Below, in pieces: positions 1 to 57,715 of a DNA stretch of 57,715 nt. The position numbers and the translations under genes were made by a program. The notes under the pieces were generated by a model that saw nothing but the letters and a program-made list of their open reading frames with translations, was not told where the DNA came from and made no database searches. Every line of letters begins with the position of its first letter. Position 1 is the first letter of the stretch. Source of the DNA: Parcubacteria group bacterium (GTDB lineage Bacteria; Patescibacteriota; Patescibacteriia; Patescibacteriales; GWC2-42-12); contig JACPHD010000017.1 of NCBI GenBank assembly GCA_016188785.1, positions 1 to 57,715 of the forward strand, read 5' to 3'.

Positions 1-147
1 CCTTGCAGATTTAGCATTTTATTGATACATTTTTGCATAGAAGCAGTGTTAATTTTTAGCTCAGAGTTGAAAAACTCCGGTTTCAAGCTAATTTTACCAC
101 TGCTTTTTAGTTTTCCACCACACTATTTAGTGTAGAGCCAAGACTCC

Positions 148-176
148 TTGACCGTTTTTATTTCTTGTGTTAATTT
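148..176 (+). promoter_or_regulatory. sigma70-type promoter for the str operon
   Basis: TTGACC (148-153), 17 bp, TAATTT (171-176), with an extended -10 TG at 168-169; ~60 bp upstream of the rpsL ATG. Confidence 0.55.
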
Positions 177-234
177 AAAATAAGTAATTAAATTTATTTA
201 TAATCCCGAATATTCGGGTTTGTTTTTTTTCACT

Positions 235-651
235 ATGCCAACCATCAATCAATTAGTCCGCAAGGGCCGGCAAACTTCTAAAATTAAATCTAAGTCGCCA
301 GCCTTGCAATCAACGCTGGACACTTTGCACCGAAAAAGAACCGAATTAGCCAAAGGCGCTCCGTTTAAGCGCGGCGTTTGTTTAAAAGTGACTACCACCA
401 CGCCGAAAAAGCCAAATTCGGCTTTAAGAAAAATCGCCCGCGTCAGGCTATCCAACGGCATGGAAGTGACGGCTTACATTCCGGGCATTGGCCATAATTT
501 GCAGGAGCACTCTATTGTTTTGCTTAAAGGTGGCCGGACTAAAGATCTGCCGGGCGTAAGGTATAAAATCATCCGCGGCGTTTACGATACCCAGGGAGTA
601 GAAAATAGAAGGCAGTCAAGGAGCAGATATGGGGCTAAGACTCCTAAATAA
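235..651 (+). CDS. rpsL: 30S ribosomal protein S12
   Basis: [10 protein letters not shown] start (ATG 235 preferred over TTG 220); [10 protein letters not shown] and DLPGVRY motifs. Confidence 0.99.
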
Positions 652-721
652 TCAATTAACAATTAACAATTACAAATCACGAATTAAAATTGATAATTGA
701 TAATTCGTAATTGATAATTGA
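652..721. repeat. heptamer-repeat hairpin (CAATTAA/CAATTAC arm vs. AATTGAT/AATTCGT arm)
   Basis: 7-nt periodic arms in inverted orientation fill the rpsL-rpsG spacer. Confidence 0.8.
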
Positions 722-727
722 CTTTAT

Positions 728-1195
728 ATGCGAGGAAAACCAGTCTCCAAAAGAAAAATCGCGTCGGACGCCAGATATAATGACGCAGACATTGCCAAGT
801 TCATCAATTACATAATGGAACGGGGTAAAAAGACCGTGGCGCAAAAAATTGTCTATGGCTGTTTTGATATTATTAAAGAAGTTTCCAAGCAGGACCCGCG
901 GCATGTTTTTAATAAAGCCTTAAAGCAGGTCAGTCCTTTACTGGAAATTCGTGGCCGCCGTATCGGCGGCGCCAATTATCAGATTCCGTTTCAAGTCAGG
1001 GGCGAACGGCGTTTTAATTTAGGTTGCCGCTGGATTATCAACGCGGCCCGGGTGCGGAAAGGCAAGCCTATGGCGGAAAAATTAGCGGCCGAAATTCTGG
1101 ACGCGGCCAAAGGCGAGGGCGCGGCCGTGAAAAAGCGGGCTGAAGTGCACCGCATGGCCGAAGCCAATAAGGCGTTTGCTTATTTTGCTAGATAA
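728..1195 (+). CDS. rpsG: 30S ribosomal protein S7
   Basis: RRIGGANYQIP and HRMAEANKAFA motifs; follows rpsL. Confidence 0.99.
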   Translation: MRGKPVSKRKIASDARYNDADIAKFINYIMERGKKTVAQKIVYGCFDIIKEVSKQDPRHVFNKALKQVSPLLEIRGRRIGGANYQIPFQVRGERRFNLGCRWIINAARVRKGKPMAEKLAAEILDAAKGEGAAVKKRAEVHRMAEANKAFAYFAR

Positions 1196-1676
1196 TACGA
1201 ATTACGAATTTAGTACGAATTTACGAATAATTTTAATATGCAAGGAGGTGAAGATAAGATTGTTTATAGAGAACAGAGTTATATTGTAATAGGAATAGTT
1301 TTTGAGGTATTTAATAATTTAGGATTTGGCTATCAAGAGAAAATTTATCAAAAAGCGTTGGAAGCGGCGTTTGCTAAAGCTGGTATAGCATTTAAAGCCC
1401 AAAGTCCTTATGCAGTTTGTTATAAAGGTAATATTGTTGGTAGATATTTTGTTGATTTTATAATTGATAATAAAATTGTCATAGAAATTAAGCAAGGCAA
1501 TCATTTTTCAAAAAAATATTTTAATCAAGTTAATTCATATTTAAAAGTGACCAAGTTAAAATTGGCGATTTTAATTAATTTTACTTCTAAGGGTATAAAA
1601 TTCAAAAGGCTGGTAAATATAATCTAAAGACAGTAATTCAGTATTCGTAAATTCGTAAAAGATTCGTAATTAGTAT
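1195..1676 (+). mobile_element. inverted-repeat-flanked GxxExxY cassette
   Basis: 35-bp arms at 1195-1229 and 1642-1676 (31/35 complementary) enclose one nuclease-like gene between rpsG and fusA. Confidence 0.7.
1238..1627 (+). CDS. GxxExxY protein (PD-(D/E)XK nuclease-like)
   Basis: LGFGYQEKIY matches GxxExxY; VDFIIDNKIVIEIK catalytic-like D..ExK; QVNSYLK and ILINF C-terminal motifs. Confidence 0.93.
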   Translation: MQGGEDKIVYREQSYIVIGIVFEVFNNLGFGYQEKIYQKALEAAFAKAGIAFKAQSPYAVCYKGNIVGRYFVDFIIDNKIVIEIKQGNHFSKKYFNQVNSYLKVTKLKLAILINFTSKGIKFKRLVNII

Positions 1677-1682
1677 CATTTT

Positions 1683-3761
1683 ATGAGAGAATATAGTTTA
1701 GAAAAGACACGTAACATCGGCATTATCGCCCATATTGACGCGGGGAAAACTACGGTTTCCGAGCGGATTCTTTTTTATACCGGTAAAAAGCATAAAATCG
1801 GCGAAGTGCACGAAGGCGCGGCTGAAATGGACTGGATGGAACAGGAACGGGAACGCGGCATTACTATAACCAGCGCGGCCACGACTTGCTTTTGGAAGGA
1901 CTGCCGCATTAACCTGATTGATACGCCCGGACATGTTGACTTTACGGCCGAAGTGGAACGTTCGCTAAGGGTGCTGGACGGCGGCGTGGTGGTGTTTGAC
2001 GGCGTGGCCGGCGTTGAGCCGCAATCAGAAACCGTCTGGCATCAGGCGGATAAATACAACGTGCCCCGTATCGCTTTTATCAATAAAATGGATCGGACCG
2101 GCGCGAATTTTTACGCTGATTTAGATTCAATTTATAAAAGACTGACTAAACAGGCTCAGCCGATTCAATTGCCCATCGGCGCTGAAGATCAGTTTAAGGG
2201 TATTATTGATTTGTTTGAAAGAAAGGCGCGTTTTTTTCTGGACGAACTGGGCACTAAATGGGAAGATCGCGAGATTCCGGACGATCTAAAAGCCAAGGCT
2301 GAAGAATACCGGGCTAAATTAGTTGAAGCCATCGCCGATAATGATGAAACTTTAATGAATAAATATCTGGCCGGCGAGAATATTGAACTGGCTGATCTAA
2401 AAAGAGTTTTGCGCCAAGCCGTTAATAATAATAAAATTGTGCCGGTGCTTTGCGGCAGCGCTTTAAAAAATAAAGGCGTGCAATCTTTATTAGACGCGGT
2501 AGTTGATTACTTGCCCTCGCCCTTGGACAAGCCGGTTATTACCGGCTTTGATCCTGACGATAAAGAAAAAGTCATAGAAGTTAAGCCGTCTGACACTGAA
2601 CCGTTCGCGGCTTTAGCTTTTAAAATCGCCACCGACCCATACGTGGGTAAGCTGTGTTTTATTAGAGTCTACGGCGGAGTTTTACAATCAGGCTCTTATG
2701 TTTTAAATACCACTACCGGCAATCGGGAAAGAATTGGCCGCATCGTCAGGATGCACGCCAATCATCGCGAAGAAGTCCAGGAGGTGTATGCCGGAGAAAT
2801 CGCGGCTGTTATTGGCTTAAAAGGCACGACCACGGGCAATACTTTGTGCGATGAAAACCGGCCGGTGGTTTTAGAATCAATCATTTTTCCGGAAACGGTT
2901 ATTTCCATCGCCATTGAACCAAAGACTAAAGCCGATCAGGAAAAAATGGGTTTGGCTTTAGCCAAATTAGCCGAAGAAGATCCGACTTTCAGGGTTCGAA
3001 GCGATCAAGAAACCATGCAGACGATTATCGCCGGTATGGGCGAGCTTCATTTAGACATTATCGTTGACCGCATGAAGCGCGAATTTAAAGTTGAAGCTAA
3101 TGTCGGCAAGCCGCAGGTGGCTTACCGCGAAACCATTAAACAGGCGGCCGAAGCCGAGGGAAAATATATTAAACAATCGGGCGGTCGTGGCCAGTACGGC
3201 CATTGCTGGTTAAGAGTGGAGCCCAATGAGGCCGGTCAAGGTTTTGAATTTTTAGATGAAGTTAAAGGCGGAACGATTCCGCGCGAATACATACCGGCCG
3301 TTGAGAAAGGCGTTAAAGAAGCTTTGGACAAGGGCATTTTAGCCGGCTACCCCATAGTTGACATTAAAGTGGCCGTGCTGGACGGCTCTTACCATGAAGT
3401 TGATTCTTCGGAAGCGGCTTTTAAAATCGCTGGTTCCATAGCTTTTAAACAAGCCTGCCGCAAGGCCGAGCCGGTTATTTTAGAACCGATTATGAAAGTT
3501 GAAGCCGTGACACCGGAAGAATTTATGGGCGAAGTGATCGGCGACCTTAATGCCAAAAGAGCGCAAATTGAAGAAATGGGCGATCGCGCCAATATTAAGT
3601 TTATCAAAGCTAAAGTTCCGTTGGCCGCCATGTTCGGTTATGCCACGCAACTGCGGTCAATGACCCAGGGCCGGGCCAGCTACAGTATGGAATTCGCTTA
3701 TTATGCCGAAGTGCCCAGGCACGTGGCCGAAGAGATTGTTGGAGGAAAAGAAAAAAAGTAA
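1683..3761 (+). CDS. fusA: elongation factor G
   Basis: [21 protein letters not shown] motifs; 692 aa. Confidence 0.99.
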
Positions 3762-3948
3762 ATAATACGAATTACGAATTTATTACGAATTTACGAATTC
3801 TGAAAAAAACATTTTGTTCATTATTCGTAAATTCGTACAGGATTCGTAATTTGTATTATTGTTTGACTTTTTGTTCAGGAGAAAATATAATATAAATATC
3901 AGCAATAATGAATTATTCGTAAATTCGTAATAAATTCGTAATTCGTAT
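3761..3948. repeat. empty TACGAAT inverted repeat plus an extra right arm
   Basis: left arm 3765-3798; right arms 3822-3856 (imperfect) and 3915-3948 (exact complement); same family as the GxxExxY flanks. Confidence 0.9.
3863..3891 (+). promoter_or_regulatory. sigma70 promoter
   Basis: TTGACT, 17 bp, TATAAT. Confidence 0.75.
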
Positions 3949-3952
3949 TCAT

Positions 3953-4357
3953 ATGCAGGATCAATTGCAAAAAGCCATTAACTTAGCCAAAAAAACCGGC
4001 GACAAATTGATTGTTTTTGACAGCGCCAAGCCGGACAATGTGTTTGTTGTTTTGTCTTTAAAAGACTATGAAAATTTGGTTTTAGGCAAGAGCGAAGTAA
4101 GAGGCTTGACAGAAGACGGCTTACTTGATAAAATAAATCGCGATATAGCTATCTGGAAAAGCGATCAGGCGGAAGAGGAAAATATCAGCGCCATTCCTGA
4201 TTATTTTAGGGAATTGCCGGTCAAAGAAGAAGAAGACTCTGAAAAAATCATGATGGCCAGAGCCGGTAAAAGCTGGTCAATTCCTTCAAGAAGAAAGATA
4301 AATGCCGAAGAAATCATTGAAGAAGACCGCCAGTATTTGGAAGAATTGGCGTTTTAA
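3953..4357 (+). CDS. acidic hypothetical protein upstream of tuf
   Basis: 134-aa ORF with its own promoter; contains LTEDGLLDKINRDIAIW. Confidence 0.8.
   Translation: MQDQLQKAINLAKKTGDKLIVFDSAKPDNVFVVLSLKDYENLVLGKSEVRGLTEDGLLDKINRDIAIWKSDQAEEENISAIPDYFRELPVKEEEDSEKIMMARAGKSWSIPSRRKINAEEIIEEDRQYLEELAF
4106..4134 (+). promoter_or_regulatory. intragenic near-consensus sigma70 promoter
   Basis: TTGACA (4106-4111), 17 bp, TAAAAT (4129-4134), with extended -10 TG. Confidence 0.65.
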
Positions 4358-4408
4358 TAAAAAGGGATACGAATTTACTAATAATTTTTAATTTTATTTT
4401 TTAATTTT

Positions 4409-4963
4409 ATGGAAAACAAAAATGAAATGTTAATTGACCCAAATTTAAAAGAGAAAATTAACCAAGAAGGATTTGAAGAAAATGCGGCGGTGTTAATTGG
4501 AAATAAAGAGGAGATGCCGCAGATGCAGGAACGGCTGGAACAAGAAGGCCGAGCCGAAAATTTAGGAAGTTACATAAGGATGCACAAAAGTATAACTGTG
4601 CCAAAAGAAAAAATAGATAAGCATAGTATAAACGAATCGCATAAAGGTCAATCAACGATATATTGGAAATTTGATAATATTACGCTCTTTTATTTTATTG
4701 ATAAAGAAGGTAATATCGCAGAGGTTATTATTGATCCGACTAAAATTTCTTCAATGGCGAGAGCTGTCTTTAAAAGAAAAGACGGTTCTAATATAATTGA
4801 CGTTCCTACATATCGCAAGCAATTGGAGACAGAATTAAAAGAATTAGGTTTTAAGGAATTAGATGGAGAAGCGCATAAGGCTATGTTATTCGCGATACAG
4901 GAGGAATATGAAAATAAAATGAAACAGCAAAAAGAACGAAAAGAAAACGAATTTGATTTTTAA
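4409..4963 (+). CDS. hypothetical protein
   Basis: 184-aa low-GC ORF, no recognised motif. Confidence 0.65.
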   Translation: MENKNEMLIDPNLKEKINQEGFEENAAVLIGNKEEMPQMQERLEQEGRAENLGSYIRMHKSITVPKEKIDKHSINESHKGQSTIYWKFDNITLFYFIDKEGNIAEVIIDPTKISSMARAVFKRKDGSNIIDVPTYRKQLETELKELGFKELDGEAHKAMLFAIQEEYENKMKQQKERKENEFDF

Positions 4964-4976
4964 GTTGAAATAAATA

Positions 4977-5028
4977 ATAAATTTAATATAAAGACGGCTG
5001 GACGCCCATCATTAATTAACCGGGCAAA
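4977..5028 (+). repeat. direct repeat, copy 1, left of the HEPN-MNT module
   Basis: ATAAAGACGGCTGGACGCCCATCATT--AATTAACCGGGCAAA, repeated at 5771-5825. Confidence 0.9.
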
Positions 5029-5053
5029 TAGAGGTAGGCAGAACAATAAACCA

Positions 5054-5446
5054 ATGGGGATTGATTTTAAAAATTTAATAAAATACTGGAAAGAATTGTC
5101 GGAATATGATTTTGAGACAGCAAAATTTATGTTTAAGACCAAGCGATATCCTTATTGCTTGTTTATGTGCCATTTATCAATTGAAAAATTGTTAAAAGCG
5201 CTAATCGTGAAATTAAAGAAACGGCACGCGCCTTATTCGCACAACCTCGTTAATTTAGCCAAAGAAACCGGATTAAATTTTAAAGAAGAAGATAAAATGC
5301 TATTAGCTGATTTAACGGAATTTAATTTAGAAGCCAGGTATCCTGAATGGCAGAAAGAATTTTACAAAAAGTGTTCAAAGATTTATACAGAAAATTATTT
5401 TAATGAAACTAAAAAATTACATCAATGGCTAAAAAAACATCTTTAG
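5054..5446 (+). CDS. HEPN domain protein
   Basis: YDFETAK...CLFMCHLSIEKLLKAL...HNL...ARYP pattern; overlaps the MNT gene. Confidence 0.88.
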   Translation: MGIDFKNLIKYWKELSEYDFETAKFMFKTKRYPYCLFMCHLSIEKLLKALIVKLKKRHAPYSHNLVNLAKETGLNFKEEDKMLLADLTEFNLEARYPEWQKEFYKKCSKIYTENYFNETKKLHQWLKKHL

Positions 5447-5763
5447 AACATATAGAGAGTACAGTTAAAGAATATGCAAATCTTTTAAGGGCTGACGGCA
5501 TTGATATTAAAAAAATTTTATTATACGGTTCTTATGCCAAAAGAAAGCAAAAAAAAGACAGCGATATTGATAGTTGCATTATTTCAGATAGATTCGGCAA
5601 GAATCCAACGGAAGAAGGAAAATATTTTTTTAGAAAATTATGGTTAATGAAAAATGCGAATATTGAACCAATCGGTTATTCTCCCAATTATTTTTATAAT
5701 GAAAATAATTGGTCGCCGCTTATAGATGAAATTAAAAAAACTGGCATAGAATTAAAAGTATAA
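5425..5763 (+). CDS. minimal nucleotidyltransferase (MNT)
   Basis: LYGSYAK...DSDID (GS-x10-DxD) motif. Confidence 0.88.
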   Translation: MAKKTSLEHIESTVKEYANLLRADGIDIKKILLYGSYAKRKQKKDSDIDSCIISDRFGKNPTEEGKYFFRKLWLMKNANIEPIGYSPNYFYNENNWSPLIDEIKKTGIELKV

Positions 5764-5770
5764 TTAAATT

Positions 5771-5825
5771 ATAAATTTAATAATAAAGACGGCTGGACGC
5801 CCATCATTTTAATTAACCGGGCAAA
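5771..5825 (+). repeat. direct repeat, copy 2, in the tuf leader
   Basis: near-identical to 4977-5028 apart from small indels. Confidence 0.9.
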
Positions 5826-5826
5826 A

Positions 5827-5855
5827 ACCCCCCACCAACTTGTAGGTGGGGGGGT
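5827..5855. other. GC-rich hairpin just upstream of tuf
   Basis: CCCCCCACC-aacttgta-GGTGGGGGG. Confidence 0.7.
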
Positions 5856-5873
5856 CGTTTAAGCAATACACAT

Positions 5874-7061
5874 ATGGCAGAAAAATTTGAACGAACAAAA
5901 CCCCATGTCAATGTGGGAACAATCGGCCATGTTGATCATGGCAAAACAACCTTGACGGCCGCGATGTTAGCGGTCTTAAAAAGCAAGGGTTTTAGAGCGT
6001 CGGAAAAAAGCGTTGATCAGATTGACGCGGCGCCGGAAGAAAAGGCTCGCGGCATTACCATTGCCACCTGCCACGTTGAGTATGAAACTGAAAAAAGGCA
6101 TTATGCCCACGTTGATTGTCCCGGACACGCTGATTATGTTAAAAATATGATTACCGGCGCGGCCCAAATGGACGGCGCCATATTAGTGGTCGCGGCCACG
6201 GATGGGCCCATGCCCCAAACCAGAGAGCATATTTTACTCGCCCGGCAAGTCGGCGTGCCTTATATCGTGGTTTTTTTGAATAAATGCGATATGGTTGAAG
6301 ATAAAGAATTAATTGATTTAGTAGAAGAAGAAATTCGCGACTTATTAAAAAAATATGAATTCCCTGGCGATACCACGCCGATTATCAGGGGTTCGGCCTT
6401 AAAGGCTTTAGAAAATCCTAGCGGCGAATCTGGCCAGGCGATTTTAGATTTGACCAAAGCCTTAGATGATTATATTCCTGAACCTAAACGGGATACTGAT
6501 AAGCCGTTTTTAATGCCAGTGGAAGATATTTTTTCCATTGAAGGGCGCGGCACGGTGGTTACCGGCCGCATTGAACGAGGCGTGATTAAAATCAATGAAG
6601 AAGTGGAAATAATCGGTTTGCGCGATACGCAAAAAACCGTGATTACCGGCATTGAAATGTTTAATAAATCTTTAGACGAAGGCCGAGCCGGAGATAATGC
6701 CGGCTTATTGCTACGCGGCACTAAAAAGGATGAGGTTGAAAGAGGCCAGGTTTTGGCCAAGCACGGCACGGTCACTCCGCACGCTGAATTTGAAGGCGAA
6801 GTTTTTGTTTTAACTAAAGAAGAGGGCGGCCGGCACAAGCCATTTTTTAAAGGCTATAAGCCGCAGTTTTATATCCGCACGACTGATGTTACCGGCGAAG
6901 TTGAATTGCCGGAAGGCACCGAGATGGTTATGCCCGGCGACACGGTAAATTTGAAAATTAAATTGATTTCTTCGGTGGCCCTGGAAGAAAAGCAAAGATT
7001 CGCTATCCGCGAAGGCGGCCGCACCGTGGGCGCCGGCGTGGTCACTAAAATTGTTAAGTAA
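5874..7061 (+). CDS. tuf: elongation factor Tu
   Basis: [21 protein letters not shown] motifs. Confidence 0.99.
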
Positions 7062-7183
7062 GCCCTGCTACAGAACTCACACTCCAAAATCGGACTCTCC
7101 ATTAAAGCCGAACAGGGAGTAATTAAATTTATTAGTGTTTAAATATTTTTAAACATTAAAATATTTAAAATAATCAAAAAAAT

Positions 7184-8710
7184 ATGAGTAAAAAGAAAAT
7201 GAGTAAAAAAGTATTGTTTTTATCAGTTGTGTTAATAATTGGCGTTAGCGTTAATTTTTTCGTTGGAGTCAAATCTGGATTTGCCGTTGAAAGCAGCGAA
7301 AGACCGGATTTAACAGTTAGTGATATTAGAATAATCCCTAAAATTGAAGATCCTTACGGCAGATATCAAATCGGCGTAAAAATAAAAAATATAGGAAATG
7401 TCGAGGCAAACTTAAATGGTATTTTGAGTCTTGTATATGGCACGAATTACGTAGATATTAGACAATGCGTAATGGTTAGCTGTAGAGGAATTGCTAATAT
7501 TTATAATGCGGTGATGAATATGAATTCTTTGGGTAAAAATTCGTTGGCGGCGGGCGAAGAATATGAAATTATTTTTAATAAACAAAATTATCTATTAGAT
7601 GATATTGAACTTGAAAATGGCATTGAATATACTTTCAAAGCGATAGTTGATGATAGAAATCAAATAGAGGAAGTGAACGAAGATAATAATATTTTGACTA
7701 AAATGATGACTATTGGCAGTTTATCGACTACGTCCTCTGATGATTGGAAAACGTATATAAATAATTTTAAATATTCGGCGGCTATAAATGATCAGCACGT
7801 TGATACACAAATTGAATTTGATATGGTTAATGCGGGTGATAGCCAGGCCGGATTTTATTTATCTGCTTGGAATAATACTACTAATTACCCGCTTAAAACG
7901 GAACAGTATAGTTTGTCTCCAGGCCAATCGGTCCATGTTTTTTTGATGAATGTTAATAATATTAGCCGTTTGAATATTGGCAACAACAGCATTAGCATTC
8001 GGCTGGTTTCCTTAGATAGTCTGGTGGTTTATAATGAACAATATTTTACAGTTATTAGGGAGCAAGCTAATAACATCGCTTCAATTATCCCCGCCATTTC
8101 GTCAACCCAACAAATTTCGGACATAAACGAAAAATCAAAATTGTTATCCAGTGATAAGTTTAACCAGATTTTAGTCGAGCTAAAACAACTCCGCAATACT
8201 ATTAAAGAACAGCAAAATGAAATAAAATATTTAAAGTCAATGGTCAATGATTTAAAAGATGTATCAGATAAGATGAAAAGCGCAATCAATGATTTTATTA
8301 CTTACGGCGTTGATGCCAATACGGTAAAATTAGGCGCGGGCGAAAGAGCGGCCGTGATTAATTCCTATAAGTCAGCCTTTGACAAACTGCCGGAAACCGA
8401 AGCCGAATTAACTGATACTATTAAAATAGCCAATGGCCGTTTTCCGTCTTTAATCAGCGATAAAGCGGAAAAACAAGCTAAAGAGCAATTTGTTAAAATA
8501 TACAAGAGAGTTGCGGATATAAATGATGATAAAGATAACGCCGCTATTAAAGTTATGGCTTACGGACTAAGGCAGAAAGCGGAAAACAGAAATTTAAACA
8601 GCGAAAGAGCCGGCATTAAGATTTTTAAAGCTATTTACGGCCATGCGCCAAAAACTACCGAGGACTGGAACACTATGCAAGCCATTACTTATTCAGGCGC
8701 GGCCCGGTAG
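7184..8710 (+). CDS. secreted protein: CARDB domain, coiled coil and a C-terminal domain of unknown function
   Basis: signal peptide; PDLTVSDI...IKNIG...VDDRNQIEEVNEDNN CARDB pattern. Confidence 0.8.
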   Translation: MSKKKMSKKVLFLSVVLIIGVSVNFFVGVKSGFAVESSERPDLTVSDIRIIPKIEDPYGRYQIGVKIKNIGNVEANLNGILSLVYGTNYVDIRQCVMVSCRGIANIYNAVMNMNSLGKNSLAAGEEYEIIFNKQNYLLDDIELENGIEYTFKAIVDDRNQIEEVNEDNNILTKMMTIGSLSTTSSDDWKTYINNFKYSAAINDQHVDTQIEFDMVNAGDSQAGFYLSAWNNTTNYPLKTEQYSLSPGQSVHVFLMNVNNISRLNIGNNSISIRLVSLDSLVVYNEQYFTVIREQANNIASIIPAISSTQQISDINEKSKLLSSDKFNQILVELKQLRNTIKEQQNEIKYLKSMVNDLKDVSDKMKSAINDFITYGVDANTVKLGAGERAAVINSYKSAFDKLPETEAELTDTIKIANGRFPSLISDKAEKQAKEQFVKIYKRVADINDDKDNAAIKVMAYGLRQKAENRNLNSERAGIKIFKAIYGHAPKTTEDWNTMQAITYSGAAR

Positions 8711-8746
8711 AGGGGATTATATATTTAATTTTAAAATTTAAGCAAC

Positions 8747-9097
8747 ATGAGCGAAACTAAAGACAAAGTAGAGGCAAAAACTAATGAAGATTCTAAACAA
8801 AGAATCCGCATTAAGATTAAGTCTTTTGATCATAAGATTATTGACCAATCAACCAAAAATATTATAGATACGGCCACGAGAACCGGCGCGCAGATTTACG
8901 GGCCCATTCCTTTGCCCACGGAAAAGAAAAAATACACGGTTAATAGCTCAACCTTTGTGCATAAAGATTCCCGGGATCAGTATGAGATTAGAATTCATAA
9001 AAGATTGGTAGATATTATTGAGCCCACGGCTAAAACCATAGAATCTTTAACCAACCTCGGCCTGCCGGCCGGAGTTGACGTAGAAATAAAAATGTGA
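8747..9097 (+). CDS. rpsJ: 30S ribosomal protein S10
   Basis: [28 protein letters not shown]. Confidence 0.99.
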
Positions 9098-9322
9098 AAT
9101 ACTAATCTAAGCGGATGTGTATCAGTAGTTTATTTTATATATTTATATCAAGGATTGTTCAAATAACTCCCTAAAGGGGAAAGTGTTTAAATAAAAATTG
9201 ATGTAGCAGGAGATTTTAACAGGCCAAATTAAATTCTAAATTTAGAAATTAATTTTACTTTAACCGCCCGGGGCGGTTTTAAACTGGTTTGTTGAAAAAA
9301 CCGGTTTTTGTTTTATAAAAGT

Positions 9323-10096
9323 ATGAAATTTATCATAGGTAAAAAATTAGAGATGACGCAGGTCTGGCAGGGTGAAAAAGTAACGCCCGTAACTCGGGTT
9401 CAGGCTGGCCCTTGCCCAGTCGTGCAGGTGAAAACTGCGGCCAGTAAAGACGGCTACGGCGCGGTTCAGCTTGGCTATGGCCAGAGAAAAGAAAAAAATA
9501 TTAAAAGGCCGCAGTTAGGGCATCTTAAGAAAATTTCCAATTTCCAACCCGTCCGAATGGACATTCGTCCGGGCGGATTTCCAATTTCCAAAAATTATAA
9601 TTTAAGATATTTAAGAGAATTCAGATGTAATACTGATAATTTAAAAGCTGGAGATGTTATTGATGTAAATACTTTTGAGATCGGTGACAGCGTGAAAGTT
9701 ACCGGCACCTCAAAAGGCAAAGGTTTTCAGGGTAGCGTTAAGCGCCATGGTTTTCACGGACACAACACCACGCACGGCACTAAGGATCAGGTAAGAACTT
9801 CTGGCTCAATCGGCGCCGGCGGCATTCAGCATGTTTTAAAAGGCATGAGAATGCCCGGACGGATGGGCAATGCCAAGGCGACCGTCAGTAATTTAAAAAT
9901 TGTTCAAGTTGATCAAGAAAATAATATTTTATATATTAGCGGCGCTGTGCCGGGCGCGAGAAATAGTTTAGTTTTAATTTCCGGAGAAGGAGAGCTGAAG
10001 ATTGTTCAGCCAGTAGTTGAAGAAATAAAACAAGAAGCTAAAGCTACGGAAACTACGACCGAGGCGAAAGCTGAAGTAGTGGAAGAGAAAAAATAA
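9323..10096 (+). CDS. rplC: 50S ribosomal protein L3 with a repeat-derived insertion
   Basis: IIGKKLEMTQ, DGYGAVQLG, GTSKGKGFQG; ATG 9323 chosen. Confidence 0.98.
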   Translation: MKFIIGKKLEMTQVWQGEKVTPVTRVQAGPCPVVQVKTAASKDGYGAVQLGYGQRKEKNIKRPQLGHLKKISNFQPVRMDIRPGGFPISKNYNLRYLREFRCNTDNLKAGDVIDVNTFEIGDSVKVTGTSKGKGFQGSVKRHGFHGHNTTHGTKDQVRTSGSIGAGGIQHVLKGMRMPGRMGNAKATVSNLKIVQVDQENNILYISGAVPGARNSLVLISGEGELKIVQPVVEEIKQEAKATETTTEAKAEVVEEKK

Positions 10097-10111
10097 AAAT
10101 TCATTTTTGGC

Positions 10112-10133
10112 TGTCATTCCGGTCTTGAGCCGG
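10112..10133. repeat. truncated REP-like half element fused to rplD
   Basis: TGTCATTCCGGTCTTGAGCCGG matches the left end of the 10793-10875 element. Confidence 0.75.
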
Positions 10134-10758
10134 CGGTGAAGCAACCGGAGAAATAGAACTTTCGCCTAAAGTTTTTGGCGTGAAAGTTAATGAAGCCCTA
10201 GTGCATCAGGCCGTTATAACCCAGCTGGCTAATGAAAGAAAAGTTATTGCCCATACTAAAGACCGAAGCGAAGTCAGAGGCGGCGGCCGAAAGCCCTGGC
10301 GGCAAAAAGGCACCGGCCGGGCGCGGCATGGGTCAAGCCGATCGCCGATTTGGATCGGCGGCGGCGTAACTTTCGGCCCGAGAAACGAGCGTAATTTTAA
10401 AAAGAGGCTTAACAAAAAAATGAAACAAAACGCCATATTGATGGCGCTGTCCGATAAGGCGGCTAATGAAAATTTAGTGATTTTAGATAAGTTAGAAATG
10501 GCGGAGTTTAAAACTAAAATTTTTAATGGCATAATCAGCAATCAAGAAAATAAGAAAATAATAAAAGCTGAAAGCCAAAAACGCAGTATTTTGGTGATGG
10601 TTGATCGGGCGGATGAAAAAATAAAATATTCAGCCAAAAATTTACCGGGCGTAGAGCTGATAAATCTGGATAATATAAATTTAGTTGATTTGTTAAAATA
10701 TAAGAATCTAGTAATAACTAAGGGTGTGGTGGAAAAGATAGAAGAAAGATATAAATAG
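10132..10758 (+). CDS. rplD: 50S ribosomal protein L4, 5' end apparently missing
   Basis: EVRGGGRKPWRQKGTGRARHG motif; L4-like GEATGEIELSPKVFG reads in frame upstream of GTG 10180 but is closed by TGA 10126. Confidence 0.93.
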   Translation, partial: GGEATGEIELSPKVFGVKVNEALVHQAVITQLANERKVIAHTKDRSEVRGGGRKPWRQKGTGRARHGSSRSPIWIGGGVTFGPRNERNFKKRLNKKMKQNAILMALSDKAANENLVILDKLEMAEFKTKIFNGIISNQENKKIIKAESQKRSILVMVDRADEKIKYSAKNLPGVELINLDNINLVDLLKYKNLVITKGVVEKIEERYK

Positions 10759-10768
10759 AATTTTTTAT

Positions 10769-10875
10769 GTTATTGCGAGCGACTGTCTTTTTTTGTCATT
10801 CCGGCCTTGAGCCGGAATCCAGAGTTCAGCGCTCTGGACAAGTTTCTGGATTGCGGGTCAAGCCCGCAATGACAA
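10769..10875. repeat. REP-like GTCATTCC...GCAATGAC element with a remnant of the GTCATTGCGAG family
   Basis: TTGTCATTCCGGCCTTGAGCCGGAATCCAG ... CTGGATTGCGGGTCAAGCCCGCAATGACAA. Confidence 0.9.
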
Positions 10876-10891
10876 TATAATATTATAAATT

Positions 10892-11338
10892 ATGGGTTTA
10901 TTTAATAAAAAAACTGAAGATAAGAAAAAGATAACTGCTAAAGCTGATACGGCTGAAAAACAAGAAGTTAAAAGCATGAAAGATTTATATGGCGCGGCTG
11001 AAACCGGAAAAACCCCGGACGCGGTTAAGCCTGGCGAGAAAAAATCGTTTCGCGGCCAGGCTTATAAAGTAATTATGAAACCTATGGTCACGGAAAAAGT
11101 AAGCGGTTTAGGCGCTTTGAATAAATATGTTTTTGCCATAGCTAAAAATACCAATAAAATTGAAATAGCCAAAGCCATTAAAGAAATTTACGGCCTTAAG
11201 CCGGTTAGTGTCAACGTAATCAGAATGAGCGGTAAAAAGGCGCGTTACGGCCGGATTAGCGGCCGCAGAAAAGACTGGAAAAAGGCGATTATAACCTTGC
11301 CTCAAGGCCAAACCATTAAGATTTACGAAGGCGTGTAA
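10892..11338 (+). CDS. rplW: 50S ribosomal protein L23 with N-terminal extension
   Basis: PMVTEK, KYVF, WKKAIITL; ~55 extra Lys/Glu-rich N-terminal residues. Confidence 0.97.
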   Translation: MGLFNKKTEDKKKITAKADTAEKQEVKSMKDLYGAAETGKTPDAVKPGEKKSFRGQAYKVIMKPMVTEKVSGLGALNKYVFAIAKNTNKIEIAKAIKEIYGLKPVSVNVIRMSGKKARYGRISGRRKDWKKAIITLPQGQTIKIYEGV

Positions 11339-11419
11339 ACAATTAACAATTGAAAATTACGAATTACGATTAAATTATTTTAAAATTTGTAATTGATAAT
11401 TGATAATTCGTAATTGATT
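11339..11419. repeat. heptamer hairpin
   Basis: CAATTAA/GAATTAC arm vs. AATTGAT/AATTCGT arm. Confidence 0.8.
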
Positions 11420-11423
11420 AAAT

Positions 11424-12225
11424 ATGGGAATAAAAAAAGTAAAACCAACCTCACCAGGCAGAAGATCGGCCACTTTTGATGATTTTTCCGATATCACTAA
11501 AACCGAACCGGAAAAGAGTTTGATCGTCATAAGAAAAGGCCAGGCCGGTAGAAATAACCAAGGCAAGATCACGGTAAGGCATCAGGGCGGCGGCGTCAAA
11601 AGATATATTCGCCAGCTAGATTTTAAGCGGGATAAATTTGATATACCGGGTAAAATTATGTCGATTGAATATGATCCTAACCGCGGCGCCCGCATTGGTT
11701 TGGTAAATTATAAAGACGGGGCAAAAAGGTATATTATCATGCCCATAGGCCTTAAGGTTGGCGATGAAATATTAAGTTCAAAAAATCAAATTGAAATAAA
11801 AACCGGCAATGCCATGCCGATTAAGTTTATTTTACCCGGCATCGGCGTTAATAGCCTAGAATTAGAACCGGGCAGAGGCGCTAAAATCGCCCGTGGCGCC
11901 GGCAATTTGGTTTTTGTTATGGGCGCTTTAGGCAATTACGCGCAAATTAAGCTGCCTTCAGGAGAAATTAGATTAGTCCATAAAGAGTGCCTCTGCACGG
12001 TCGGCCAGGTTAGCAACCCGGACCGCCGGCATATTACCATCGGCCGAGCCGGACGGCAGAGATTATTAGGATCCGGTTGATCATCCGCATGGCGGCGGCG
12101 AAGGTAAACAGTCTATCGGTTTAAAGCAGCCAAAAACTAAATGGGGTAAGCCGGCTTTAGGCGTTAAAACCAGAAAAAATAAAAAAAGATCAAATAGATT
12201 AATTATTCAAAGAAGAAAAAAATAA
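11424..12225 (+). CDS. rplB: 50S ribosomal protein L2, frameshifted by an apparent ~30-nt deletion near 12070
   Basis: IEYDPNR motif in the first frame; the C-terminus [11 protein letters not shown]...RRKK* continues in another frame at 12073-12225. Confidence 0.95.
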
Positions 12226-12229
12226 ATAA

Positions 12230-12307
12230 ATCAATTATCAATTTGCAATTACGAATTACGAATTTGTTGAATTAAATTTGTAATTGATAATTGGTAATTC
12301 GTAATTT
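12230..12307. repeat. heptamer hairpin
   Basis: TCAATTATCAATTTGCAATTACGAATT ... AATTTGTAATTGATAATTGGTAATTCGTAATT. Confidence 0.8.
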
Positions 12308-12315
12308 AATCTTAT

Positions 12316-12624
12316 ATGTCCAGATCACTTAAAAAAGGACCATACATCAACGAAAGATTATTAAAGAAGATAAAGGCTTTGCGCCCTGGCGACAAGACCA
12401 TAATTAAAGTTTGGGACCGGGCTTGTACGATTACGCCGGAGATGGTAGGCTTTACCATTGGCGTGCATAACGGTAAACAGCATCTACCGGTGTTAATCGT
12501 AGAAAATATGGTCGGACATAAGTTAGGAGAATTTTCGCCCACCAGAAAGTTTACGAGTCATGGCGGTAAAATGGCCAAAGATCAGGCTAAAGCCGCGGCG
12601 CCGGCCGCTCAAGCAAGAAAATAA
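12316..12624 (+). CDS. rpsS: 30S ribosomal protein S19
   Basis: [20 protein letters not shown]. Confidence 0.99.
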
Positions 12625-12634
12625 ATTAAAAAAT

Positions 12635-12755
12635 ATACGAATTACGAATTTGTTACAAATTTACAAATAAAATGCAATTTAATGCGAATGATGTGAATAC
12701 CGCGATAATACGAATTATAATATTCGTAAATTCGTAAAGGATTCGTAATTCGTAT
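12635..12755. repeat. empty TACGAAT inverted repeat (GxxExxY-flank family)
   Basis: ATACGAATTACGAATTTGTTACAAATTTACAAATA ... TATTCGTAAATTCGTAAAGGATTCGTAATTCGTAT. Confidence 0.9.
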
Positions 12756-12762
12756 AGCATGT

Positions 12763-13350
12763 ATGGAAGTTAAAGCCAAAGCAAAATTTATCAGGATGTC
12801 TCCGACTAAAATACGGCTGGTGACCAATCTGATTAAGAAAATGCCGGTTGCGGAAGCTCTGAATCAGCTGCGATTTATCAATAAGCTGGCCAGCGGCCCG
12901 GTCGCTAAGCTGATTAAATCAGCCATCGCTAACGCCGAGCATAATTTTGAATTGGCCAAAGATAATTTATTCATAAAAGAATTGACGGTTGATCAGGGGC
13001 CGACTTTAAAACGTTCAATGCCTCGGGCGCACGGCCGGGCCACGCCGATTAGAAAAAAAACCAGCCATATTAATTTAATTTTAGGTGAAATTAAGGCCTC
13101 GGCCGCGGTTAAAGCCAAAAAGCAAGCCATTGCCGCGCCCATAAAATTAGAGACTCAGCCTAAAAAAGAAGCGGAGGTTAAATTAAAGACCGCGGCTGAA
13201 GCGGAAATCGCCGAACCTAAAACTGAAGGCATTAAAGAAAAAGGCCAGGCTATAATTGATCCGAGAATGCAAGGGCGAAGAGGACATACTAAAATAGAAG
13301 GCGGCGCTAAAGGTTTTGCCGCCAGAATGTTCAGGCGAAAAAGCGGCTAA
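12763..13350 (+). CDS. rplV: 50S ribosomal protein L22 with C-terminal extension
   Basis: IRMSPTKIRLV, SAIANA, PRAHGRA; ~80-aa tail. Confidence 0.98.
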   Translation: MEVKAKAKFIRMSPTKIRLVTNLIKKMPVAEALNQLRFINKLASGPVAKLIKSAIANAEHNFELAKDNLFIKELTVDQGPTLKRSMPRAHGRATPIRKKTSHINLILGEIKASAAVKAKKQAIAAPIKLETQPKKEAEVKLKTAAEAEIAEPKTEGIKEKGQAIIDPRMQGRRGHTKIEGGAKGFAARMFRRKSG

Positions 13351-13394
13351 CTTATAAATCGTAAATCGAAAATTTTAAATCTAAAATTACCAGC

Positions 13395-14081
13395 ATGGGG
13401 CATAAAGTAAATCCAAAAGTTATCAGACTGAATATTACCAGGACTTGGCCGTCCAAGTGGTTTAGCACGGGAAAAAATATGATTAAAAGCCTGGAGCAGG
13501 ACGTTGGCGTGAGAAAATTTTTATTTGACCAATTGCGCGAGGCCGGCTTGGACCGGGTGGAAATAGAAAGAAGCGGCCATAAAATCACCATCGGAATATT
13601 TACGGCCAAGCCCGGGATTATCATCGGCCGCGGCGGCAGCAGCGCCGGAGATTTAAAGAAAAAATTGCATGATAAATTTTTAAAGAATTTTAGATTAGCC
13701 GATATAAATTTAAATATTACGGAATTTGACCGGCCGAATTTAAGCAGTATGATTATCGCTCAAGCTATGGCGATTGATATTGAAAAGAGAATGCCGTTTC
13801 GCCGAGTTATGAAACAGGCCATAAATAAAGTGGAGCGGGCCGGCGCCTTGGGCGTAAAAGTTGTGATAAGCGGCCGGCTTAACGGCTCGGAAATCGCCCG
13901 CACGGAAATGCTTACTTCCGGCAAAGTCCCGTTGCACACTTTAAGAGCTGATATTGATTTTGCCAAGGCCACGGCTAAAACCACCTACGGCGCTATTGGC
14001 ATAAAATTTTGGATATATAAAGGCGAGGTGTTTAAAAAGGTAGAAGCCGCTAAAGGCGAAATTGTGGGGGAGAAAAAATAA
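13395..14081 (+). CDS. rpsC: 30S ribosomal protein S3
   Basis: [27 protein letters not shown]. Confidence 0.99.
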
Positions 14082-14082
14082 T

Positions 14083-14490
14083 ATGCTGATGCCAAAAAAA
14101 ACAAAATGGAGAAAAACGCATAAGCGTCGCCGGGGCGGAAAAGCCAGCCGCATGATTAAGGTAAGCTTTGGCGATTATGGCTTAAAGAGTTTAGAAGCCT
14201 GCTGGGTTTCTTCAAGACAGATTGAAGCGGCCAGAAAAGTTTTAACTAAATATATTAAAAAGGGCGGAAAGATTTGGATTAGAATTTTTCCGGATAAATC
14301 GGTAACGGCTAAGGGCGGAGAAATTCCCATGGGCAAGGGCAAGGGCGCGGTTGATCATTATGTGGCCGTAATTAAGCCCGGCATGGTAATGTTTGAACTG
14401 GCCGGTATTAGCGAAGTTGAAGCTAAAGAAGCTATGAAAATGGCCGCCTATAAACTGCCGGTTAAATGTAAATATGTAACTAAAATATAA
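14083..14490 (+). CDS. rplP: 50S ribosomal protein L16
   Basis: MLMPKKTK start (ATG 14083), [14 protein letters not shown]. Confidence 0.98.
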
Positions 14491-14491
14491 T

Positions 14492-14695
14492 ATGGAGCTT
14501 AACGAATTAAAAAGTAAAACCGAAAAAGAATTAAGGCAGTTTTTAGACGAGTCGCGCGACCGATTAAGGAGTTTGCGTTTTAAAGACGCCAACAAGCAAT
14601 TAAAGAATGTCAGGGAGATTAGGGTGATTAAGAAATTAATCGCGCGAGTTTTAACCTTATTAAAAAGTAATCAAGGCGGCGATATGGTAAAATAG
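14492..14695 (+). CDS. rpmC: 50S ribosomal protein L29
   Basis: operon position; IARVLT motif. Confidence 0.95.
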   Translation: MELNELKSKTEKELRQFLDESRDRLRSLRFKDANKQLKNVREIRVIKKLIARVLTLLKSNQGGDMVK

Positions 14696-14800
14696 TAAAA
14701 TTTTCAATTTTAAAGTTTGAATTTTGAATCAATTTTGAATTTTTAATGAATTAAACATTCAAAATTAATTATTCAATCAAAATTCTAAATTAAAAATTAA
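14696..14800. repeat. heptamer hairpin (AATTTTG / CAAAATT type)
   Basis: 7-nt periodic T-rich arm followed by a complementary A-rich arm. Confidence 0.65.
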
Positions 14801-14807
14801 TCATTAT

Positions 14808-15077
14808 ATGGCAGATAATAAGATTAAACAAAATGCTGATAATAAAAAAACCATTAAACGTAAATTTAGCGGTATAGTGGCGAGCGACAAAATGAACAAA
14901 ACCAGAGTCGTTTCGGTTGAATCGGTTAAAGTTCACCCCAGGTACAAAAAAAGATACACGGTTAGCAAGAAATATAAAGTGCATGATGAAAAAAATTTAT
15001 ATAAAACCGGCGACAAGGTTCGCTTTGTAGAATGCCGTCCGTTAAGCAAGGATAAAAGATGGCGCATGATATATTAA
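14808..15077 (+). CDS. rpsQ: 30S ribosomal protein S17
   Basis: SDKMNKT, HPRYKK, CRPLSKDKRW. Confidence 0.99.
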   Translation: MADNKIKQNADNKKTIKRKFSGIVASDKMNKTRVVSVESVKVHPRYKKRYTVSKKYKVHDEKNLYKTGDKVRFVECRPLSKDKRWRMIY

Positions 15078-15080
15078 TCT

Positions 15081-15452
15081 ATGATACAAGTACAGACAAA
15101 ATTAAAAGTCGCGGATAATAGCGGTGCCAAAACCGTTATGTGCATCAGGGTGCTGGGCGGCTATAAAAAACGTTATGCCCGGGTCGGAGAAATAATCACC
15201 GCCGCGGTCAAAGAGGCCGTGCCCCACGCCGCCATTAAAAAAGGCGATGTGGTGCATGCCGTCATAGTCAGGACAAAAAAAGAAACCAGGCGTTCGGATG
15301 GTGTTTATGTTCGTTTTGACGAAAACGCCTGCGTGATTATAGATAAAGAGAAAAAAGAGCCGAAAGGCACAAGAATTTTCGGCCCGGTGGCCCGAGAATT
15401 AAAACAGCTTGGCTTTTTAAAAATTGCCTCGCTGGCGCCGGAAGTGCTGTAG
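15081..15452 (+). CDS. rplN: 50S ribosomal protein L14
   Basis: [25 protein letters not shown]. Confidence 0.99.
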
Positions 15453-15494
15453 AAATCGCGAAATTCGCATAAATTAGTTTAAATTAGTAATTAC

Positions 15495-15827
15495 ATGAAA
15501 ATAAAAAAAGGCGACGAAGTTAAAATATTAGCCGGCAAAGACAAGGGTAAAACCGGTAAAGTTTTGCAGGTTTTTCCATCGGCCAATCGGGCCAGTATTG
15601 AAGGCTTAAATCTTTTAATTAAGCATATGCGGCCGAGAAAGCAGGGAGAAACCGGGCAAAGAATAGAATTTCCGGCGCCGCTGAATTTATCAAATGTTAT
15701 TTTAGTCTGCCTGCAATGCGGCCAGCCGACCCGAGTCGCTTATAAATATTTAGAAATCGCGAAAAATGACGTTAAGCGGAAAAAGAAAGTCAGAGTTTGC
15801 AAAAAATGTAAGCAAACGATAGAATAA
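15495..15827 (+). CDS. rplX: 50S ribosomal protein L24
   Basis: KOW motif KIKKGDEVKILAGKDKGKTG; two CxxC pairs. Confidence 0.98.
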   Translation: MKIKKGDEVKILAGKDKGKTGKVLQVFPSANRASIEGLNLLIKHMRPRKQGETGQRIEFPAPLNLSNVILVCLQCGQPTRVAYKYLEIAKNDVKRKKKVRVCKKCKQTIE

Positions 15828-15833
15828 TTTATT

Positions 15834-16373
15834 ATGACTTTAAAAGAAAAATATAAAAAAGAAATAGCGCCAAAAATGGCTGATAAGTTCGCTTATAAGA
15901 ATTTGCTGGCCGTGCCCAAGCTTACCAAGGTGGTAATTAATTCCGGCGTGGGCCGCAACGCCAAAGATAAGAATTTTATAGACGGCGTCATCAGCAGTTT
16001 AGAAAGAATCAGCGGGCAAAAACCTATTACCACTAAAGCCAAGCAGTCAATTTCCGCTTTTAAAACCAGAAAAGGCATGATTATCGGCGTGGCTGTAACT
16101 TTGCGCGGCCAAAGGATGTTTGATTTTACGGAAAAATTAATTAATATAACTTTCCCGAGAATCCGGGATTTTAGAGGTTTAAATCCCAAGCAAGTGGATA
16201 AGCTCGGCAATTTAGCCGTGGGTTTTAAAGAGCATATTGCTTTTCCTGAGATTAAAGCTGACGAGGTTGACAATATCCATGGCCTGCAAGTCTGTCTGGC
16301 TACGACTGCTAAAACTTATGAGCAAGGTTTGGCCTTATTTAAATTAATGGGTTTTCCTTTTAAAACGGAATAA
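15834..16373 (+). CDS. rplE: 50S ribosomal protein L5
   Basis: SGQKP, VTLRG, PRIRDFRG. Confidence 0.99.
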   Translation: MTLKEKYKKEIAPKMADKFAYKNLLAVPKLTKVVINSGVGRNAKDKNFIDGVISSLERISGQKPITTKAKQSISAFKTRKGMIIGVAVTLRGQRMFDFTEKLINITFPRIRDFRGLNPKQVDKLGNLAVGFKEHIAFPEIKADEVDNIHGLQVCLATTAKTYEQGLALFKLMGFPFKTE

Positions 16374-16379
16374 TATTTT

Positions 16380-16565
16380 ATGGCTAGAACAGCTTTAATC
16401 GTAAAATCAAAAAAGAAACCAAAGTATTCCACTAGAATCGTCAGGCGCTGTTGGCGTTGCGGCCGCAATCACGGCTTTATGAGAGATTTTGGTCTTTGCC
16501 GCATTTGTTTTAGGGAACTAGCGTCTAACACTGACATACCGGGAGTGACTAAATCAAGCTGGTAA
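16380..16565 (+). CDS. rpsN: 30S ribosomal protein S14, Zn-binding type
   Basis: RCWRCGR...LCRICFRE; 61 aa. Confidence 0.98.
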   Translation: MARTALIVKSKKKPKYSTRIVRRCWRCGRNHGFMRDFGLCRICFRELASNTDIPGVTKSSW

Positions 16566-16646
16566 TCAATTATCAATTAACAATTACGAATTAATAAAAT
16601 GCCAAATGAATAAAATTCGTAATTGATAATTCGTAATTGTAAATTA
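16565..16646. repeat. heptamer hairpin
   Basis: CAATTATCAATTAACAATTACGAATT ... AATTCGTAATTGATAATTCGTAATTG. Confidence 0.85.
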
Positions 16647-16653
16647 AATAAAT

Positions 16654-17064
16654 ATGACTGATCCAATCGCGGACATGCTCACTAGAATAAGAAACGCTCA
16701 AGCCGTAAATATACAGACGGTTGTTTTGCCGATGAGCAAAATTAAGCACGGCATCGCTAAAATATTGGCGGCCGGCGGCTGGGTTCGTGAGGTTAAAATT
16801 ATTAAAACTAAAAGCGACAAAAATTCAAGCTCGGTCTTTAATGAAATTAAAATTGATTTAAAATATAAAAACGGTCGGCCGGTCATTACTTCTTTAAAAA
16901 GAATCAGCACGCCGGGCTTGCGGGTTTATGCCAATAAAAATGAATTGCCCAGAGTTTTAAATAATTTAGGCATCGCGATTATTTCCACGCCGCGCGGTCT
17001 AATGACTAATAAAGAAGCTAAAAAACAGGGCATTGGCGGGGAAGTGATTTGCGAAATTTACTAA
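16654..17064 (+). CDS. rpsH: 30S ribosomal protein S8
   Basis: MTDPIADMLTRIRNA, STPGLRVY, GGEVICEIY. Confidence 0.99.
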   Translation: MTDPIADMLTRIRNAQAVNIQTVVLPMSKIKHGIAKILAAGGWVREVKIIKTKSDKNSSSVFNEIKIDLKYKNGRPVITSLKRISTPGLRVYANKNELPRVLNNLGIAIISTPRGLMTNKEAKKQGIGGEVICEIY

Positions 17065-17065
17065 A

Positions 17066-17145
17066 TCAATTTACAATTATCAATTACGAATTACGAATTA
17101 AACAAAAATAAAATTTGTAATTGATAATTCGTAATTGTAAATTGA
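17066..17145. repeat. heptamer hairpin
   Basis: TCAATTTACAATTATCAATTACGAATT ... GTAATTGATAATTCGTAATTGTAAATTGA. Confidence 0.85.
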
Positions 17146-17152
17146 ATATATT

Positions 17153-17701
17153 ATGTCCAGACTAGGAAAATTGCCAATTGAATTGCCGGCCGGAACTAGG
17201 GCTTTGCTTGAGCGAGGTTTTATGATTGTTAAAGGGCCTAAAGGCGAGCTTAAAACCAAAATGCATGAAATCATTAAAACAGAAATAACCGACCAAGAAA
17301 TTAAATTGTCTATTGCTGATCAGACTAGTGGCAAAAATAAGGCTTTATGGGGGCTGTTTAGAAGTCTGATTAAAAACATGGTAGTCGGAGTTAATGAGAC
17401 CTATACCAAAAAACTGGAAATTAACGGCGTTGGTTATAAAGCGGCGGTTAACGGCGCTAAATTAACTCTGAATGTGGGCTACTCCCATCCGGTAATTTAT
17501 GAATTGCCGGCCGGCATCAAGGCTGAAGTCCAGGCCAATATTATTACTATCAACGGCATTGATAAACAGCTGGTCGGAGAAGTATCGGCGCAAATCCGAA
17601 AGATTAGAAAACCTGAACCTTATAAAGGCAAAGGCATTAAATATAGCGATGAAATATTAAGGCGCAAGGCCGGCAAAACCGCGGGCAAGGCCGAAAAGTA
17701 A
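17153..17701 (+). CDS. rplF: 50S ribosomal protein L6
   Basis: MSRLGKLPI, KGPKGEL, PEPYKGKGI. Confidence 0.99.
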   Translation: MSRLGKLPIELPAGTRALLERGFMIVKGPKGELKTKMHEIIKTEITDQEIKLSIADQTSGKNKALWGLFRSLIKNMVVGVNETYTKKLEINGVGYKAAVNGAKLTLNVGYSHPVIYELPAGIKAEVQANIITINGIDKQLVGEVSAQIRKIRKPEPYKGKGIKYSDEILRRKAGKTAGKAEK

Positions 17702-17707
17702 ACATGT

Positions 17708-17810
17708 ATGCTTGTGCTAAATTTATAAAATTTTCTACTGCGGAACTCGCCTGCCTGCGGCAGTCTCAAACAGTCCTCGCACGAAAATTTTACAAATTTA
17801 GCACAAGCAT
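17708..17810. repeat. MITE-like element with 28-bp inverted repeats
   Basis: arms 17708-17735 and 17783-17810 are 27/28 complementary; GC-rich core. Confidence 0.8.
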
Positions 17811-17827
17811 TAGCATATAAATACTAT

Positions 17828-18238
17828 ATGGACGCAAATAAAATTAAACAAAATAAGAAATTTAGGCGCAAAGGCCGGGTCAGGGCGAAAGTTAGCGGTA
17901 CGGCCGCTTGCCCAAGATTAAGTGTTTTTAGGTCTAACCGGGGAATTTACGCCCAAATTATAAATGATGAAATCGGCCGGACACTAGCGGCGGTTGACGC
18001 TGGAGAAGTTAACCCCGTTAAATCCGGCTCCGCCGGTCCCGATAGTAATCGGGAATTTAACGGGGTTAAGGCCAAGAGTAAAAAAATTGCTATGAGTCTG
18101 GAACTGGGCAAAATAATCGCGGCTAAAGCCAGGGCTCAAGGCATTAGCCGGGTGGTGTTTGATCGCAACGGTTATAAATATCATGGCCGGGTCAAGGCTT
18201 TGGCCGAAGGCGCTCGCGCCCAAGGCTTAAAATTTTAA
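17828..18238 (+). CDS. rplR: 50S ribosomal protein L18 with an in-frame palindromic insertion
   Basis: PRLSVFRSN, VVFDRNGYKYHGRVKALAE. Confidence 0.98.
   Translation: MDANKIKQNKKFRRKGRVRAKVSGTAACPRLSVFRSNRGIYAQIINDEIGRTLAAVDAGEVNPVKSGSAGPDSNREFNGVKAKSKKIAMSLELGKIIAAKARAQGISRVVFDRNGYKYHGRVKALAEGARAQGLKF
18009..18069. mobile_element. CCCCG...CGGGG miniature element inside rplR, TTAA duplication
   Basis: TTAA|CCCCGTTAAAT...ATTTAACGGGG|TTAA; 53+4 = 57 nt, in frame. Confidence 0.8.
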
Positions 18239-18296
18239 ATTACTAATTTGAGCAAATAATCCGCCGGCTGGCGGAGCGAATTTAGCGAATAATAAT

Positions 18297-18938
18297 ATGG
18301 ATGAAGAAAAAAAACAGCCAGAAATAGCGGTTAGTCAGGCGGCGCCGGTTCAAACCGCGCCTGAATCTAGAATGGCTCAGCGCGGCGGCGACAGAAAAAG
18401 AAATTTTAAAGGTAAAAGAGGGTCGCCGCGCTCGGGTTATGGCATGCCGGAGGAATTTGAGCAAAAAATGATTGATATTGCCCGCGTTACCCGCGTTATG
18501 GCCGGCGGCAAAAGAATGCGCTTTAGAGCCTGCGTGGCTATCGGCAATAAGAAAGGCCGGGTGGCGATCGGTTTGGCTAAAGGCGCCGACGTTACTTTAG
18601 CCGTGACTAAAGCCGTTAATAAAGCTAAAAAGAATTTCATTGACATACCGATTGTCAATGAAACCATTCCCCACGAAGTTTATCAAAAATTAGGCGCGGC
18701 CAGAATTTTATTCAGGCCGGCTAAAAAGGGCCGGGGCATTATCGCCGGCGGCGCGGTTAGAATTCTTTTGGAATTAAGCGGCATAAAAAATGTTACCAGT
18801 AAAATATTAGGCACCGGCAATAAAGTCAACAATGTAAAGTGCGCCATTGCAGCGCTGAAGAGTTTGAAAAGAGTGGAAATAAATAAAAAATCCCAAATCC
18901 CAAATCCCAAAGCCCAAACAAATTCAAAATCCGAATAA
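18297..18938 (+). CDS. rpsE: 30S ribosomal protein S5
   Basis: RVTRVMAGGKRMRF, GIIAGG; C-terminus encoded by AAATCCC heptamers. Confidence 0.98.
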   Translation: MDEEKKQPEIAVSQAAPVQTAPESRMAQRGGDRKRNFKGKRGSPRSGYGMPEEFEQKMIDIARVTRVMAGGKRMRFRACVAIGNKKGRVAIGLAKGADVTLAVTKAVNKAKKNFIDIPIVNETIPHEVYQKLGAARILFRPAKKGRGIIAGGAVRILLELSGIKNVTSKILGTGNKVNNVKCAIAALKSLKRVEINKKSQIPNPKAQTNSKSE

Positions 18939-18995
18939 CCAAAATACAAAATTTATTTGTGATTTGGAAATTGTAATTTGGAAATTAATAAACTT

Positions 18996-19439
18996 ATGTC
19001 TTTATCACTTCATACCATCAGGCCGGCTCGCGGTTCGGCCCGGAATAAAAAAAGAATTGGCCGAGGCAACGCCTCGGGCCATGGTTCTTATAGCACTCGC
19101 GGACAAAAGGGCCAAAGATCAAGAAGCGGCGGCCGGAATAAATTAAAAAGATTAGGTTTTAAACAAATTTTGGCCGCGACGCCGAAGAACAGAGGTTTCA
19201 AATCAGACAAGCCTAAAAATCAAGTGGTTAATCTTAAAGATCTAAATGATAATTTTTCGGCTGGCGCTAAAATTAACGCTGCCGGCTTAGTAAAGGCCGG
19301 TTTAGTTAGAAAGGCCCAGGAGAAAATAAAAATTTTAGGCCAAGGCGAGCTAACTTTAAAAAATTTGGAATTTGCAGGAGTTGGTTTAAGCGCCAACGCT
19401 AAAGCGCAGATTGAAAAAATGCACGGAAAGATTTTATAA
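18996..19439 (+). CDS. rplO: 50S ribosomal protein L15
   Basis: RIGRGNASGHG, GQKGQRSRSG, KILGQGEL; ATG 18996 chosen. Confidence 0.97.
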   Translation: MSLSLHTIRPARGSARNKKRIGRGNASGHGSYSTRGQKGQRSRSGGRNKLKRLGFKQILAATPKNRGFKSDKPKNQVVNLKDLNDNFSAGAKINAAGLVKAGLVRKAQEKIKILGQGELTLKNLEFAGVGLSANAKAQIEKMHGKIL

Positions 19440-19446
19440 TTATTAT

Positions 19447-19605
19447 TGTCATTGCGAGCGACTGTCTTGCTTCGTCATTCCTGCAGCCTTTAGTCCTCGC
19501 GAAAGCGGGGAAGGAATCCAGAAAAACCACGTTGGTCAATATCCCCATCGTCCTGGATTCCCGCCTGCGCGGGAATGACGAAAGAAAATTGCTCCTCGCA
19601 ATGAC
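19447..19605. repeat. nested REP-like elements
   Basis: outer GTCATTGCGAG...CTCGCAATGAC encloses TTCGTCATTCC...GGAATGACGAA (19471-19582). Confidence 0.9.
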
Positions 19606-19614
19606 TGATAAATT

Positions 19615-20886
19615 ATGTATGAAAAGTTGATACAAATTTGGAAAGCGCGCGATTTACGCAATAGCCTGTTTTTTGTTTTGGCGATGCTGGTTATTTTTCG
19701 CTTAGCCGCCCATATTCCGGTTCCCGGAGTTGATACCCAGGCGCTTAAAGATTTTTTTGCTTCTAATCAGATTTTAGGACTGATGAATATCTTCGCCGGC
19801 GGCGGTATGACTAATTTTTCCATTGTCATGATGGGTGTTGGCCCATATATTACTTCATCAATTATTTTTCAGCTTCTGGCCATGATTATACCGCAATTGG
19901 AAGAGCTGAATAAAGAAGAAGCCGGCCGGCAAAAAGTAAATATGTGGACGCGCTGGCTGACCGTGCCTTTGGCCGTGCTGGAAGCTTATGGCATGATTAC
20001 TTTATTGCGCCGGTCCTCGCATTTAATTTTGGGCGACATCAGCGCTTTTAATTTATTAGCCATGATTATAACCGTGGCCGCCGGTACGGTTTTTTTAATG
20101 TGGCTGGGCGAATTAATCACGGAAAAAAAAGTCGGCAATGGAATTTCCCTGCTGATTTTCGCCGGCATCGTTTCCGGACTATTGCAAACCGCTCAGCAGG
20201 TAATCGTTACCTTTGATCCGTCAAAATTATATGTGATTTTAGGCTTTTTAGCTATTGCCATTATAACCATCGTTGGCGTGGTGGTAGTTAATGAGGGCCA
20301 GCGCAATGTGCCGGTGCAGTACGCCAGGCAAATCAGGGGCAACCGGATGTTCGGCGGCGCTTCAACGCATCTGCCTTTGCGCGTTAATATGGCCGGAGTT
20401 ATTCCGATTATTTTTGCCATTTCCGTGGTAATTTTTCCGCCCATGATCGCGCAATTTTTCATCCACGCGCGCACGGTTTTTATCGCTAATGCGGCGCAGT
20501 GGACTATTGATTTTTTTCAAAACCAATTAGTCTACGCGATTTTATATTTCTTACTGGTTTTTGCTTTTACTTTCTTTTATACCGAGGTTATTTTTCATCC
20601 CACGCAAATCGCGGAAAATTTGCAAAAACAGGGCGGTTTTATTCCCGGCATTAGGCCGGGCCGCCATACCAGCGAATATTTAGCCAACACTACTCATAAA
20701 ATTATATTTGTCGGCGCTTTATTTTTAGGCCTGATCGCTATTTTGCCTTTGGTTTTAAGGTATTTCACCGGCATTCAGTCGCTGTCTATCGGCGGCACGT
20801 CTTTACTGATCGTGGTTTCGGTGGTGATTGAGACCGTTAAGCAGATTGAATCGCAGTTGACTATGCGGGAGTATGAGGGCATGTAA
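19615..20886 (+). CDS. secY: preprotein translocase SecY
   Basis: GVGPYITSSII, WLGELITE, GFIPGIRPG, GGTSLLIVV. Confidence 0.99.
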   Translation: MYEKLIQIWKARDLRNSLFFVLAMLVIFRLAAHIPVPGVDTQALKDFFASNQILGLMNIFAGGGMTNFSIVMMGVGPYITSSIIFQLLAMIIPQLEELNKEEAGRQKVNMWTRWLTVPLAVLEAYGMITLLRRSSHLILGDISAFNLLAMIITVAAGTVFLMWLGELITEKKVGNGISLLIFAGIVSGLLQTAQQVIVTFDPSKLYVILGFLAIAIITIVGVVVVNEGQRNVPVQYARQIRGNRMFGGASTHLPLRVNMAGVIPIIFAISVVIFPPMIAQFFIHARTVFIANAAQWTIDFFQNQLVYAILYFLLVFAFTFFYTEVIFHPTQIAENLQKQGGFIPGIRPGRHTSEYLANTTHKIIFVGALFLGLIAILPLVLRYFTGIQSLSIGGTSLLIVVSVVIETVKQIESQLTMREYEGM

Positions 20887-20962
20887 ATTTTTTTAAAAAT
20901 AAAGTCTAAAACAAAATATTCGCGTTTAGCCTCTATATTCAGCGTTAAATTAACATTTATCT

Positions 20963-22666
20963 ATGTCCAACCATCAATCCATTAAAGATTTATTCAGTAA
21001 CGACTCCGGGCAGTCGCTTAATAGCGACAGCGCGGCCGCCGAGTTTAAGGCTAAGGAAAAACAGCTAAAAATAAAAGAAATAGAGCGGTTAACCAAGCAG
21101 GCCGCCGCGGCCGCCGGTTTGTCTTACATTGATTTAGCCGGTTTGCCGATCAGCCCGGAGGCTTTAGTTTTAATTGATGAGATGCAAGCTAAAACTCTTA
21201 AAACTTTGTGTTTTTATTATGATGGCAAAAATATCAGTCTGGCTAGCCTGGAACCGCAGGGCCAGGCGGCTAAAGCTTTAGCCGAACAGCTGTCGGCCAA
21301 ATATTTTTCTGAAGTTAATGTTTATTTAATTACCGAGAATAGTTTTGAGTATGGCCTGGCAATGTATAAAACCATACCTAAAATAAGGGAAACCATCAGA
21401 GGCGTTAAAGTCACAGAGGAAGAATTAAATAAATATGGGGAAAAATTTTCCAGTTTTAAGGATTTGCAGGCCGAAATAAATCAGGCGCAAATTACCGAAA
21501 TCGTCACCATGATTATGGCCGCGGCTGTAAAAGCAAATTCCTCGGATATTCATATTGAAACCGAAGAAAATTTAATAAAAGTCAGGTTTAGGATTGACGG
21601 CGTTTTACATGATGCGGCCAGCCTGGATAAATCTTCCTGGGATAAGATAATTTCCCGCATGAAACTTTTAGCCAAGGTAAAAATTAACGTAACTGATAAG
21701 CCGCAGGACGGCCGACTGTCAATCTATATGAAAGACGACCGGGTGGACATCCGAGCCTCATTTTTACCCACTAATTTCGGCGAAAGCGTGGTCATGCGCT
21801 TGTTGCGTTCCAGCGCGGTTGGCTTGGAATTTAGCGATTTAGGCATTCGCGGCCGGGCCTTTGAGCAGTTAAAGCGCGAGGTGGAACGACCGAACGGCAT
21901 GATTATTACTACCGGTCCGACCGGCTCGGGTAAAACTACCACTTTGTACGCCATGTTAAAAAAACTTAATAATCCGGAGACCAAGATTATTACCATTGAA
22001 GACCCGATTGAATATCAGCTGTCAGGCGTTAATCAATCGCAAACCAGCAAGAATTACACTTTTGCCCAAGGCTTGCGCTCAATCGTGCGCCAGGATCCGG
22101 ATATCGTCATGGTGGGAGAAATTCGCGATTTGGAAACCGCGGAAATCGCCATTCAGGCGGCGCTGACCGGGCATTTGGTTTTATCCACGATTCATACCAA
22201 CGACGCGGCCGGCACGGTCTCCAGATTTTTGTCTATGGGCACCAAACCGTATTTATTGGCACCGGCTCTAAACGCCATGATCGGGCAAAGACTGGTTAGA
22301 AAAGTTTGCGAACAATGCAAAAAAGAAATAAAACTTGACGACGAAACCATGAAGCGCGTTAGAGGTCTACTGGAAGAACTGCGGCCGGAAGATAGAGAAA
22401 AAATTGATTTTAATAATTTAAAATTTTTAGCGGGCGGCGGCTGCGACGCCTGCCAGGGCATCGGCTATAAAGGCCGCATCGGCATTTATGAAGTTATGAC
22501 CATGAACCAGGAAATTGAAAAATTAATTTTAGCCGGCCAGGCTTCGGAATACAGCCTGCGCGACAATGCCAAAAAAAATGGCGTTATTACCATGGTGCAG
22601 GATGGCCTGTTAAAAGCGCTGGACGGCATCACCTCGGTTGCAGAGGTATTTAGAGTAGCGGAATAA
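20963..22666 (+). CDS. GspE/PulE/PilB family type IV pilus assembly ATPase
   Basis: SDIHIE, Walker A GPTGSGKTT, RQDPD..VGEIRD, STIHTND, tetracysteine motif. Confidence 0.95.
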   Translation: MSNHQSIKDLFSNDSGQSLNSDSAAAEFKAKEKQLKIKEIERLTKQAAAAAGLSYIDLAGLPISPEALVLIDEMQAKTLKTLCFYYDGKNISLASLEPQGQAAKALAEQLSAKYFSEVNVYLITENSFEYGLAMYKTIPKIRETIRGVKVTEEELNKYGEKFSSFKDLQAEINQAQITEIVTMIMAAAVKANSSDIHIETEENLIKVRFRIDGVLHDAASLDKSSWDKIISRMKLLAKVKINVTDKPQDGRLSIYMKDDRVDIRASFLPTNFGESVVMRLLRSSAVGLEFSDLGIRGRAFEQLKREVERPNGMIITTGPTGSGKTTTLYAMLKKLNNPETKIITIEDPIEYQLSGVNQSQTSKNYTFAQGLRSIVRQDPDIVMVGEIRDLETAEIAIQAALTGHLVLSTIHTNDAAGTVSRFLSMGTKPYLLAPALNAMIGQRLVRKVCEQCKKEIKLDDETMKRVRGLLEELRPEDREKIDFNNLKFLAGGGCDACQGIGYKGRIGIYEVMTMNQEIEKLILAGQASEYSLRDNAKKNGVITMVQDGLLKALDGITSVAEVFRVAE

Positions 22667-22761
22667 TAATTTATGAAGTTGAGACAGGATGGCCGCATAA
22701 AGAAATACTTTGAGACTAAGCAAGAATGTTGATTATGAAGATTATAATGACGATTAAATAT

Positions 22762-23256
22762 ATGACATATATTAAAAAGACAGTCTGGACTGTAGTTGGA
22801 ATCATTTTATTAGTTTGTGTCATTTATTTAGGTCTGGGCGTAGTGGATTTTATTAGTTTTAAAACTATAGCTAAATCCGCCGGTGGTATGCCGTGGCAAG
22901 ATGGGGGTAAAATAACTAAGGTTAGGAAACCATGTGTTTTGGATACACCGGAAATCGACCCAATCGCTTGCTCTTATTGCCCGTTAGTCACTAAGGACTG
23001 GGGCTCGGCCTGCGCGGGTTTTATTGAACTGGATACTCAATCGCAAATGGGGACTATAAATATCGACGCGCCTATCGGGTTTGTCTATGGCGGCGGTGGG
23101 ACCATGCCTGCGGCTGGTATGTCATATATAGCCGGTGGAGTGTCCGGTGCCATTCCTTGGGTAATCGGCATACCCTCTAGCCCGGGGGCTAAAATTCAAA
23201 AGATTATTGATTGGTTTGATTATGGCATAGCTTCTTTTAAGAATAAAATTAAATAA
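22762..23256 (+). CDS. membrane-anchored Cys/Gly-rich hypothetical protein
   Basis: N-terminal TM helix and four downstream Cys; start uncertain (22726-22762). Confidence 0.65.
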   Translation: MTYIKKTVWTVVGIILLVCVIYLGLGVVDFISFKTIAKSAGGMPWQDGGKITKVRKPCVLDTPEIDPIACSYCPLVTKDWGSACAGFIELDTQSQMGTINIDAPIGFVYGGGGTMPAAGMSYIAGGVSGAIPWVIGIPSSPGAKIQKIIDWFDYGIASFKNKIK

Positions 23257-23259
23257 GCA

Positions 23260-24084
23260 ATGAATTTATTAGAACAAACAAAAAAATTATGTAAATTATA
23301 TAATATAGTTCCTGCCCGTTCTCGCGGGCAGAATTTTTTAATTAAGGAAAAAATTTATGATGATATTATGGCCGCGGCTGATTTAAAACCGGCTGATATA
23401 GTTTTAGAAGTTGGTCCGGGTTTGGGATTTTTAACCGCCAAACTGGCGGCTCAAGTGAAAAAAGTTATTGCCGTGGAGCTTGATGATAAGCTGGTCAAGA
23501 CATTGGGAGCCGGATTAAAAGCGCGGGGAATAAATAATGTAGAGTTGATAAACGAAGATATTCTAAAAATTTCCAATCCCAATAACCAAACAAAAAACTA
23601 TAAAATTGTCGCGAATTTACCGTACAACATAACTTCTATATTTTTAAGAAAATTTCTGGCTGAAGCGGAAAATAAGCCGGAACTGATGGCGCTGATGCTA
23701 CAAAAAGAAGTGGCCGAGCGCATATGCGCCAAAACTGGAAGCATGAGCTTACTGGCCGTGTCGGTACAGTTTTACGCCAAGCCGGAGATTGTGCAAATAG
23801 TAAAAAAAGAAAATTTTTGGCCAGAGCCGGAAGTGGATTCGGCGATTATTAAGTTAGAAGTTAGAAGTAAGAAGTTAGAAGTAAATGAAAGAGAATTTTT
23901 CCGGCTGGTTAAATTTGGCTTTAGCGCTAAAAGAAAAATGTTAAAAAATAATTTAGCCGCTGGCTTAAAAATCAGTCAAGAAACAGCGAAAAATAAAATA
24001 ATTAGCGCCGGTTTCAACCAGAAAATCAGGGCGCAAGAGCTATCGGTTGATGATTGGCTGAAGTTATTTAGTGTTTTTAATTAA
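23260..24084 (+). CDS. rsmA: 16S rRNA adenine dimethyltransferase
   Basis: GQNFL, LEVGPGLG, VANLPYNI, QKEVAERI. Confidence 0.98.
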   Translation: MNLLEQTKKLCKLYNIVPARSRGQNFLIKEKIYDDIMAAADLKPADIVLEVGPGLGFLTAKLAAQVKKVIAVELDDKLVKTLGAGLKARGINNVELINEDILKISNPNNQTKNYKIVANLPYNITSIFLRKFLAEAENKPELMALMLQKEVAERICAKTGSMSLLAVSVQFYAKPEIVQIVKKENFWPEPEVDSAIIKLEVRSKKLEVNEREFFRLVKFGFSAKRKMLKNNLAAGLKISQETAKNKIISAGFNQKIRAQELSVDDWLKLFSVFN

Positions 24085-24105
24085 ATGTGTTATAATGAAA
24101 ACACA

Positions 24106-24188
24106 TGAACCCCGTTAGAAATTCGTTAAATTAAAGCGAGGTTTATAATAAAATAATATATGACAAATCAAATTTCTAACGGGGTGAA
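24106..24188. mobile_element. CCCCG...CGGGG element in a start codon, TGAA duplication
   Basis: A-TGAA|CCCCGTTAGAAATT...AATTTCTAACGGGG|TGAA; 75-bp core. Confidence 0.82.
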
Positions 24189-24525
24189 AGAAATAAAAAC
24201 TATCAATAAAAATTCGCTGGCGAAAATAATGGCTTTAATTTACGGTTTGGCCGGGTTTTTTGTAGCTTTGGCTGTGGCTATATCAACCATGGCCAATATT
24301 GTCATGCAAAAAGATTTTTCCGGCTCTATTATTCTGGTAACTTTATTTAATTTAGGCGCCGGTCTGCTTTTAGGGGTTTTGTCCGCTCTGATTACGGCTT
24401 TAATCGGCTGGTTAGCCGGTTATATTATGGCCGGTATCTATAACTGGTTTGCGAAAAAAGCCGGAGGAGTGAAGATTGAGCTGGCGGATGTGGTTGAGAA
24501 ACAAAAACAAGAAATAAATAACTAA
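24160..24525 (+). CDS. small membrane protein (DUF3566-like)
   Basis: two to three TM helices, YNWFAKKAGGVKIEL C-terminus; first ~9 aa are element-derived. Confidence 0.7.
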   Translation: MTNQISNGVKEIKTINKNSLAKIMALIYGLAGFFVALAVAISTMANIVMQKDFSGSIILVTLFNLGAGLLLGVLSALITALIGWLAGYIMAGIYNWFAKKAGGVKIELADVVEKQKQEINN

Positions 24526-24539
24526 TAATTTTGAATTTT

Positions 24540-24842
24540 ATGCCGCTAATCAACGACAGTAAAGATTTATTATACATAATAATTTCTATTTCAGTTTTAG
24601 TTTTTACCATTTTTTTTTGCTGGGCGCTTTATTATCTGGCTAGGATTTTACAGCAAATGTTCCGGATAATTAAAGAAACGCGCGAACGACTTAATAAATT
24701 TGATGAATTAGTAAAAATGATAAAAGAAAAAATTGAACATAGCGCTTCTTATTTGCTTTTAATCAGCGCCGGCGTAAAAAAATTGGTGGAGATTATGAAA
24801 GTCAGGACGGAAAAGAAGAAGATGGGCAAGAAAGCCGAGTAG
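24540..24842 (+). CDS. single-TM coiled-coil hypothetical protein
   Basis: hydrophobic N-terminal helix followed by heptad repeats. Confidence 0.7.
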   Translation: MPLINDSKDLLYIIISISVLVFTIFFCWALYYLARILQQMFRIIKETRERLNKFDELVKMIKEKIEHSASYLLLISAGVKKLVEIMKVRTEKKKMGKKAE

Positions 24843-25043
24843 TTAAAATGTGATTGCCGTTGCCATTCAAAATTAAATTAAACTCATGAAATTAATCAGA
24901 GAAGAGAAATCTCTGATAGTTTTAAGTTTGAGTTTAATATAATTGTTGATGGTCAAAAGACTATGAAAATAGTTAAACTGATAAATAAAAGCATTCAATG
25001 AGGAGTTTTTGTTTTAGCTAATTTGTAGTATAATGTGGGTAGT

Positions 25044-25967
25044 ATGAGCTTATTTTCCATTATTATTATCGTGGCCGGTTTATGCCTGTTTGAAGTTATT
25101 TCCAGCATAGACAACGCGATTATCAATGCCGAAGTGCTGTCCACCATGCAGGCCAGGGCGCGGCGCTGGTTTTTAATTTGGGGCATGGTTATCGCGGTTT
25201 TTTTAATCAGGGGGCTCTTGCCCTGGCTGATTGTCTGGCTGGCCACGCCCGGTCTTGGACCGCTAGAAGCCATTACCGCCACTTTTTCCTCGGATCCTAA
25301 AGTGATTGAGGCCGTGGAAAAATCAGCGCCTATGCTATTAATCGGCGGCGGCGTATTTTTAATATTTTTGTTTTTTCATTGGCTGTTTTTAGAATCAAAA
25401 AATTTCGGCTTGCGCGGCGAAAAATTTTTTTATAAAAACGGGGTTTGGTTTTATTCGGTGGTATCAGTTATTTTAGCGGCTGTCGTTTGGCTGGCGCTAG
25501 GCAAAGATCCGCTCATGGCTTTTGGCGCCGTGGTGGGCTCAACCGCTTTTTTTATTACTCACGGCTTTAAGCAGAATGCCGAACAAAGAGAAAAAGATTT
25601 GTCCAAAAGCCATTTGTCAGATATGAGCAAAATACTTTATTTAGAAGTGATTGACGCGACTTTTTCCATTGACGGGGTTTTAGGCGCTTTTGCTTTTACT
25701 TTATCCGTGCCTTTAATCTTAATCGGCAACGGCATCGGCGCTTTAGTGGTGCGCCAAGTAACCATCGGCAATATTGACCGGATAAAGAAATATCTTTATT
25801 TAAAAAACGGCGCCATGTATTCTATTTTATTTCTAGGTGTTATAATGCTATTGGATAGTTTTGGTTGGCATGTGCCAAGCTGGCTGTCGCCGGCGGTAAC
25901 TTTTGCCGTAGTAATTTATTTTTTTCAAAAGTCTAGATGGGAAAATAATAAATTATTGGTCAAATAA
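25044..25967 (+). CDS. DUF475 (TerC-like) integral membrane protein
   Basis: SSIDNAIINA and LEVIDATFSIDGVLGAFA motifs; TATAAT at 25029-25034 implies a near-leaderless transcript. Confidence 0.88.
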   Translation: MSLFSIIIIVAGLCLFEVISSIDNAIINAEVLSTMQARARRWFLIWGMVIAVFLIRGLLPWLIVWLATPGLGPLEAITATFSSDPKVIEAVEKSAPMLLIGGGVFLIFLFFHWLFLESKNFGLRGEKFFYKNGVWFYSVVSVILAAVVWLALGKDPLMAFGAVVGSTAFFITHGFKQNAEQREKDLSKSHLSDMSKILYLEVIDATFSIDGVLGAFAFTLSVPLILIGNGIGALVVRQVTIGNIDRIKKYLYLKNGAMYSILFLGVIMLLDSFGWHVPSWLSPAVTFAVVIYFFQKSRWENNKLLVK

Positions 25968-25990
25968 ATAATGTTGGCTCTAGAGGCGCA

Positions 25991-26023
25991 TTTCTGGATT
26001 GCGGGTCAAGCCCGCAATGACAA
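25991..26023. repeat. solo right half of a REP-like element
   Basis: TTTCTGGATTGCGGGTCAAGCCCGCAATGACAA, identical to 10843-10875. Confidence 0.88.
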
Positions 26024-26054
26024 TGAAAGTAAAATAATTTATAATAAAAACATT

Positions 26055-26678
26055 ATGGGTATTACAAATTTGCCTAAACCAGGCATTAATTTTAAAGCTA
26101 CGTTAGGTCCGGGCAGTTTTCAAAGAAAATTAAGCTCCGCCACCAGGTATGGCGGCTTAAAAAATTTAAGAGACAATCAAAAAGCGATCGTTGATGTGGT
26201 AAAAAAATACCAAGGAGTAATTAGAATCAAAGGCGGGCTTTCCCGGTTACAGAAAAGAGACGCTTGGCTAAAACTTAAAAAGAGTACTCCGCTAACATAC
26301 GTCGACAAATATGAAGCAAAAAGAATAATTGAGCATTTAGGCCGCGGTACTGCCGCTAGGGCAAAAGGAGCGGTGGTTGATGGAAAAACTATTAAGGCCA
26401 GCGACGGCAAAAGTTATTTAACCGAAAAACAAATTGCCAGAAATTTAAGAGCTAATATGCAAAGAGATGAACTTATAGATAGAGATAAACGTAAAACTGT
26501 TTTTTCCGGCAATACAGTTTCAAAAAAATCAGTTAGCATCTCTAGGGTTCAAAAAGATAAAAATGATCTGGGCCTGAGCCGAATTGGCTTAAATGCCGGA
26601 CCGGTCGGATTTGCCGGCGGACAGCCGAGCAAAATCGCGCCGGTTGTTGAAAAACCTATAATAAAATTAGCCGCTTAG
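26055..26678 (+). CDS. highly basic hypothetical protein
   Basis: Lys/Arg-rich ORF; ATG 26055 preferred because the upstream extension reads through the REP. Confidence 0.65.
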   Translation: MGITNLPKPGINFKATLGPGSFQRKLSSATRYGGLKNLRDNQKAIVDVVKKYQGVIRIKGGLSRLQKRDAWLKLKKSTPLTYVDKYEAKRIIEHLGRGTAARAKGAVVDGKTIKASDGKSYLTEKQIARNLRANMQRDELIDRDKRKTVFSGNTVSKKSVSISRVQKDKNDLGLSRIGLNAGPVGFAGGQPSKIAPVVEKPIIKLAA

Positions 26679-26687
26679 CTGTCTTCT

Positions 26688-26847
26688 TTGTCATTCCGGC
26701 CCGAGCTGTCTAAAAATTGTCATTTCGAGCGTTAGCGAGAAATCGCTTAAAGGTGAAAGTTGCTAATTTAAGGGATTTCTCCCTGCGGTCGAAATGACAA
26801 GAATATCATTTTGACTTTTTAGACAGTCGCCTGCGCGGGAATGACAA
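26688..26847. repeat. triple-nested palindromic elements
   Basis: GTCATTCC...GGAATGAC contains CTGTCTAAAAA...TTTTTAGACAG (26706-26826), which contains TTGTCATTTCGA...TCGAAATGACAA (26717-26800). Confidence 0.88.
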
Positions 26848-26881
26848 GAAAAAGCTAATTGTCAGTAATGACAATTTAATT

Positions 26882-27544
26882 ATGCCTAAAACAATTATTA
26901 TTTTTTTCGGTCCGCCAGGCTCGGGTAAGGGCACGCAGGCGCAAATGTTGGCCCAAAAGACCGAGTGGAAAAAAATTTCCACCGGTGATTTATTTCGCGC
27001 CGAAATCGCGGCCGGAACTGAAGCGGGCAAATTAGCGGATAAATATATTAAGGCCGGTAAATTAGTACCGGATAAAATAGTGTTTGGCTTGGTGGAAAAA
27101 AGTTTAAAGCAAAAAACCGCTGGTTTTATTTTTGACGGTTTTCCCAGAAATAAAAAGCAATTAAATGAGCTTTTAGCGTTTTTTAAAAAAATATTAAAAA
27201 AAAATGATCAGGTCTACGCCCTGGAAGTGGCGGTAAGCGACGAAGAAATTAAACAGCGCTTAAGCCAGCGCCGCATGTGCGCTTGCGGCAAGGTCTATCA
27301 TTTAGTTTATAATCCGCCGATCAATAAAGACATCTGCGACATCTGCGGCGGCCGGCTTTTTATCCGTAACGATGATAAGCCCAAAGTTATTACTCATCGG
27401 CTAAAAATTTATCACAGCCAGAGTAAATTTATGACTGATTATTGGCAAAAACAAGGCCGGCTTATAAAAATTGACGGTGAACAGCCGATTAAGAAAATAC
27501 ATGAGGAGATAATGGAGAAGCTAAGCGAGTTAAAATTAATTTAA
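26882..27544 (+). CDS. adk: adenylate kinase with Zn-type LID
   Basis: GPPGSGKGTQA, STGDLFR, DGFPR, CAC...CDIC. Confidence 0.98.
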   Translation: MPKTIIIFFGPPGSGKGTQAQMLAQKTEWKKISTGDLFRAEIAAGTEAGKLADKYIKAGKLVPDKIVFGLVEKSLKQKTAGFIFDGFPRNKKQLNELLAFFKKILKKNDQVYALEVAVSDEEIKQRLSQRRMCACGKVYHLVYNPPINKDICDICGGRLFIRNDDKPKVITHRLKIYHSQSKFMTDYWQKQGRLIKIDGEQPIKKIHEEIMEKLSELKLI

Positions 27545-27546
27545 TT

Positions 27547-27613
27547 TTGTCATTCCGGCCTTGAGCTGCCCCGCAAAATGCGGGGTGGATTGCGGGTCAA
27601 GCCCGCAATGACA
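27547..27613. repeat. shortened REP-like element with an internal CCCCGCA...TGCGGGG hairpin
   Basis: TTGTCATTCCGGCCTTGAGC...GGATTGCGGGTCAAGCCCGCAATGACA. Confidence 0.85.
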
Positions 27614-27620
27614 TATATAA

Positions 27621-28394
27621 ATGATTACCATTAAAAAAGACAATGAAATAGAATTATTGCGCCAGGGCGGGAAAATCTTAGCGCGCATATTAAAGCAACT
27701 GCTGGACGAAGTAAAGTCTGGTATAAGCACCGGCCATTTAGAACAAATGGCTGATTTTTTAATTAGACAGGCCGGCGGCTGGCCGGCTTTTAAGGGTTTT
27801 AAATCGGATAAAAACGACCAGCCGTATCCGACCGTTTTGTGCGCTTCTATCAATAATGAAGTGGTGCACGCGCCGTCTTTGCCGTCGCGGCAGTTAAAGT
27901 CCGGCGATATTGTCGGTATTGATATTGGCTTGGAATATGAAAATTTTTATACTGATATGGCGGCGACCGTGGCCGTGGGCAAAGTTAGCCGGGAAGCGCA
28001 AAAATTAATCAGAGCGACTAAAGAGGCGCTGGTCCTAGGCATAAAAGAGGTCAGGCCAGGCAATAGTTTAAATAATATTGGCAAAGTCATTGAACAATAT
28101 GCCAAGGCCAATAATTTTTCCGTGGTGCGCGATTTGGCCGGCCATGGCGTTGGTTACGCGGTGCATGAAGATCCGCAGATACCTAATTATGATTTAGCTG
28201 ATAATAAAAAAATAATTTTAAAGCCGGGCATGGTTTTAGCCATTGAGCCCATGGTTAACGTTGGCGGCTGGCGCGTTAAAGACGGTCCGGATAAGTTTAC
28301 TGTCTTAACCGCTGACGGCGGTTTAAGCGCGCATTTTGAACATACAGTTTTAGTGACGGAGAGGGGGCATGAAATATTAACTAAGTTTGAATAA
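27621..28394 (+). CDS. map: methionine aminopeptidase type I
   Basis: SINNEVVH, GHGVG..VHEDP, AIEPM, SAHFEHT. Confidence 0.98.
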   Translation: MITIKKDNEIELLRQGGKILARILKQLLDEVKSGISTGHLEQMADFLIRQAGGWPAFKGFKSDKNDQPYPTVLCASINNEVVHAPSLPSRQLKSGDIVGIDIGLEYENFYTDMAATVAVGKVSREAQKLIRATKEALVLGIKEVRPGNSLNNIGKVIEQYAKANNFSVVRDLAGHGVGYAVHEDPQIPNYDLADNKKIILKPGMVLAIEPMVNVGGWRVKDGPDKFTVLTADGGLSAHFEHTVLVTERGHEILTKFE

Positions 28395-28399
28395 TTTTT

Positions 28400-28783
28400 A
28401 TGAAATATTTAGGCATTGACTGGGGTGAAAAGCGGATCGGCTTGGCTTTAGCCGATAGTGAAACTAAATTGGCCACGCCGTTTAAGACGGCTGGGAGCGT
28501 GGAGGAAGTGGCGCGGATTGTGGCCAGCGAGCGGATAGATCTGGTGGTATTGGGAAAACCGATTTCAATTACCAATTACCAATTACCAATTACCAATGAA
28601 AAATACAATAAATTTATTGTTGACTTAAAAAGTAAAATTAAAGCGCGTTTAGAGATGGTTGACGAGCGTTTGTCCAGCCAGGCGGCGGACGCTTTGGTTG
28701 GGCATAAAAAAATTAAGTCCAGCCGCGACGAAATCGCGGCCATGATAATTTTACAAAGTTATTTAGATGCCAGAAACCTATAA
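28400..28783 (+). CDS. ruvX: RuvX/YqgF nuclease
   Basis: LGIDWGEKRIGLA, VDERLSS, AAMIILQSYLD; carries (CAATTAC)4 insertion. Confidence 0.95.
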   Translation: MKYLGIDWGEKRIGLALADSETKLATPFKTAGSVEEVARIVASERIDLVVLGKPISITNYQLPITNEKYNKFIVDLKSKIKARLEMVDERLSSQAADALVGHKKIKSSRDEIAAMIILQSYLDARNL

Positions 28784-29486
28784 TCTAAAAGTCATTATTT
28801 TAAATCGTTGGCCGTTCGCGGAAGACCACGGCCGAGTGGCGGTTTATTCGCTGGAGCGCGGCCGCTTGGAATTAGTGGTTCGCGGCTTGAAAAAAATAAA
28901 ATCCAAATTAGCCGGCCACCTTGAACCGATTACTTTAGCCAATATCATGGCGGTGCGCGGCCGGCAGTATGATTATGCCGGCGCGGCCGTAAGCGAGCAA
29001 GGCTATTTTAATATTAAAAACGATTTGGAAAAGATCGCGGCCGCCGGCCAGGCGTTTAGAGTTTTTAATAAAATAATAAAAGCTGATCAAGCCGACCAAG
29101 AAATTTTTGAACTGTTAAAAAATTTTTTAGCTGTTTTAAACAGAACCGCGGCCGGAAAAGTAAGCCCTGAATTATTGGCCTGGCTGTTTATTTTTAAATT
29201 GCTAGTTAAGCTGGGGCATAAGCCGGAACTTTATTACTGCGTTAATTGCCGCGCTAAAATCTTGCCGGCCGGCTTGAAATTTGATTTGGCTCGCGGCGGC
29301 TTAATCGGCGCCGAATGTTCGGTTAAGTTAGAGCCGTTCGCCTTGACAATTAGCGAAAATTCGGTTAAATTATTAAGGCTGGTGGAGAAAAATGATTTTA
29401 ATAAATTAAGCAAAATTAAAATAAATAATAAAGAAGAAAATCAGGTAAAAAATATTATAAATTCATTTTTAGGCTATTATGCTTAG
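28767..29486 (+). CDS. recO: DNA repair protein RecO
   Basis: GRLELVVRG..KIKSKLAGHLEP N-terminus; CVNC Zn site. Confidence 0.9.
   Translation: MPETYNLKVIILNRWPFAEDHGRVAVYSLERGRLELVVRGLKKIKSKLAGHLEPITLANIMAVRGRQYDYAGAAVSEQGYFNIKNDLEKIAAAGQAFRVFNKIIKADQADQEIFELLKNFLAVLNRTAAGKVSPELLAWLFIFKLLVKLGHKPELYYCVNCRAKILPAGLKFDLARGGLIGAECSVKLEPFALTISENSVKLLRLVEKNDFNKLSKIKINNKEENQVKNIINSFLGYYA
29343..29371 (+). promoter_or_regulatory. promoter inside recO, probably for aspS
   Basis: TTGACA, 17 bp, TAAATT, ~110 bp upstream of aspS. Confidence 0.55.
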
Positions 29487-31299
29487 AACTCATACTTGCG
29501 GCGAATTGACTAAAAAAGATCAAGACAAAACCGTGGAGCTGGCTGGCTGGGTGCAGAGCCGGCGCGACCATGGCGGTTTGATTTTTATTGATTTGCGCGA
29601 CCGCTATGGTTTAACCCAGTTAACTTTTGCGCCGGAAATAAATCAACAGGCTTTAGCCGAGGCGGATAAATTGCGCCATGAATGGGTCATAAAAATAACC
29701 GGTAAAGTCGCGCTTCGTCCCGAGGACATGATAAATAAGAAGCTAGCAACCGGAGAAGTTGAAGTTGAATGCTCGGCCATTGAAATATTGTCAAAATCCA
29801 AGACGCCGCCGTTTGAATTAAGCGAGGAAAAGGAAACCGATACTAACGAGGCGCTGCGCTTAAAATATCGTTTTGTTGATTTAAGACGGCCGAAACTGCA
29901 GGCCATGCTTAAAACCAAGGACGAATTTTTTCAATTTATCAGAAAATATTTTCAGGAGCGCGGTTTTACCGAGGTGCAGACGCCGGTTTTGGCCAACTCC
30001 TCGCCCGAAGGCGCGCGCGATTTTTTAGTGCCGTCGCGTATGTATCCGGGCAAATTTTACGCCTTGCCGCAGGCGCCCCAGCAATTCAAACAGCTTTTGA
30101 TGGTGGGAGGCTTGGACCGGTATTTTCAAATCGCGCCTTGCTTCCGCGACGAAGATCCGCGAATGGACCGCCATTATGGCGAATTCTATCAATTGGATAT
30201 GGAAATGAGCTTTGTGGAGCAGGCCGATATCTGGAACATCATGGAGCCGCTCTGGCAAGAGGTAACTAAGAAATTTTCCAGTAAAAAATTAGTGGCTTTA
30301 GCTGATGACGGTAGTTTTAAAAAAATTCCTTGGCTTGAGGCTATGAATAAATATGGCACAGACAAGCCGGATTTGCGCTTTGAAATGGAAATAATATCCA
30401 TAACCCAAATGGTAAAAGATTGCGGTTTGGCCGTGTTTAGCCAAGCCATTAAAGACGGCGGCGTAGTGCGCGCGCTTAAAGTTAAAGGCGGAGGAAAATT
30501 TTCGCGTAAAGAAATTGACGAGATTACGGAAATTGCCAAAGCCAAAGGCGCCAAGGGATTGGCCTATATTGCAGTAAAACCTCCCCTAGCCCCTCCTTCT
30601 AAAGGAGGGGGATATTTTGAGTTGCAATCGCCGATTGTAAAATTTTTAGGCGACGAATTGGCGCAAGCGATTGTTAAAGAAACAAAAGCCGAGCCAGGCG
30701 ACATAATTTTTTTCGGCGCGGATAAATGGCGGACGGTGTGTAATGCTTTGGGCGCGGCGCGCAGTGACTCGGCGGCGCGTTTAGGCCTTAAAGACAAAAA
30801 CCAAGCGGCCTGGTGCTGGGTGATTGATTTTCCTATGTATGACTATTCGGAAATAGAGGCAGGCCGGATTGATTTTTCCCATAATCCGTTTTCCATGCCC
30901 CAAGGCGGACTGGCGGCGCTTAAAACCAAAAATCCTTTAGATATTTTAGCCTATCAGTATGACACGATTTTAAACGGCTTTGAAGTTTCTTCCGGCGCTA
31001 TCAGAAATCATGAGCCGGAAATCATGTACGAGGCTTTTAGGATTGCCGGCTACTCGCGCGTTGAAGTGGATCATAAGTTCGGCGGCATGATCAGAGCTTT
31101 TGAATACGGCGCGCCGCCGCACGGCGGCAACGCGCCCGGTGTTGACCGGATTTTAATGGCGCTTTTAGACTTGGATTCAATCCGCGACATCTACGCTTTT
31201 CCCAAAGACGGCCAAGGCAAAGATTTAATGATGGACAGCCCGAGCCAGGTTGATGACAGGCAGTTAAGGGAATTGTCTATCCGAGTTAAAAAAGACTAA
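29479..31299 (+). CDS. aspS: aspartate-tRNA ligase
   Basis: MLRTHTCGEL, RRDHGGLIFIDLRD, PEGARDF, CFRDED, GAPPHGG. Confidence 0.99.
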   Translation: MLRTHTCGELTKKDQDKTVELAGWVQSRRDHGGLIFIDLRDRYGLTQLTFAPEINQQALAEADKLRHEWVIKITGKVALRPEDMINKKLATGEVEVECSAIEILSKSKTPPFELSEEKETDTNEALRLKYRFVDLRRPKLQAMLKTKDEFFQFIRKYFQERGFTEVQTPVLANSSPEGARDFLVPSRMYPGKFYALPQAPQQFKQLLMVGGLDRYFQIAPCFRDEDPRMDRHYGEFYQLDMEMSFVEQADIWNIMEPLWQEVTKKFSSKKLVALADDGSFKKIPWLEAMNKYGTDKPDLRFEMEIISITQMVKDCGLAVFSQAIKDGGVVRALKVKGGGKFSRKEIDEITEIAKAKGAKGLAYIAVKPPLAPPSKGGGYFELQSPIVKFLGDELAQAIVKETKAEPGDIIFFGADKWRTVCNALGAARSDSAARLGLKDKNQAAWCWVIDFPMYDYSEIEAGRIDFSHNPFSMPQGGLAALKTKNPLDILAYQYDTILNGFEVSSGAIRNHEPEIMYEAFRIAGYSRVEVDHKFGGMIRAFEYGAPPHGGNAPGVDRILMALLDLDSIRDIYAFPKDGQGKDLMMDSPSQVDDRQLRELSIRVKKD

Positions 31300-31319
31300 A
31301 AAACTAACTAATCAATTAT

Positions 31320-32258
31320 ATGGAAAAACAAAATGCCAAGTTCGCCTTTTTTTACCTGCTGTCGCTCGTGGCTTTAGTTTTTATGTCCATTGCCACCGGC
31401 ATGATAATTTTTCAGATTATTAACAAGAAAATTTTGGATTTATTGATTATAGCGCCGGGCGGCTTTAGCCAGGAGGCTTTAAAGTTCGCCATCTCGGCCA
31501 TTATCATCGCGGCGCCGATTTATTTCGTCATGATGTGGTTAATCAATAAAAATCTGTTGTCGGGTAAATTGGAGCGGGAATCGGGTATTAGAAAATGGCT
31601 GACTTATTTTATTTTATTGGTTAGCGCCGTGGTCATGATCGGCTGGCTGATTGCTACGATCAATAGTTTTTTAAACGGCGAATTGACGGCTAAATTTATT
31701 TTAAAGTCCTTAGCCGCGATTTTAATCGCCGCTTTAATTTTCAGCTATTATTTATATGATATCTGGCGGGCCCAGGTTGATAAAGTCAATAATATTATAA
31801 GAGCATATTTTTACGGCTCTATGGCTTTAGTCGCGGCCGCGTTGATAATTAGTTTTTTCTTTATTGATTCGCCGCTGACGGTAAGACAGCAGAAATTTGA
31901 TCAGACTATCATAAATAAATTCAGCCAGATTGATAATGCTATCAACGGTTATTACGGCGAAAATAAAAAATTGCCGGAAAAATTAAACGCTTTGCTTAAT
32001 GGCGCTTCATTTTACTATCTTACCGAGAGTGATCTAACCGATCCGGCGACTAATAAAATATTTGATTATAATATTAAAGCTAAAGACGTTTACGAGCTTT
32101 GCGCGGTTTTTAAGACTGCCAATAAAGAGCAAGGCGCGGATAAATCATATTATTTTGACGCGCGCTGGCTGCATGAGGCCGGCTATCAATGTTTAAAGCA
32201 GAGAATTGCTATTTTGGATAATGCCAAGCCGGCGCCCAGATCGGTGCCGGTAAGATAA
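31320..32258 (+). CDS. DUF5671-like membrane protein with an extracellular C-terminal domain
   Basis: five TM helices, IRKWLTYFIL and FLNGELT motifs, DPAT...YELCAVF domain. Confidence 0.75.
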   Translation: MEKQNAKFAFFYLLSLVALVFMSIATGMIIFQIINKKILDLLIIAPGGFSQEALKFAISAIIIAAPIYFVMMWLINKNLLSGKLERESGIRKWLTYFILLVSAVVMIGWLIATINSFLNGELTAKFILKSLAAILIAALIFSYYLYDIWRAQVDKVNNIIRAYFYGSMALVAAALIISFFFIDSPLTVRQQKFDQTIINKFSQIDNAINGYYGENKKLPEKLNALLNGASFYYLTESDLTDPATNKIFDYNIKAKDVYELCAVFKTANKEQGADKSYYFDARWLHEAGYQCLKQRIAILDNAKPAPRSVPVR

Positions 32259-32262
32259 AGAT

Positions 32263-32349
32263 TCGTCATCCCTGCGCAGGCAGGGATCCAGAAATTCCGC
32301 GAATATTTTTTCTCCCCGCATATGCGGGGCGGATTCAGGGGAATGACGA
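32263..32349. repeat. REP-like element
   Basis: TCGTCATCCCTGCGCAGGCAGGGATCC ... GGAATGACGA with an internal CCCCGCATATGCGGGG palindrome. Confidence 0.8.
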
Positions 32350-32449
32350 TACTTTTCGGTCTTTCAAAATTAAAGAAAGGAGGTTAAGGTTGTTTGTAAG
32401 GGGTTTTAGTAAGTCGTTTAGCTAATTTTCAACGAAAAAGGAGAGAAAG

Positions 32450-32917
32450 ATGAATCTTTCATTAAAAGACAGATTGGTTTTTGCCTGCGATTTGCCAAGC
32501 GTGAAAAAAAGAGATACTTTTGGCAGTGCGTCTTCCAGGGCGCGGGAACTGGTTGATATAATGGCTGGTGAGGTTGGTTGGATTAAACTCAATTCCGCTT
32601 TTATCGGCGGAGGCCATGAACTGGCGCGGCTGGCTAAAAAGGCTGGGCTGGACGGCGTGGTGGCTTCGCCTTTAGAGGCCAAGATGCTTCGCGAAGAGTT
32701 TGGCCCTGAATTTCTTATCGTCACGCCCGGTATCCGTTTTGCCGAAGAGGCTAAGGGCGGACAGGCCAGAGTGGCTACGCCCAAAGAAGCGATTGCAGCT
32801 GGCGCGGATATGATCGTTATGGGTACATCCTTAATCAATGGCGGACTTAAAGCCGTAGAGCGGGCTTACGCGGAAATTCAGGAAGGGTTGGAAGCGCGGC
32901 AACGGTTGTCCGAGTAA
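32450..32917 (+). pseudogene. pyrF: OMP decarboxylase with its central region deleted
   Basis: N-terminal LVFACD...WIKL and C-terminal [21 protein letters not shown] present; catalytic DxKxxD segment absent; 155 aa. Confidence 0.8.
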
Positions 32918-32949
32918 TAATCGAAATACAAGCAGGAAAGGATAAATTA

Positions 32950-33699
32950 ATGAAAGATATTTTAGAAATGGACAAGGCCGAATTGCTGACGCTTAATCCG
33001 TATGATTTTGCGTATAGGATATTAGGCGCTGCCGAGTTAATTCATATGGCCGAAACCTTAGGGGCTTTTTGGCGCTACAATTATGAAGCGGCCAAATCTG
33101 GGAAGCCGGGTAAGCACGCTTTACTTAAATCCGGTTTGCACAGCGATGGTTTTCTAACATCAAAAATTTTGCTTGAGCCTGACAATATTAGGCTGGGCCT
33201 GGCCTTTCAACTTCGGTTGCGTTTTGCCATTCGCGGAATCGGTTGGCCGGATTATTTAGCCGGCATACCGGATGGCGCGACTAAGCTGGCCCAGGATTTG
33301 GGCGGCATTGCGGGCGTAAAAGTCGCTGAAATGAAAAAAGATAAAAGCGACGGGCGAATTACCGTGATGACGCAACTCCCTATCGGCAGTAAGCTACTCA
33401 TAATTGAGGATTTTTGTACTAAGGGTACGGGATTCAAAGAAACCGTGCTTGAGATTAAAAGTAAATATCCCGAGGCAGAGGTTTTACCCTATGAACTGGT
33501 AATCGTCAACCGCGGCGGCCTAAGGAAAATTATGGTGGATGGGATTGGCAACTTTACTATTATCCCGATTACCAATTATCGGATCAATGAGTGGGAGCCT
33601 GATCCGGAAAAATGCCCGCTTTGCCAGCTTGGTTCGGTGGCTATCAAGCCTAAGGTTAGCGAGGAGAGCTGGCGGGAGCTCACGACCTCGCAGTTGTAA
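32950..33699 (+). CDS. pyrE: orotate phosphoribosyltransferase-like protein
   Basis: LKSGLHS, PRPP loop LIIEDFCTKG, C-terminal CPLC; adjacent to pyrF. Confidence 0.75.
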   Translation: MKDILEMDKAELLTLNPYDFAYRILGAAELIHMAETLGAFWRYNYEAAKSGKPGKHALLKSGLHSDGFLTSKILLEPDNIRLGLAFQLRLRFAIRGIGWPDYLAGIPDGATKLAQDLGGIAGVKVAEMKKDKSDGRITVMTQLPIGSKLLIIEDFCTKGTGFKETVLEIKSKYPEAEVLPYELVIVNRGGLRKIMVDGIGNFTIIPITNYRINEWEPDPEKCPLCQLGSVAIKPKVSEESWRELTTSQL

Positions 33700-33728
33700 G
33701 AAGTAAGGAGATAACAAACATTTCAAAC

Positions 33729-33765
33729 CCGGCCGGTTCGCCTAAAGCGAATTGGCCGGTTTTTT
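33729..33765 (+). terminator. intrinsic terminator
   Basis: CCGGCCGGTTCGC-ctaaa-GCGAATTGGCCGG followed by a T run. Confidence 0.85.
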
Positions 33766-34006
33766 ATTGGAGAAAAAAGACAAGAGACTTATAACTTAAT
33801 TTTAGCATATTTTCAGCTAAAATTAAAGTAAAAACTGGGGATAATTTTGATTATTTTTATTGTTTGTTTTTTTCTTTGTAGGGGGTTGTGAGCAATTACT
33901 TGCTTAGCTCTTGCGGCTTAGTGATTATTTTGGTAAAATAAAAATGTTGGGGTTATAAGCAAGTTGTTAAGCATTCTTTTTTAACAATTAATTTCGGCAT
34001 AACTTT

Positions 34007-34936
34007 ATGATTTATTTTAAGTCAAAACAAACAAAAACTTTTTTTCTCGCGGCGGGACTGTTGGCGTTCGTCGCGTTTTTTATTGGCTTGGCGCTATTGG
34101 CTGGCTGGCTGGTGAATAAACAAACGGAAAATCGGAAAAATATCAAGAGTTTTTCAGCCCTGCTCTCGGAAGGCAATTGGAAGATTGAAACTCCGGATAA
34201 GTTTCCGAAAGATTTTCCCTTGCCGGAATCAAAGCTAATTTATGCTTACTCAATGAATTCCCAAACTAAAGATATGATGGCTGTTTTTGAATCTAAAAAA
34301 TCAGCCAAAGAAAATTACGATTTTTATATTGATTATGCCAAAGACAACAACTGGACTATTGACGAAGCGCGCGAGCCGACCGACACCAAGGCGGCTAAGA
34401 TACTCTTGCGCGATAAACATATTACCATCACCGTCGCGCTTGAAAAAAACAAAAATGGCTCCCAAATTACCATTTTTTCCACCTCTCTCGCAACCGTCCC
34501 CGGCAAAGAAGAGATAAATATAAAAAGTCTTAATCTTTCAGGCGCTCCTGAACAAAGATTTCCCGCGCCTAAAGGCGAATTACCCGAAGGATTTCCCAAG
34601 GATTTTCCTTTGCGCGGGAAAACACAGCTTCTTGACGCCCATACTTTAAAAAATCCGGCTTCCAGCCAGACCGCCTATACAGTGAGATTTAACTCAAGCG
34701 AGGATTCGCAAAAAATAGAAGAATTTTACACTGCCTGGCTGAAAGATAATGGCTGGATGGTGATTGACCCCGCGGAGATTAAACAAAAAGAATTTATTGA
34801 CAAAAAAACCGTAAGCGCTTCGGTTCTGTTTAAAAAGTCGGTCAAAATTGATATTTATAATAATGACATTGCTGCCGACGATTCAATCTCCGCTCCCAGT
34901 CGAGTGGAGGTGGTGTTGAGGGTGTTTGGGGAGTAA
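34007..34936 (+). CDS. membrane-anchored protein with two tandem domains
   Basis: TM anchor; FPKDFPL...FY...KDNxW occurs twice. Confidence 0.78.
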   Translation: MIYFKSKQTKTFFLAAGLLAFVAFFIGLALLAGWLVNKQTENRKNIKSFSALLSEGNWKIETPDKFPKDFPLPESKLIYAYSMNSQTKDMMAVFESKKSAKENYDFYIDYAKDNNWTIDEAREPTDTKAAKILLRDKHITITVALEKNKNGSQITIFSTSLATVPGKEEINIKSLNLSGAPEQRFPAPKGELPEGFPKDFPLRGKTQLLDAHTLKNPASSQTAYTVRFNSSEDSQKIEEFYTAWLKDNGWMVIDPAEIKQKEFIDKKTVSASVLFKKSVKIDIYNNDIAADDSISAPSRVEVVLRVFGE

Positions 34937-34938
34937 AA
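34873..34938 (+). repeat. direct repeat, copy 1 (3' end of the 34007 gene)
   Basis: 34873-34914 is identical to 35986-36027 (42 bp); degenerate similarity continues ~25 bp. Confidence 0.92.
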
Positions 34939-34942
34939 ATTT

Positions 34943-35398
34943 ATGGGGAAATTTCAAGATAAAAATATAAAAAGTATAAGTAATATCTTAAAAAAACGCC
35001 AAGAAGTGTCTTTTGCTTATTTATTTGGTTCGCAGGCCAAAGGCAAGGCCGGACCTTTGAGCGATTTGGATATTGCGGTGTTTTTTAATCATAAGGTTTC
35101 TAAAGATGAAAGAAATTCTATCCGTTACGACATTAAAGACGAAATTGAAATAGCGCTTGAAATGCCGGATAAAGTTGATGTCATACCGTTAAACGACGCC
35201 CAGCCGCTATTAGAACGCGAAGTTGTGTATAAAGGGAAAATTATTTATAATAAAGACGATGAAGCGCGGGCTCATTACGAAGCCGGCGCGATTGGACGGT
35301 GGCTTGATTGGAAATGGTATGATGATCAATTTGGCAAAGCGATAATGAAAAATTTAGAAAAGCCGGTAAAACCGTATTTATGGCAAATCAACAAATAA
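34943..35398 (+). CDS. MntA-type nucleotidyltransferase antitoxin
   Basis: AYLFGSQAKG...SDLDIAV, VDVIPLN. Confidence 0.9.
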   Translation: MGKFQDKNIKSISNILKKRQEVSFAYLFGSQAKGKAGPLSDLDIAVFFNHKVSKDERNSIRYDIKDEIEIALEMPDKVDVIPLNDAQPLLEREVVYKGKIIYNKDDEARAHYEAGAIGRWLDWKWYDDQFGKAIMKNLEKPVKPYLWQINK

Positions 35399-35817
35399 TT
35401 TTATCACTGCTTTCTCAACTTAGAGATTATCTTAGTAAAATGAAATCACTGGAACCGCAAGTGACTTCTTGGAAAACATTTGAAAAAGATTGGGAAAAAG
35501 AATGGCAAATTGACAGAGGACTTCAGTTGTTAATTGAATGCAGTATTGATATTGGAAAAGAGATTATCACAGGGTTAGAAATAAAAAAACCAACTACTTA
35601 TCAAGAAGTTTTTATTATTTTACGCCAGACCGGAGTTGTTTCTGAAGACACAAGCAAAAAAATGCAAGATTTAGCTGTCTTTAGAAATGAATTAGTCCAC
35701 GATTATTTATATTTAGACCGCGAGAAAATTTATAATGTTTTCAAAAATGATTTAAAATATTTTGAGCGGTATTTATTAGAAATCGGAGGATTTTTAAAGA
35801 AAATTAAACCCTGTTAG
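35380..35817 (+). CDS. HepT/DUF86 HEPN RNase toxin
   Basis: FRNELVHDY matches RX4HXY; LQLLIECSIDIG. Confidence 0.9.
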   Translation: MANQQIILSLLSQLRDYLSKMKSLEPQVTSWKTFEKDWEKEWQIDRGLQLLIECSIDIGKEIITGLEIKKPTTYQEVFIILRQTGVVSEDTSKKMQDLAVFRNELVHDYLYLDREKIYNVFKNDLKYFERYLLEIGGFLKKIKPC

Positions 35818-35859
35818 GGAAATTAGCGCTTAGAGCGTAAATATAATATAATTATTTTA

Positions 35860-35958
35860 ATGGATAATAAAATTAAAATATTAAAAAATTTATCCAAATT
35901 CCGCAATCGCCTGATAAGCGATGAAATAATCAAAAAATATTTACAAAAACAGGAATAA
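35860..35958 (+). pseudogene. possible IS200-type TnpA remnant (32-aa ORF)
   Basis: MDNKIKILKNLSKFRNRLISDEIIKKYLQKQE*; the tail resembles the Y1 transposase C-terminal IxxYIxxQ helix. Confidence 0.4.
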
Positions 35959-35985
35959 ATATTTTTGAAATTAGTTTGTTCCAGT

Positions 35986-36054
35986 TGCCGACGATTCAAT
36001 CTCCGCTCCCAGTCGAGTGGAGGTGGTATTAAGGGTGTTTGGAGGGGAATAAAA
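35986..36054 (+). repeat. direct repeat, copy 2
   Basis: duplicate of 34873-34938. Confidence 0.92.
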
Positions 36055-36078
36055 ACTTTGTTTATAAATATTATAAAA

Positions 36079-39000
36079 ATGAAAAAACAAATGAACATAA
36101 AAAAAATGTGGCACCGCGATTTTGTTTTTACTAATTCTAAATGGTTGCTCCTGTTGGTATTAATAATATTTGGAATATCTTTTTATGATCATGCGTTAGC
36201 AGCCTTTGAAGGCCAAAATTGGCATACAGAAAAATTAGAATTTGACGAGTCAATACCTGGCGGTGGTGTTGCAGTGGTGTGGGAAAAAACAGAAGACGGA
36301 AATAGTGGTGGTGTGGGTGAAAGTTTTGATATTAGTGAACATGTTGCGCAGGGAAATGATGGCGGGATATATATTATAGAGAGCTCCCCCAGAGTAATTA
36401 CTCCCACCACTAATAGCAAAAAATACGTTCTTACAAAAAGAAAACAAAGCGATGGCGATATAATTTGGAGAATAGACCTCTTATCTAGAGATGGAAAATA
36501 TATAGATGATGTTGTTGATTTTGAAGGCATAAGTACGGGATCTCCTGGAGATTCTCTTTATTTAATTGGTCGTCTCCATAATTACGCGCCAGATGGGAGT
36601 TTTATTTCAGCAATTACATTAATTCAAAAAAGGAATCTTGACGGTTCGCTTGCTTGGGAAACAATAGAATCTAATATTGATCTTAGAACATTATCAGTTC
36701 TTAGTGGGTCTGTTTATGTTGGTGGTTATGACAAAATATCACTTAATGGGATAGTAAGAAGTTTATACGGATCTACTGGTAAAATGAGATGGGAACATTC
36801 AATCCCTGCGGCACAAGGTCGGATTGCCATGGTAGCTGATATTATGACAAGGGTGCCTGGTGAAGTTTCAGTTATTGGATATAAGGGAGACTTAATTTTT
36901 GGCCTAAACAGGATGTTTTTTCAGCGTTTAGCTGTTGAAGATGAAAATGCCTACCGTGTTTTTTTAAGTAAAGATGATTATCCTTTTGTATCTACTGTCG
37001 GAAATCAGCCTGATATTGCTCTTTCGGGTGATAGTACTGGATCTCCTCATACTATTTTTGCCTATAGATATAATGAGGCTACGTTTGGTGTGCAGAATAA
37101 ATTGGGTATACTAAATGCTCAAGGAAATATTACCGAACTTAGAAATATTGATTTTAACTGGCGTGATCTTTCTGTTGGGGTTTACACTACTGATGTGCTT
37201 CTTTCAGGATTGGAATATAAACAATATGACGGTCATTATTATTGGAGAGTTGACAAATATAATGCTAATTTAGATGGTGTATGGCAGAGAATGTTTGAAG
37301 TGGGTGGTTTTGGAGGTGGTGCATATGATGGACATTTGATATCGGGAACTGCTTACGTAGTTGGTGGGGCACGACCGACAGCATCCTTTTCCCTCTCCGC
37401 TCCCTCTCCAACCTCTCAAGTAACAAATCCCGGCTGGACGCGCGATTATAGTGTTGGTATTACGCGTACGGGCGGATTTAACGACGCGGTTAATCTTTCG
37501 TCTGCTGTGGCATTGAATGGCGCCGACTTAAATATCACCTGGCCAGACGGGAGCGTTATTTCGGCTGGCGAAAGCGGACCAAAAACGATGCGGGTTCAAG
37601 CGCTGGCGGCTACGGAATTAAAGCGGGGGATGAATTATGATATTACTATTACAGCCAGCGGAGGAGGCGTAACTAAAACCCAAGAAGTTGATTTCTATAT
37701 TAACCAGCGGCCTCAAGCAAGGTTTAGAGCTATAGGGAGTACAAATATCAATCCGGGCCAGTCAGTCAGTTTTCGCGATGGAGATAATACTTTAACCCCT
37801 TCCAACGATCCGGATACGTTCGCGCCGGGAAATACTTTGCAAGTTTTTATGGCTGATTTTAACAATGATGGCGTTGTTGATAAATGTTTTGCCATTGTAG
37901 CAGTTACCGGTTGCAGTTCTAATCCAGCCGATGATCCTCGAATCAATAATTGGAGTTTTCAGTATAATAACTCTGGAATATATATTGCCCAATATCTTGT
38001 GTTTGACGATCTTTTTGATGATGGTCCCCCGCCTCTTTCTTGGGCAGAAGCCCTAAAATCCGCCGCCTTTGCCTTGCCTATTCAAGTTATTGTCGGCGCC
38101 GCTGGCACTGCTCCATCCGCCGTGATTGACATACAAAACGATAGTGGACGGCCAATTAGCCAAGCCTTGCCCGGACAAATGTTTTACGCTTACGCGGGCG
38201 GCTCTAACGATCCTGATGGAACTATAAACTTGGTGTCGTTTTGCGCGGATACTACGCCGGAATTAAGCGGCGCTCCAAAAAATTGCGACGGCAGTGTTAT
38301 GCCTTGGATTATGCCGCCGCTTGGCTGGGACGCGCCCGACTTGGCGCGTAATTGGTTGGCCGTGGCAAAAAAATTGCGCGGAAAAATATCTGCGCCCGGA
38401 ACCTACGCAATATATATGATTGTCGCGGATAATACCGGTATGCTTTCCAATGTGGCAATGGATACGATTACTATTATAAATTTACCGCCGCCAATAGCCA
38501 ACAACCAAAGTGTAACAACGGATAAAAATACAGCTAAGGCGGTTATGTTAAGTGGGAGCGGAAATGGATGGGTGGATATGCTTAATACAAGCGATAATAA
38601 TATTCATAGTTTAGGGATAAGAGCAGATGGTACTGTATGGGGGTGGGGGTATAATTCATTTGAGCAGGCTGGAGATTGTGTGGGCGTCGGTTGTTATAGT
38701 CCAAATCAAATAAACGGTGAACCAGGTTTTAACAATATAATAAAAGTTACCGCTTCATATAGGAGTTCCATGGCGCTCAAATCCGATGGTACTGTTTGGG
38801 TGTGGGGCCGCGATGGCGATATGACAGGCAATCCCATTGCTAAACGAATAGTCGGTGTGTCAAATGCGATAGATATAGCAGGTGGCGGAGCTGACGAAAA
38901 GCTCTACATTTTAACTCAAAGTGGCGTGATTTATAGTTATCAATACTCCGCTAATTCATTATCTTTGTTGCCGTTGTTATCCAATGTGATAAAAATATAT

Positions 39001-41769
39001 AGTGGTAGTCCTTGGAATCTTTATGCGCTCAAATCAGATGGTACAGTTTGGCATTCAGACAGCCCCTTGTTTAATTTATGGACACAGATATCCGGATTAG
39101 ATAGTATTGTTAGTATTGGCGGGGGTAGCGAGGGTTTACTTGCTTTGAAATCAGATGGAACAGCAATGTATTATTTTAATAATAATGGTTTAACTGGGTT
39201 AATTGGCGGTTTAGATAGTATAGTTGCAATACATGGAGCTGATATTGAATCGTCTGCGTTGCGTTTATCCGCATTAAAATCAGATGGAACAGTTTGGGAA
39301 TGGAAAAAAAGAATTAGTATTTATGAAAATTTAAATCAGATTGACGGATTAAATAATATTATAGATATTGGTGGCGGTGGTAATTATAGATTAGCGTTAA
39401 AATCCGACGGTTCTCTTTTGGGTTGGGGGGCAAACGATATTGGTCAATTAGGCAATGGAGCAACTTGCGGTCATGGCGGTTGTATAAGTGGTGTTGTACA
39501 AACTCTACCTCCCCTTATTTACACCACAACCTCCCTCCCCGCCAACGGCTCCCTTAATAGAACTGGATTTTTAGGCGATGACCCTAATGTTACCTACACG
39601 CCTAATCTTGACTACACAGGCGCTGACTCGTTTCAGTTCAAAGTAAGCAATGGCGTTCAAGAAAGTGCGCCGGGCACGGTGAGTATTACGGTGAACAATG
39701 TTAACCGCGCCCCGGTCCTTGACCCCATCAGCAACAAAACCGTTAATGAAGGTTCTAATTTATCTTTTACTATTTCCGCCATTGATCCTGACGTTGGCGA
39801 TACCTTAACGTATTCCGCCAGCAATACTCCGGCTGGCGCGAGTTTTAACCCGGCCACTAGAACATTTTCCTGGACGCCCACGTTTACTCAAGCCGGTTCA
39901 TACCCATGGGTGAATTTTTCAGTGAGCGACGGCAATTTAACAGACAGCGAAGCCATTACGATAACGGTGAACAATGTTAACCGCGCTCCTACGGCCAACG
40001 CGCAATCGGTTTCTGTGCTTAAAAATAGCAGTAATAATTTGATTACTTTAGCCGGCACCGATCCGGACGGCGACCCGCTAACGTGTCCGGCGTCAGGCCT
40101 AACAAATCCAGCGCACGGCACCTTAGGCGGAGCCGGTTGCGCTAGAACCTATACGCCCGCCAACGGCTACACGGGCGGCGATTCCTTTACCTTTAAGGTT
40201 AATGATGGCACGGTTGACAGTCTGCCAGCAACCGTGTCTATAACAGTAGTATCGCCAGCGCAAAGAATATTAAATATAACTGGCGCTGGTTCTGGCAATG
40301 GCGCAATCACCAGCTCTCCGGCCGGCATAAATTGCGTTACCCAAAATGGAGTTTTGAGCGGAACCTGCTCGGTTGGATTTGATATAAATACAGCCGTTAC
40401 TTTAACCGACGCCGCCGCGGCTGATTCAATCTTTGCCGGCTGGAGCGGCGATCCTGATTGTTCTCCTGATGGAAATGTTACGATGAACGTGGCAAAAACT
40501 TGCACCGCCACGTTTAACCTAACCACCGGCAGTATTCAAGTTAAGGCTACTTTAGATGGCAATCCCTGGAGCGGCGATTTGAATTATACGTTAACCGGTA
40601 GAGAAAACATCAACGGTAGTACGGTTCCAAAAATTTTTAGCGATAAACTCACCGGCCTTTACACTTTAAACTATTTAAGCCGCGGTCCGGTCAACGCCAC
40701 GTTAGTTTCAATTACTCCGGCTGACTCCCAATGGTTAAGCAACGGCGCCCTGATTGAATTTACCATGAATTTTGTCTCTAATTATAGCCTCACTATTACT
40801 AAATCCGGCGCCGGCTCGGGTACGGTTACTAGCGCGCCGGCCGGCATAGATTGCGGCGCAACTTGTTCTGCTTCCTACGTCAATGGCACGGCTGTCACTC
40901 TTACAGCCTCTCCGGCAGTTGGCTCCGCCTTTACCGGCTGGTCCGGCGCTGGTTGCTCCGGCGTTGGCGCTTGCAATATAACCATGGACGCGGTTAAAAC
41001 CGTAGACGCCGCCTTTGCTGCCTCGCCCGCGGCGGTTGGCTTGTCAGCGCCTAACTGGAATTTTTTCAATGCCGCTAAACTCGGAGCTCTTAAAGCCTTT
41101 TTGAAATGGCAGTTTAGCGACCCCAACCCTGGCGCTAGCGAAAGCGCCTATCAGGTGATAGTTGATACTGACAATGATCCGCTCACTCCGCCCTTAATTG
41201 ACACTGGCAAATGTTTAGGTTATAACAACCCTAGCGTTAAATGCCGCATCAATCTGGGCGTGGATAGCTACCAGGTCCATGACCAAGCTGATTTAAGTTA
41301 TAACACTAAATATTATTGGTGGGTTAAAGTCTGGAATAATTATGATTTAACTTCGGCTTTAAAGCAATATGATACAGAACCTGATACGGATAATGACGAC
41401 GGCGATCCGTTTACTTTCACTACCTATAAAAGTGAATTTCCTAATGCTGATTTTATCTGGTTTCCGGTCAAGCCCAGCCGCGGCGAAGCCGTGCAGCTTA
41501 CTGATAAGTCAAAATATTACCCGAACGCCGCGCCCGAGCCGGCCTTTGATTGCGATGAGGCTCATTGCGCTTGGCTCTGGACCGGGCCGGCCGACGCTGT
41601 TATTGACAATGCCAGAGCTAAAAATCCTAAAATTACTTTTAGCTCCTCGGGCCAAATGAGCGTGACTTTAAAAGTTACCGATAAAAATAACGGCTATTAT
41701 ACTAACCTAACTAAAATTTTGGATCTAAACCGGAAATTGCCTAGCTGGAAGGAAGTTAAGCCGAAATAA
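36079..41769 (+). CDS. very large secreted surface protein (beta-propeller, PKD-like, RCC1, Big_9/cadherin-like, InlB-B-like repeats)
   Basis: signal peptide; ALKSDGTVW RCC1 repeats; YTP..YTG.DSF.FKV.DG Ig repeats; GSGTVTSAPAGIDCG repeats; ATG 36079 chosen. Confidence 0.88.
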   Translation: MKKQMNIKKMWHRDFVFTNSKWLLLLVLIIFGISFYDHALAAFEGQNWHTEKLEFDESIPGGGVAVVWEKTEDGNSGGVGESFDISEHVAQGNDGGIYIIESSPRVITPTTNSKKYVLTKRKQSDGDIIWRIDLLSRDGKYIDDVVDFEGISTGSPGDSLYLIGRLHNYAPDGSFISAITLIQKRNLDGSLAWETIESNIDLRTLSVLSGSVYVGGYDKISLNGIVRSLYGSTGKMRWEHSIPAAQGRIAMVADIMTRVPGEVSVIGYKGDLIFGLNRMFFQRLAVEDENAYRVFLSKDDYPFVSTVGNQPDIALSGDSTGSPHTIFAYRYNEATFGVQNKLGILNAQGNITELRNIDFNWRDLSVGVYTTDVLLSGLEYKQYDGHYYWRVDKYNANLDGVWQRMFEVGGFGGGAYDGHLISGTAYVVGGARPTASFSLSAPSPTSQVTNPGWTRDYSVGITRTGGFNDAVNLSSAVALNGADLNITWPDGSVISAGESGPKTMRVQALAATELKRGMNYDITITASGGGVTKTQEVDFYINQRPQARFRAIGSTNINPGQSVSFRDGDNTLTPSNDPDTFAPGNTLQVFMADFNNDGVVDKCFAIVAVTGCSSNPADDPRINNWSFQYNNSGIYIAQYLVFDDLFDDGPPPLSWAEALKSAAFALPIQVIVGAAGTAPSAVIDIQNDSGRPISQALPGQMFYAYAGGSNDPDGTINLVSFCADTTPELSGAPKNCDGSVMPWIMPPLGWDAPDLARNWLAVAKKLRGKISAPGTYAIYMIVADNTGMLSNVAMDTITIINLPPPIANNQSVTTDKNTAKAVMLSGSGNGWVDMLNTSDNNIHSLGIRADGTVWGWGYNSFEQAGDCVGVGCYSPNQINGEPGFNNIIKVTASYRSSMALKSDGTVWVWGRDGDMTGNPIAKRIVGVSNAIDIAGGGADEKLYILTQSGVIYSYQYSANSLSLLPLLSNVIKIYSGSPWNLYALKSDGTVWHSDSPLFNLWTQISGLDSIVSIGGGSEGLLALKSDGTAMYYFNNNGLTGLIGGLDSIVAIHGADIESSALRLSALKSDGTVWEWKKRISIYENLNQIDGLNNIIDIGGGGNYRLALKSDGSLLGWGANDIGQLGNGATCGHGGCISGVVQTLPPLIYTTTSLPANGSLNRTGFLGDDPNVTYTPNLDYTGADSFQFKVSNGVQESAPGTVSITVNNVNRAPVLDPISNKTVNEGSNLSFTISAIDPDVGDTLTYSASNTPAGASFNPATRTFSWTPTFTQAGSYPWVNFSVSDGNLTDSEAITITVNNVNRAPTANAQSVSVLKNSSNNLITLAGTDPDGDPLTCPASGLTNPAHGTLGGAGCARTYTPANGYTGGDSFTFKVNDGTVDSLPATVSITVVSPAQRILNITGAGSGNGAITSSPAGINCVTQNGVLSGTCSVGFDINTAVTLTDAAAADSIFAGWSGDPDCSPDGNVTMNVAKTCTATFNLTTGSIQVKATLDGNPWSGDLNYTLTGRENINGSTVPKIFSDKLTGLYTLNYLSRGPVNATLVSITPADSQWLSNGALIEFTMNFVSNYSLTITKSGAGSGTVTSAPAGIDCGATCSASYVNGTAVTLTASPAVGSAFTGWSGAGCSGVGACNITMDAVKTVDAAFAASPAAVGLSAPNWNFFNAAKLGALKAFLKWQFSDPNPGASESAYQVIVDTDNDPLTPPLIDTGKCLGYNNPSVKCRINLGVDSYQVHDQADLSYNTKYYWWVKVWNNYDLTSALKQYDTEPDTDNDDGDPFTFTTYKSEFPNADFIWFPVKPSRGEAVQLTDKSKYYPNAAPEPAFDCDEAHCAWLWTGPADAVIDNARAKNPKITFSSSGQMSVTLKVTDKNNGYYTNLTKILDLNRKLPSWKEVKPK

Positions 41770-41785
41770 GAAATATTATCAAAAA

Positions 41786-41904
41786 CGTCATTGCGAGCGA
41801 CTTTCTCTTTTTGTCATTCCCGCGCATCCGCCAACTGGCGGAGGGAATCCATGTTGGGGCGGTAATAACTTGTTTCTGGATTGCGGGTCGGAGCCCGCAA
41901 TGAC
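41786..41904. repeat. composite REP-like element
   Basis: CGTCATTGCGAGCGAC remnant followed by GTCATTCCCGCG[TCCGCCAACTGGCGGA]GGGAATCC...GGATTGCGGGTCGGAGCCCGCAATGACA. Confidence 0.88.
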
Positions 41905-41951
41905 AGAAAAATTATTTAGCGTGGCTGGCGCCGCGCTGATTTAAAATCAGC

Positions 41952-42584
41952 ATGAATAAAAAAATAAACCCCGCGCCTTCCCGCGGGATATTAGACATCA
42001 CAGAAAAGATTGTTTTAAACCATTTGTCTATAAGCAGTCTCCGCGGCGCTTTAGGAAGGCGCGGGGTAAATAATTATGGTTTTACTTTAATTGAATTATT
42101 AGTCAGTATTTTTATAGTCGCCTTGCTGGGCGGTTTTTTCATGGTTAATTATCATGATACTAATAAACGTTCGGAACTGGGCATGGTAAAACAGAAGCTG
42201 GCCTCGGATATTAGATTGGCGCAGAATTATAGCTTAGGCGCAAAAACTTATGATGGTCTTAATACTCCCGGCGGGGGCTGGGGAGTACATTTTGATTTGG
42301 CCGACCCGACTCATTATATAATTTTCGCGGATCAAGAGGATCCTAATGGCAATCAAGTTTATGAAGATACCGAAAAAATAGAGACTAAAACTTTGCCGGT
42401 CGGCATAACCCTGGATTCTTTAAGTCCGGCCAATACGGTTGATATTGTTTTTTTTCCGCCTGATCCGGTAACTTATGTTAATAGTTCGGCCGTAACTAAC
42501 GCGCAAATTACTTTGCGGGAAAATATTAATAATTCAACCGCGGTTATTACGGTCAATTCTTTCGGGTTAATTGATACGGATTAA
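41952..42584 (+). CDS. type IV minor pilin / pseudopilin (FimT/GspH-like)
   Basis: prepilin site G|FTLIE followed by a hydrophobic helix; leader lengthened by an insertion. Confidence 0.88.
   Translation: MNKKINPAPSRGILDITEKIVLNHLSISSLRGALGRRGVNNYGFTLIELLVSIFIVALLGGFFMVNYHDTNKRSELGMVKQKLASDIRLAQNYSLGAKTYDGLNTPGGGWGVHFDLADPTHYIIFADQEDPNGNQVYEDTEKIETKTLPVGITLDSLSPANTVDIVFFPPDPVTYVNSSAVTNAQITLRENINNSTAVITVNSFGLIDTD
41965..42070. mobile_element. CCCCG...CGGGG element in frame in the prepilin leader, TAAA duplication
   Basis: TAAA|CCCCGCGCCTTCC...GGAAGGCGCGGGG|TAAA; 98+4 = 102 nt. Confidence 0.82.
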
Positions 42585-42589
42585 AATAT

Positions 42590-42748
42590 AAATTTCTAAA
42601 TTACTAATTAACCTAATTTCTAAAATTACAAATAACAAATTCCAAACAATATCAAAATTCTAATTTACCAATATCTAAAATAAATATATCGTTTAGGCTT
42701 TGTTATTTTAAATTTGTTTGTGATTTGGCGTTTGTGATTTGGAATTTT
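42590..42748. repeat. long heptamer hairpin
   Basis: AAATTAC/AAATAAC/AAATTCC arm vs. GTGATTT/GGAATTT arm. Confidence 0.7.
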
Positions 42749-42752
42749 ATAA

Positions 42753-43265
42753 ATGAAATTTAAAGCAATAAAAAACAACTTAGGCATTAGCATTCTTGAA
42801 GTTATCGTGGCTATGACCATAATTACTCTGGGCCTGGTTGGCGTTTTATCGTTGGTAATTCAAAACGTTAAAGCGCAATATATTAATAAAAACGTTTTAA
42901 TCGCTTCGGATCTGGCCGGAGAAGGCTTGGAATTGATAAGAAATGTTAGGGATTTTAATTGGTTGACCCCGGGTAACACTTGGAAGCAAAATATTGTCGG
43001 TGATGGCACTTATACAATTGATTATGGCGGGTTAATTAGCATTAATATGGCCGTAAATTCCATAAATGATGCTGGCGCCAGATTGTATCTTAATAGCGAT
43101 GGTTTTTATGTTCATACCGCGACCGCGGACACGACTAATTTTTATCGCTTAATTACCGTGGTTGACAATGGCGATTATCTTGATGTTAAATGCACTATCC
43201 GCTGGCAAGATGGCGCACAGGAACATGATTATACGGCCCAAACTTATTTATACAATTGGCGGTAA
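42753..43265 (+). CDS. type IV minor pilin (PilV-like)
   Basis: G|ISILEV, LAGEGLELIRNVRD. Confidence 0.85.
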   Translation: MKFKAIKNNLGISILEVIVAMTIITLGLVGVLSLVIQNVKAQYINKNVLIASDLAGEGLELIRNVRDFNWLTPGNTWKQNIVGDGTYTIDYGGLISINMAVNSINDAGARLYLNSDGFYVHTATADTTNFYRLITVVDNGDYLDVKCTIRWQDGAQEHDYTAQTYLYNWR

Positions 43266-43270
43266 CCCTC

Positions 43271-43344
43271 AAATCTACAAATTTGCTACGAATAATACAA
43301 ATATAAATAATAATTTGTAATATTTGTAACTGATTTGTAGATTT
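43271..43344. repeat. TACAAAT/TACGAAT-type inverted repeat
   Basis: AAATCTACAAAT ... ATTTGTAGATTT terminal pairing with periodic internal units. Confidence 0.75.
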
Positions 43345-43359
43345 GTGGGGAAAATTATT

Positions 43360-43944
43360 ATGAATTTTTTAATAAAAATAAAAGATAATAAGGGTGTGAG
43401 CTTAATTGAGCTACTGGTGGCCGTTACGATTTTTACATTTTTAATTTTGTTGGCTGTTCAAATATTTAAAATGGTGGTTGACGGCCAGCGGAGCGCCATC
43501 GCCGCGCAAAATACGCAGGAAAATATGAGATATGCTCTGGAAAAGATAAGTAAAGAAATCAGAATGGCGCGGATCAGTAATCAGGAGTGCGAGTCAATTT
43601 TTTTCCCGCCGGCTACGGCCAGCTATAAAGTCTATAATACAGCCGCCGGCGCCAGCCAGTTGTATTTTAAAAATAAAGATGGCGTTTGCTTGGCTTATTA
43701 TCTATCAAATAATCGTCTTAAAATAATAGCCGGCATTGGCGCTGGCGCTAGGTCCGATTTTATTACTCCGGCGAAAGTTGAAGTTAGTAATTTAAAATTT
43801 TTCGTAGTTGATGATATTATCGGCGCTTTTCACTCTAAACAGCCGTATGTTACCATGGCGATGGAGGTTAAAGCGATCGGGCCGGTTCTGCATGAGCAGA
43901 AAATGAAAATTCAAATGACGGTTTCGTCAAGATATTATGAGTAA
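43360..43944 (+). CDS. type IV minor pilin (PilW-like)
   Basis: G|VSLIELLV, ALEKISKEIRMA. Confidence 0.85.
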   Translation: MNFLIKIKDNKGVSLIELLVAVTIFTFLILLAVQIFKMVVDGQRSAIAAQNTQENMRYALEKISKEIRMARISNQECESIFFPPATASYKVYNTAAGASQLYFKNKDGVCLAYYLSNNRLKIIAGIGAGARSDFITPAKVEVSNLKFFVVDDIIGAFHSKQPYVTMAMEVKAIGPVLHEQKMKIQMTVSSRYYE

Positions 43945-44347
43945 ATTTAATGCGAATGCCGCGAATAATATGCGAATGCCGCGAATAAAAAAAGAAACAG
44001 GCGTGATATTATTATTAACTTTATTTATTTTATCCGGCATCTTAATTATTACTTTGGCCGCGGCTGATTTGGTTTTAGCTGGTCTAAAAATGAATCGTTT
44101 AACCGGTTATTCAAATCTGGCTTTTTTCGCGTCTGAAGCCGGCTTGGAGCGGGTTTTATGGGAAGCCAGAAAAAATAATTATGTCTTGCCAAATATTGAT
44201 ACGGCTAATATTTTTAGTTTAGGCGATCTTGGCAATGGTAGTAGCTATCAGGTAGATTATGCAACTTCTTCGCCTAATGTCACTTTTAAATCAATCGGCT
44301 CATACCGCGGAGTTAAAAGATCGGTTGAAGCCACTTATCAGCCGTAG
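43937..44347 (+). CDS. PilX-like minor pilin
   Basis: G|VILLLTL without E5, AFFASEAGLE, SIGSYRGVKRSVE. Confidence 0.8.
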   Translation: MSKFNANAANNMRMPRIKKETGVILLLTLFILSGILIITLAAADLVLAGLKMNRLTGYSNLAFFASEAGLERVLWEARKNNYVLPNIDTANIFSLGDLGNGSSYQVDYATSSPNVTFKSIGSYRGVKRSVEATYQP

Positions 44348-44350
44348 TAA

Positions 44351-46525
<2,175 letters not shown>

Positions 46526-46526
46526 C

Positions 46527-46591
46527 CGTCATTAAATAATTTCTGGATTCCTTCCCCGCTTTCGCGAGGACTAAAGGCCGCAGGAATGACG
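46527..46591. repeat. REP-like element
   Basis: 46540-46591 is the reverse complement of 19473-19524 with one mismatch. Confidence 0.88.
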
Positions 46592-46599
46592 AGGAGTAT

Positions 46600-46893
46600 A
46601 TGCAATTATCCAAGAACGAAATACAACATATTGCCAAACTGGCCAGGCTGGAACTTACGGATGTTGAGCTGGAAAAATACGGCGCGCAACTATCCGCGGT
46701 TTTAAATTATATTGACCAGCTTAAGGAAGTTGAGGTTCAAGGCGTGGAACCGACCGCGCAAGTTACCGGGCTGGAAAATGTTTTACGCGAAGATGTGGTA
46801 AGGGGTTGGGACAAGGCCGAAATTGAGGAAGCTTTGAATGGCGCGCCGGAACGGGAAGGCCGATTTATTAAAGTGAAGCGGGTAATAGAATAA
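46600..46893 (+). CDS. gatC: Asp/Glu-tRNA amidotransferase subunit C
   Basis: HIAKLARL, VLREDV, FIKVKRV. Confidence 0.96.
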   Translation: MQLSKNEIQHIAKLARLELTDVELEKYGAQLSAVLNYIDQLKEVEVQGVEPTAQVTGLENVLREDVVRGWDKAEIEEALNGAPEREGRFIKVKRVIE

Positions 46894-46902
46894 AAATATT
46901 TA

Positions 46903-46977
46903 CCCCGTTAGAAATTCATCAAACTAAAACGGGGCGTATAATAAAATATATTATGGCAAATCAAATTTCTAACGGGG
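46903..46977. mobile_element. CCCCG...CGGGG element supplying a start codon
   Basis: 75-bp core homologous to 24110-24184; flanks TTTA / TGAA are not an exact duplication. Confidence 0.8.
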
Positions 46978-47318
46978 TGAAGATAATCAATCAAGAAATT
47001 ACCATTAACGAATTGAAAATTATGGCTGAAAAAATGTTCGGTAATTTAGTCAAAGCCGTGGTTGATATTGAACGCGGTATAATGGCGGTTGACGCTGAAT
47101 TGCACGCTGATGAAGAAGCAGGTTTAATTAAAAACGGTTCGGAGCAGAAAGATTTGTGGGGAATTAATTTGTACCCGGCACTTAAGACCGATGATTTTAT
47201 TGAATTTGATTCAATGATCAATTTAAGGCCGCGGCAAGGCAACTTGACGCGCGGCGTGGAAGATGAAAAAATTCAGGAGAAAATCAGGCTGATAGTGAAT
47301 AAGTTAATAAAAAAATAA
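46953..47318 (+). CDS. DUF5674-like protein
   Basis: LVKAVVDI, ELHADEE, DLWGINLYP, FDSMINLRP. Confidence 0.78.
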   Translation: MANQISNGVKIINQEITINELKIMAEKMFGNLVKAVVDIERGIMAVDAELHADEEAGLIKNGSEQKDLWGINLYPALKTDDFIEFDSMINLRPRQGNLTRGVEDEKIQEKIRLIVNKLIKK

Positions 47319-47320
47319 AA

Positions 47321-47407
47321 TGAACCCCGTTAGAAGTTACAATTTTAGCGGGAAAGAGTGAGTTAATTTTGATTGCAAATTATTATGCAAACTTCTAACG
47401 GGGTGAA
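47321..47407. mobile_element. CCCCG...CGGGG element in a start codon, TGAA duplication
   Basis: A-TGAA|CCCCGTTAGAAGTT...AACTTCTAACGGGG|TGAA; 79-bp core. Confidence 0.82.
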
Positions 47408-47729
47408 CCTTGAGCATAAAAATTTAGCGGCTGGCCGATGGGCTGAACTGTCGCTAGCCGAGCAGATGGCCAATATCGGCAGTGAAGTAGAACGGGCTAT
47501 AAAATGGAAGGCTAAAGGCAATTTTAAATATAGCGATCAAGCTTTTTTTAGAAGCCTGGAATTATTGAGCCTGTCTTTAGACACAGAAACCAGCGGGAGC
47601 AGATTAAAAGAATTGGCCAGGCTTTATGAAGCTTTGGTGGATTACTTTAAGGGAGAAAATATTTTCGCTTCATCCGATAAATTATGGCGGAATTATTTTT
47701 ATAGTTTTAATTGGTTAGCCAGAAAATAA
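47385..47729 (+). CDS. helical hypothetical protein next to the DUF5674-like gene
   Basis: GRWAELSLAEQMANIGSEVERA; element-derived MQTSNGV start. Confidence 0.75.
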   Translation: MQTSNGVNLEHKNLAAGRWAELSLAEQMANIGSEVERAIKWKAKGNFKYSDQAFFRSLELLSLSLDTETSGSRLKELARLYEALVDYFKGENIFASSDKLWRNYFYSFNWLARK

Positions 47730-47731
47730 TT

Positions 47732-49207
47732 ATGGAATTAAATACCCTGACCATTAAGCAAGCCGGACAGATGCTGGCCAAGAAAGAGATTAGTTCGGTT
47801 GATCTGACTAAGGCATGTTTAGCGCGCATTAAAGAGGTTGACGGAAAAATCAAGGCTTGTTTAACGGTTTGCGAAAACGAAGCGCTGACCCAGGCCAAGA
47901 CAGCCGACGCCAGAAGAAGCAAGGGCGAGCAGGGCGAACTATTGGGCATACCTATGTTAGTTAAAGATGTTATCATGACCAAAGAAGTTAGGACTACGGC
48001 CGCGTCGCGAATTTTAGATAATTATACCGCGCCTTATGATGCCACCGTGGTCCGCCGATTAAAAGCCGCTGGCGCGGTCTTACTAGGTAAAACCAATACT
48101 GATGAATTTGCCCACGGCTCTTCAACTGAAAACTCGGCTTATTGGACCTCGCGTAACCCCTGGGATTTAACCAGAGTGCCGGGCGGTTCTTCGGGCGGCT
48201 CGGCCGCCGGCGTGGCGGCTGACATGTCAATTTTTGCCTTGGGCACGGATACGGGAGGATCAACCAGATATCCGGCGGCATTCTGCGGTATTGTTGGTTT
48301 AAAGCAAACTTACGGCCGGTCTTCCAGGTTCGGCCTTATGGCCATGACCAGCTCAACCGATGTGCCGGGAATCTTCGGTAAGACCGTGGCAGACGTGGCC
48401 CTAGTTTTAAATAAAATGGCCGGAGTTGATAAGAATGACGCCACTACTGTAAATGACCTAGTGCCGGATTATGGCAAAGAGTTGAGCAAGTCCCTTAAAG
48501 GCCTTACCATAGGTTTGCCGGCTGAATATTTTATTAAAGGGATCCATCAAGGCGTGATTAAAGCCATAAATCAGGCTATGGAGACTTTTAAAAACTTGGG
48601 TGTAAAATTCAAGCCAGTTAGCTTGCCACTGACTAAATACGCTTTGCCGGTTTATTATATAATCTGCCCTGCGGAAATCAGCTCTAATCTGGCCCGTTTT
48701 GACGGAATTGGTTACGGATTTTCCGAACAAAACGGCGTCAAGAATTTATATGAGACATATGCCAAAAGCCGGGGTAAAGGTTTTGGTCTGGAAGCCAAAC
48801 GTCGGATCATGCTAGGCACTTACGCTTTATCGGCCGGTTATTACGACGCCTATTATTTAAAAGCGCAAAAGGTTAGGAGCAAACTCCGGCAGGAAATGTA
48901 TCAAGCCCTGGAAGAAGTGGATTGCCTTTTAACGCCAACCGCGCCGCATCCGGCTTTTAAGATAGGCCAGCAAGTGGATGATCCGTTAAAAATGTATTTG
49001 GAAGACATTTTTATGGTTGCCCCGTCGCTGGCCGGACTGCCCGGGCTTTCCGTGCCTTGCGGTTTTGCCGTACCGGATGACGGAGAAACCCCCCTGCCGG
49101 TCGGTCTGCAGTTAATCGGCAAACGTTTAGATGAAACGACAATTTTGCGGGTTGGCCATCAGTATGAGCAAGCGACCGAATGGCACAAACAGAAGGCAAA
49201 AATATAA
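47732..49207 (+). CDS. gatA: Asp/Glu-tRNA amidotransferase subunit A
   Basis: amidase signature PGGSSGGSAA, GTDTGGS, SSNLARFDG. Confidence 0.98.
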   Translation: MELNTLTIKQAGQMLAKKEISSVDLTKACLARIKEVDGKIKACLTVCENEALTQAKTADARRSKGEQGELLGIPMLVKDVIMTKEVRTTAASRILDNYTAPYDATVVRRLKAAGAVLLGKTNTDEFAHGSSTENSAYWTSRNPWDLTRVPGGSSGGSAAGVAADMSIFALGTDTGGSTRYPAAFCGIVGLKQTYGRSSRFGLMAMTSSTDVPGIFGKTVADVALVLNKMAGVDKNDATTVNDLVPDYGKELSKSLKGLTIGLPAEYFIKGIHQGVIKAINQAMETFKNLGVKFKPVSLPLTKYALPVYYIICPAEISSNLARFDGIGYGFSEQNGVKNLYETYAKSRGKGFGLEAKRRIMLGTYALSAGYYDAYYLKAQKVRSKLRQEMYQALEEVDCLLTPTAPHPAFKIGQQVDDPLKMYLEDIFMVAPSLAGLPGLSVPCGFAVPDDGETPLPVGLQLIGKRLDETTILRVGHQYEQATEWHKQKAKI

Positions 49208-49214
49208 AAGTAAC

Positions 49215-49386
49215 TGTCATTGCGAGCGACCGCATCTGCGGGGCATCTGCGGGGGAGCGAAGCCTGCCCGCCATCGCTACGCTCAGGCGTTGCGGGCGCG
49301 GCAATCTCACATATGGCGAGTTTAGATAAAAGTTTATTATTCGTGAGATTGCCGCGTCGTCGCTAACGCTCCTCCTCGCAATGACA
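49215..49386. repeat. full GTCATTGCGAG-family REP-like element with nested palindromes
   Basis: TGTCATTGCGAG...GCGGCAATCTCAC / GTGAGATTGCCGC...CTCGCAATGACA. Confidence 0.9.
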
Positions 49387-49395
49387 TTTTTAATT

Positions 49396-49971
49396 ATGCA
49401 AAAACGAAAAATAATTTTAGCTTCTAAATCGCCGAGAAGAAAAAAATTACTAGAGCAGATTGGCCTGGAATTTGAAATTTGCCAAAGCAATTTTGATGAG
49501 GACAGCGTAATTTTAGCCGACCCAATTGAGTTGGCTAAATTTTTAGCTTTAAAAAAGGCTGAAGCCGTGGCCAAAAATTATGATGACGCCATAATTATCG
49601 GCGCCGACACTTTTACTATTTTAGAAAATAAATTTATCGGTAAACCTAAAGATAAGGATGAAGCCAGAATAATTTTAAAAAATTTTTCCGGCCGCGAGCA
49701 CAAAGTTATTACCGGTTTAGCCATAATTGATACGGCGAGCGGTCAGGTTATTAAAGAAACGGGCCAGGCTGTTATAAAATTCAGAAATTTAGACGAGCGG
49801 GAAATAGAAGACTATATAGCCACCGGCGAACCGCTGGACGCGGCTGGCGCTTATAATATGAATGACCACGGCGCGGCTTTAGTGGAAAGCATCAGTGGCG
49901 ACTATTATACCGTAGTCGGTTTGCCTTTGAGTAAATTATATGTGGAGTTGAGAAAGCTGGGAGCGATATAA
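49396..49971 (+). CDS. maf: Maf family nucleotide pyrophosphatase
   Basis: IILASKSPRR, IGADT, GEPLDAAGAY, VVGLPL. Confidence 0.95.
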   Translation: MQKRKIILASKSPRRKKLLEQIGLEFEICQSNFDEDSVILADPIELAKFLALKKAEAVAKNYDDAIIIGADTFTILENKFIGKPKDKDEARIILKNFSGREHKVITGLAIIDTASGQVIKETGQAVIKFRNLDEREIEDYIATGEPLDAAGAYNMNDHGAALVESISGDYYTVVGLPLSKLYVELRKLGAI

Positions 49972-49978
49972 ATAATCC

Positions 49979-50068
49979 GGAAGAGTCGCCTAGTGGCCGA
50001 TGGCGCGCGCTTGGAAAGCGCGTAAGGTGTAAAAGCCTTCGAGGGTTCGAATCCCTCCTCTTCCGCCA
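49979..50068 (+). tRNA. tRNA-Ser(GGA)
   Basis: GGAAGAG/CTCTTCC acceptor stem, CGCGC-TTGGAAA-GCGCG anticodon arm, long variable arm, GGTTCGAATCC, encoded CCA. Confidence 0.96.
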
Positions 50069-50091
50069 AGACATTTTTTGCCTAAATATAT

Positions 50092-52200
50092 ATGAGTCTT
50101 CTTAATTATATTTTGCCGGCCTTGTCTCAGCTTGGCCTATGGGGGTATTGGCTGGTTTTACTTATTTCATTCTTGGAATCTTTAGTGTTAGCCGGCGAAA
50201 TAGTGCCAGGCACCGTGCTGGTTGTGTTGGCCGGTTTTTTGTCAGCGCAGGGGTTTTTGGATATGGGCTATCTTGTTTGGTTTGCCACCATCGGCGCGAT
50301 TCTTGGCGACTGGTTAAGTTTCTATCTGGGCGCTAAAGGAACGAATTTTTTCCGCAGTGAAAATAAATTATTGAAAGCCGCGCATCTGCAACTCGGCGAA
50401 CGTTTTTTTTATCAGCATGGGAGCAAAAGTGTTTTTTTGGGCAGATTTATCGGCCCGCTCCGCCCCATTATTCCGTTTGTCGCCGGCCTGTCTAAAATGG
50501 ACAAGAAAAAATTTTTGTTTTGGAATATTATTAGCGCTTTTTTATGGTCAACGTCTTATCTGGCGCTTGGTTTCTTTTTTGGCAGTTCGCTGGCCATTAT
50601 TGAAGCCTGGACCACGTTAGCCGGCTATATCTTCGTTATCTTATTATTGTTCTTTTTGCTATTTTTTTTAATAAAAGCCTTAGTTGTTAAGCATGGCCGG
50701 CATATCATTGAGTTTGCCGGCTCGGTATTTTTATCTATTCGGGAAGCGATAATTTTAAATCCAGATGTTCAAAAGCTGTTTAAACGGCATCCGCGATTTT
50801 TTACGTTTCTGGGTCAGCGGCTTAATCGCGCTTCGTTTTCAGGTTTGCCCATAACGTTAATTTCAATTGGCTTTATTTATATCTTGTTTCTGTCCTTCGG
50901 CGTCATTCAAGCTATTTTAACTTCGGGCCAGATTGTCGCCGTTGATTTTAGAATCGCTCATTTGTTGGCTTATTTCAGAAACCCGGAGCTGATCAAGATA
51001 TTTTTATGGATTACTTTGTTAGGCAACTGGCAAATAGTTATCGCCGCCACCATCGCCGTTTCCATTATTCTGTGGCTCTGGCGGAAAAGGGATTATATCG
51101 GCTATCTCTGGCTGGCTTTAGCCGCTGACGGTTTATTTACTTATTTAGGCAAACTTGCCGTTCGTCGCGCCAGGCCCGGTAATCCCGTTTATCTTGAAAA
51201 TTCTTTTTCTTTTCCCAGCGGCCATGCTATGGTGTCAGTAGTTTTTTTCGGCTGGCTTGGCTATCTGCTAATCCGTGAGCTTAAAAGCTGGCAGCAGAAA
51301 GTTAACGTTTTTTTTGTTTGCCTTATGCTGGCCGCCGCCATCGGTTTTAGCCGGCTTTATTTAGCCGTTCACTATTTCAGCGATGTTTGGGGCGGCTATC
51401 TTCTTGGCTTGCTTATTCTCGCGACTGTTATAACGCTTTATGAGCGGCGGCGATTTAAAAAAGACCAAATTATTAGCCAGGTTGCCGCGCTAACGCCGGC
51501 CGCGAAGATGGCTATGGCTATGATTATTGTCATAAGCGCTGCCGGGTATGCTGGTTTTGCTTACTTTCATCAGCCAAAATTTGTCGCGCCGGCCGCGCCA
51601 AGCGCGCAAGCTGTATCTGGCGATATTACGGCGTATTTTTCCGATCAGGGCATTTCAAAATACTCGGAAACACTTAGCGGCAATCCGCAGGAACCGTTAG
51701 GGTTTATTTTTTTGGCGAAAAATGACGATGTTCTTGTTCAGAGTTTTGGAAAATCAGCTTGGTTTTTAGCGGATCGCGTTGACTTTTTTTCAGTAGCCAA
51801 AATCGCCGAAGCCGCGTTGACCAATAGCCAGTACTTCAACGCGCCCATGACGCCATCGTTTTGGCAGGCCGCGGTCAATGATTTCGGCTTTGAAAAGCCC
51901 ACCGAAATCAACACCGTCCGCCAGCGGCACCATATTCGCGTTTGGAAAACAAATCTAAGGCAGGGCGATTATTTGATTTATGTCGGAACCGCTAGCTTGG
52001 ATCAGGGAATGAAATGGCTGATTACTCATAAAATTAATCCGGACATAGATACTGAACGGAATTTCGTAAAAGAAAATTTGCAGTCAGCCGGAGTGGTCGC
52101 GGAGGCGCGAGAAGTGCAATTTGTCAGTCCGGCGCTGGGAAAAAATTTTGGCAATGACCCCTTTTTTACCAATGGAAAACTTTTTGTGATTCGTTTTTAA
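50092..52200 (+). CDS. DedA + PAP2 phosphatase + LssY-like C-terminal fusion
   Basis: DedA FLES...PG and GRFIGPLR; PAP2 RARP, SFPSGH, SRLYLAVHY; LssY-like RHHIRVW and HKINPDID. Confidence 0.9.
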   Translation: MSLLNYILPALSQLGLWGYWLVLLISFLESLVLAGEIVPGTVLVVLAGFLSAQGFLDMGYLVWFATIGAILGDWLSFYLGAKGTNFFRSENKLLKAAHLQLGERFFYQHGSKSVFLGRFIGPLRPIIPFVAGLSKMDKKKFLFWNIISAFLWSTSYLALGFFFGSSLAIIEAWTTLAGYIFVILLLFFLLFFLIKALVVKHGRHIIEFAGSVFLSIREAIILNPDVQKLFKRHPRFFTFLGQRLNRASFSGLPITLISIGFIYILFLSFGVIQAILTSGQIVAVDFRIAHLLAYFRNPELIKIFLWITLLGNWQIVIAATIAVSIILWLWRKRDYIGYLWLALAADGLFTYLGKLAVRRARPGNPVYLENSFSFPSGHAMVSVVFFGWLGYLLIRELKSWQQKVNVFFVCLMLAAAIGFSRLYLAVHYFSDVWGGYLLGLLILATVITLYERRRFKKDQIISQVAALTPAAKMAMAMIIVISAAGYAGFAYFHQPKFVAPAAPSAQAVSGDITAYFSDQGISKYSETLSGNPQEPLGFIFLAKNDDVLVQSFGKSAWFLADRVDFFSVAKIAEAALTNSQYFNAPMTPSFWQAAVNDFGFEKPTEINTVRQRHHIRVWKTNLRQGDYLIYVGTASLDQGMKWLITHKINPDIDTERNFVKENLQSAGVVAEAREVQFVSPALGKNFGNDPFFTNGKLFVIRF

Positions 52201-52207
52201 AAAACAA

Positions 52208-52240
52208 TAAAAGAGAGCGGATGTACCTACTCTCTTTATA
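52208..52240. terminator. possible bidirectional terminator between convergent genes
   Basis: AAAGAGAG...CTCTCTTT stem with A/T-rich flanks. Confidence 0.45.
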
Positions 52241-52266
52241 TCTTCTCTTGATTCTCTGTATTGTTT

Positions 52267-53346
52267 TTATCTGCGGCCCCGATTAGACCCCCGCCTGTCT
52301 TCATCGTTACGTCTAACGTCTAATTTTAGCTCCAGCGCGTCAAGAATGTTGCCAGCAGTGATCAAGGAAAGTCTTGAAAATATTCCGTCAATAATCGCTT
52401 CTCGGCTGGTTGAGGCAACGGCAAAAGTAAATTCAGCTTTGACTTTAGTGGCATTATTTTCCACTACTCCGGCCCTTACCCTTAATTTTTCTTTTATCAC
52501 GGGCATCTGGGCCATAACTTGGCCCCTGATCTCGCCATTCGGGTTATTTACCGTATGCACATTGATATAGGCGCCTCCGTTCCTTAATAAATCTATCAGG
52601 CTGGAAAGCGGCTGTCCGGCCAACGGACCGGTAAGGTCAGATGCTCTTATTACTCCCTCGGCTAATACTCCGCTAAAGAGGCCGGTTTTGGTCGGGCCGG
52701 TAAAGAGGTTAGCCACTATCGGACCGTTTACGCCCATAACTCCCTGGTGAATATGCGCGGCGGTCGCATCCGTTATATTGGAGACCATAACATTAAACCT
52801 TAATTCAGTGTCATTCATCTGTAAGTTAAGATTAGTTGTGCCGCTGGCGCTGGTGGTGGCTATGGCCGGCACTTCCTCCGCGCCTGAAAGAACCGCTCTA
52901 AAATTATCAATTTCTTCAGCTTCATTTTTTATGGTTAATAATCGCGCGATGTCATTCCGGCTAAGCCTGATTCTGTCCAAAGTTTCTTGAACTATGGCCG
53001 CGCTGTCAGTCGCGTCAGTGGCAAAATTCACTTTCACTTTAGCTTCGGAAACATTGGCAAAAGTTTCGGCGCTGACACGGATTTCATTTTCCGAGCCGCG
53101 ATTTTCCCGGCGCTCTGCCATTCGGCCTTCTGCTTGGCGCATACTCATGCGCCTCATGTTCATGTTATCCATTCTTCCGCGGTCGGCACGCATTTCGCCG
53201 GAGCGTCCGCGCCCTCGGCCATGGCCGCCACCGTCCGATCCTGACTTAGCCAGCGCCTCAACTCCGAATGAAGTCAATAGAACAATGGCTACAACCAGGA
53301 TAGCCTTAAGTGATTTTTTAAATATTTTATTATTGCTTGTTCTCAT
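52267..53346 (-). CDS. secreted CHRD-domain protein
   Basis: signal peptide; LSGAEEVP, AAHIH, YINVHT..NPNGEIRGQ. Confidence 0.9.
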   Translation of the reverse strand: MRTSNNKIFKKSLKAILVVAIVLLTSFGVEALAKSGSDGGGHGRGRGRSGEMRADRGRMDNMNMRRMSMRQAEGRMAERRENRGSENEIRVSAETFANVSEAKVKVNFATDATDSAAIVQETLDRIRLSRNDIARLLTIKNEAEEIDNFRAVLSGAEEVPAIATTSASGTTNLNLQMNDTELRFNVMVSNITDATAAHIHQGVMGVNGPIVANLFTGPTKTGLFSGVLAEGVIRASDLTGPLAGQPLSSLIDLLRNGGAYINVHTVNNPNGEIRGQVMAQMPVIKEKLRVRAGVVENNATKVKAEFTFAVASTSREAIIDGIFSRLSLITAGNILDALELKLDVRRNDEDRRGSNRGRR

Positions 53347-53472
53347 AAATTTGGGGTGTTGTTTTGAATTATTATGCCCTCTTAATTTAATAGTTCAAAG
53401 CAACTTTTAAAGAGTTATATTTCGATCTTTCCATGGAATGGCTCGTCTAGTGAAGAGCCTTGCCCTAATTAA

Positions 53473-53498
53473 GACGATTATATAAAACTTTTCTTACA
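53473..53498 (-). promoter_or_regulatory. ECF-type promoter for the CHRD gene
   Basis: TGTAAGA, 15 bp, CGTC on the minus strand; same layout as 55152-55177. Confidence 0.7.
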
Positions 53499-53503
53499 AC
53501 AAG

Positions 53504-54616
53504 CTAATTATCGCCATAATTACTGCCTGAATTACCGCGGTCGCGACCGTTATCTTTATTTTTACCCCGATTATCTTGTTTTTCTGGTTTTTCTTGCAAA
53601 ATAGCATCAATCTGCGGCAGAATTTCTTTAAGCCGTTCTTCTTTGATAATTAGCGCGGTTTCAATAAGCGCCTTGGATTGCTTTAATGAATCAGTAGCAT
53701 CATTTACTTCATCAGCGGCGTTATGAAAATCCCCTTTATTAAATTTTTCTTGAGCCCTTTTTAATTCATCTTTGGTCTTGGCCAACTGATCTTCTGATTT
53801 AGAGGCAATGTCGTTTAATAGCCTGTTCTGGTTGTCTTTGATCAATTTTTCAACTGCTTGGCCGTCTTTGGCCGCGGAGTTAATTTTTTCTTGGATTAGG
53901 TTCTGGTTTGAGCCGCTGGCCGGCTCTTTTTTCCGCGTTTCCGCCTGGTCTTTTTTAAGTTCTTCTTGAGCATCTTTAACTTCATAGCGTTGGCCGTTTT
54001 GGTTTTTCCGGCCATGCTCAACGAGCAAAGGCTCGGCGGCTGGTTTCATTTTTATTATCTGTTCATAAATTTTTAAAGATAAGTCCAGTTTATCATGTAT
54101 TTCGTCGGCCTCTTTCATTAGGCCTTCTTGCTGGAGCGCGCGGGTTTGGCTCAAAGCGTCTTTTATATGGGCGCTGAATTGCCAGGAAGTTTCCTCTAGC
54201 AAAGACGGGTCAATCTTTTCCGCGGTTTCTGCCTGAAGTTTTTTTATCTCGCCGATTCTGTCATAAGCCTGCTGGATTCTAAAATCTACTTTTGACTGGC
54301 CGGCCGGGACAAGCTCGGCTCTTAATTTTTCCACGGTAATTTTAACCGGATAGAGCAAATCGCCAGGCAGGCTTTTTTTGGCCGCCAGGGCGCTGGCGCC
54401 GCCGGCTATTATAATAAAAAGCGCGGCCAGGCCGGCGGCGGTCCGGATAAAACGGAAAGAAAAATCAGCCAGCGCGACTTTAGCGGCCGGTTCGTCTTTT
54501 GGGTTCACTTTCAGGTAATTTAACAAATTATCGCGAAATGATCGCAAAAATTTTTCGTTCAAAGGAATTTTTTGCGCTTGGCTAAATAATGAAAATAATT
54601 TATTTTTTTTGTCCAT
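53504..54616 (-). CDS. putative anti-sigma factor with a DUF5667-like domain
   Basis: short cytoplasmic N-terminus, one TM helix, SLPGDLLYPVK; directly downstream of the ECF sigma. Confidence 0.8.
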   Translation of the reverse strand: MDKKNKLFSLFSQAQKIPLNEKFLRSFRDNLLNYLKVNPKDEPAAKVALADFSFRFIRTAAGLAALFIIIAGGASALAAKKSLPGDLLYPVKITVEKLRAELVPAGQSKVDFRIQQAYDRIGEIKKLQAETAEKIDPSLLEETSWQFSAHIKDALSQTRALQQEGLMKEADEIHDKLDLSLKIYEQIIKMKPAAEPLLVEHGRKNQNGQRYEVKDAQEELKKDQAETRKKEPASGSNQNLIQEKINSAAKDGQAVEKLIKDNQNRLLNDIASKSEDQLAKTKDELKRAQEKFNKGDFHNAADEVNDATDSLKQSKALIETALIIKEERLKEILPQIDAILQEKPEKQDNRGKNKDNGRDRGNSGSNYGDN

Positions 54617-54620
54617 ATGT

Positions 54621-55145
54621 TTATTTAAGGCTGCCTTTTAACAATTTTAACCCGCGGTGCAACATGACATAGATGTTAGCGGCAGTTTTACCGGTTATTT
54701 GCTTGATTTCTTTTATGCTTAATTCGTCAAGGTAGCGATAGATAATAATTTCCCGATAGCGTGGCGGTAATTTATCTAAATATTTTTTTAAAAATACATC
54801 TGAAAATTGCTTATCCACCAGGTCTTGGGCTGACGGCGCTTCGGCCGCCGGCTCTTTAATCAGGTCTGTCAAAGAGACTGGCCGGTCTGATTTTTTCCGA
54901 TAATAGTCAATAATGAGGTTATTGGCCACTTTATACAGGAAACTTTTGAGATTTTTAATCTCCTGGCCTTGGCGCAAAAATTGCCATGTTTTTAAGAACG
55001 TTTCCGATAATATGTCTTCAGCCGCCGAACGGTTGCTCACCCGAATATAAATATGCCGTAAGATATTACGAGAATAGTTGTCATAGGCTTGCATAAACTG
55101 AATTTCAGCTTCTGGTTTCTGGTTGGGAAATATTAGTTCTATCAT
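54621..55145 (-). CDS. ECF RNA polymerase sigma factor
   Basis: AEDILSETFLKTW and FLYKVANNLIIDYYR (sigma2), LDKLP...HRGLK (sigma4); ATG 55145 chosen. Confidence 0.95.
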   Translation of the reverse strand: MIELIFPNQKPEAEIQFMQAYDNYSRNILRHIYIRVSNRSAAEDILSETFLKTWQFLRQGQEIKNLKSFLYKVANNLIIDYYRKKSDRPVSLTDLIKEPAAEAPSAQDLVDKQFSDVFLKKYLDKLPPRYREIIIYRYLDELSIKEIKQITGKTAANIYVMLHRGLKLLKGSLK

Positions 55146-55151
55146 AGTGAT

Positions 55152-55177
55152 GACGAAAAAAGCGCGGTTTTCTTGCA
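55152..55177 (-). promoter_or_regulatory. autoregulatory ECF promoter, probably leaderless
   Basis: TGCAAGA, 15 bp, CGTC, then 6 nt to the ATG. Confidence 0.7.
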
Positions 55178-55183
55178 AAAATA

Positions 55184-55579
55184 CTATGATTTAAGAATTG
55201 TTAATAAATAAGTGTAGATCGCGTAAGCCATGGCTAAAAAAGAGAAAAAGAAAATCGCGATATAATTCCATTTAGCCAAACTGGTGCCCAGGCTTTTTAA
55301 AATATAAAGCAAGGCGGTTTTTTCTTCAGCCTTAAACGATTGGCTGGTTTGTATTTTTTCAACTAAATTAAGCTTTTTAATAAGCTGGTCGCGATGATTT
55401 TCTATGTTAAAACGATGGGCAAAATACCAGATAAAGCCGATCGTGCCGATATACCAGGACACCTCTACCCAGAACCGGCTATAGTTATTTAAAATGATGA
55501 CTGCCCGGTAGGCGATAGTGGCGATAACGCCAACTGTAAAAATAAAGATTCTATAAACAGAACTGTTTAGGCGCGGCAT
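55184..55579 (-). CDS. three-TM hypothetical protein
   Basis: 131 aa with hydrophobic helices; WYIGTIGFIWYFAHR. Confidence 0.75.
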   Translation of the reverse strand: MPRLNSSVYRIFIFTVGVIATIAYRAVIILNNYSRFWVEVSWYIGTIGFIWYFAHRFNIENHRDQLIKKLNLVEKIQTSQSFKAEEKTALLYILKSLGTSLAKWNYIAIFFFSFLAMAYAIYTYLLTILKS

Positions 55580-55681
55580 AGTTTTTTGTTATTTAAGTTT
55601 AATTATCTTATAATATTACCATATTTTTTATTCTATGATAAGATAGTTAAGACAGATTAAAATTTACTTAAATTTAAAATT

Positions 55682-55996
55682 ATGAGGCTAATATTAGATA
55701 AAAATGTTTTAGACCAAGCGCCGGAGCAATTATTAAGGCAGGCCGGTTATGCTTATTTAATGGATCGGCGCACCGGCCAGGAAAGCTATGCGCGCCGGTT
55801 TGGCCGCGGTTTTTACCCCAGATTTCACTTGTATTTAGAAGAGCAGGGCGGCCAGGTAATTTTTAATCTGCATTTGGATCAGAAACAGGCCAGCTATGAA
55901 GGCGCGCACGCGCATAATGCCGAGTATGACGGGGAACTAGTGGAAGAGGAGATGAGGAGGATAAAGAGTTATACAAAAACTGATTTTAGATTTTGA
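55682..55996 (+). CDS. hypothetical protein upstream of dnaG
   Basis: YPRFHLY, LHLDQK, HNAEYDG; His-rich motifs. Confidence 0.8.
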   Translation: MRLILDKNVLDQAPEQLLRQAGYAYLMDRRTGQESYARRFGRGFYPRFHLYLEEQGGQVIFNLHLDQKQASYEGAHAHNAEYDGELVEEEMRRIKSYTKTDFRF

Positions 55997-56001
55997 AGAA
56001 T

Positions 56002-56103
56002 ATTCAATTTTCAATTTTCAAACAATTTTCAATGCTTTAATTTTCAATTGAAAATTTATTAATTGATCATTCATTGATAATTGGTAATTGTAAATTGATA
56101 ATT
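56002..56103. repeat. heptamer hairpin
   Basis: (TTCAATT)n arm vs. (AATTGAT/AATTGGT)n arm, ending just before the dnaG ATG. Confidence 0.7.
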
Positions 56104-56107
56104 ATTT

Positions 56108-57715
56108 ATGAATCAGTCTGATGAAATAAAAGCAAAATTAGATATTGTTGATGTCATCCGCGAGTACATCCAGCTTAAAGCGGCTGGTTTGAATTTTCGC
56201 GCTAATTGCCCGTTCCATCGGGAAAAAACTCCGTCGTTTATGGTTAGTCCGGAAAAACAGATTTGGCATTGCTTTGGCTGCGGCAAAGGCGGCGACGCGT
56301 TTTCTTTTGTCATGGAAATTGAAGGCTTGAGTTTTGTTGAGGCTTTGCGCCTGCTCGCCAAAAAGGCCGGCGTGGTTTTAAAAAAAGTCAATCCAGCCCT
56401 AACTTCAAAACGAAACGCGCTGTTGGATATTTTGGAATTGTCAGCTAAATATTATCATAAAGTTTTAACCGGCAGTCCGGCGGCTCGGGCCGCGCGCCAG
56501 TATTTGCGCGAGCGAGACTTAACCGATGACACTATAGAAAAATGGCAAATCGGCTATAGCCCGGATACCTGGGACAGCCTAGCTAATTTTTTAATCAGCC
56601 GAGGGTTCGCGGAAAATGAGATTTTTTTAGCTGGCTTAACTGTTAAAAAAGAAAAGACCTCGGGTTTTTACGACCGCTTCCGGGGCCGCATTATGTTTCC
56701 CCTTCATGACATTAACGGCAGTGTGGCCGGTTTTACCGCGCGGGTTATGCCGGAAAAAGAAGCGAAAGAAAAAATGGGTAAATATATCAACACGCCGGCC
56801 ACTATGGTTTATGATAAGTCAAAAATTTTATTCGGTCTGGATAAAGCCAAAATGGCGATTAAAGCCGAAGACGCGGCCGTTTTAGTGGAGGGCCAGATGG
56901 ACGCGATTATGGCCGAGCAAAACGGTTTTAATAATGTAATCGCTTCGTCCGGCACGGCCTTAACCGCGGAACAGGTAAATTTAATCAAGCGCTATTCTAA
57001 TAATTTATTTTTGTCTTTTGATATGGATAAAGCCGGCGACTTGGCGGCTGAGCGCGGCATCGCCCAGGCCATGCAGGCGGAAATGAATATAAAAGTTATT
57101 GAAATTAACGGCGCTAAAGATCCGGACCAGTGTATTAAGGCTAATCCGGATAACTGGCGCCAAGCCGTAGCCAGCGCCAAGCCCATGATGCAATATTATT
57201 TTAATAAGACTTTTGCCAGGCTGGATTTAAAAGATTATGAAGGTCAAAATCAGGCGGAAAAAATATTACTGCCGCTAATCGCTAAATTCGGTTCAAAAAC
57301 CGAACAGGATTATTGGCTTAAAAAATTAAGTCAGGCCATTGACGCCCAGGAAAATTCTTTAAGAGAAAGATTGAATGAAATTGTTAAAAAACAAAATCAG
57401 GTTAATTCTTCGGCCAAATTTTTAAATGAAGCGCCTAAAGAATTGAGCCGGTTAAAGCCCGGCCGGGAGCAAATGCTGTCAGAATTGCTCTTGGCTTTGG
57501 CGCTAAGATTTCCCGCGCATTTGGAGTACATAATCAATCATATCGGGCCGGATGATTTGGCCGGCCAAGCCAATCGTCTGCTTTACAAAAATTTAATTAT
57601 TTATTATAATAAGCTCATAGATTTATGGACTCGTCAAGGGGGCAATTTTGAATTGGCCATAAATTATCTTAATTTAAAAGAATGGTTAAGCAATCCGGAA
57701 ACCGACGGCCTGCCC
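56108..57715 (+). CDS. dnaG: DNA primase, runs off the window end (absent from the ORF track)
   Basis: hand translation MNQSDEIKAKLDIVDVI...CPFHREKTPSF...WHCFGCGKGGD (Zn finger); YDRFRGRIMFP; TOPRIM LVEGQMD. Confidence 0.97.
   Translation, partial: MNQSDEIKAKLDIVDVIREYIQLKAAGLNFRANCPFHREKTPSFMVSPEKQIWHCFGCGKGGDAFSFVMEIEGLSFVEALRLLAKKAGVVLKKVNPALTSKRNALLDILELSAKYYHKVLTGSPAARAARQYLRERDLTDDTIEKWQIGYSPDTWDSLANFLISRGFAENEIFLAGLTVKKEKTSGFYDRFRGRIMFPLHDINGSVAGFTARVMPEKEAKEKMGKYINTPATMVYDKSKILFGLDKAKMAIKAEDAAVLVEGQMDAIMAEQNGFNNVIASSGTALTAEQVNLIKRYSNNLFLSFDMDKAGDLAAERGIAQAMQAEMNIKVIEINGAKDPDQCIKANPDNWRQAVASAKPMMQYYFNKTFARLDLKDYEGQNQAEKILLPLIAKFGSKTEQDYWLKKLSQAIDAQENSLRERLNEIVKKQNQVNSSAKFLNEAPKELSRLKPGREQMLSELLLALALRFPAHLEYIINHIGPDDLAGQANRLLYKNLIIYYNKLIDLWTRQGGNFELAINYLNLKEWLSNPETDGLP

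Follow-up and report, generated by a model that had tools for sequence, protein, structure and literature searches.

A predicted nuclease gene in the loop of a long inverted repeat between rpsG and fusA: a candidate mobile hairpin cassette with gene-less copies in a Patescibacteria genome

Why should a small predicted nuclease gene lie in the loop of an inverted repeat between rpsG and fusA? The question was raised by contig C33, a stretch of 57,715 nt called the window below, in a Parcubacteria genome (G000) of 1.007 Mb, 45 contigs and 41% GC. The host genes on the two sides, rpsG (728-1195, + strand) and fusA (1683-3761, +), were named from their sequence. The left arm of the repeat (1195-1229, +), here termed A-type, consists of four TAC(G/A)AAT words and starts at the last base of the rpsG stop codon. 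It is followed by a GxxExxY gene (1238-1627, +) encoding 129 aa, the sole ORF between rpsG and fusA in the ORF list of the window, and by the right arm (1642-1676, -), which ends 6 nt before the fusA ATG. Word-array arm, nuclease gene and inverted arm make up 482 bp. An earlier note on this DNA had claimed that the arms are complementary, that the left one overlaps the rpsG stop and that a single GxxExxY gene separates rpsG from fusA. All three claims hold: 31 of 35 positions pair, one base is common to the arm and the TAA, and the protein matches TIGR04256 with 115 bits (cut-off 35) and PF13366 with 108.8 bits (cut-off 22) over the whole model. Searched with a degenerate arm pattern, the window gave exactly 7 arms and 100 shuffles gave none. 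In the RNA fold the stem closes at 1190-1681, so the fusA ATG lies just outside it; the fold z score is -3.4 for the full cassette compared with -10.4 and -4.2 for the gene-less hairpins at 3765-3856 and 12635-12755. Rfam returned only a tRNA over the window and no family covering the arms, and among the joints listed for the contigs of four runs none skipped the cassette, contigs being apt to drop rare variants. Further along, between fusA and tuf, the window encodes a HEPN plus nucleotidyltransferase (MntA-like) toxin-antitoxin pair (5054-5763).

The PD-(D/E)XK-type fold that had been proposed for the protein was borne out by its PF13366 (PDDEXK_3) assignment and by a Cas4-like structure model (pLDDT 91.7), and all atlas matches to it were PDDEXK_3. 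Residues E34, D73, E83, K85, Q97 and Y101 are intact. Across 102 sequences, D73, K85 and Y101 are invariant, E34, E83 and Q97 are kept at 90% or more, and the invariant columns hold no cysteines; purifying selection on an intact active site is evident in the aligned sequences. The best fold match was Cas4 SSO0001 (4ic1; Z 8.3, rmsd 3.6, 100 residues aligned). Restriction enzymes scored no more than 1 Z unit away, and Z 8.3 itself is near the level common for the PD-(D/E)XK fold. Foldseek ranked Cas4 first (E 7e-5) and lambda exonuclease next (E 3.5e-4). The modeled fold thus appears closest to Cas4 and lambda exonuclease; a common fold would show no function, and function should not be transferred from the Cas4-like model. 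We take the E..D..ExK..QxxxY arrangement to be the QxxxY motif, a hallmark of RecB/Cas4-type enzymes whose substrates are single strands or ends. The structural matches and this arrangement liken the protein to Cas4, lambda exonuclease and RecB-type enzymes, from which it differs in being a minimal domain of 129 aa and in having neither a CRISPR nor a recombination context. A reading as a cruciform resolvase was disfavored, the Hjc resolvase appearing only at rank 19 of the fold list (Z 6.4). A PDB sequence search returned only T7 endonuclease I (E 0.018), PADLOC gave no match at E 0.1, and a homodimer prediction scored 0.00, which yields no answer. The portions of the literature available to us give PDDEXK_3 as of 'Unknown' function with multiple transfers (PMC3424549), describe a GxxExxY domain beside a reverse transcriptase (10.1101/2021.01.26.428298) and use the term 'GxxExxY' at least once more (PMC12085832).

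The same arms recur without the gene. Gene-less pairs are present, as the earlier note had it, at 3765-3856 (+; 24-nt loop, directly after the fusA stop) and at 12635-12755 (+; rpsS/rplV junction, 53-nt loop with TGCGAAT-like words), as is a lone right-type arm at 3914-3948 (-), which lies between a promoter-like site (3863-3891) and an ATG at 3953; G044 has an arm at the equivalent place. The fragment proposed near 4367-4385 (+) exists as a weak half-arm remnant beyond the stop codon that ends the ORF 3953-4357, but the arm pattern does not match it at 3 mismatches. A supposed variant of these arms at 43271-43344 had to be reassigned: the gene-less hairpin at 43266-43349 (+) matches, with 4 and 2 mismatches in 37, the different (B-type) arms of a second GxxExxY gene (G000:C42:36351-36824) and therefore belongs to a sister family. 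Genome-wide we found 42 A-type arm matches in 21 clusters, most of which fill the whole gap from a few bases after a stop to a few bases before an ATG, and 21 arms matching the B-type, each single-copy GxxExxY gene having its own repeat group. Five four-helix-bundle (TIGR02436) genes likewise carry their own heptamer arms, and 16 arms, several of them in the window, match those of the one between dnaK and dnaJ. The genome thus contains several gene-plus-empties families.

Other repeats were recorded alongside. Gene-less heptamer hairpins at 653-720, 11340-11420, 12219-12310, 16565-16646 and 17067-17145 of the window have arms matching those around the four-helix-bundle gene at G000:C36:25569-25931, and four of these junctions carry that family in G044 too. 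A further heptamer hairpin, at the rpsE-rplO junction (18884-18990), runs in frame into the end of rpsE and adds a repetitive tail to it. Inverted repeats of the CCCCGTTAGAAATT type (24107-24186, 46901-46980 and 47320) enclose start codons and give rise to 'QISNGVK' protein starts; one of them precedes a DUF5674 gene (46953-47318). GC-rich GTCATT-type palindromes that by eye match the published NTS-like motif occupy operon gaps at 10766-10876, 19447-19610, 25991, 41786 and 46540. A non-heptamer repeat of ~110 nt (for example L084:1260-1375) is found 30-60 times per genome, with 85-96% identity, in four congeners; it also occurs at the congeners' rpsL-rpsG and rplW-rplB junctions and at G000:C42:41837-41952.

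The loops indicate how the empty hairpins arose. When 14 paired A-type empties were compared, those at C21:7166, C28:44476 and C26:9583 proved to have a common loop of 47-48 nt (scores 40, 30 and 30 against a shuffle maximum of 16, the first two aligning with a score of 40 of 48), and those at C29:1936 and C42:41400 an identical loop of 23 nt. Their flanking genes are unrelated, and identity stops at the arm ends. The same loops at unrelated junctions mean that the empties were copied as units, and this is the best evidence for non-autonomous spread. Eight congeners have almost none of these arms (0 in seven, 1 in one, compared with 42 here). Arms are nonetheless present here at 8 of 35 mappable arm sites (40 fetched) from five other genomes, whereas 44 of 2146 gene ends carry them. 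Some empties may therefore be old and vertically inherited, or some sites hit repeatedly. No clear target duplication was seen at the empty rpsG-fusA allele or at the C21 and C28 boundaries, where the ends are AT-rich and a TA duplication would be indistinguishable from a repeat ending in TA. Four close comparisons sought as filled/empty pairs for target duplication turned out to be a remnant, a swapped cassette, other elements and a replaced protein loop. Among 901 genes screened for inverted repeats on their flanks, none with these arms was recognized as a DDE transposase element. Compensatory pairing at the variable arm position gave no consistent signal (18 of 50 matched in the genome, 50 of 74 in relatives). 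CpG decay as the source of the G/A variation of the arms was dropped because all four bases occur at that position elsewhere, as was the rule of an arm start at a stop-like triplet, in-frame copies included, which seven loci fit and three further loci do not.

The whole cassette, gene included, is also found in another genus. The premise that rpsG and fusA are normally adjacent is true in general, but in this family the spacer ranges from 3 to ~1250 nt across 24 relatives and often contains unrelated genes. The empty-site allele that the earlier note had suggested looking for was found, as a bare TAA-TTT-ATG, in 2 of the 24. Only G134, of a different genus, has the cassette at this junction; the other 23 lack it, among them G126, whose fusA is 96% identical to that of G134, and the remaining junctions are occupied by other hairpins or unrelated genes. 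The G000 and G134 cassettes start at the same base. Their genes are 88% identical at the nucleotide level (dS 0.43, dN 0.07, dN/dS near 0.16), with one internal stop in the G134 copy, while the flanks are synonymously saturated (pS 0.87 in rpsG and 0.76 in the 5' part of fusA) and identity ends 6 nt to the left and 16 nt to the right of the cassette. Four-fold sites of the two genes differ at 8 of 27 positions, compared with 0.63-0.88 for nine other AT-rich GxxExxY genes, so that AT-richness does not explain the 88% identity; the corresponding values are 0.71 for the G134 host genes and 0.35-0.57 for the congeners of G000. We infer that the cassette moved laterally, from whichever donor and in whichever direction, without homologous flanks, because such similar cassettes stand at one base between saturated flanks. 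A search through 316 genomes of the order brought up G134 as the sole close match to the cassette gene, the nearest relatives of which are Patescibacteria records. A contig from another study covers 1208-1750, that is, the cassette and the start of fusA, at ~90% (55 differences in 542 nt).

Whether GxxExxY genes generally carry such arms was assessed across the family. The TIGR04256 profile matched in 65 of 151 genomes of the order, and 145 loci spanning CPR, Bacteroidota, Planctomycetota and archaea were examined. Flanking inverted repeats exceeded the shuffle maximum at 121 of the 141 loci that had both flanks and were neither duplicate nor weak, so the prediction of the earlier note was upheld. 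Arms across the family have a common (A/G)C-N-(A/G)A word, the context of which varies by protein clade in a quick tree that omits 7 of the 145 rows (duplicate, truncated, weak or tandem). The expected tie between arm sequence and gene was also found. A same-genome paralogue was present for 64 of 88 order-level loci. At 57 of the 64 the arms were more similar to those of the nearest protein in another host family than to those of the paralogue (median cosine 0.33 compared with 0.05), and none of 500 Mantel permutations reached the observed arm/protein association. The covariation indicates one inherited unit, not recognition, as co-inheritance alone would be expected to yield it. Two tandem two-domain GxxExxY proteins of ~260 aa (L026, L029) have no flanking inverted repeats.

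The sites occupied are varied, with 208 loci mapping to 30 junctions that are syntenic in G000, several of which are bare spacers of 1-9 nt there. Whole cassettes also lie in frame, with the arms translated, inside host proteins (7 loci of 145 in one set, 5 of 80 in another), namely RecG, LeuRS and LepA (Pfam) and presumably GatB and AsnB; RecG is uninterrupted in three relatives. The gene and its arms constitute one mobile unit, and cassettes survive mainly in stop-to-start gaps or in in-frame loops. Ten GxxExxY cassettes from several host families (L084, L087, L090, L091, L094, L104, L112, L115, L119 and L135) occupy one junction orthologous to window 46525-46600, where G000 has a GC-rich palindrome in place of a cassette.

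Taken as a whole, the 482-bp stretch is, in our judgment with slightly better than even probability, a selfish mobile hairpin cassette whose empties are likely mobilized by its own Cas4-like nuclease acting on the arms; for the nuclease as mobilizer of the hairpins taken separately, the sequence comparisons leave us close to evenly divided. The protein would bind the repeated (A/G)C-N-(A/G)A words and would cut the hairpin in single-stranded or extruded DNA; inserting a copy might then fall to host repair, at AT-rich sites that are short and with hardly any target duplication or none. The stem in the mRNA may bring the upstream stop near the downstream ATG, a proximity that would make insertions cheap in a genome hardly using Shine-Dalgarno sites. 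On this view the cassette would have crossed between genera, entering one and the same rpsG-fusA junction, and gene-less copies would have spread within the genome, with later decay through an internal stop, gene loss or loss of one arm and replacement by other hairpin families. To our knowledge QxxxY-type enzymes mostly trim DNA ends, and we know of none with joining activity; the insertion step is therefore without a model, which counts against this explanation.

If the nuclease mobilizes the empties, gene and arms might be expected to occur together. GxxExxY matches were found in 33 of 42 arm-bearing genomes compared with 32 of 109 arm-less ones, and in 18 of 20 genomes with five or more arms, in a set of incomplete genomes in which kin are not independent. 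G146 (14 arms) and G026 (5 arms) are arm-rich with no GxxExxY match in their incomplete assemblies, and several arm-rich genomes have only other GxxExxY clades among the loci fetched. The four-helix-bundle genes served as a control: 28 of 30 loci have inverted repeats of their own on the flanks, and the genes presumably encode the S23p protein family. The A-arm count correlates with the GxxExxY count and with the four-helix-bundle count alike (rho 0.52 for each, partial rank correlation 0.30 for each), so that a permissive-genome effect accounts for part of the co-occurrence. The association of gene presence with arm number, which the earlier note had proposed to check, thus stands as a difference in frequency, but the four-helix-bundle count predicts arms equally well. 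The proposal of an autonomous/non-autonomous pair is supported in so far as gene and arms travel together and empties were copied between unrelated junctions, and is weakened by the four-helix-bundle parallel and by the arm-rich genomes that have no GxxExxY match. A secreted-looking protein of 592 aa (L197:1460-3235) bears at its start an in-frame fusion to a four-helix-bundle domain with arms.

Because of this parallel, the main rival is that one shared factor, be it host recombination or repair or an unrelated enzyme, moves all the hairpin families, with the GxxExxY and four-helix-bundle genes as mere cargo in the loop; we consider it possible but rather unlikely. It would account for the same architecture around a four-helix-bundle protein with no known catalysis, for the one site at which a four-helix-bundle cassette in G126 replaces the GxxExxY cassette of G134 and G155 between flanks that are 98% and 95% identical, and for the heptamer arms that in G044 surround an unrelated DUF4116 ORF at rpsG-fusA. 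Candidate factors are also encoded, the genome having a reverse transcriptase, a weak Y1-transposase match and an RNase III gene. Cargo, however, would need some other reason for the invariant catalytic residues and the dN/dS near 0.16, and the GxxExxY arms are of one word type across phyla, distinct from the four-helix-bundle heptamers. Among 66 genomes with at least four four-helix-bundle genes, moreover, GxxExxY occurs in 21 of 23 with at least three arms compared with 25 of 43 without (p 0.005, kin not being independent). The reverse transcriptase (PF00078, G000:C29:22404-23851) is accompanied by an Avd-like ORF of 119 aa in antisense and by an ORF of 173 aa upstream, and we assume that it is part of an ordinary diversity-generating retroelement with the Avd-like gene; a LAGLIDADG-like ORF lies at C29:19840.

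A free-standing homing endonuclease would cut the empty junction and let recombination copy the cassette across, the stem being a device for tolerance and the empties the remnants of dead cassettes. The site fidelity of close relatives is what such an enzyme would produce: cross-family pairs occupy the same site in 5 of 5 cases above 80% protein identity, 10 of 28 at 70-80% and 24 of 84 at 60-70%, falling to 36 of 338 and 3 of 418 in the next bands and 15 of 2617 under 40%. Decay is seen as well, in the internal stop of the G134 gene and in another site where G126 has a lone arm and G134 a full cassette, and in L316 an unrelated GxxExxY cassette (44% identity) has also settled at rpsG-fusA. 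Against this, co-conversion of flanks is absent from the one pair in which it can be judged, the G000 and G134 carriers having in common only 6 and 16 nt, and a 75%-identical relative (L300) sits at another junction. One-loop empties at unrelated junctions are not expected of homing either, and of 29 further junctions with full cassettes in other genomes just 2 have such arms here, near the baseline of 78 of 2146. The empties were accordingly rejected as remnants at known full-cassette sites. As to the folds of known homing families, Cas4 and restriction-type enzymes head the lists of matches. We regard homing as improbable.

Alternatively, the hairpins might be control elements kept by the host, acting in translation initiation or coupling, in mRNA processing or as an Ssn-like filter on incoming DNA, with the nuclease a domesticated partner. 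The arms do adjoin start codons, SD-like words precede only 52 of 688 genes, and G.U exceeds A.C in the mRNA orientation (36 compared with 20, p 0.044). The accessible parts of two papers add that TAACTGA repeats before start codons were read as translational regulators (PMC4679880) and that SsnA modulates transformation (PMC11893778). The G.U excess, however, is weak and explicable by strand-biased mutation, and the orientation of the A-type clusters is not biased beyond background (17 of 20 with both neighbors called lie between co-directional genes, compared with 395 of 533 gaps of at least 60 nt). The operon works in congeners that have no A-type arm or one, and close relatives have different hairpin families or nothing at one and the same junction; we give this explanation a low probability. 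The related suggestion that the stem loops the gene out of the mRNA agrees with the start-codon geometry, for in 60 of 93 cassettes an ATG lies no more than 15 nt beyond the right arm, compared with 24 of 93 control positions. It does not hold generally, because in-frame cassettes are open and read through their arms and relatives hold hairpin-free genes at rpsG-fusA, so that looping out is at most a tolerance effect.

An assembly artefact or a chance AT-rich repeat has next to no probability, for although the assembly is fragmented and the window apparently contains a collapse in rplB, no shuffle matched the arm pattern, single contigs of two public runs, possibly the source samples, span the cassette (200-1858 and 488-1856) with 1 and 0 differences, and the existence of independent cassette carriers already refutes it. 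The split in rplB lies at 12060-12080, where the window has 2 letters and relatives' contigs have 34; the contigs of run X2 break there, and an assembly collapse is probable.

The preferred reading, a mobile cassette with its own nuclease, can be set against known systems, which are compared here from the available portions of the cited papers. REPIN/RAYT pairs (PMC3337134) resemble it in their single-copy small gene with its own repeat group, in the several gene/repeat pairs per genome and in gene-less inverted doublets with variable spacers in intergenic gaps, which here form the 21 clusters copied within the genome. They differ in the enzyme, which is HUH/Y1 there and a PDDEXK_3 protein with invariant D-ExK residues here, and in the repeats, which are short palindromes there and here arrays of 7-8-nt direct TAC(G/A)AAT-type words that pair between arms, with the gene in the loop of one long stem (PMC3337134). 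RAYTs are moreover described as single-copy and unable to transpose (PMC3337134), whereas this gene moves between genera, to many different junctions and into coding frames. The analogy to RAYT/REPIN with a different nuclease, drawn in the earlier note, is therefore apt for the repeat group and the gene-less doublets but fails for the gene, which itself moves between hosts. Ssn/NTS (PMC11893778) is similar in having a single-domain nuclease gene between its own hairpin repeats, which are also scattered over the genome, and in its co-evolving nuclease/motif pairs, and its authors compare Ssn with a mobile element. Ssn is a GIY-YIG nuclease of demonstrated activity with a GC-rich 28-nt hairpin; the GxxExxY protein is a nuclease predicted from sequence and fold, with AT-rich word arrays and long-range pairing (PMC11893778).

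Intervening sequences with an ORF in rRNA genes (Coxiella S23p, PMC4990558; CPR rRNA insertions, PMC11270868) also place an ORF in the loop of a long terminal stem and are selfish, horizontally acquired and decaying. They are excised and lie in rRNA, while the present cassettes occupy mRNA junctions between protein genes or protein loops, encode a nuclease and have many gene-less copies (PMC4990558, PMC11270868). Bacterial MITEs and in-frame palindromic elements (PMC3184786, PMC4853749) have in common with the cassette its terminal inverted repeats around a core and, with the gene-less hairpins, long stems that are cotranscribed and sometimes fused in frame; a MITE derived from a PD-(D/E)XK_2 (YhgA) element has been proposed (PMC4853749). 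The differences are that no clear target duplication or DDE partner was seen here, that the partner is PDDEXK_3 and that a whole gene, not the repeat alone, is inserted in frame (PMC3184786, PMC4853749). By analogy, the best reading would be a REPIN/RAYT-like or Ssn/NTS-like mode of working in a system that is a member of neither. A literature search, largely without subscription journals, found no account of GxxExxY genes with inverted repeats; the cassette is real and mobile and, it appears, undescribed in print.

More tentatively, and with the balance against it, GxxExxY proteins as a family could be the mobilizing enzymes of an undescribed class of transposable elements, one in which a minimal Cas4-like nuclease would read arrays of a short word, carry its own hairpin-framed gene from genus to genus to the same base without flanking homology, land between stop and start or in frame inside essential proteins, and mobilize its empties in trans. 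The four-helix-bundle cassettes would then be a parallel class with other, hidden chemistry that competes for the same slots. If true, a widespread family listed as 'Unknown' would gain a job, and many of the hairpins in the operon gaps of these small genomes would be accounted for. An enzyme of 129 aa that recognizes clade-specific words and promotes insertion would open a new way of moving DNA that needs no DDE, HUH or recombinase domain; the family would offer a natural library of small sequence- or structure-specific nucleases.

Follow-up and report, generated by a model that had tools for sequence, protein, structure and literature searches.

Short hairpin-ended repeats at start codons of a Patescibacteria genome and a putative parent element that encodes a GIY-YIG nuclease

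The window (the whole stretch of 57,715 nucleotides analysed here, from a Parcubacteria group bacterium) contains five short CCCCG...CGGGG repeats, three placed at the start codon of a gene and two inside a coding sequence. The host is an ultra-small groundwater bacterium. What kind of DNA inserts itself at such positions, and how would the interrupted genes survive it? The family to which the repeats belong has shared ends, a shared junction signature, empty alleles and a nuclease gene enclosed by its arms, and it is biased toward start codons, retained reading frames and cognate tRNA genes. From these sequence comparisons we consider it probable that the five repeats belong, as gene-less members, to a hairpin-ended mobile family, that the GIY-YIG nuclease of its ~280-bp form drives the spread, and that each member carries a piece restoring the gene that it splits.

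The five copies in the window

A preliminary description had listed five copies, and their cores, flanks, lengths and peptides are all as claimed. Empty alleles, which it had proposed to look for, were found in relatives for all five. The gene rplR (uL18; Pfam PF00861; 17828..18238, forward strand) holds a gene-less copy of 53 bp (18013..18065, forward strand) with TTAA on either side, which is in frame and adds 19 residues; this site is empty in most kin. A copy of 98 bp with CCCCGCGCC arms (41969..42066, forward strand; TAAA/TAAA) lies in frame six codons past the start of a prepilin-type gene (41952-42584), the leader of which is its target, and adds 34 residues. The element is absent at 10 of 10 loci of the same genus, and L361 presents both flanks of this copy with one TAAA only. 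The 57 and 102 nt that these two intragenic copies were said to add are confirmed.

The remaining three copies, all on the forward strand, are start cassettes. In a small membrane-protein gene the native start ATGAA (24105..24109) is at present out of frame and is followed by a cassette of 75 bp (24110..24184; TGAA/TGAA) with TATAAT at 24144-24149 and a replacement ATG at 24160; its right arm and flank together form a GTG. The empty allele ATGAAAGAAATA occurs at 6 of 14 relatives' loci and the intact element at none of the 14. A second 75-bp cassette (46903..46977), at the DUF5674 gene, has TATAAT at 46937-46942, a replacement ATG at 46953 and an inner CGGGG at 46930-46934. Here the A of the former ATG and a foreign 4-mer occupy 46898..46902, the old start being split A|TG by TTTA (46899-46902), and the empty allele ATGAAACTAATC is found in G016 and L072, downstream of the same upstream gene. 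The third cassette (79 bp, 47325..47403; TGAA/TGAA) follows a native ATGAA (47320..47324), also out of frame at present, and offers a replacement ATG at 47385 that opens the peptide MQTSNGVN. Its empty allele ATGAACATAG is present in L072, and of the relatives' loci, all 8 with the gene lack the element. These sites support the earlier claim that N-termini are rewritten at start codons.

Independent contigs from four samples of one study, one of which may be the source, bridge the copies at 41969, 46903 and 47325 with 0 differences within the listed pieces. Among the joints listed none bypasses a copy (nine further joints lie outside this list), and RNA datasets holding the copies were not found among the matches listed.

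Census and junction signature

The genome of the window (G000) contains 61 copies, at 61 sites in 1 Mb. A start codon is the site of 21 of these, compared with 19 of 2130 control sites (0.9%), and a replacement ATG is present in all 21; the reading frame is kept by 9 of 10 interior copies. The start-codon and frame biases that had been proposed are thus borne out and, together with the empty alleles, they support a non-autonomous mobile element. Orientations that bear an ATG lead into a long ORF in 71 of 81 cases versus 25 of 234. In G000 a tRNA or 5S gene is enclosed by six copies, all of which sit within a broken copy of the same gene. Of 31 tRNAs enclosed by arms, 25 lie between two halves of the cognate tRNA, the other 6 having failed the automatic test; outside G000 the search patterns used fixed the CAAG flank. 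As other cargo, some copies carry homologous N-termini. All forms, whether start cassettes, nested tRNAs or the nuclease element, share these ends. We rejected the idea that the cargo of start cassettes was copied from local upstream DNA, since the likeness was not above that to other targets' upstream DNA (p=0.31; permutation p 0.27-0.60). Because these cassettes are no closer to their own upstream DNA than to that of others, guidance by homology is unexplained for them.

Among CCCCG..CGGGG pairs, equal 4-mers flank 31 of the 63 whose arms reach at least 8 bp, versus 2 of the 96 whose arms measure 5-7 bp. Three shuffled genomes yielded 2-6 pairs and 0 duplications, versus 101 pairs and 31 duplications in the real genome. 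The 4-bp duplication ascribed to the element therefore exceeds chance, but only around half of the copies show it (31/63 in G000, 33/95 in relatives), and the rest carry foreign 4-mers. Where there is no duplication, the flanks most often form a fixed foreign pair, TTTA/TGAA, which reads TTCA/TAAA on the other strand. The TTTA/TGAA flanks at 46903 had been counted among the duplications; TTTA is foreign to that site and not a decayed duplicate. The target is indeed a 4-bp T..A site, although the proposed TNAA is too narrow and should be TNNA, because TGGA occurs. TATAAT is present in two copies of the window, but this candidate -10 box is not significantly enriched across the family (6/20 versus 3.5 in shuffled sequences, p=0.13).

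The full-length form and its distribution

A transposase had been envisaged as the partner of the repeats. Full-length copies (270-390 bp, typically ~280 bp) instead enclose a gene for a GIY-YIG nuclease of 83-90 residues. The proposed search for a long, gene-enclosing copy returned none of 260-8000 bp in G000 but succeeded in relatives, where the enclosed gene is that of the nuclease. In a class search of 401 genomes, 11 of the 20 long matches fetched carry a GIY-YIG gene (10 genomes). Long copies up to ~500 bp encode GIY-YIG; copies beyond ~500 bp were sought in G000 and in the fetched loci. Pfam PF01541 is passed by 8 of 8 intact nucleases (53-59 bits, cut-off 22.6), and Tyr, Gly, Arg, His and Glu are invariant. 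The nearest PDB sequences are UPF0213 (1zg2, 1ywl) and Slx1, and the NCBIfam matches are to group I intron endonucleases only, all below cut-off. When loci were selected by the protein only, arms enclosed 20 of 30 at the level of the order and 70 of 80 from metagenomes and viruses, with 2 in a shifted-window control. At the junctions of nuclease-bearing copies, 12 of 32 and 22 of 70 cases are duplications, and TTTA/TGAA, TTCA/TAAA and CTTG/TGAA also occur, as in short copies.

Four genomes of the same genus (G005, G007, G008 and G010) contain a 303-bp copy at A|TGAA or A|TGGA. Its nuclease lacks its own ATG and is read from that of the host, and the end of the nuclease gene overlaps the restart ATG of the host gene; G000 has the empty allele at this site. 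In G031, 12 of 19 cassettes match nuclease tails better than every shuffle. No arm-enclosed nuclease was found in G000, whose closest nuclease match (44% identity) lies in a different, tRNA-Lys cassette. Nuclease DNA shows no significant likeness to the inner sequences of the five copies in the window, or to those of the G000 cassettes taken together, so that ends, junctions and type of target are all that links the window copies to the nuclease element. Short copies are still present in 5 of 20 kin that have no nuclease match. The nuclease is the likely enzyme spreading the element.

At the same rplR site, two other genera carry the same element (53/53 and 52/53 bases) with flanks CTCA/TAAA and TTCA/TAAA. 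The 53-bp element thus occupies this site in three separate clades, where neighbouring genes are 75-84% identical, which suggests lateral spread. It had 0 exact matches in metagenomes. Among nine viral-contig loci, four hold real short copies (two contigs and a duplicate pair), and a long copy was not found; viral contigs also gave one nuclease locus, which arms do not enclose. Plasmids gave 0 nuclease matches, and a GTDB pattern scan returned 56 loci, mostly chance, with a tRNA in 7.

Mechanism, alternatives and known systems

We propose that the arms pair into a stem within single-stranded DNA, probably during transformation uptake, and that the Slx1-like nuclease, acting in cis or in trans, would cut ~4 bases outside the stem and open the target. 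As joining DNA is not something that a nuclease can do, the model has to include host enzymes: recombination and repair would join the 4-base tails to the target, each end retaining either the target's or the donor's four bases, and this would account for genuine duplications as well as for mixed pairs and complete swaps. Homology of the cargo (tRNA, 5S, gene start) or of the right arm probably steers the element to a matching gene, after which homing would spread filled alleles. At start codons the full-length form could use the host ATG for the nuclease and give the host gene a new start, and short cassettes would retain the new start alone. Most copies supply an open frame, an extra start codon or a complete tRNA gene, by which the interrupted gene would keep working.

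One alternative, which we judge unlikely, is a conventional MITE family that an unseen transposase, either DDE (piggyBac/IS1380-like) or HUH, moves in trans; the nuclease would be a passenger, and selection alone would keep the harmless insertions. The CCC..GGG ends, the TNNA targets of 4 bases and the donor 4-mers carried along do resemble what is generally known of piggyBac, nested insertions with a CTAA duplication are seen, and G000 has one Y1_Tnp-type gene. However, PF13701 is found in 0 of 5 element-rich genomes and above cut-off in 5 of 401 genomes of the phylum, with CCCCG ends at 0 of the 14 loci fetched; no IS1380/piggyBac parent was found in the genomes searched, the sampled IS1380-type ends being CCTAG, CCCAA, CCCAG and CCAGC. 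Further, a search of G000 for copies of 260-8000 bp with unpaired arms found none, the element is fixed in its terminal 4-5 bases only, and cassettes with an ATG or tRNA are rare at neutral sites, where selection alone would leave many. Somewhat less probable still is classical homing by itself, in which the nuclease spreads the filled allele to empty orthologues, new sites arise seldom and by accident, and copies without a gene are inert remnants. The recurrence at rplR would fit this, as would same-site copies in proS of G000 and G005, an identical tRNA-Val junction in five genomes, and the close resemblance to fungal mORFs in the available text on them (PMC3630166). Against it stand the 61 sites per 1 Mb, the same nested composite at two unrelated loci of G000, and one cassette type placed in many unrelated genes of G031 (~15 starts of the MEKxNxKISNGV type). 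That the repeats are host-selected RNA stems and not mobile DNA, processing tRNA and 5S or switching translation at starts, is very improbable: the arms fold as stems and covary and six copies enclose stable RNA genes, but empty alleles largely refute the idea, the element being missing from most orthologous sites, splitting resident genes and occurring patchily in kin (short copies in 20 of 41 genomes). Palindrome correction can also produce covariation, and secondary regulatory effects are possible.

The reading that we prefer, of nuclease-driven elements with restoring cargo, has a wider form, for which we see about even chances: the elements may represent a novel class of mobile DNA in prokaryotes and, at ~280 bp, rank with the smallest that are self-encoding. 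In such a class a structure-specific GIY-YIG nuclease and host repair would take the place of a transposase, the payload itself would direct the element to the gene that it matches, and throughout Patescibacteria gene-less copies would put foreign versions in place of start codons, N-termini, tRNAs and 5S rRNA. We did not find such elements described in the literature. Stand-alone Slx1-like proteins have so far been predicted repair enzymes (PMC1564403). If the nuclease moves the elements, an 85-residue cutter spreads DNA to new sites without a transposase, and these proteins acquire a testable role. One cause would then underlie the odd N-termini (..SNGV), pilin leaders (..LTGFTLIE), ribosomal-protein inserts and nested tRNAs of Patescibacteria, whose start sites and tRNA genes may easily be mis-annotated or foreign. 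Insertion that is cargo-guided and self-repairing could also serve as a compact tool for targeted gene replacement.

Correia and Rickettsia palindromic elements are short and gene-less, have inverted ends, are inserted in frame into proteins and affect gene starts. The window copies resemble these and other bacterial MITEs in size, lack of genes and terminal inverted repeats. They differ in that the partner is a nuclease gene and not a DDE transposase (the same-ended long copies, up to ~500 bp, encode GIY-YIG) and in cargo matched to the target; a duplication flanks only about half of the copies. The piggyBac/IS1380 elements have CC.. ends and a 4-base T..A target and carry donor bases to new sites; no DDE gene lies between the present arms, and the sampled IS1380-type ends differ. 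In REPIN/RAYT systems hairpin units, each REP forming its own hairpin, are moved in trans as single strands by an HUH enzyme, whereas the Y1_Tnp gene of G000 lies outside CCCCG arms and no HUH transposase flanked by the repeats was found.

The Ssn proteins, as the available text presents them, are single-domain GIY-YIG proteins of ~90 residues tied to NTS/SRM hairpin repeats; their authors liken NTS-ssnA-NTS to an insertion sequence, mobility not being demonstrated, and NTS is a self-contained CGTCATTCCC.. hairpin rarely within genes (2%) (Chenal et al. 2025, PMC11893778). The present protein (83-90 aa, PF01541) is likewise single-domain. Compared with that text, the gene here lies between two arms, copies occur within genes, the ends are single CCCGTTAGA-type arms and not CGTC-type SRM hairpins, and the nearest solved relatives are UPF0213 and Slx1. 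The mORFs of fungal mitochondria, described for Allomyces atp6 and Glomus atp6, atp9, cox2 and nad3, are close in one respect: in the available text a nuclease gene (LAGLIDADG; GIY-YIG in atp9) enters a gene, brings along foreign sequence that replaces the part it displaces, and homes (PMC3630166). The full-length form likewise pairs a nuclease gene with such a replacement, and gene-less forms carry a homologous N-terminus or a tRNA. Unlike the mORFs of that account, the present element is bacterial, ~280 bp long, bounded by terminal inverted arms and abundant as gene-less copies; it replaces gene starts or whole tRNA and 5S genes, where mORFs replace C-termini, and in place of one specific target allele per element it has very many target genes, dozens of them unrelated, though single subtypes recur at one site.

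Copies in the window and their empty sites

The window, contig C33, belongs to G000, a genome of 1.0 Mb in 45 contigs whose source is groundwater metagenomes; its gene content and the element's named relatives are consistent with Patescibacteria. Re-reading of the sequence bore out all five copies of the CCCCG..CGGGG inverted-arm element as first described (18013 in rplR, 24110, 41969, 46903 and 47325), and contigs from four samples of one study span three of them unaltered. A looser scan of G000 for arm pairs returned 101, compared with 2-6 in shuffled genomes. A curated set of 62 copies, from which 4 mispairings were removed and to which 3 nested copies were added by hand, comes to 61 for counts after subtraction of one contig-end duplicate. 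The pattern is present in 20 of 41 related genomes, against 0 for a reversed-pattern control.

The preliminary description read these copies as insertions, and relatives without the element were indeed found for all five. Of 30 rplR loci compared, 27 have a short loop. At 24110, 6 of 14 relatives' loci have ATGAAAGAAATA and one a decayed, different cassette; at 41969 the element is absent from 10/10; and the 46903 and 47325 sites are empty in the relative G016 and the remaining loci compared. Outside the window, 8 of 12 other proS loci have the single ATGAAATA of an empty site, and G005 carries a variant copy at the same proS site as G000, flanked by TTTA/TGAA where G000 has TGAA/TGAA. The element family is real and mobile. 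Since the same 53-bp rplR element occurs in G000, G020 and G015, three separate clades whose neighbouring genes are 75-84% identical, these comparisons point to lateral spread to a single site.

Other short inserts occupy the same uL18 (rplR) loop in other kin (L039, L040, L041), with LPxxQAG and an 18-base CCCCG..GGGG remnant. At 46953-47729, a DUF5674 gene and a 108-residue gene of no Pfam family are adjacent in 9 of 10 loci. Heptamer-like repeats at 44660-44697 and 46044-46107 are translated in frame within a DNA ligase gene and have many look-alikes among metagenome contigs.

A nuclease gene between the arms

The searches made found no transposase as partner of the element. A search for 200-500-bp copies found, in the related genome G031, a 304-bp copy enclosing a broken GIY-YIG gene. 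Long matches occurred in 14 of 401 class genomes, 11 of 20 fetched long-match loci enclose a GIY-YIG gene, and all eight intact enclosed genes passed the Pfam test (8/8). With a protein query, 20 of the best 30 order-level loci lay between arms, as did 70 of the 80 loci from metagenomes and viruses (counted after dropping one duplicate; shifted control, 2); the query was taken from arm-enclosed genes, so that the result ties that clade, not GIY-YIG genes generally, to the arms. Of the 18 kin that gave a nuclease match, 15 have short copies, versus 5 of the 20 that gave none, the kin not being independent, and eight of the nine kin with at least 10 short copies have an enclosed nuclease, the exception being G000. 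Among sequences with solved structures, UPF0213 proteins and Slx1 come nearest, Slx1 being a nuclease that cuts junctions (PMC1564403). At C36:49090-49490 of G000 (L080) a small GIY-YIG gene lies between a hairpin-broken tRNA-Lys 5' piece and an intact tRNA-Lys, the layout of most non-enclosed nuclease matches in the order.

In four same-genus genomes a 303-bp full-length copy is located in the start codon of a gene that is empty in G000. The host ATG and left arm translate as MNPVRN.. into the nuclease; the final codons of the nuclease overlap a further ATG, at which the host gene starts again. The host ATG is in frame with 10 of 70 metagenome copies. In other full-length copies the right arm forms the nuclease's final codons and the TGAA/TAAA flank its stop. 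The outermost arm base covaries and suits the target: TCCCG..CGGGA arms restore a true ATG, and GCCCG..CGGGC and CCCCG..CGGGG the 5' end of apparent tRNA-Pro genes (labelled by eye). The G031 cassettes descend from nuclease tails, 12 of 19 outscoring all shuffles; against shuffles, this likeness was not seen in the G000 cassettes, the window's included.

Targets, junctions and cargo

The proposed preference for start codons held: 21 of 61 G000 copies lie on one, versus 19 of 2130 TNNA sites drawn at random from outside gene interiors (restricting the control to TGNA sites gives 3.9%). A frameshift results from 19 of these 21, and every one of the 21 carries an in-frame ATG; the expected frame bias appeared inside genes, where 9 of 10 copies preserve frame. 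Among 95 copies in eight relatives, 28 are on starts, 17 near starts, and 7/7 gene-interior copies are in frame. When the SNGV frame contains an ATG, a long ORF is entered in 71 of 81 orientations, versus 25 of 234 without, a comparison not conditioned on copy position. The A of the old ATG is at -5 in 62 of 70 cassettes. ATG cassettes are rare at neutral sites, for which purifying selection alone would be an insufficient explanation. The suggestion that the element may supply a -10 box found no support in the family as a whole, where the box is not enriched; a G-rich core 12-45 bases upstream of the ATG is enriched (17/22 vs 19%).

Among individual sites, C5:12308-12467 of G000 has a cassette inserted in the ATG of another; C29:25153-25264 and C37:5339-5443, two unrelated gene starts, share an identical composite, whose right arm contains a nested 29-bp copy with CTAA duplicated; and a phage-like IMG/VR contig (L088:3005-3750) has two copies, one on a start codon and one in frame. 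At a GFTLIE prepilin site (C2:11058 and C22:8931 of G000; L187, L249, L250), the codons for G-F-T are remade by the right arm together with TTTA, so that the leaders read LTGFTLIE.

A 4-bp duplication is one of several outcomes at the flanks. For CCCCG..CGGGG pairs at most 300 bp apart in G000, flanking 4-mers are equal in 31 of 63 with arms of at least 8 bp, versus just 2 of 96 with shorter arms; in relatives only 33 of 95 are duplicated, the commonest other pair being TTTA/TGAA (10) or its reverse TTCA/TAAA (9). At tRNA targets CA or NNCA is replaced by TTCA..CAAG; the search patterns preset the CAAG flank, yet 5 of 6 G000 cases have CAAG and the sixth CAAA. Each end therefore retains four bases of either the target or a donor.

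Six G000 copies contain an intact RNA gene, a tRNA in five of them (Glu, Met, two Val, Pro) and 5S in the sixth, and each of the six has the two halves of a same-kind gene on either side. By an automatic test over all loci examined, cognate halves flank 25 of 31 arm-enclosed tRNAs (one from another repeat family; four of the six failures are, by eye, cognate but decayed). For tRNA-Val(TAC) the inner and outer acceptor stems differ at one pair with pairing kept, which suggests a foreign cargo. In an epimerase gene, native MKILITGGTG is displaced by cargo-encoded MTILITGGAG, and in another gene MKIIKI is repeated. At L009 and L026, tRNA cassettes lie in or beside an identical self-copy, as though they had inserted again within the cargo they carry. 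G000 also has another repeat family, CCCGCCCG..CGGGCGGG (C12:5389-5932, C36:50744-50816, C1:12523, C27:7077, C29:20790), which enters tRNA and 5S loops without duplication and also brackets intact tRNA-Gly and tRNA-Thr genes lying within broken copies.

Mechanism and known systems

The anatomy, the nuclease-arm association, the empty alleles and the target biases were directly observed. The window's five repeats are probably gene-less copies of a nuclease-driven, hairpin-ended element, each carrying a piece that would restore the gene it splits. The arms may form a stem in single strands; the nuclease would cut, in cis or in trans, host repair would join the ends, homology would guide the element to its target, and homing would spread it. 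Patescibacteria are reported to be competent and to retain recombination genes (PMC12455944).

The family is apparently unpublished: no description was found in the full-text literature searched, which mostly excludes subscription journals, and the GIY-YIG survey in the Ssn paper may include these proteins. The element has the form of a MITE, with no DDE parent in the searches made. It is similar to Ssn/NTS (PMC11893778), with different ends. It operates in the manner of fungal mORFs, whose insertion brings along a replacement gene end (PMC3630166), but lacks their restriction to one target.
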